From: Spirogloea muscicola
Lineage: Eukaryota
Direction: 5' to 3'
Length of the DNA stretch: 31,148 nucleotides
NCBI GenBank assembly: GCA_009602725.1
Contig: WELB01000020.1
Location: 1,121,623 to 1,152,770, forward strand
Each line of letters starts with the position of its first letter. The stretch's first letter is position 1. Positions 1 through 31,148 of this stretch are shown here, piece after piece. Made by a program: the position numbers and the translations under genes. Below the pieces are notes generated by a model that did no database searches, was not told where the DNA came from, and saw only the letters and a list, made by a program, of their open reading frames with translations.

Positions 1-270
1 CCAGGCAGAGCTTTTGTGCTACTCTGGACTTTGTTTGCTACCAACTAGGACTGTGTGCTAACAGACGAGAGTCTGTGTATTACCATGAGCACATCTGCGT
101 CTGTACAGCCGACACGAGGGCGGCCTGCTGGTCCTCCGGAGAAGGGCAACACTTCTCATGGAAGACTCTGAGTGGAGTAGAGGAGGTAAGACGATTGACC
201 ACAACAGATAAGAGCAACATACGGAGCAGCCAGAGCAGGAAGATCTTCAACACCTCCGCCCCCCCCCTTC
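1..270. repeat. Unclassified repeat homologous to ~29950-30190
   Basis: Shared colinear blocks AGGCAGAGCTTT…GCTACTC, CTGCTGG…GGAGAAGGGCAA…ATGGA(A/G)GACTCTGAG, and …AGA(T/C)(A)AG/GAGCA…AAGA…TTC(A/G)AC. Confidence 0.65.
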
Positions 271-336
271 CCCCCCAAACACCCCCGCTTTGACCCTCCT
301 ACCCATCTCTTGCGACTCGGTCACAATGGCCAGCTA

Positions 337-372
337 AGAAGAAAGTGCTCGCCCATTGAGGATAGGGGCTGG
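337..372 (-). mobile_element. Ultra-short (~36 nt) retro-insertion of the element's extreme 3' end
   Basis: Reverse complement CCAGCCCCTATCCTCAATGGGCGAGCACTTTCTTCT is nearly identical to 14465-14500. AGCTAAGA repeats at 332-339 and 373-380. Confidence 0.78.
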
Positions 373-1607
373 AGCTAAGAGCGCCCCTCGTCTCTATGAC
401 CTTTGCGGTCTACTCACACTTTGAGAACTTCTCTTTTTGCTCTCTCTGAGTGTCTTCACACCAGCTAGCCATCCGTCAACTGCATGTGATTTAAGTACCA
501 CCCCGCTCTCAGTCAGTCAGGCCCTCAAAATCATGACCCTTTGCTTGCAGCTTCTCCCCTGCTACTTGCACCTCTTGTTCTCCTACTTTCTTGTCCCTCC
601 TTCCTTTGCCTCACTTACAACACACATGTAGGCTCACGAAAGATATCCATGGAGAATGCCATTCATGAAATGTCATTCAGGGCGTCGTGCCAGCGGAGCT
701 GGCTTATTGGTCAACCCATATGGTACTTCACCTACTACCTACTGACAACGTGGATTGGTGGTGGCTTGTGAGGACATGAGAAATACAACCTACTTGTAGA
801 GATTGCCAGTCATGTGAGCTATCGTACATTTTGCTTGCACAGAGCCACTTCAAGACCTCACCATTGATGGTTTCAGTGGTGGAGGCCACAAGGAGGTGTT
901 GGACCAACTGCGTTCTTGCCAACGGCTGACTCAACTCAGAATTCAAGGCACCCACACTATACTATTACTGAAAATCGACCAACAAAGCTGCCATGCACAA
1001 GACAGCACTGATGCTATACAAATGCAGTGACATATGGTGACCCAAATACTCGACCTAGATAGCACCTTAGTCGAGCTCCTGGACAGATATTTTCAATGCA
1101 CCACAGAAAGAGATTCTTCTTGTAGTAATACAGTAGAGCTGAGGAATAAAGCAAGCACTATAACATCACCATCACATGTAGGTGCTGCCGGCTTTGGCAT
1201 GAGGACTTGTTGGATAGGGCAAGGACCTGCAAGGACAGACTCCAATACGTAGTCCTAGACGTGTTGAATGACTTCCATTCCAGCAGTCCTACAAGACTAT
1301 CTTCCTTCGCACAGAGAACTGTAAATTATTTTGATTGATAGCATATCATGCAGAGATATCACGCAAAGTCGAAAGATCAACTTGATAGAGCGGTCGTACT
1401 TTCTTGGGAGTCATGCAATATGCTTGCTGAAGTTTAGGTTTCATGAGGAGGAGATTGCATCGCTTCAGAGTCAAGCAAGCCCCAAATGGGGTGAGCCCCT
1501 TTCCTCCTTATGTCAAGAACAAGCTTGAAGGACGCTCAAATCAGCATACCCTAGTACGTCCATACGTTGACTGAGGGCTTGTTTGCCATTTGGTGACAAT
1601 GACCACA

Positions 1608-2830
1608 TCAATTTTTGATGGCCTTCTTTTTAGGGGGTGGGGGGTTTGGCTTCTTCTTCCCCTTCTTGGTGGACGTGTGCTTCTTACCCTTCTTGGTCGG
1701 TGGTGTGTGCATGCCCTTTGTGGTCGAAGGCTTGGTTGCGGGCTTGGTTGCAGGCTTGACAATGATGACGCCGTTCATGGTGTATAGGAATACACAGTCC
1801 TGGTAATAGTATGTGCCGGCCTGCGCAAAATGCAGAGCACATTCAGGGGCATAGCCATCATCAGAATTGCCTTACACCATTGTAGAAGCAGAGGGTAACT
1901 ATTGGAAAACAGGAACCTAGGCAACAACTATGCGAACGGCTGCATGTGGGTCAGCACTACCACAGTCACGATAAAATTGTAGGCAGGTCAGTACGTGCGA
2001 GCATCTCAGGTAAAAAGCATAGACACAATATGGACGCACCGCGGTGAACGTATATGAGAAGACACCCTTGCCGGTGACATCAACTGGGGCTTTGATTCTC
2101 ATGTCAGGCGGCACGGACTCCACGCAGTGCTGGCGAAGTACAGGAGCAGCATCCATGTAGTACCACGTGCACGTCGTGCCCGGGGCCACTGTGATGGCTG
2201 GGACGGTGATAGGGTAGTACCATGGAATGTGTGAGCATGGGGGAACCTTAGGTAGCACAGGTTGCAAGTGAGGAGGCTTTGGAGGAGGGGCGGCATCTGC
2301 AACAAGGCAGCACAGATGATGGTGATCATAAGCGAGGCAACACAAGCAGAGTGCTTGCTGCCCCTTCGTATAGCCCATCACAGCAGCCCAAACGAGAGAC
2401 GACCACTGCCGAGACTTCTCCAATGTAGACCCTGCAATGGCCGGCCACCACCTCGAGTTAGGGAGACATTGCCACACGGTGGCAAGGGCAGCACCTCCCG
2501 TTGATGACATATACCCCAATGCCACTGAGGAGTCGGCTCTTGGCTCTTCAGGTGCACTCCTCAGCTCCAGTCGGCACCACTTGCCGCCAGCTGCAGAACC
2601 CCTTGGGCAGCTGCACTTGGTCGCACTCTGCTACCCAATGGCGGTTGGACACTATGCCGATGCTGCTTCGTCTTGCCTTTGCCTCACTGCGCCGTTCTCA
2701 TCCATCGGCACATGGAATACCAAGCAGTGCGGTGGGGCGGGATGGCGACCGCGTGGGGACAGCGGGAGCATCGGGGCTTACCCGAGAGAGCCGCGCAGGT
2801 CGCCAGAAGGAGCACCAGGAGCAGCGCCAT
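1608..2830 (-). CDS. Spliced gene: secreted cupredoxin (plastocyanin/amicyanin-like fold) protein with Pro-rich linker and Lys-rich tail, ~172 aa
   Basis: Exons 2830-2782 (gccgccATG; MALLLVLLLATCAALS signal peptide; GTAAGC donor), 2296-2040 (ITVAPGTTCTW…QHCV…FSYTFTA; GTGCGT donor) and 1820-1608 (AGTYYYQDCVFLYTMNGVIIV…KKGKKK…KN*). Phases 1 and 0 are consistent. Extra small exons in intron 1 cannot be excluded. Confidence 0.75.
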
Positions 2831-2947
2831 GGCGGCGGCGAAGGCGGCGGCGGGTTGACCCTGGTCAGCAAGGCGGGCGGAGGGGTGACTGAGAGGAGAC
2901 TGGGAGGGTCTGCTGCAGTAGTAGAAGAAGCCCTCCAGACAGTGAGA

Positions 2948-3301
2948 GACTCTTCCAGTCGAGGGCAGTGGCTGTGATCGGCCAGCCCAGGGAAAGATTG
3001 GACAAAGCTCGAAAGGCGGCAAAACTTAGCCAAAGGGGGCGCGGCTGAGAACAAAAGCCAGCCAGCCCAGAACGGAAGACTTCCAGTAGAGGGCGATGAT
3101 TGCTGTGACCGGCCAGCCCAGGGAAAAGAAACGAACGTAGAAAAAACGGAAAAACAAGGATGAAAAAAGAATGAACAAAGAATGATAGAAAAAGACTTGA
3201 GCTCTCCTAAAGGAGGGGGGGCGGTTGTTATTGGCCAAGAGAGAATAGATCACGATTCGGAGGGGATGGGCGGACGACTCTGCTAGGAGAGGGCGATGGC
3301 T
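2948..3301 (-). repeat. Cluster of five co-oriented 3'-terminal hairpin motifs
   Basis: Copies at ~2948-2988, 3025-3068, 3078-3119, 3207-3236 and 3276-3301. Consensus on minus: GGGCTGGCCRRTCACAGCCAYYGCCCTCTACTGGAAGAGTC. Two copies are degenerate. Confidence 0.75.
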
Positions 3302-3559
3302 CACGCGGTCCACACGCGCGCCGACCGCGCTATGCTGCCTCGGGTCTCGGCGGAGTGCCCCTTTTCCTGCTTCGAGTAATTCTGAATTGCTGTTGCTCAC
3401 TGGTGGATACCGAGCATCCATCTGCATCAATTCATGTTCTGTGTGTAACCTTTTCCTTTTCGGCACCATTTTCGGGCCTGTGTGGCTTTGGATATTGTCC
3501 ATTCATTTCTGGGCTGGCTTTGCTAGCCCCTTCTTCTCTATGGGCGAGCAATTTCTTCT
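3302..3559 (+). mobile_element. 5'-truncated decayed copy (same subfamily as 23742-24226), TSD GATGGCT/GATAGCT
   Basis: Reads HAVHTRADRAM…PASSNSELLLLTGGY(cga, mutated stop). The UTR starts gagcatccatctgcatc like the 23884 copy and ends GGGCGAGCAATTTCTTCT. Confidence 0.8.
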
Positions 3560-4699
3560 GATAGCTGTGATTGGCCAGCCCAAACTAAAGAATGGTCAAC
3601 GGGCTTATGGCCTGGCCTTTCGCCCTCGCGGAGGGGAGCATCTTGGACTGGGCGGGGAATCTCCCTCAAGCCCGGTACCGGATCTTCCTCCCCCAGGTAA
3701 GAGTCGGTGTGTGTGGTCAAGCCACCTCCCCGCCGACGCGGGGCCCACAGACATGGCGGGCACGTCGCTCCGTCGTGGGCCCGGCGGCCGGTCCGCCGCC
3801 ACAACCACCGACGGCAGGCAGGACCTTCTCTCGCGGTAGTCAAGAGGGTCGTGTGTGCTACATAGCATTGGCTTGAGATTGGCCACTCTTTCATTTCGTG
3901 GGCACCGCGCGTTTCAGCGCTTTTCATGTAGCCCGAAGTTTGCACTAGCTTTGCCCGAACAATGTATTGGCATGACTCAGCCACCCTTCGATTCGTACGC
4001 ACCTTCATCTTGGCCCCTGTGAACTTTGTTTGTCCTTGGGCTGGCCAGTCTGCAGCCATCGCCCTCTACTGAAGAGACTTCTCTCCAGGCCGGCCTCAAG
4101 CTGGCCTCCCCCGGGCCTCATTCGCGAGACGCTGGAAACGAAGTATGCATTTCCGAAGGCAATTTCCCCAGCCTTTCCTTTGGGATGACCAATCACAGCC
4201 ATCGCCCACTACTGACAGAGTCTTCTTCCAAACGGGGTTGTCGTGCGGTCTCCCGTCGGTGGCTCACTTGTATGGCTCATTCGTGTCGACCTGGCAAGGA
4301 TATTGAGGTGGCGCCACACGGGGCCATCTAACGGGTGGACTAACGTTTCCGGGTCCAGAAATCGAGCCATAGACCCGAAAGCCCTGGGCACATCGATGGC
4401 CAAAGAGAAGCCAAAAAGCCCTTGTAGAAAACAGCTCTTCCATATTGACAGCAATGGCTGTGAGAGGCCAGCCCAAAGGATTGGACAAGGAATGGACAAG
4501 CCCTTAGGCTCGTCCGCTCCGATGGGCGTGACCCACCTTGACAGTCTTAACAGATGTCGTTCTACCTATCGTCCGTGGCGGATTCGCGTTCGATTGAAAG
4601 GATGCGGAGGTGGCTGCTCACGCGAATCTCCGAGGAACGTCATTCACCAGCAGGTTTTTTTATTTTGTGGATGTTTTGGAGGGTGTTTCCCAAAGTAGC

Positions 4700-5830
4700 T
4701 TGGTTTGAAGGAATTTAAAAGCGTGGCACCTCCGACCTGGGTCAGGGAATGCCGCCCGCCCGTGCCTCTACCTGGCAATCGGCGCGCAAGCCCAGTTTGC
4801 GCCCGCGCCGCTCAAAGAAGAGCTCAATGCCAAGCGCGCCGGTCACTTCATGACGCATATGACGCATATGTAGCTTCGGCGGACCAAATGGTACCGGTAA
4901 CTTGACTACACCGTATATGTAGCTAAGTAGGATGCCGGGTGCGGAGTACGGAGGCTCCGGGCCTCGTGCTGCGCTCCCACCGCCCAGGCGGGCCGGCTCG
5001 GTGTGAGACAGCCCCCAGAATCCGTATTTGCCTTTGTAATTGGCCACTCAGACCCTCCATCACTCAGTATCAGCAGCCGCAATCTTCATCACTCAATACA
5101 CACCCCAATTTTCTGAACCTGTGCTCTCGGGCCCCCAACGCCCAAGTCGCGCGGTCCCGGGCAGGTCATTGGACCAGCTCGTCTCTGAGTCCGTGCCTCC
5201 TGCGCCGCGTGCCACGCGCCCACTTGACTCACTCCGTGCGCGCACCTAGAATCGAATTTCCAACGTTCAGCCCGCAACTCCGGCGGTGGACCTTGGGGCT
5301 GGCCAATCACAGCCACCGCCCTCCACTGGACGAGTCTTTCTTCTTGGGCTGCCCTCAACATGTCCTCTGGGGAATTGGAGTGTGGGTTGAGGGACTAAGG
5401 GCCTGAGTGGCCAAGTACAAAGGCAAGCACATTGACAGCTGTACGTCACCTGCTGCTAAGCGAAACTCGGGGGAGAGATGGCAGGCGAAGCGCCTACAAG
5501 CAGTGGGCCGAGGCCTGACTCAGCAGTCGGACCAGTGACGCCCCGGGGGGCACAACCCTGCTGCTGCCTGCTGCACAGCCCGTCGCCACAGCTCATCGCT
5601 GCGGGCCATCGCCGGCTCTCTGCAACTGCTGTGGCTGCGCCCCATGTGGGAACAGCTTCTAAGCCGCTGACCCACAGTAAATCCCTGCGGTCTGGCGGTG
5701 CCTCAGGGAAAGACTTCCGCTGCGCTTCGGCGCGTGGGTGCGCTGTGTGCACTGGCGTTTCTCTCTGTGAGATGATTTTGTCAGAAACCCTCTATGTCCG
5801 AACCCCACAAAGGACGCTCTGACCCTGATA
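4700..5830. repeat. Unclassified ~1 kb interspersed repeat, homologous to ~27520-28550
   Basis: Colinear shared blocks: TGTAGCTAAGTA, GACCAGCTC, CAGCCCGTCGCC(A/G)CAGCTCATCGCTGCGGGCC, GGCGGTGCCTCAGGG…AAGACTTCCGCTGCGCT. Confidence 0.7.
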
Positions 5831-7009
5831 GGTGCCAGGCTGTCATCGTCACAGGTCGGGGGTCAGCATGGTGGAGCGTGTCAAGCCCCAGCAGTGCTCG
5901 TACCCGGTCGGCGGTTTCCTGCCGCGCCTGGCGCTGTCTCCGTCCCGACCAAGGGACGGCCTCGTCGGACTAAGTTGCAACGGCAGGCGAGTGGCAGGTC
6001 ACGGGCTGGCAAAGCCGTGCAACACCTATATTGGTCACATGGTGTGCACCAACGTCGGCACTGATGGTCGCTTGGCGTGCAGTGACGTTGGCACTGCTCT
6101 GTCCAGACACTTTGTGACACCTACAGCGTCGCCTGGCGCACACCAATATCAGCACTGGTCTAAGAAGACACATATCTCTCGTCCTGCCGTCAGCTACGCT
6201 GGTGCAGGAATTACTCGTTGCTCAGCTGTGGGCAAAGCACATGAGTCTGCAAAGCGGAGGCGCATTTCTTTTCTCAAAGAGCTTCCCCCTAGACCTTGTC
6301 CATTCCTTGGCGCTGGCCGTTGACAGGCTCCTTCTGGACAAGCCTTATGTGGCCCATCCGTGGCCCATCGTGGCCAGCTTGACTAGCTACTGTATTCTGC
6401 CATGTGAATGCTGTGTTGGCTTCCTCCCTGAAACTTGTCCGCTTGGCCACTCGAGTCTATTTGAGCTTTAGCGCTTTTCTGGCCCCTTGGTACTTCCTTT
6501 GTACTGGTCTGGGCTGGCAATCACGGCCATCGCCCTCTACTGACAGAGTCTATCCGACTTTGGGGCTGGCCTTCGCAGCCACCGCCTCTTCTATACGTGC
6601 TTCTATCTCCTTCAAAATGAGGCCTTTAAAGGGGGGGCAACACAGGGATAATTACACCGGGTGATGACGTGCCGCTGTGCTGCCACTCTGACAGCAATAT
6701 CGGGAACGCGCCGAGGCCGAGGACCGGCAAGTTGGCTGCGACGAAGAGCGCCAGGTGGGACACTGGCGTGTGCCGCAAAAAGATGGCTCGCTGACTACCA
6801 CTTCAAGCCTGTATTGAACACTAAAATCCTAAAGCCGTAGTAGTTGTAACAACAGAAATTTTCATCTGTACAATGCACGTATCTCTAGTAGTACCTAGCG
6901 GATCCGACTTCTAAGTTCACCTAGGTGACGTGTCGAGTGGGTCTGGTGGGTGACGATGTGGGCGCAGTATGCATGTCGGGTTCCTGTGCTGGCTCCTAAG
7001 ACGGGGGCT

Positions 7010-7257
7010 TCCGCACTTGTTTGTGGAGATCACCCGCCTGGCCTGCGGATGTCTGAGCAGGCACCCTTGGTGGTTACATTTGATCATGCTCCTAGGCCCA
7101 CTACTTAATGCGATCTGCATTTGCTGACTAGAGGTCATTAAGCGTCCATTCGCAGAATTTACAGGGAGTATTTAGGACTTTCCTGCAACTTCTGGCCATT
7201 CGCATGCTGTTCACTTCGTATAGGCTGGCCTCTCACAGCCATGGCCTTACAATAGGG
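7010..7257 (+). mobile_element. Highly decayed 3' remnant of the CRE-like family
   Basis: GAT CTG CAT TTG CTG ACT AGA GGT CAT TAA (DLHLLTRGH*) at ~7112-7141, followed ~80 nt later by GGCTGgcctctcaCAGCC. Confidence 0.6.
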
Positions 7258-7996
7258 TAATCATCTCGTTTCCGGGACTTGTTGCAGCTTTGCCGGTCTG
7301 GCTTCCCATGGCTCTCGCCCCCTTCCAAAGAAGTGAGCTCTTCCAGCGGGGGCGAGGGCTGCGAAAAGCCAGCCCCATAAGATTGGACAGGTCTGAAGGG
7401 GCCAAGAAGCGCTGAAACACACTACTAAATAGTGTACTCTGTAAACTCTTGACTACTAGCTTCATATGGTCTAGGTCTAGCTGTCTTGTGTGGAGCTGCG
7501 TCTTGGGGATGCTCATCACGGACAATGGTAGGCGATACATAGGAGGGCTCAGGTATTATCCCAGCAGGTTGGTAGATCGATGGATCTCCACCGTAAGGTT
7601 TGGAGTCGACCCGTGGAATCCAGACCGTTGGGCGCTAGGGGGCGATGGTGTATTAGAAAGAAATGTAGGCCAAATGGCCAGGTACAAAGGCAAGCACATA
7701 CCAAAATCTACATAACCTACAGGTTATGTAGGCGCGCTAGGGCGCGCCGCCGGGCCGGGGTCATCAGACACTGGAGGGAAGGCGCGCGGTGCGCATGGAA
7801 TTTAAGCGAGGCCAATTCAAGCCAATACATTGTTCAGGCACTGTGAAGTACAAATGAGCTTTTCATCCACTTCAGCCAGCGCGTAAAGCACTCCTTCCCT
7901 GTACGCCCTTACTACACAGTTCAATCATGCCACTGACAAAGTGCGACTGTTAGCAAACCGGTGATCACTTAAGTAGAGCTGTGAGGAGCAACATAC

Positions 7997-8085
7997 TGCT
8001 TCCGGTCTTTGCCACAGGCCATGAGAAGGTGAAAGATGGCCTCTGGTGACACCATCACCACCCCAACTGACTTCACAACCGGCAG
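7997..8085 (-). pseudogene. Orphan exon resembling an EDR2-type START domain segment
   Basis: tttgcAG|LPVVKSVGVVMVSPEAIFHLLMACGKDRK|GTATGT resembles, from memory, the K-A-V-G-V-V…E-x-I-F-x-L-x-M motif of plant PH-START-DUF1336 proteins. No neighbouring intact exons were found. Confidence 0.4.
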
Positions 8086-8236
8086 CTGCAAAACAAAGAA
8101 GAACTGGGACTGTTGGAGAGGGCACAATCAACGTACTACTACCGAAACCAAGAGGTGGTCGATTTTTGACATTATAATGTATATGCATCATAATTCAAAA
8201 GTTCTCTATCTTCCTTCTACATCAGCCAGGGAACGC

Positions 8237-8338
8237 TCAGTAACCTCTAGTCAAGAGATGCAAATCTGAGTAGCTAGCTGGCGGAAAGACGTCGCCCTGA
8301 CGGAAGCCGGAGGCCGCCGCCAAAGCTCGGCCTTCTAC
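8237..8338 (-). mobile_element. Short C-terminal remnant of the CRE-like family
   Basis: The minus strand reads GRALAAASGFRQGDVFPPASYSDLHLLTRGY*. Confidence 0.8.
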
Positions 8339-9046
8339 AGAGCATAGAAGGTCAGTCCTGCTGCTCCAGCTGTCCTAAGAAGGGCAGTTGGCGCTTGCTC
8401 GTCTCAACACGTGCGGGCCCGCCTCGTCCGGTCGCTCCCCAGTTGCCGCCGTGTCGGTCACCGCCGCGGTCGCCGCCGCTGTGGCCGCCGTTTCCGCCAC
8501 GCCATGGCTCAACAAGTGGGACGGTAACACTTGTCAAGGTCAGCTAGGCATGAAAACTCCCCTACTTGTTTTGATCTGCCCTTGCTAGGTAGAGATTGTA
8601 ATGCGCCCACATGCAGAGGTCACGGCTAGTGACTTAATGCTTTTCTGCGCCTTTCGGCCCTATCAGACCTTGTAGCTTATCGTCGAAGAGTCGTTCTTTT
8701 TACTAGTAGGTCACTCATTCTATTACTGGGCTGGCCAATCACAGCCATCGCCCTTTACTGGAAGAATCTACTTTCCCTTATACATCCCGTTGGTCTGGCC
8801 TGTCAGAGCCTCTCATCAGAAGAAAGTGCTCGCCCATAGAGGAGAGGGGCTGGCAAAACCAGCCCAGAAAGTGTAACGAATTTACATGGCTGGAATGTCA
8901 ATGCAGCTGTAATGTATTGACAGATGCCTGGAGATTAGATACCTCATCCGGCTGATAAATAAATTGACTGTCAGTGCCGCAGGAAAGGCTTGACAGATGC
9001 CTGGAGACGGACAATTTCACCAGGCTGGGCAGCGTGGCTTTGATAT

Positions 9047-9993
9047 AGAAGAAAGTGCTCGCCCATTGAGAATAGGGGCTGGAATAACCAGCCCGAAAAA
9101 GAATGAACAGAGTACGAGAAGGGGGCCAGGGGAAGCGCTAAGTAACAGAAACAAAGCTGCTACGAGACACTCAGTAACCCCTGCTAAGCAGCCGCAGATC
9201 AGAGATGCTGGGCTCCTGGAAGTGGGTCCCCTGGCCAGAGCCAGAGGCAGCAGCGAGGGCTCTGCCGGCACGAAGGTGCAGCGCCCGGGCCATGGACCTC
9301 TGCAGCGAGACGGCCAGGCGCATTCGATACACTTGCGCCAGCGACCCGGCTGCAGGGAAGTCAACCGGCTCCCCATGGAAGCGCCGGGCGATGGTGTGGC
9401 GGGCGAGCTGGGTGAGCAGCTCGAGCCACCGAGCGCCCAGCGCCCCATGTGTGTCGATGGCCAACGGGAAGAACTCGTCTTCCCGCGGATGATCCGCGTA
9501 CTTCAGCTCTTTGGCCCGAGCAGCGCAGGCGACCGCATACCCAGCCGTGGTGGCACATTTGGCTGGGTGTGAGCGGTCATAGGCATCAGTAGTCACCACG
9601 TCCAGGAGAAGACGTGGCCCGCCGGCCTGTCGGGTGGCCACCAGGTCTACACGCCTGGCATGGAGACCGTCGGCCCTGTGCTGGATTGGCATGATTCCGG
9701 AGTGCTCTGCTGCCACGGAGAAACCAGCCTCCAACAGGATGCCATGCATTACGTCGCGGAGGCGGTCGTGGGCCGCTGTCCGCTCTCCGCCGTGGGAACA
9801 GCGCAGAACATGAGCAGCCAGCTCTCCAGGCTCGGTCCCGCGCTCGCCACACTCACATTGACGCACACCCTGGAGACATGGCGGCAGTAGGCCCAGGAGC
9901 CGGTGGACGGCACTTCGGAATACCTCGTCCGGGAGGGTGAGGGCGTCGTAGAGGGGGAGGGCCTGGAGCCACGCCGCAGCCCCCGGGGAAGAG
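9047..9993 (-). mobile_element. 5'-truncated, near-identical inverted copy of the element's last 947 bp (13554-14500)
   Basis: ORF 9171-9866 translates identically to the polyprotein C-terminus. Coordinates mirror without indels (9171+14376 = 9047+14500 = 9993+13554). One substitution seen, in the hairpin loop (ttatt vs ttgtt). Confidence 0.95.
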
Positions 9994-10476
9994 CATGCAG
10001 AGTCTGCTAAAAGAGAGAAGCGCTAAAAGCTCTGAAAGCCTACAGGCATATACCAAGATGACGACATGCCAAGCGGGGGAAACGAGATCCTGTAGCCGAC
10101 AGGGGAAAAGTAGGAATCACGTGAAAGGTTCCAGGGCTTGAGACAAGAGAATGAGCTCGCCCATAGAAGAGGGGCTGGCAGAAGCCACTCAGAAAAGGAT
10201 GGACAAAGTCCAAAGGGCCACAACAGGTGCCGAGAGATAGGGCTAGGTCCTGAATAGGGTTCAGGTGTGGTTCTCCGAGCGACTCGTAGCTGCTTTGTTT
10301 CTGTGTGTGCTTGTTTTTCTTAGCGCTTCGACCAGACCCCCTTCTCGTACGTTGTTCGTTCTTCTTTGGGCTGGCTGCAGCGCACACCATCCATCTGGTC
10401 GCGGGCGCCGCCGCCGCGGCCGCCACCCCTCTTAAACCCCGGGCCGCCGCCGGCGCCGTCGCCGGCGGCGCCCGCC

Positions 10477-13400
10477 ATGGGGTCCGCGGCGGCGTGCAGC
10501 TCTCGGCGCCGCCCTCGGAGCCGGAGTCCCGAACTTCCCCCGGCCAAGTTCGCGTGGGCGCAGCGGTTTCTCACCCTCGCCGCCTTCCATGCCGCCACCA
10601 CGCCACCTCCGCCGCAGCCCCCCCTTCTTCCGCCGTCGCCACCCTCGCCTGCGAAGCCCCCGCGCGCGCCGTGCCCCACCTGCCCGCGGGATTTCGCAAC
10701 TCCCCATGGTGTCTCTGTGCATCGGCGACACTGCAAGGGGCATGCCAGCCCCACCGGCCCGCCGCCCGCAGCGGCCGTCGCGGCTTGCAGCCCCATCGTC
10801 CAGGCCCTGGCATCCACTCGGGCGGAGCATTCCACGGAGCATTCCACGGAGCATTCCACGGAGGCCACTACTCTATCGCCTCCCGCCCGAGAGAAGTGTC
10901 GGGCACCAACGTTATCGCCTCCACCCCTGAGAAGCGAGGGGACCCACGAGGTGACCACGCTCCTCCATCCTCAGGGTACCATGTCCCATGTGCTCGGCCC
11001 TGACGCCCCTGAGTGTGCTTCTCCGGCGACAGTGGTGCGGCAGCCGCTACCGCCCGCCGAGCCGTCGTCACCACAGCCGCCGACGTCCCCACCGCCCCCA
11101 CCTCCTCCGACGCCGCCTTCCCGATCATCCGCCATCCCGCCTCTCGAGCCGCCCAGCCTTCCACAGTCGGCGCCATCGACGCCCCCCCCATCTCCGCCGC
11201 CTCCACCCCCGCCGAGCGAGCCGGCTCCACCGCCGTCGCCCTCTCCTCCCTCGCCCGACCCGCCTCGGTGCCAGCTTTGCCAGAGGACCTTCACCACGCG
11301 GTCCGGCCGGTCCAACCACCAGCGAACTTGCGCGGGCAACATCAACCGTGCGGAGCAGGCGCGGAGCGCAGCGGCGGCGGGTGGTCGTCGGGGCAGACCA
11401 GGCAGGCCTCCCGCGCCGTCCCCGCCCACGCCTCACCACTGGCAGTGGCTGGCCGACCTTGACCTGGCCGCAGTTCACCGCCAGGCGGCCCTGCCGCTCC
11501 TACGCCATGTTCCACGCTGGGCACGCCCACACCTCCGCCGCGCGCTCCGCCCGGTGACACAGCGGATCGTCGTGGACCACAGAGACGAGGCGGCGTGGAA
11601 GCTGTTCATCCTCTTCCCCCGGCTGTTGCTCGGGCGGGTCTCTCTCGACAGCCGCAAGCAGGGCCAGCAGCCCCTCTTGGAACGCGTCCAGTTGTTCGAG
11701 AGCGGGCACTGGGAGGAGCTCCTGGCGAGGCACGACGCAGCCGTGGCGGCATCCGAAGCCAACCGTGGTGGTCGAGGGGCAACACACGACCGGGCCGCCA
11801 GCGTCCGCAGGGCTCTTCGCTACGGCCACGCGGGCGAGCTCTCCCGGGCTGTGCAGGCCCTGGACGATGCGATGCTGGCGCCGACCAATGCGGCAACCCG
11901 GGCGGCTCTGGACTCCCTCCACCCCCCGTCCAGCTCCCCCCTGCCACCGTGGTTGGCCGCGTTCGCCCCGCCGGAGGAGGTGGTCTTGGACGCCGACGCC
12001 CTCATGAAGGCTCTCCAGACCAGCCGTCGCGCAGCCGCCGGCGGCCCCTCCCGCATGCTAACTGAGCACCTGCGGGAGATCTTCCTTGAGGGTGAGGCAA
12101 CAGACTTCAACGCGCTGCTGCAGATCTGCCAGCATATGGCCCGCGACAATGTGCCGGCCAGCATCCGCGGCGTACTGTGCACCAGCACGCTGCTCGCCCT
12201 CGACAAGCCGAGCGGGGGAGTCAGGCCCATTGCCATTGGGGAGGTCCTGTACCGCCTGGTGAGCCGCGTACTCTGGCAGCAGCATGCGGGGCCGGCGCAG
12301 GTGCACATGGCGCCACACCAGTACGGCGCGGGGCTGCGGAGTGGGGGCGAGGCCGTCGTCCATGGGGTTCGTGCGACCTTGGACCAGCACCCGGGGTGGC
12401 TGGTGCTGGCCGTTGACGTGAAGAATGCCTTCAACACTGTGGAGCGCGCCAGCATTGCGGAGGAGCTCCGGGCATCCTTCCCCTCCCTGGTACCCTTTTT
12501 CCGCTTGGGGTACGGTCAGCCCAGCGACCTCCTCTGGCGGACAGGGGGAGATCAAGTGGAGGTCCTGCAGTCCCAAGCGGGCACGCGGCAAGGAGACCCC
12601 CTCGCCGGCTTCTACTTTGCGCTCGCTCACCACCGGGCCCTGCAGGCAACCGCCGCGGCACACCCAGGAGTCCTACTCCCCTCCTTCGCGGACGACACCA
12701 CCATCGTCGGCCCTCCGGAAGACGTGGCGGCGGCCTTCATCACCCTTGAGCTGCAGCTGGCCACCCTCGGCCTGTCCACCCGGGCGTCAAAGTGCGCGGC
12801 CTGGTCTCCCAGCGGCCTCCCACCCAACCTGACGCTGCCCACCGGCTGCCAAACTCCAGCAGATGGCTTCACCCTGCTGGGGGTCCCCATCGGCGCGCCG
12901 TCCTTCGTGGAGGGGCAGCTGCGAGCCCGCCTGGCGGAGCACCTTCAGCCTGCGGCCCGGCTTCCCGAGCTGGACGACATGCAACTATCGCTGGCCATGT
13001 TGACCAGGGCCATTGGGCAGCGGCCCCAGTACCTGACGCGGGCCACTCCGCCGTCCCCTGGGGCGTTGGCAGCGTATGCAGATTTCGATGCAAGCATGGT
13101 GGCGAGCTTGGCGGCCCTGGTCCGCCACCAGGGCTTCCTCCAGTCGCCAGCAGCTATCCACCAGGCGGCGCTACCCCTCAGCCACGGTGGTCTCGGCCTG
13201 CGCCCGCTCGCTCGTTCTTGCCGGGCGGCATACCTCGGCAGCTGGGCGCAGACTGCCGCCTCCGTGGCCCAGCGCTTCTTGGTCCACGGCCGGCGGGCAC
13301 TGGAGCAGGCGGTGGCGGAGGTCGACATGGGCCCGCTGCCGTTCCAGGTGTCGCTTCGCTCCGCCCACCAGGAGCTGCTCGCGGCGCACCCGGACCTGGC

Positions 13401-14376
13401 CGGCCAGGCGGTATCCTTTGCGCACCTCGCGCACACCGCCGACTTGCGCGTCCAAGCGCGCATCGCGGCAGTGGTCGACAAGGCCGCCTACACCACCGCC
13501 GTGCTCCAGCTCCCCGAGGCCGACTTGCGCGGGCGCGCGAGACTCCACTCGGCCTCTTCCCCGGGGGCTGCGGCGTGGCTCCAGGCCCTCCCCCTCTACG
13601 ACGCCCTCACCCTCCCGGACGAGGTATTCCGAAGTGCCGTCCACCGGCTCCTGGGCCTACTGCCGCCATGTCTCCAGGGTGTGCGTCAATGTGAGTGTGG
13701 CGAGCGCGGGACCGAGCCTGGAGAGCTGGCTGCTCATGTTCTGCGCTGTTCCCACGGCGGAGAGCGGACAGCGGCCCACGACCGCCTCCGCGACGTAATG
13801 CATGGCATCCTGTTGGAGGCTGGTTTCTCCGTGGCAGCAGAGCACTCCGGAATCATGCCAATCCAGCACAGGGCCGACGGTCTCCATGCCAGGCGTGTAG
13901 ACCTGGTGGCCACCCGACAGGCCGGCGGGCCACGTCTTCTCCTGGACGTGGTGACTACTGATGCCTATGACCGCTCACACCCAGCCAAATGTGCCACCAC
14001 GGCTGGGTATGCGGTCGCCTGCGCTGCTCGGGCCAAAGAGCTGAAGTACGCGGATCATCCGCGGGAAGACGAGTTCTTCCCGTTGGCCATCGACACACAT
14101 GGGGCGCTGGGCGCTCGGTGGCTCGAGCTGCTCACCCAGCTCGCCCGCCACACCATCGCCCGGCGCTTCCATGGGGAGCCGGTTGACTTCCCTGCAGCCG
14201 GGTCGCTGGCGCAAGTGTATCGAATGCGCCTGGCCGTCTCGCTGCAGAGGTCCATGGCCCGGGCGCTGCACCTTCGTGCCGGCAGAGCCCTCGCTGCTGC
14301 CTCTGGCTCTGGCCAGGGGACCCACTTCCAGGAGCCCAGCATCTCTGATCTGCGGCTGCTTAGCAGGGGTTACTGA
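10477..14376 (+). CDS. Non-LTR retrotransposon polyprotein (ZnF-ZnF-RT-CCHC-RLE), CRE-clade-like, ~1299 aa
   Basis: Open frame 10366-14376; first in-frame ATG at 10477 in strong context (cccgccATGG). Zinc fingers CPTC-x12-HRRHC (~10672) and CQLC-x12-HQRTC (~11269). RT motifs GGVRPIAIGE, VDVKNAFN, GTRQGDPL, FADD, LLGVPIG. Thumb/linker LPLSHGGLGL and AWLQALP. CECG...HVLRC knuckle. RLE motifs AHDRLRD, RVDL, LLDV, KELKY, FFPLAIDTHGALG. No APE, integrase or GIY-YIG domain. Confidence 0.93.
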   Translation: MGSAAACSSRRRPRSRSPELPPAKFAWAQRFLTLAAFHAATTPPPPQPPLLPPSPPSPAKPPRAPCPTCPRDFATPHGVSVHRRHCKGHASPTGPPPAAAVAACSPIVQALASTRAEHSTEHSTEHSTEATTLSPPAREKCRAPTLSPPPLRSEGTHEVTTLLHPQGTMSHVLGPDAPECASPATVVRQPLPPAEPSSPQPPTSPPPPPPPTPPSRSSAIPPLEPPSLPQSAPSTPPPSPPPPPPPSEPAPPPSPSPPSPDPPRCQLCQRTFTTRSGRSNHQRTCAGNINRAEQARSAAAAGGRRGRPGRPPAPSPPTPHHWQWLADLDLAAVHRQAALPLLRHVPRWARPHLRRALRPVTQRIVVDHRDEAAWKLFILFPRLLLGRVSLDSRKQGQQPLLERVQLFESGHWEELLARHDAAVAASEANRGGRGATHDRAASVRRALRYGHAGELSRAVQALDDAMLAPTNAATRAALDSLHPPSSSPLPPWLAAFAPPEEVVLDADALMKALQTSRRAAAGGPSRMLTEHLREIFLEGEATDFNALLQICQHMARDNVPASIRGVLCTSTLLALDKPSGGVRPIAIGEVLYRLVSRVLWQQHAGPAQVHMAPHQYGAGLRSGGEAVVHGVRATLDQHPGWLVLAVDVKNAFNTVERASIAEELRASFPSLVPFFRLGYGQPSDLLWRTGGDQVEVLQSQAGTRQGDPLAGFYFALAHHRALQATAAAHPGVLLPSFADDTTIVGPPEDVAAAFITLELQLATLGLSTRASKCAAWSPSGLPPNLTLPTGCQTPADGFTLLGVPIGAPSFVEGQLRARLAEHLQPAARLPELDDMQLSLAMLTRAIGQRPQYLTRATPPSPGALAAYADFDASMVASLAALVRHQGFLQSPAAIHQAALPLSHGGLGLRPLARSCRAAYLGSWAQTAASVAQRFLVHGRRALEQAVAEVDMGPLPFQVSLRSAHQELLAAHPDLAGQAVSFAHLAHTADLRVQARIAAVVDKAAYTTAVLQLPEADLRGRARLHSASSPGAAAWLQALPLYDALTLPDEVFRSAVHRLLGLLPPCLQGVRQCECGERGTEPGELAAHVLRCSHGGERTAAHDRLRDVMHGILLEAGFSVAAEHSGIMPIQHRADGLHARRVDLVATRQAGGPRLLLDVVTTDAYDRSHPAKCATTAGYAVACAARAKELKYADHPREDEFFPLAIDTHGALGARWLELLTQLARHTIARRFHGEPVDFPAAGSLAQVYRMRLAVSLQRSMARALHLRAGRALAAASGSGQGTHFQEPSISDLRLLSRGY
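10824..10863 (+). repeat. 12-bp coding tandem repeat (STEH units) in the retroelement ORF
   Basis: GGAGCATTCCAC occurs three times. Confidence 0.85.
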
Positions 14377-14756
14377 GTGTCTCGTAGCAGCTTTGTTTCT
14401 GTTACTTAGCGCTTCCCCTGGCCCCCTTCTCGTACTCTGTTCATTCTTTTTCGGGCTGGTTGTTCCAGCCCCTATTCTCAATGGGCGAGCACTTTCTTCT
14501 CCTGGACCCTTGCCCCTGCAGTAACCGTTGCTCATTTTACCGTTGCGGCCCCATCCCAATGCCTCCCGCTTTTCCTTGCGCCGCCGGCAGCCCGGGCTTG
14601 GCGATCCACAGCATTCGTTACAGAAAGAGTGGACCATCAATGTCCAGAGCCCAAAAGAGGAATGGAAGAGGCGTCGGAAAAAGGACTACACTACAAAAGG
14701 ACTACACAAGACGCCCACTTCTGGAACGGAAACAGTGTTGTTGTCATTCACTTTTA

Positions 14757-14841
14757 GGCTGGCTTTTCCAGCCCCTATTCTCAATGGGCGAGCACTTTTC
14801 TATTCCAGCCCCTATCCTCAATGGGCGAGGCACTTCCTTCT
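14757..14841 (+). repeat. Two tandem 3'-terminal motifs (subfamily A)
   Basis: GGCTGGcttttCCAGCCCCTATTCTCAATGGGCGAGCAC is followed directly by TTCCAGCCCCTATCCTCAATGGGCGAGGCAC. Confidence 0.85.
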
Positions 14842-15129
14842 TTTGTCCCACTACTTCTGCCTTGCAGGTGCAGCCGCTGGACGATCACGCCCAGGTCACC
14901 GACTGGCTAGCTGCCGAAACTTGGTGGCGGTGCGTCAGGCCGGCACGTCACAAGTCAGCTGACGCTCCCGCAAACCTGCCGCGTCATGCGACGTGCCGGC
15001 CGACATCGTCGACACATCTCTTGATTCCGCAAAGCCCGCCGCGTTGGGCGCCGTGCCGGCCGCGGCGGCGGCGCCCCCCCCCCCGGGGCAGCTCCGAGGC
15101 GCGCAGCGAACAATCTGCGGATCGTAAGA

Positions 15130-15553
15130 CCTGGGGGACGGGGCGGTGGTCAGCGCATTCGCAGAGCTTTGGACGCGGCGCAGCTCATCCGCAGGACCGT
15201 AGATGTGGCCAGCACCCCCCTCCCCACCGAAAGTCGGAGCGCCGCCCGGCCCCGCGGCATCCCCTCACGTGCCTTTGGGTCTGGTGTCCTGCTACCGTAT
15301 GCGACTGTCTATGTCCCTGCAGCGCTCCCAAGCGCTTGCTCTGCACCGCCGCGCTGGTCGCGCCCTTGCAGCAGCCTCTGGCTTGCGCAGCGGGGTTGCT
15401 CCTCCTCCCCTCAGCTCATCTGACTTGCTACTGCTGACACGGGGGTATTGAGGGCGCCCTGCCTGCCTAGCCTACGGCTCCGTCATGAACACCTGTACGC
15501 ATCTGGCTGGCATTTCACAGCCGATTCTTTCATATCAGCAGCCGCTTTCTTCT
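15130..15553 (+). mobile_element. Decayed 3' fragment of another subfamily (subfamily C UTR)
   Basis: CYRMRLSMSLQRSQALALHRRAGRALAAASG…SSDLLLLTRGY* (stop 15451). The UTR carries GGCTGgcatttcaCAGCC and ends GCTTTCTTCT. The 5' limit is approximate. Confidence 0.8.
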
Positions 15554-15592
15554 CACCGCCGCCGCCAGCCGCCAGTACCGCCGCCGCCGCCG

Positions 15593-18500
15593 ATGGCGCC
15601 GTGGCTTCTGGTGATCGCCGCCGCCGCCGCCGCCGCCCCGCCTGAGGGCCTCGGAACGGGCGCCGTTGCCGAGGTACGCGGCCGCCGGCCCGCTCGGCAG
15701 CGCCCGCAAAGTCCTGCTTTGCCAAGTCCTCGTGCAGCACGACCCACAGAGCCAGGACCCAGAAAGACACGAGTGCCTGACGCGGCGGCTGCGGCGGCGA
15801 GCGGCGGCCAGGAGCCCTGGGCTGCCGGGGTGGTGGCGCGATTCTCCGCCGGGCGCCGGCTGCTCTCAACGCACCCGGACTGTGAGCCAGAGTCGCTCCG
15901 GCGCCCGAGCCGCCGCCGTCGCTCGCCGTCGCGGCGTGCTGAGTGCTTACGACTTCGCCAGCCCTGACCACTGCAAGGTGCTTCCTGACGGCTGTGGCGG
16001 CGCGGTGTTGACTCGGCCCAGACGGGGCGCTGGTGTCATTCAAGGCCGGCGTGAAAAACCCACCGCTGCTGTCCAGCTGGACGGGGCCCAACCCCTGCGC
16101 CGGCTGCAACGCCACCGGCGGCAACTGCGCCTGGTTCGGCATCGAGTGCGACAACAGCTCCGAGTCAGCTCCCTGTGAGTGGCCATCTGACTCGGTGGCC
16201 CTCAGACAGCTTGCGACGTTGGTTTGGGGCAGACACCAATCAAGTGCTAGGTTGACTTTGGCCCTCTCCCTGCACACTCACCAGGGCCCGTGGTTCTCAG
16301 CCATTGTGTTTAACTGGCTTCATTGACTTCGTGACTGATAATTGGTACATTAGCTTGTAGCCTTTAACTTTTTTGTCTGGGACAAGTTCTCAGCAGAATG
16401 CGCCTCCAGCTTTCTCAGGCACTGCTGAGTGACTGAAGCGAATGTGGCTGCTGACTTTCCTGGAAGCATGCCGCCTGAACCTAAGGAAAGGACTGGTGGT
16501 GCATGGCTCTGTTGTTTCTCAGAGTGGTGGTGAACGCCAACCTTAATGGGTCACTCACCTCGCCCATTGGCAACCTCACCAGCCTGACGCGCCTGTAGGA
16601 CACTCTTGCCTCTGCTACTCACTGGTGAATTTTCTAGGTTGTGCAATTGAGACGACTTGCTTACAAACTACACTGTACTGTTTATGTGCTATGTTGGTCG
16701 GTTATAGGTATTTGTATGGGAATCGCCTGACAGGACCGATTCCTCCCACCATCGGCAACCTGGCCAAGCTCGACCTCCTGTACGTCAGCTCTCACCAAAG
16801 CCCTCTCGACTGCAACATTCGCTGGCTTCAGCATTAGGCCTGTGACGACAATCGAATTGCCAAAACAAGTCAGGTCATAGCGCCCTCACTTGCCAAGAAT
16901 TGGTTTGTGCAGCAATTTGGACCACAACTTCCTGACAGGGAGCGTTCCAAGTACCATTGGCAAGCTTTCGCAACTAGAACTGCTGTGAGTCTGCCTGAGC
17001 TTCATGACAAATACTCATGAAAAAAGCTCTTCTACATTTAGAAGTGCGAATCTGCAGGAAGCACAATGTTGGGCTCTGTTAATGCTCATCACCCTTTTGG
17101 CTAGATCACCGAACTTGCTCAGCTGAACTTGGTCAGGTGGACTTGCTATATTAAAAAATGTGTCAAATCAATATAGCTGGATGGGGCTGCTCAAATCAGC
17201 TTGTAAGTTGGCTGTTCCTTCCAGCCATCTCTGCTGCAACAATCTGACGGGTCCCATACCGACAACCATCACGAATCTCACAAAACTCGTCATCTTGTTA
17301 GTGGTCACCCCCTACCAACTTCTCTTGCGGCGGTGACTTGTCACATACCATGAAGATTTGCCATGAATCTACAGTCGGCTCTGAAGACTCCTTGATACTG
17401 GATTCTGCACACTGCGTATGCTATGTATATGTTGCAAATTCAGGGGCAGGCAGGCGCGCAAAGTTGACCAGATCTGTGGTCGACATTGTTCAGCATCATG
17501 GACTACAATGGCTTCACCGGCACCATACCTCCTGACTTCCAGAGCATGCCGTACTTACAGAAGATGTAAGGGAGTCCGGCGAGCTAGCTGCTGGTGGATT
17601 TGTGCCTTTGACTGTGCAAACCTTCTGAAGCGAGCTCTTCATGCGCCATGGGTACAACCACTTCGTTTCCTGTCAGGAACATACAAAGTGCCGGGCTCCA
17701 TAAGTGTATGCTGCATTCCCATCACTGGCTGACATGCAGTCTTTCACATCTCTTATATTGCAGTCAGTTGGCGCACAACAAGCTGAATGGCGGGATCCCG
17801 GCCATACCTCTTAACTACCTCACTCACTTGTAATTGCTGATCACCACTTGCATATGCTCATCGAGAGCCATCAGTGTGCATCATTGTGTGTATGCCAAAG
17901 TGCAAAAGTCAAGGAGGTTTCTGCAGCCAACTTTGGGACAATATGCCAGCAGACTGACCACGTCAACCATGCCACTATGCACAGAGACCTGTCATATAAC
18001 AACCTCACGGGGCTCCTCCCATACAATCTCGGGATATTTGGAAGATCCTTGCAAGTTATGTAAGTGGTTGCTATCTCTTAAGTAGTGCATGTGGTCAATC
18101 TGACGGCTTGTGCTGCTCATGAGATGGCTCCCTTTTCTAGAGACGAATCAGTGACACTGTTGGCTAATTTGTCTTGTGAGTGAAAGCCACAAGCAAATGA
18201 TCAAAAGACAATGTCAGCAAGCAGTTGTTACGGGGCTGAGAGGATACAGGCCCCGTGAACGTGGTCCACAGCCTTAGTACATACCTGATGCTACTGGTGG
18301 TATGTGCTGCAAATGTGTGGCAGAAATTTGGCCTCGAACAGGTTCTATGGGACCATATCCACTTACTTAGGATCCTCACCATCACTTCGGAAGTTGTAAG
18401 TCAAGCTGTGCCTCTGGAGCTTACTGCTGTCCACAGTCAACGACATCAGAGGCATTTCCTGAAAAGCTCCATGATGAAATTGTTATTTCCCGCATCAATA

Positions 18501-21500
18501 GATATTCTGAGAAGCTTGTACAGCAGAGTTGTAGTTCTGCTGACAGTTGAATCTTGTGGCAGCGATGTTTCCAACAACACTTTCCAGGGAGGGTTTCCAG
18601 AATCGTTACTTCCACCTTTCAACACGGCATTGAAGTGGATAGACGTCACCGGCAACTACATGACGGGCCCAGCCCCGAATGTCTCCATCCCAGGGCTCAC
18701 GGTCCGCACCTCCACCAACTGCTTCAAGCTCCCTGCTCGCTTCCAAAGGCCAGCCTCAGTGTGCGGAGCCCAGCTGTCACCGCGTGAGTCTCTCTCTCTC
18801 TCTCTGTCCCCCCCCCCGCCCCCCTCTCCCCGCTGCTTTCCCTCTCTATCTCCCTCATGTTAGCCCCTGGTCCTTTCTCTTGAGCATTCCTGATTATGAC
18901 TCTTTCTTGCATCACGCCGCTCCTAACAGCCTCAAGTCATCCCAGGCCTTCACTCCTGCTTCCTGCTAGCCCTTCCACTTCACCCCACCCTCACCACCTT
19001 TCTTCTGATCTTGACGAATCTGGATATTTGTTGGCAAGTGGATTAGAGGTTCTCAGATTCTAGAAGTTGTGGCATGTCAGTGGAACAGTGCTCCACAAAC
19101 ACGCATGGCCTTATTGACATGAAGAGCACCGCACGTAGATTAGAAGCATTGAATCTTTCAGTATTTGGTCTGCGTGACCTCCAGAAGGTAGCTTGTAAAC
19201 GACTTGCTGTGGCATGTTGTACACAGCCTGCTTATCGAGCTCGTCGAGCGATATTATTTCGAGCGAGTCCATTGTGACTTGTTACAACCTTGGAAAAGAC
19301 TATGACACCAGCTGCAACAATGCCATGTGCAGGTCAGCATATATACATGTTAAGCCAAAACCTTGGACCCTGATTCACTGATAGAGAGATTCAACTCCCG
19401 GCAATACTGTACTCGACTGCTGTGTAGCATGCTGACCAATGCAACGTTGAGTAATCTAGGCAACGTACATACCAAGTTATGATTAAAAGCCGCATAGAAA
19501 AAGCCTGTGGAATGTACAAAGCTGTCAGGTGCTGAAGCCAAAATTGAGAGCTGAGGTTGATAAGAAGCCACTGACGACGGTTCCACATGGCTGTCCAGCT
19601 CCACAACCTCGCGTTGTGAGCTTGACCGCAGGGCTGATGGTTTTCGCTGTAACGCTGCAAGTGGGGGCTACACCAACCAATGCGCCAACCTCACCTGCCA
19701 GTCAGTCCTCTCCAGCCCACAACCTGAATCTGTTACCCACATTCCATGAGCTGCGCAGACCTTGGTCGAGTCGAATGTTGGTCACTTTGACAAACGCCTT
19801 TGTATGGTCCATCCACATAGCACTTGTGAGCATCAGCCACTGCTGTTGAGCATAGAGTGGCCTTTGCAAAAAGTTTCTGGCAGAAGATCTCCTGATTTTG
19901 CCCCACAAAGCTACGCACAGACCCTGGCAGCTTGCAGGGCTTCCACCTTCCTCACACTTTTTCTGCATGTCTGTGCAGAGCTGGCATATGCACTCTTCAC
20001 AATGCTCTCCCAAGGGCCAACCACACGTGCACGGACCCTCCCGAGCGTAACAGCCAGTGGGATCCGCTGTGCTTTGATGCTCGCTGCTCAAGGTAGTCAG
20101 CCACCTGTCACAAGCGATCACAATATGCTCTTATTCTGCTCTCATTCTCAGAAAAGCAGGGTCTGTGAGGCTAAAACATGAAAGGTCATTGATGAGTATT
20201 CAGCAGGAATCAGGGGGTGATGTGTTGGTCAAGAAGAGCAATGAGCATTCGACCAAGATCATCCATCACAATGTGTCGCTGACAAGCCCATTCCCTTGTT
20301 TTTCTGCTTGTCTTGCTAGTGACGGGAGATGCCTCTTCAAGACGTTCCAAAACTCCTCCAAGGACTGCTCTGAGAGCAATAAGGGCCTGAGGTGCTCCAG
20401 CTATTTCTGCAAGTAAGCCAATCTCTTAAATTCGAAGCCACCAAACACTAGATTGTAAACTCTGAATCTTGGTTATACAGCTCCTCGCAGTCTGTAAGTA
20501 AATGTTATGAGTTGCCATCACAAACATATTTGTCTGTATCGTGGGCAGGGCACAAGCGAGCAGAAAAAAGCAGGCTCTATGGCTCTCTGTCTGTCTGAGA
20601 CTTGAGAAAGTTCTGCAGCTGCTTCTGTTGAGCCTTGATTTGTTAGGTTTCTTCAGCTGTCATTCATGGGAATCCCGTGCATTGTTTAATGGTTTGCCTA
20701 TGAAGCGCGTGAACACCCAAACTCCTCCAATCATAGTCCTAAGTCTACCTGCCTACGACATGCTCAGCTTTCGCTGATGGTAGCTCCTTGTTTCTCCATT
20801 GACCAGCGGGAACGGCGTATGCAGTGTTCCAAATAATTACACTGATGGCACACCATGTTACTCACATTCAGCTGACTACCAGTGTGCAAATACGTCGTGC
20901 ACGTGAGTATATGGTTGGTCCTCTTTTGACAAACTAGACTTATTCTCTAAGGTAGACTAAGAGCAGCTTTGGAATCCAAATAGTTGCTCATGCGGCGTGG
21001 AAACAGCCAGACTCAAGGCATGAATGCTGTCGCATTATCATCTGCTCAGATGTTCTTTTTCAGCCTGCGAGCTGCAATTGTGCTGGTGTGTGCATATTGT
21101 CAGGCATTCTTGAATCTGTCTAGTAAGGCGGCAGCACAGGTGCTGGATAAGTGCATCATAGTCCTTCACGTGATGTCACAGGAAGGGCGTCTGCGTTGGG
21201 GCGTACAATGGCAAGTCGAGCTGCAACCTTGCCGCTCCAAATCCTTGCTACATCTACACGTGCAACTCAACGTCGGTTCCTCTCTCCTATCCCTTTGCCC
21301 TTCAATGTGCCAATGGCTTGAGGTGCTCGCGGTCATGACCCTTTGCGCTACTGCCTGCTGTGATCTTGACGGCTTTCCTGTGGTTGCCTCAAGACAGCAC
21401 ACAAACGTGCTCCAACAAGAAAGTGGCCCCAAATACGACGGCATGCGCAAATGGTGACAAATGCGATTTAATCTATCGCTGCAAGTAAGTCCGCAAGTGG

Positions 21501-22792
21501 GCTGTTCAAAATCGCCCTCTTTGACAGCCTGCTCAAAAAGCAGCAGCAGCAAATTATACCAGTGATAAGTAAGATAGATCCTGAAGTTCTAAGAAAGCAA
21601 GTGATACGCCTACCCACTTAGCCTCAGTACCCAAAAGTGCCTCCATGGTCGCATCCTTGCTCCTTGTTGTGGCCCGCGATGAGCGCAAGATTAGGAGATA
21701 TATCTAGGCACTTGATCAAAGGTACCACATAACTGCGTGAATATTTGTCAGACAGCCATCACCGAAGACCGTCTCTGATTTAAGCAAAGCATGTTGCTGT
21801 TGCATGCAGCGGCCATGGCTCCTGTGACTATAGCAAATACTACACTGCGGCCAATGGCACCATGTGTGGCTCTACGTCGGGAATGGGATGCGCTAACATG
21901 GCATGCAGGTGGGCATTAAGCACTGACGCTCACTCGCCATTCCACAATTTGAATAAGCCACCAGTCTTTCAGGACTCTGATCGTGTCCTCCTCCTTTGTC
22001 AGAGAGGCCCATTGCCTTTGCATCCATGCATAAACCTTCAGAGCTACTACCAGTGAGATGCTCTCATGCTTCCCACGTACTTGCTGTAATTGACAGTAAA
22101 CCTTCTGTTGCACTTGCTTTTCAGCGCCGGTCAATGTCAGATCTCGAATGTATATGCGAATGGCACCATCTGCGACATTCATAATCCCAATGCAATAGAT
22201 GACCGCTGCCAGGTCAGCTCGTGCAGGTAAGTGTTGCTGGTCTTGCCATGGTCGGTAGATTCTCATTGATGGTGTTCGATGCCTCTCGGTCCGATTGTCA
22301 TCATCAGGTAGTCATAGTTACCTCTTCAAAGAAGCATGCGGTCAGCTTGTCTTGGCAGCCTGGCTTCAAATGGTTGTTTGATTTGGTCATGTCACAGATG
22401 TTGCTCCTTGTCAGGTCTGCCGTACACCACATGACATTGTCATTAGTTACACACATCTGGTCTTGGCATCTCACATGTTCACTACTTTCTCCTTCATCTG
22501 CAGTAATGGTCAGTGCTCGAATGTCGTGAGCAACAAGCCAGCTGGCACTGTGTGCCTTCCAACACCTACCGGATACGAGGACAATGGCTATTTCTACATC
22601 GATGGAACCTGCGAAAGTGACGAATGCTGCGCCCATTGTGATGGTGCGGGTAGTTGTGATGAGAACATCAGAGACGGGTCGACATGCAACACATGCTCGA
22701 CTGGCAGTGGATGCGGAGAAGGGCCAAGCGGCTGCGAGCCCGATGGCTGTTCCTGTCACAGGACTCGTTGCACCTTCAACTATTTAATGTGA
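15593..22792 (+). CDS. Multi-exon gene: secreted plant-type LRR protein (LRRNT cap + ~10 LRRs) followed by Cys-rich repeats; no TM or kinase seen
   Basis: Exons: 15593-15673 (MAPWLLVIAAA…); 15812-15881 (RRLLSTHPD); 16022-~16174 (ALVSFK…LSSW…PC…WFGIEC); phase-2 LRR exons 16523-16594, 16708-16779, 16913-16984, 17225-17296, 17494-17565, 17764-17829, 17985-18059, 18324-18395 (mostly 72 nt, LxxNxLTGxIPxxIGNL); 18563-18783; Cys-rich exons 19227-19332, 19632-19700, 20320-20412, 20807-20902, 21810-21908, 22125-22226, 22504-22792. All flanked by AG/GT. The exon 3/4 phase is unresolved. Confidence 0.8.
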
Positions 22793-23741
22793 CAGAAATT
22801 AGCACAGGTTTTGGACACCTCTGAGGGCTTATGTAGTACCACGTACATGAGATAAGAGCAAGAGTAGGCTGAACAACCACAGAGCCACCTCGAAGATGGT
22901 GGTGCAGGTTCACATTGCTAAGACAATGGGCACAACTGTGAAACGTGTGCTGAAGTTCACAGGCGCCTCTCTCTCTTTAGGCAATGCATCTGCGTCGTGA
23001 GGTCCATGGGGCAAGCAAACAATTACTGCATTTGCGGTGAATTTATTCGTTGGATTTTAACTGGACTGGATTATGGGATTGGAATTGGAATGGAGTTCAA
23101 TCAGTATGGAGCCGAATCTCTCTGAGTCCAAAAAGTCAAGCAGTAGGCAGGCCGCAATCGCCATAATTATCCCTCTATGTTGCTAAGAATCTGGGTGGTC
23201 AAATAAGGGTATAATCTCACATGAGCTTTTACTGCAATCGAGGAATGTCATTCAAGAGGAGCAGCGGCATGGGATACGTGCTATCATGTGCAGGAGGCAG
23301 AACGCATCTACGAGCATGCAGTCCTGTAGCGCGCTGAATTGGTGCACATACATCAATATCTTTGCCTCTGAGTTCATGCCACGACCGCTTGAGTTGGTCG
23401 AGATATAGGTTTGACTTGCAGTGTAGCCTCACTGTGTCATACTAGGTTGCGGTTGAGGTGACAAGTGCTGCTTCAGTAGAAGGAGCTCCTTGATGATCAG
23501 CATTCTGAAGGCTGAGCTAGAGCCACATCGTCGGCTCTTCATGTCGTTGTTGACAACAATCAGTGGTCATGTATGTGGGCAAGTATTTGTTCTGCTGTAC
23601 CTGCCCGAAATGGCGCTGTTGCGGTGGCCAGCGCTTTGAAGGTAGGGAGCGGAGCTGGCACTGTGCAGGATGTGAGTGTGGTGATCCGGTGCACCAGCGA
23701 CTAGGGCGGGGAGCCATGACTCAGCCCAGTAGGCCGTAGGA

Positions 23742-24226
23742 AGAAGGTGCTCGCCCATTGAGAAGAGGGGCTGCAAAGCCAACCCAAAAAGAATGGACAA
23801 TGTTCAACGCCAAAGAAAGAGGTGCTGAAAAAGGACTACACTACAAAGTGCAAGATGGTGCAGAGGGAGATGCAGATGGCTGCTCAGTATCCACGTGTGA
23901 GCAACAGCAGATCAGAGTAACTCGGAGCAGGAGAAGCGGCACTTTGCCGAGACCCGGAAGCAGCAGCCATAGCACGGCCAGCCCGCGCGTGGACCGCATG
24001 AGCCAAAGAGCGCTGCAGCGAGACCGCCAGCCTCATCCGAAAGACCTGCGAGAGGGAGCCGGCAGCATTGAAGCCTGGCGAACCCTGCCGCCGCTCGATG
24101 GCCTCCCGGGCAAGCCGCTGGAGGAGATCCAACCAGCCACTGCCAAATGCCCCGTGTACGTCAATGGCCAGTGCCGCGAAGGCATCGCCTGGAGGGTGGT
24201 CAGAGTACTTGCGCTCCTTACTCCGA
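23742..24226 (-). mobile_element. 5'-truncated copy of a related CRE-like subfamily, TSD GTAGGA
   Basis: Encodes KERKYSDHPPGDAFAALAIDVHGAFG…RMRLAVSLQRS…SDLLLLTRGY* (stop at 23884) plus a 3' UTR with the terminal motif. GTAGGA at 23736-23741 and 24227-24232; the paralogous site 27222-27230 (gcaggagcg) is empty. Confidence 0.9.
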
Positions 24227-24336
24227 GTAGGAGCGCTCCCTTGCGAAGAGAAGCAGCTTCCAAAGCGGGCGAAAAATGGTGAAATAACGAAACTAATGGA
24301 AAGAACAAAGAATGAAGTAGCTCTTCCAACGAAGGC

Positions 24337-24997
24337 GGGTTTGATGCGCGACGCCACGTACCCTGCGGTCGTGGAAATGAACAACATCATGCCTATCACC
24401 ACGGATGCCCAGGGACGTCATCATCGCCGCACACTTGACATTGTGGGCGTGCAATCTGGTGGAGGACCACGGCCTTGGTCGATGTTGTTGCTACGGAGGC
24501 ATATAAAGGTCCAGCATCGACGCACATCGCTGGCCACGCAGTCGGCTGTGCAGAACAAAGAAAGCTGCAGCTCTTCTCCAATACCCCCAATGCGATCAGC
24601 TCCTGCCAGCTGCAGTTGACATCTTTGGCTGTTTGGGTCCTCGTTTCCACACTCTCCTTCAGAATGTTGCCAATCTAGGCTATGCACGACGTGCAGATGT
24701 GTTTCCGGCTGGGATGGGCCTGCCAGCTGCATATCTGTCGTTCTTGCGACGACGCGTTTCGGCCTGTCTGCAGCTTGCTCAGGCTAATGCTTTGCACGAG
24801 AAAGTTGGGCGAGCTCTAGTTGGTGGTAGAAGGGCTTCATATCGGCCATCTGGTATTCAGGCATCGATTAGCGACTTTCATGTATTGACCCGTGGTAACT
24901 GAGCAGGTCAATCTGCTGTAGGTGATGTACGACTCTAGATGTGCTTGCCTTTGTACTTGGCCATTGGGCCTTTCTTTGTTTCAAAATAACGTAAATC
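24337..24997 (+). mobile_element. Decayed 5'-truncated copy of a more distant subfamily (RLE domain + 3' UTR)
   Basis: Frameshifted NIMPI…RRTLDIV / VDVVATEAY…AGHAVGCAEQRKL / RRRVSACLQLAQANALH…SISDFHVLTRGN* (24902). Flanked by an imperfect ~16-17 bp duplication (24321-24336 / 24998-25014). Confidence 0.82.
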
Positions 24998-25416
24998 CTC
25001 TTACAATGCGAGGCAACGGTTGTGAGAGGCCAGCCCAAAGCTTTAATTCTGGGCCGCAGCACCCTGCTGCCCATGGAGTTTTACGGTTAGTGCTAGGAAT
25101 GAATGGAGAGGTAGTTGAACGTGCAGAACCCCGTTCTGGATTACTTCATCGAGGTACAGAAAAATTGATCGAATGCAAGAGTTACTCACTAGCTTTGCCT
25201 TCTTTTGATCGTTAAGACTACGTTTCTATGGTGGCACAAGATCGTGTCCAAATTTGGAGTGTCTCAGGCACATTGGGCTTATTCTGAGTACGAGACAACC
25301 ATGCTGCTCCGGTGCGCCCTAGCTATGGCGGCCACTTCAGTGCAGGCGGAGCGTGTGCTAGCTGGTCCTTTCTGCCGCAATCTGCCGATATTCAGTCTGC
25401 ACCTCAACAGCTGAGT

Positions 25417-26336
25417 ATGTATGGAGAAACGCAACAAGATCGTTGTAGTAATATGACATGCAGGTGGGCACTAAGGACTGACGCTCACTTGCCATTCGAC
25501 AATCTGAATAGGCCACCAATCTTTCCGAACTCTGAACGTGTCATACTTCTCTGTCAGAAGAGGCCCCTTGCCTTCGCGTCCGCAGATGCCTTCAGAGCTA
25601 CCAGTGAGATGCTCTCATGCTTCCTGCATACTTGCTGTATGACAGTAAACCTTCTGGTGCATTCGCTATTCAGTGCTGGTGAATGTCAGATCTCCAGGGT
25701 AGCTCCAAGTGGCACCATCTGCGACATTTATAATACCAATGGAATAGATGAGCGCTGCCAGGTCAGCTCGTGCAGGTAAAGTTTGCTGGTCTACCATGGT
25801 CCGTACTTTCTCATTGCTGATGTGCGATGCCTCTCGGTCCGCTTCTCATCATCAGGGAGTCATGGTTACCTCTACGAAGAAGCATGCGGTCAGCCTGGCT
25901 TGGCAGCATGGGTTGGAATGGTTGTTTGATATGGTCATGTCACAGACATGTTGCTCCTTGTCAGGTCTGCATTATACCACGTGACATCGTCATTAGTATC
26001 AGTCTTTTGGTCTTGGAATCTCACATGTTTACTACCTTCTCCTTCATTTGCAGTAATGAAGAATGCTCGAATGTTGTGAGCAACAAGCCAGCTGGCACGG
26101 TGTGCCTTCCACCTCCTCAAAGGATTGGGAGTTATTACTACGTCGATGGAACCTGCAAAAGTGACGAATGCTGCTCCCATTGTGACGGGAGGGGTAGCCG
26201 CGATGAGAACATCAGAGACGGATTCAGTTGCAACACATGCTCGACCGGCAGTGAATGTGGAGAAGGGCCAAGTGGCTGCGAGCCCGGTGGCTGTGTTTGT
26301 CACAGGACTCGTTGCGCCTTTACCTATGGAACATGA
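25417..26336 (+). pseudogene. Duplicated 3' portion (last ~2.5 exons) of the LRR/Cys-rich gene
   Basis: Exons 25674-25775 and 26054-26336 are open and match 22125-22226 and 22504-22792, with homologous introns. The first duplicated exon lacks its 5' half, and one Cys is changed to Arg (GSCDEN to GSRDEN). Confidence 0.7.
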
Positions 26337-27396
26337 CAGAGTATGGCACAGGTTTTGAACAACTCGAAGGGCTGAATTAGCACCACTTACATGAGATAGA
26401 GCAAGAGAAGGCTGAGTAAATACAGAGCCAGCTCGAAGGTGATGGTGCAGGTTCGTAATGCTCAGGCAATGGGCACAACTGAAACTCTATATCGAAGTCC
26501 ATCGAAGTCCACAGGCAGCTCTCTCTCTTTTTGTAATGCAGCTGCTGCGTCCTGAGGTGCATGAGCACCGTGGGGCAAGCAAACCCTTACGGCAATAGAT
26601 TTGATCAGCCAACATCGTCTGATGTCTTAAAAGGGAAGCAGTAGGCAGGCCACATTGCAGTGATTTTGCTCTCATACTCTTAAGAAACTGGTGCCATAGA
26701 AGGTATAATATGATACGAGGTTGTACGAGTACTGCAGAATGGTCTTTCATTCAAGAGGAGCAGCGGCATGGAAGACGTGCTGTTATGTGCAGGAGGAGAA
26801 CGCTTCGTCTCTACAAACATGCACCTTTGTAGCGTGCTGCGTGGGTGCGCATCCATCAATGTCTGTTGCCGCTGCATTCATGCCATGATCGATTGAGTCG
26901 GTCGAGATATGGCTTTGACTTGCAATGTAGAATCGTGTCAGACTAGTTTGCGGCTGAGGCAAGAAGCATTGCTTCAAACGAAGGAGCTTCGTGACGATTA
27001 GCACATCGAAGGCTGAGCCGAGCCGCATCTTTGGCTCTTAGTGTCGACAACAATCATTGGTCATATATGTGGGCAAGTACTTGTTTTGCTGTAGCTGCAC
27101 AAAATGGCAGTGGCCAGCGCTTTGTAGGTAGAGAGCGAAGCTGACAATGTGCAGGATGTGAGTGTGGTGATACGGTGCACCAGCAACTAGGGTGGGGAGC
27201 CATGACTCAACCCAGTAGGCCGCAGGAGCGTAAACGCTGGCATTTGTTTCTTGTACACGGAATTTCAAAGGAGGAAAATAAATGAATTTTAAAAAAAACT
27301 TGAAAAAGATTAACAAAAGTAGCTCTTCCAATGCAAGGCAACGGCTGTGAGAGGCCAGTCCAATGCATTGTACAAGTACGGAGTGTCTCGGCACAT

Positions 27397-27507
27397 CAAC
27401 TAGAATGGAATGCGGCTGTTGATATAAAAGGAGCGGCTGTAAAATGCCAGCCAGGTGTATACAGGTGTCCGTGGTGGAGCCACAGGCTAGGCAGACAGGG
27501 CGCTCTT
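27397..27507 (-). mobile_element. 111-bp UTR-only insertion (subfamily C) with a perfect 15-bp TSD
   Basis: AGTGTCTCGGCACAT at 27382-27396 and 27508-27522. The insert matches the UTR at 15449-15553. The paralogous site ~25258-25273 is empty. Confidence 0.88.
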
Positions 27508-27519
27508 AGTGTCTCGGCA

Positions 27520-28550
27520 CATTGGACTTATCCTGAGCATGAGATGACCATGCTGCTCCGGTGCGCGCCCTAGCTATGGCGGCCACCCCCCCTGATTGCA
27601 GGCGGAGCGTGTGCTAATCTGGTCTTTACTGCCGCAATCTACCGATTTTCAGTCTGCACCTGTCACGTTTCCGCCGTTTGAGGGTGCCAACGGCGCGCGA
27701 TAACCTTACATGAGCGTAGCGTATCCACCGTTTGGAGTCCCAAACGGTGCGGGTAGCTTGGCTGCACTCCGTGTAGCTAAGTACGGTTCGAGGGTCCCGG
27801 GCTCCGTACCCTGTCCGCACGCCTCGGGCTCAAGCCCTGCAGGCCGGCCGGGTGGGTCAGCTCTCCCTCAGGACGGCGCCCCGCGGGCCGACCGGATTGA
27901 CCAGCTCTCTCGGCCTCATGGCTGCGTGGCCTCGGTCCTGTGTCCGCATGGCCTCAGTCCCTTGGCCCCGTGAGCCAGGCTATTGGCCTGGCGCTAGTCA
28001 CACTGCAGCGCGCCAGTCCCTTGGACTCGCGCGCCGGCCTCTTGGCGCTAGTCCCATGAACTCGCGCTACAGGCCTCTGGCCCTGTGTGCCAGCCTGTTG
28101 TATTTGTCGTGTCCCCTTGTCAGGCCCGCCCCTCCGGGCTGCGGGGGAGGGCCCTGGGGGCGACCCTCGTCATACCCTCAGGGGAGGGGTGGCAGGAGAA
28201 CCGCTATGAGTAGTGGGCCTTCGTCAGACTCGGGAGTCGACCAACGCCCGAGAGAGACACAGCCCTAGCCAGCCCCGCTGCTGCCCAGCCAGCCCCGCTG
28301 CTGCCTGCTGCTGCCGCCGCCGCCACAGCTCTGCTGCTGCCGGCTGCTGCCAGCCCGTCGCCGCAGCTCATCGCTGCGGGCCCTGCCGGCTCTTCGTAAG
28401 TCTATTGGTAGAGTCACCGCCCTAGGGCGGTGCCTCAGGGTAAGACTTCCGCTGCGCTCTGTGCGCGTATGTGCGTTGGCGTTCTCCTGTATGAGGGTTG
28501 TCTCCAAAACACCCTATGCTCGAATGCAAACCAGGACATTCTGACTCTAA
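27520..28550. repeat. Second copy of the unclassified ~1 kb repeat, with an internal degenerate ~35-bp minisatellite (~27950-28085)
   Basis: Same blocks as 4700-5830, plus recurring CAGTCCCTTGG and TGGCGCTAGTC units. Confidence 0.7.
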
Positions 28551-30643
28551 CTGTGTGATTAGAGCAGAGATGTCACAAAATCTCATCAGCAGAAGTTATA
28601 TGGATTGACAATTTCATGGAAGTGTACTCGCTAACTGGTGTCAATACAAAGATTGACTACAGTGGTGGTCTGACTTCATGCGCTTGACGATTTGCGTATC
28701 TTGCCGTGCAGATTCTTGACGGTTGCTCGTATTTGTCAATTTACAACGGCGACGAGGTGGCTGCAAACGTTGATATAATGGCGGACCACATCTTGATCTG
28801 TTGTTGAACAAGTCGTTAGCACGGCACCTCCGGCTCATCTTCGCTCCAGGCTTATACCCTGTCTACCCCCCACAGATGGCATCGGGGCACATCTATCATG
28901 CCGCCAGTGTTGCTAACATAGAAGACCACAAGATAGCCGAAAGCCCATGAACCCGCTATGCAGGGTGTGACCCACCTTGACGAGTTGTGGCGGGTACCGG
29001 CTAGACTGCGGCAGAGTAAGAAGGTAAATGGGTTGAAGTGATGGTCCTTGAACCGCAACTGAAGCAAAAAAGGCGATCCACCATAAACTCCACGTCGTCA
29101 CTAGATTCGCTAGTTAGTACATCTTGTAGATCTGTGGGTCACAGGCTATACTGGCCGCTGGGATCTGGAATATAAACGAAAGAAAGCTTTTCCAACAGGG
29201 GGCACTGGCTGTTAATGGCCAGGCCAAAGAAGTTTGGACAAGGTTCGAAGGGGCAGAAAGCACAAAATCATAATACTACGGCAGAGACTACAACGACTTG
29301 GTGTTCAGTAACGCCATGTCAGCAGCCGAGAGACAGAGTAGCGTAGGGATGACTGGCACATTCTGGTAGAATTGCAGAGCTTTTCTTAAGCGCAGCGTGC
29401 TGCGCTTGAGAGAGCTGGGTGTGATAGACTTGTGGGCTCCTAGAGGGCTCCTGGTCTGTGATGCTCTGAAGCTCATGATGGTCTGTAGCTGCACTTTGGA
29501 GGACGCCAGATACATAGTTGGAAGGTAAAGCGTGGCAGGTGCCAGCTTCGACACGGAACAAAGTTCCGCTGGCTCGCTCGCCACAGGTGTTCTGCATGTG
29601 CTCACCAGTCTCGCTCCAGCGTCCCAGGATATTGCCTGCACTTGCGGGCAGGCCGTGCTTTGGCAGCTGCTTCTGGGTAATGCCGTTGTAACACTTTTCG
29701 GGCAATCGTTTCTTCTGACTTGCAGCTGCTGACTGAGCACCCACTTGTAGTAGCCAATTGCGCAGCTGTGTGGTCTAGCGCTGCCACGTCGGGCTTTATC
29801 CTGATGCGACTGCTTTGCTCGGCTGCGCCCTAGCTATTTGGCCTTCCATTATTGCAATACACGTAAGTCCTTGCTGTAGCTACCGGCCAGGGGTGCCGCT
29901 CTGTGTGCGGCCAGGCGGCACCCGTGCTAGTCCAGTCTCTGTGTGCGGCTAGGCAGAGCTTTGCGCTACTCAGGCCTTGTGTGCTACCACACTGACCTCT
30001 GTGTGTCACAATGAGCGGAACTGCGCTTGCACCGCCAACACGAGGGCGGTCTGCTGGGTTTTGGAGAAGGGCAAACGCCCAATGGAGGACTCTGAGGGGG
30101 GAGGAGAAGGAGCTGAGAGGTTTGATTACAGAAGACAGGAGCAGGAGCAGTAGCAGCAAGATCAAGAAGACTTTCGACCACCCCCCCAGCCCAAGCACTA
30201 CGTGGACCACCGATGCAGCAGAGCTGCCAGCCATGCGCAACGACCGACCAGGCTCCACAGGAGCACCAGGCTCTGTAGGAGCCCTAGTCCGTTGGTTCGA
30301 GAAAGCGCAGCCAGCTAGCCAGATCCAAGGGCGGAGTCCTCGCTTCGGGACTTGGTTCAGTACTTTTGAGCTGTCGCCACTATGACATCGATAATTTGAA
30401 TATGCCTTATCATCGTTATGTGTCATTCCTTTATTTGACAAGATAGATTGAATGAAAGGCTTCTCTTCTGCCAACTCTATGATCTTGAGATGAGAAAAGA
30501 TTAAGAATGTTGAAGAAAAAACTCTAGTCGTGAAGATGACGTGAATTTCTCCACAGGGTATGTGGACTTTTGCTCATTAAGACATGTAGCCACTTGCATA
30601 ACTGTGTGGATTCGGCCTCTCCGACCATTTCCAGTTCCTATAA

Positions 30644-30830
30644 GCTGGCATTCCACAGCCCTCGCCGCCACTGGAAGAGCGACTTCCTTTCGCGCTGGCC
30701 GCTGGCAGCCATCGCCTTGCTTTGGTAGGGCTCTATCACTGTCAAAGTCGGTTGGTTGGTTGGTTGGTCGTTTGGTTGTTCTCTTTTTGGTGAGCTGGGC
30801 TTTGACAGCCCTCGCTGCCATCGTAAGAGC
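30644..30830 (+). repeat. Three co-oriented 3'-terminal motifs
   Basis: GCTGgcattccaCAGCCctcgccgccacTGGAAGAG (~30644); GCTGgccgctggCAGCCatcgccttgcttTGGTAGGG (~30694); GCTGggctttgaCAGCCctcgctgccatcGTAAGAG (~30794). Confidence 0.7.
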
Positions 30831-31148
30831 GGCCTTTGGTTCGGTTGTGCGGCCACGCCCATCCTTGACGTGCTCAGGTCGCCATGGGGTGAATGAGCGC
30901 CGAACGAGCTCAGTCGGAGCAACCGAGCACGTAGAGATGGAGCAGCGATGGCGGGGATGAGCGTGAGCTAGCGGGGCCAGGCCGCCGCAGTTACCGTCGG
31001 TACCAACGATGAGGCGACGGTAAATCGTGGACGTCTCTTAACGTTGCGGGCTCCGTCGAGCGCGGGCCGCAGGCCAGCCGCCCCCGGAGCCCCGCCGACA
31101 CGCACGTCACGCTGACCGGGGCTCCGGCTGACGTGGCACTTTGGGAGG

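Follow-up and report, generated by a model that had tools for sequence, protein, structure and literature searches.

A short 3′-terminal motif recurs about 30 times in a 31,148-nucleotide stretch of Spirogloea muscicola DNA (hereafter the window, with positions counted from its first letter). It is best read as a conserved 3′ terminus belonging to a non-LTR retrotransposon family of the RT-RLE kind, a reading to which we assign a probability of roughly three in four. Under this reading the scattered copies are likely ordinary 5′-truncated products from target-primed reverse transcription (TPRT), and the hairpin, box and TTC tail are likely part of the RNA signal.

The motif and the intact element

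The motif consists of a GGCTG-loop-CAGCC hairpin followed by a spacer, a box and a TTC-rich tail. Regular expressions built from the earlier A and B motifs matched 11 and 20 times, at 22 distinct places in all, whereas 20 shuffles averaged 0.1 and 0.05 matches. A profile HMM recovered 29 copies at E<0.01 and 35 at E<0.5; the profile had been seeded with 26 of the 29, whose recovery is therefore built in, and 11 control sequences gave no match at E<0.01. The initial annotation's count of about 30 structured 3′-terminal copies holds, some of the counted copies being halves of split motifs (3274-3301/3564-3591 and 10347-10376/14801-14838). B1 is the commonest type, with eight copies in the window. 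A tandem-repeat search ruled out a tandem array, and an Rfam search of the window gave no match. An origin as Helitron or MITE ends was set aside, since the motif keeps a fixed orientation behind RT-RLE ORF ends and the inserts show target-site duplications (TSDs) and ragged 5′ ends.

The intact element, A1, has a single ORF of 1299 amino acids (10477..14376, plus strand) with two C2H2-like fingers, a Pro-rich spacer, an RT, a CCHC knuckle and a C-terminal RLE. Its 3′ UTR (14377..14500, plus strand) is organized as originally described, with the hairpin at 14453-14471, a spacer of 10 nt, the box at 14482-14489 and a TTC-rich tail that ends at 14500 with no poly(A). The RT was identified by Pfam (PF00078, E 8e-16). 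The N-terminal fingers are two CX2CX12HX3C motifs that reached only E 0.097 with zf-C2H2_4. In the knuckle the C, C, H and C residues are invariant in all 16 aligned sequences, and the A1 spacing (CX1CX12HX3C) differs from the CX2-3CX7-8HX4C given for the R2 group (PMC5678591). The putative RLE domain had no Pfam match; across the 16 sequences His-775 and Asp-816 are invariant and Lys-861 nearly so, and the strand/helix order predicted by a structure model is compatible with a PD-(D/E)xK fold. In this model (pLDDT 87) the RT-linker-RLE region aligns as a whole to R2 structures. All of the top seven PDB fold matches are R2 proteins (E 3e-23 to 2e-18, TM ~0.5), and R2 proteins also rank first among the PDB matches in a sequence search (E 7e-7). 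A single ORF with an RT and then a predicted C-terminal endonuclease is the organization expected of R2-group RLE non-LTR elements. The family looks young, intact and abundant, a 947-nt A1 copy differing from the full-length element at one position.

Motif-tailed subfamilies

Seven of the ten ORF ends in the window carry the motif, with the hairpin 53-99 nt past the stop codon (types A, B2, B and C). At least six copies had been placed 60-150 nt behind an ORF remnant; the count holds, but the lower bound is the 53 nt of the C copy. By a peptide score over 34 positions, linkage is strong for the hairpins at 3512, 7223, 9093, 14454, 15505 and 23784 and weak for that at 29224, where it is also seen within repeat family D15. 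Besides A1 itself, these are a 5′-truncated A2 copy with an ORF remnant (3302..3559, plus); a B2 copy with an ORF-end remnant and then its hairpin at 7223-7240 (7112..7268, plus); the 947-nt 5′-truncated A1 copy (9047..9993, minus); a truncated C-type copy with ORF end, UTR and hairpin 15505-15522 (15281..15552, plus); a 5′-truncated A2 copy with the RLE C-terminus, absent from a paralogous site near 27227 (23741..24219, minus); and a B copy, also assigned to D15, with a degenerate ORF-end remnant 80 nt upstream of the hairpin (29177..29354, minus). Seven contigs of run X2 likewise connect the ORF-end region 7133-7157 to a B2 hairpin, some of them possibly homologous loci rather than new insertions and run X2, like run X1, possibly the window's own source. 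The concern that B-type motifs never follow RT-RLE ORFs is answered by the copies at 7223 and 29224 together with these contigs.

A1, A2 and C, each motif-tailed, are 64-70% identical in amino acids at the C-terminus, which bears out the proposal that the motif links several diverged RT-RLE subfamilies. In comparisons among the five subfamilies with an ORF link, identity is 67-89% in the hairpin and 38-59% in the UTR before it. The three ORF ends lacking the motif lie at 24899 (plus), 8240 (minus) and 29734 (plus). They correspond to subfamily D, with an RLE C-terminus and its own 3′ end (24338..24985, plus), to an ORF-end remnant of subfamily E (8240..8335, minus) and to a broken ORF-end remnant (29636..29740, plus). 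Subfamily D, about 35% identical to A1 in amino acids, ends in GGCC-loop-GGCC without a box; further D ends lie at ~7653-7722 and 5400-5445 (both minus). Sequence comparison supports the motif as the probable common 3′ terminus of several RT-RLE subfamilies.

The B1 copies raise the question of a separate, SINE-like non-autonomous element with a borrowed LINE tail. None of the eight in the window is preceded by an ORF remnant in either the peptide or the DNA profile, and a second common non-coding block occurs at 3867-3911, 3960-4010 and 7783-7826. In 12 of the 22 unlinked copies, upstream UTR homology did not exceed background, one being the B1 motif at 5287..5345 (plus). Yet the B1 copies at 2987 and 6512 have upstream UTR blocks in common with ORF-linked copies, and the other B types are ORF-linked. 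The window contains no tRNA or Rfam match, so no Pol III-derived head was found, and a full-length B1 is undefined. We consider a SINE-like origin of B1 unlikely.

Insertion structure and arrangement of copies

Three short inserts are bounded by TSDs. A 111-nt C-type insertion (27397..27507, minus) has a perfect 15-bp TSD (27382-27396/27508-27522), and a paralogue at 25258 retains a single copy of its target site. A 124-nt insert with an A-type end (337..460, minus) has a 7-bp TSD (330-336/461-467), the 7-mer occurring once at the matching place in a diverged paralogue (30311). The 258-nt A2 insert at 3302..3559 has a 7-bp TSD with one mismatch (3295-3301/3560-3566) and a 5-nt microhomology at its 5′ junction; lying antisense just 3′ of a B1 hairpin, it cuts that motif (3274..3591, minus) into halves at 3564-3591 and 3274-3301. 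The suggested prevalence of 35-250-nt cDNAs agrees roughly with these three, but other inserts measure 947 nt, >470 nt and 4.1 kb. An automatic search placed only one of 31 copies above the null for TSDs, and neither the full-length element nor the 947-nt copy yielded one. Poly(A) is absent after all nine well-defined A/C ends, and in run X1 the element stops sharply at 14500 in 76 contigs, which go on into mixed flanks (agreement 0.36); the element is indeed poly(A)-less. Summed depth at the 3′ end, which is not copy number, was 51-75x that of 10571-11131 in run X1 and ~65x in run X6. The short TSD-bounded inserts and this steep 3′ bias together indicate heavy 5′ truncation. Truncated 5′ ends, intact 3′ ends and variable TSDs are also features of R2-group RLE elements. 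What had been called a micro-insertion system is likely ordinary 5′ truncation, with a precedent in Cnl1, for which truncated insertions of 180 bp to 3.5 kb with TSDs of 0-13 bp, some into its own copies, are reported (PMC12810828).

Copies accumulate between genes and often adjoin one another. Three motifs lie head to tail at 2944..3237 (minus; B1/B at 2944-3001 and 3080-3139, a degenerate one at 3198-3237), three B motifs at 6291..6598 (plus; 6291-6326, 6490-6553 and 6557-6598) and three B3/B motifs at 30628..30835 (plus). Mixed clusters occupy 4021..4492 (B1 4021-4086 and 4173-4229, plus; B2 4427-4492, minus) and 8710..8879 (B1 8710-8775 and degenerate B 8781-8810, plus, the latter abutting an A end at 8818-8879, minus). 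Single motifs include a B3 with upstream UTR blocks (7328..7420, minus), an A3-type UTR with motif (10146..10250, minus) and a B2 at 24993..25047 (minus) with a paralogue at 27313-27376 (minus). Directly before the full-length element lies a 3′ UTR from a different A-type subfamily that breaks off within the hairpin loop (10277..10376, plus); after the element, at 14738..14840 (plus), an A-type end is immediately followed by a second A-type motif, represented by its loop, 3′ arm and box. The upstream piece presumably supplies the left half of a motif that continues, as its right half, at 14801-14838.

Head-to-tail runs could be single events in which the RT jumped between 3′ RNA fragments, as the R2 RT is reported to do (PMC8857657). 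Ends that abut hairpins at 6558, 14800 and 30689 and the shared orientation of 13 of 20 close neighbours would fit such jumping, but a 13 to 7 split is weak, no TSD was found around any whole run, and the 3′-truncated left halves (10376, 3564) and antisense nesting are beyond its reach. We regard template jumping as improbable.

In two cases an insertion interrupts or adjoins the hairpin of another copy. GGCTG-N7-8-CAGCC might also be read as DNA by the fingers or the endonuclease, so that fresh insertions would fall within or next to pre-existing 3′ ends, whatever their subfamily. Such self-targeting, compatible with the preferred reading as an addition to it, is possible but has the odds against it. 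The A2 insert lies 2-3 nt 3′ of the B1 hairpin and has a TSD, an A motif is split in its loop around 10377-14800, and other contigs join 14500 to 14752, 14763 or 14764. Motif copies are clustered in the window (p=0.004), although purging of insertions from genes would cluster them too. For 10 of 30 ends GCTGG/CCAGC lies no more than 25 nt away, against a frequency of 11.5% (p=0.0013, a single result out of 12 post hoc tests), a sequence read-out fits an invariant, non-covarying stem, and Cnl1 offers the reported parallel cited above. Against this, 3′ ends lie within 15 nt of another copy in 6 of 30 cases (18% expected, p=0.46) and within 100 nt in 14 of 30 (p=0.07), and neither nine flanks nor the 76 contigs yielded a fixed-position consensus. 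The mixed contig flanks and a junction test without enrichment ruled out strict self-targeting. That one 17-19-nt inverted repeat serves diverged RLE subfamilies both as RNA template-signal core and as preferred DNA landing site, short copies being written again and again into the family's earlier 3′ termini rather than near genes, is a doubtful extension.

The recognition signal and relatives of the family

A conserved 3′-terminal stem with a variable loop, a feature of stringent-type LINEs, is present in this family. The 5-bp stem is nearly invariant: none of four pairs showed compensatory changes, the core has no double changes, and the covariation score was 0.068 against 0.063 shuffled, with no sign of covariation. 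Folding reached z-scores below -2 in only 2 of 26 motif cores and was equally good for the antisense strand; fold tests therefore lend no support to an RNA structure. No further conserved helix formed by spacer and box appears in the consensus fold. By analogy with characterized elements, the hairpin, box and TTC tail are likely part of the signal for enzyme binding and priming, and the loop and spacer may give subfamily identity on a stem common to the subfamilies.

The stronger proposal, that ~45 nt of hairpin and box form the whole signal of an enzyme specialized for very short cDNAs, seems to us rather unlikely. Conservation within the UTR peaks at the hairpin, several copies have homology over 40-65 nt only, and depth at the B3 hairpin is ~30x that of the adjoining UTR. 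However, conserved blocks 15-60 nt upstream are common to A, B and C types, UTR-like sequence extends past the B3 hairpin on its upstream side in 52 contigs (agreement 0.5), and full-length and 947-nt copies exist. With no covariation, UTR homology reaching ~60 nt further upstream and a different end in subfamily D, the minimal signal as first proposed is not supported. R2Bm, whose 3′ UTR core is the precedent for such recognition, is reported to need two stem-loops for tight binding (PMC11194090), in contrast to the one short stem here.

R2 proteins (R2Bm, R2Tg) resemble the family in being its best PDB matches and in using 3′ UTR RNA as template signal, but identity is only ~16% and no rDNA target is seen. 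The RT motif style of A1 (RPIAIGE, NAFN, QGDPL) we take to be CRE-like. The CRE-related elements (CRE1/SLACS/CZAR, Cnl1, MoTeR) are likewise described as having a single ORF, one or two N-terminal zinc fingers, an RT, a C-terminal RLE and variable-length TSDs (PMC12278014, PMC3636483), and Cnl1 shares the short 5′-truncated insertions. Unlike CRE, with a poly(A) tail described as general in trypanosomatids (PMC12278014), the family ends in a TTC-rich tail and is dispersed in many subfamilies; unlike CRE and MoTeR, it shows no SL RNA gene or telomere-repeat target, its 3′ flanks being mixed and without an Rfam match in the window. Protein searches returned no named CRE reference protein among their matches. 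RT-RLE proteins of Closterium spp. and metagenomes are 33-41% identical over RT-RLE; the motif was absent from 80 more distant metagenome loci (best E 0.92), and of the 59 loci that include an RLE end, 2 have a loose stem. In ZfL2-1, ZfL2-2 and UnaL2, stringent-type elements of the L2 clade, a 3′ stem-loop with a general stem and an element-specific loop is reported to be needed for retrotransposition (PMC4176376). Those elements differ in having an APE endonuclease and a stem-loop established by assay, the present one being recognized by conservation alone.

The protein would act in cis by binding its 3′ UTR, like the proteins of stringent LINEs and R2, and the endonuclease would nick DNA with loose specificity; priming would occur at the TTC tail, and reverse transcription would usually stop after 100-500 nt. 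On present evidence such a mechanism is ordinary and already known, from the stem and subfamily-specific loop of stringent LINEs and the 180-bp truncated insertions of Cnl1. The family itself is apparently an undescribed streptophyte-alga RLE family, Repbase/Dfam lying outside the comparison, and apparently CRE-like.

To our knowledge, RLE elements are little described in algal relatives of green plants, and RLE enzymes are the class currently employed for inserting genes. The subfamilies, alike in stem but not in loop, form a natural series in which the stem/loop recognition rule of L2 elements could be tested in an RLE enzyme. If the hairpin is also the DNA target, the family would have a neat self-limiting strategy.

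The hairpin motif and its link to RT-RLE ORFs

The initial annotation counted about 30 copies of a GGCTG-loop-CAGCC hairpin followed by a spacer, a box and a TTC-rich tail, and this count is correct. Patterns derived from its A and B types gave 11 and 20 matches (22 distinct places) in the window, far above the shuffle background of 0.1 and 0.05 matches per shuffle (20 shuffles). A profile HMM, seeded with 26 of the copies it returned, identified 29 copies in the window at E<0.01, with none at that threshold in 11 control sequences, and 35 copies at E<0.5; split-motif halves account for two pairs among the HMM hits. The observation is real and neatly spotted. No copy at E<0.5 falls within 15551-23739, which contains an LRR gene and a duplicated gene region, and selection alone could explain such copy-free regions. 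The multi-exon leucine-rich-repeat receptor-like gene (about 15580-21500, plus strand; LRRNT_2, E 2e-5) has no motif copy in its introns. Two repeat pairs, 52-251/29978-30178 and 5466-5745/28177-28478, are 72-87% identical in their aligned parts.

The intact element of subfamily A1 carries an ORF at 10477-14376 (plus strand) for a 1299-aa protein with two CX2CX12HX3C fingers, a reverse transcriptase (PF00078, E 8e-16), a CCHC knuckle and a C-terminal domain with conserved H, D and K residues. AlphaFold modelling of the C-terminal 973 residues gave a pLDDT of 87, and the top seven PDB matches to the model are R2 proteins (E 3e-23 to 2e-18, TM about 0.5). The architecture, together with an RT motif style that we take to be CRE-like, suggests a putative affinity of the family to CRE. 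The nearest proteins are eukprot gene models holding pieces of the same family, one of them matching 8% of the query at 100% identity; among relatives assigned to a species, Closterium proteins come closest (32-41% identity). The host is probably a streptophyte alga.

Among ten ORF ends in the window, seven have a hairpin 53-99 nt past the stop (A1 and A2 twice each, C, B2, and B at 29224) and three lack the motif. For the B copy at 29224 the ORF-end peptide score is weak and repeat family D15 supports the link. Seven contigs from sequencing run X2 connect 7133-7157 with a B2 hairpin through differing intervening letters, some possibly being homologous loci given two or three close copies of the region in X2. 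B-type ends thus belong to the family, and the first refuting condition of the initial annotation, under which B-type motifs would never follow RT-RLE ORFs, does not hold. The non-coding stretch 6250-7138 has two or three diverged homologues in X2, where its depth is about 200 vs 55-68; this would fit a polyploid or duplicated genome. No ORF remnant precedes any of the eight B1 copies in the window, and we infer B1 membership from UTR blocks that two of them share with ORF-linked copies. A second shared non-coding block of ~45 nt (3867-3911 and 3960-4010, plus; 7783-7826, minus), one instance of which precedes a B1 copy, could represent upstream UTR sequence from a further subfamily. Subfamily D, about 35% identical to A1, has a shorter GGCC-loop-GGCC end without spacer or box.

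Ends, lengths and target duplications

The A1 3' end is sharp, the full-length element and a 947-nt copy diverging at 14500. This truncated copy (9047-9993, minus, vs 13554-14500, plus; 1 difference in 947 nt) sits in opposite orientation some 400 nt upstream of the intact element and reflects a very recent, probably local event. In run X1, 76 contigs exit the element at 14500 with a flank agreement of 0.36, and none has poly(A) at the A1 end. In X1, summed contig depth, which mixes subfamilies and is not copy number, exceeds its level over 10571-11131 by a factor of 51-75 over 14311-14497; run X6 has a 3'-end excess of about 65 times and four-fold lower depth at 13937-14123 than at 14124-14310. 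The gradient suggests a length of a few hundred nt for most copies.

An automatic search for target site duplications (TSDs) placed 1 of 31 copies above null, a 111-nt insert with a 15-bp TSD whose tandem paralogue has the site once. Two 7-bp TSDs, singly not above null, are backed by other evidence: a sister copy sets the boundary of a 258-nt A2 insert (3302-3559, antisense to a B1 copy and 2-3 nt 3' of its hairpin), and the 7-mer of a 124-nt insert at 337 is single in a diverged paralogue. The segments 21894-23741 and 25449-27227 form a tandem duplication (77-82% identity, period about 3.5 kb), which carries Cys-rich ORFs lacking a Pfam match and provided two empty sites. What the copies show directly is a common poly(A)-less 3' end, truncation and, in some of them, TSDs.

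Extent of the signal and possible self-targeting

The stem core is 5 bp, or 7 bp in A types. Across five ORF-linked subfamilies the hairpin core is 67-89% identical vs 38-59% for the preceding UTR, so the core is under constraint. Double changes occur at none of four consensus stem pairs, the covariation score is 0.068 vs 0.063 for shuffles, a fold below z=-2 is reached by just 2 of 26 cores, and the antisense folds equally well; stem invariance says nothing either way about RNA structure. Conserved blocks also lie 15-60 nt upstream of the hairpin and UTR-like sequence adjoins it in 23 and 52 contigs, so the 45 nt proposed initially as the minimal signal are not established as complete. In unlinked copies the upstream score exceeds gene-region background in 10 of 22, six of which also exceed their own shuffles. 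None of 80 metagenome relatives, at 23-38% identity, carries the motif (best E 0.92). Several of these relatives terminate in GA or TAACCC repeats; the ends of L016, L074, L022, L026, L045, L079 and L043 in TAACCC, GA or TAGTG repeats suggest that sister families target telomeres or microsatellites.

Within its loop, an A-type UTR is interrupted at 10376, and its missing remainder resumes at 14801, so 4.4 kb, intact element included, was likely inserted into that loop. The segment 14501-14700, directly 3' of the intact element, comprises a repeated stretch closed by a degenerate B-like hairpin (14594) and then, inverted, part of an A2-type UTR. In other contigs an element end is joined to the hairpin region of another copy (two joints listed, two contigs each). 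The copies are clustered, with a median of 108 vs 176 nt between neighbours (p=0.004), but there is no excess of ends that fall within 15 nt of a second copy (6/30 vs 18%, p=0.46), and a post hoc word test near ends gave a best p of 0.0013 among 12 tests. Insertion into or beside older hairpins is a lead, not a result, and it is unlikely that the hairpin serves as both RNA signal and DNA target.

Mechanism and standing of the family

By analogy with R2 and L2, the protein would bind the 3' UTR, nick DNA loosely and prime at the TTC tail, and reverse transcription would mostly end early; the stem would be common to subfamilies and the loop possibly subfamily-specific. We give this mechanism as a whole a probability of about three in four. 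PMC4176376 describes general recognition of the stem and specific recognition of the loop, and PMC11194090 an R2Bm core of two stem-loops; comparison extended to PMC12810828, PMC12278014, PMC5678591, PMC3636483, PMC4640811 and PMC8857657. A literature search covering mainly open-access papers found no description of the RT-RLE family. Judged from the literature, the family appears to be new, of a known kind, with a 3' signal style already known. Four eukprot gene models each contain several different ORF ends; these public models (P0001, P0003, P0004 and P0007) are chimeric, combining host exons with more than one element end, and the retrotransposon family thus distorts host annotation.
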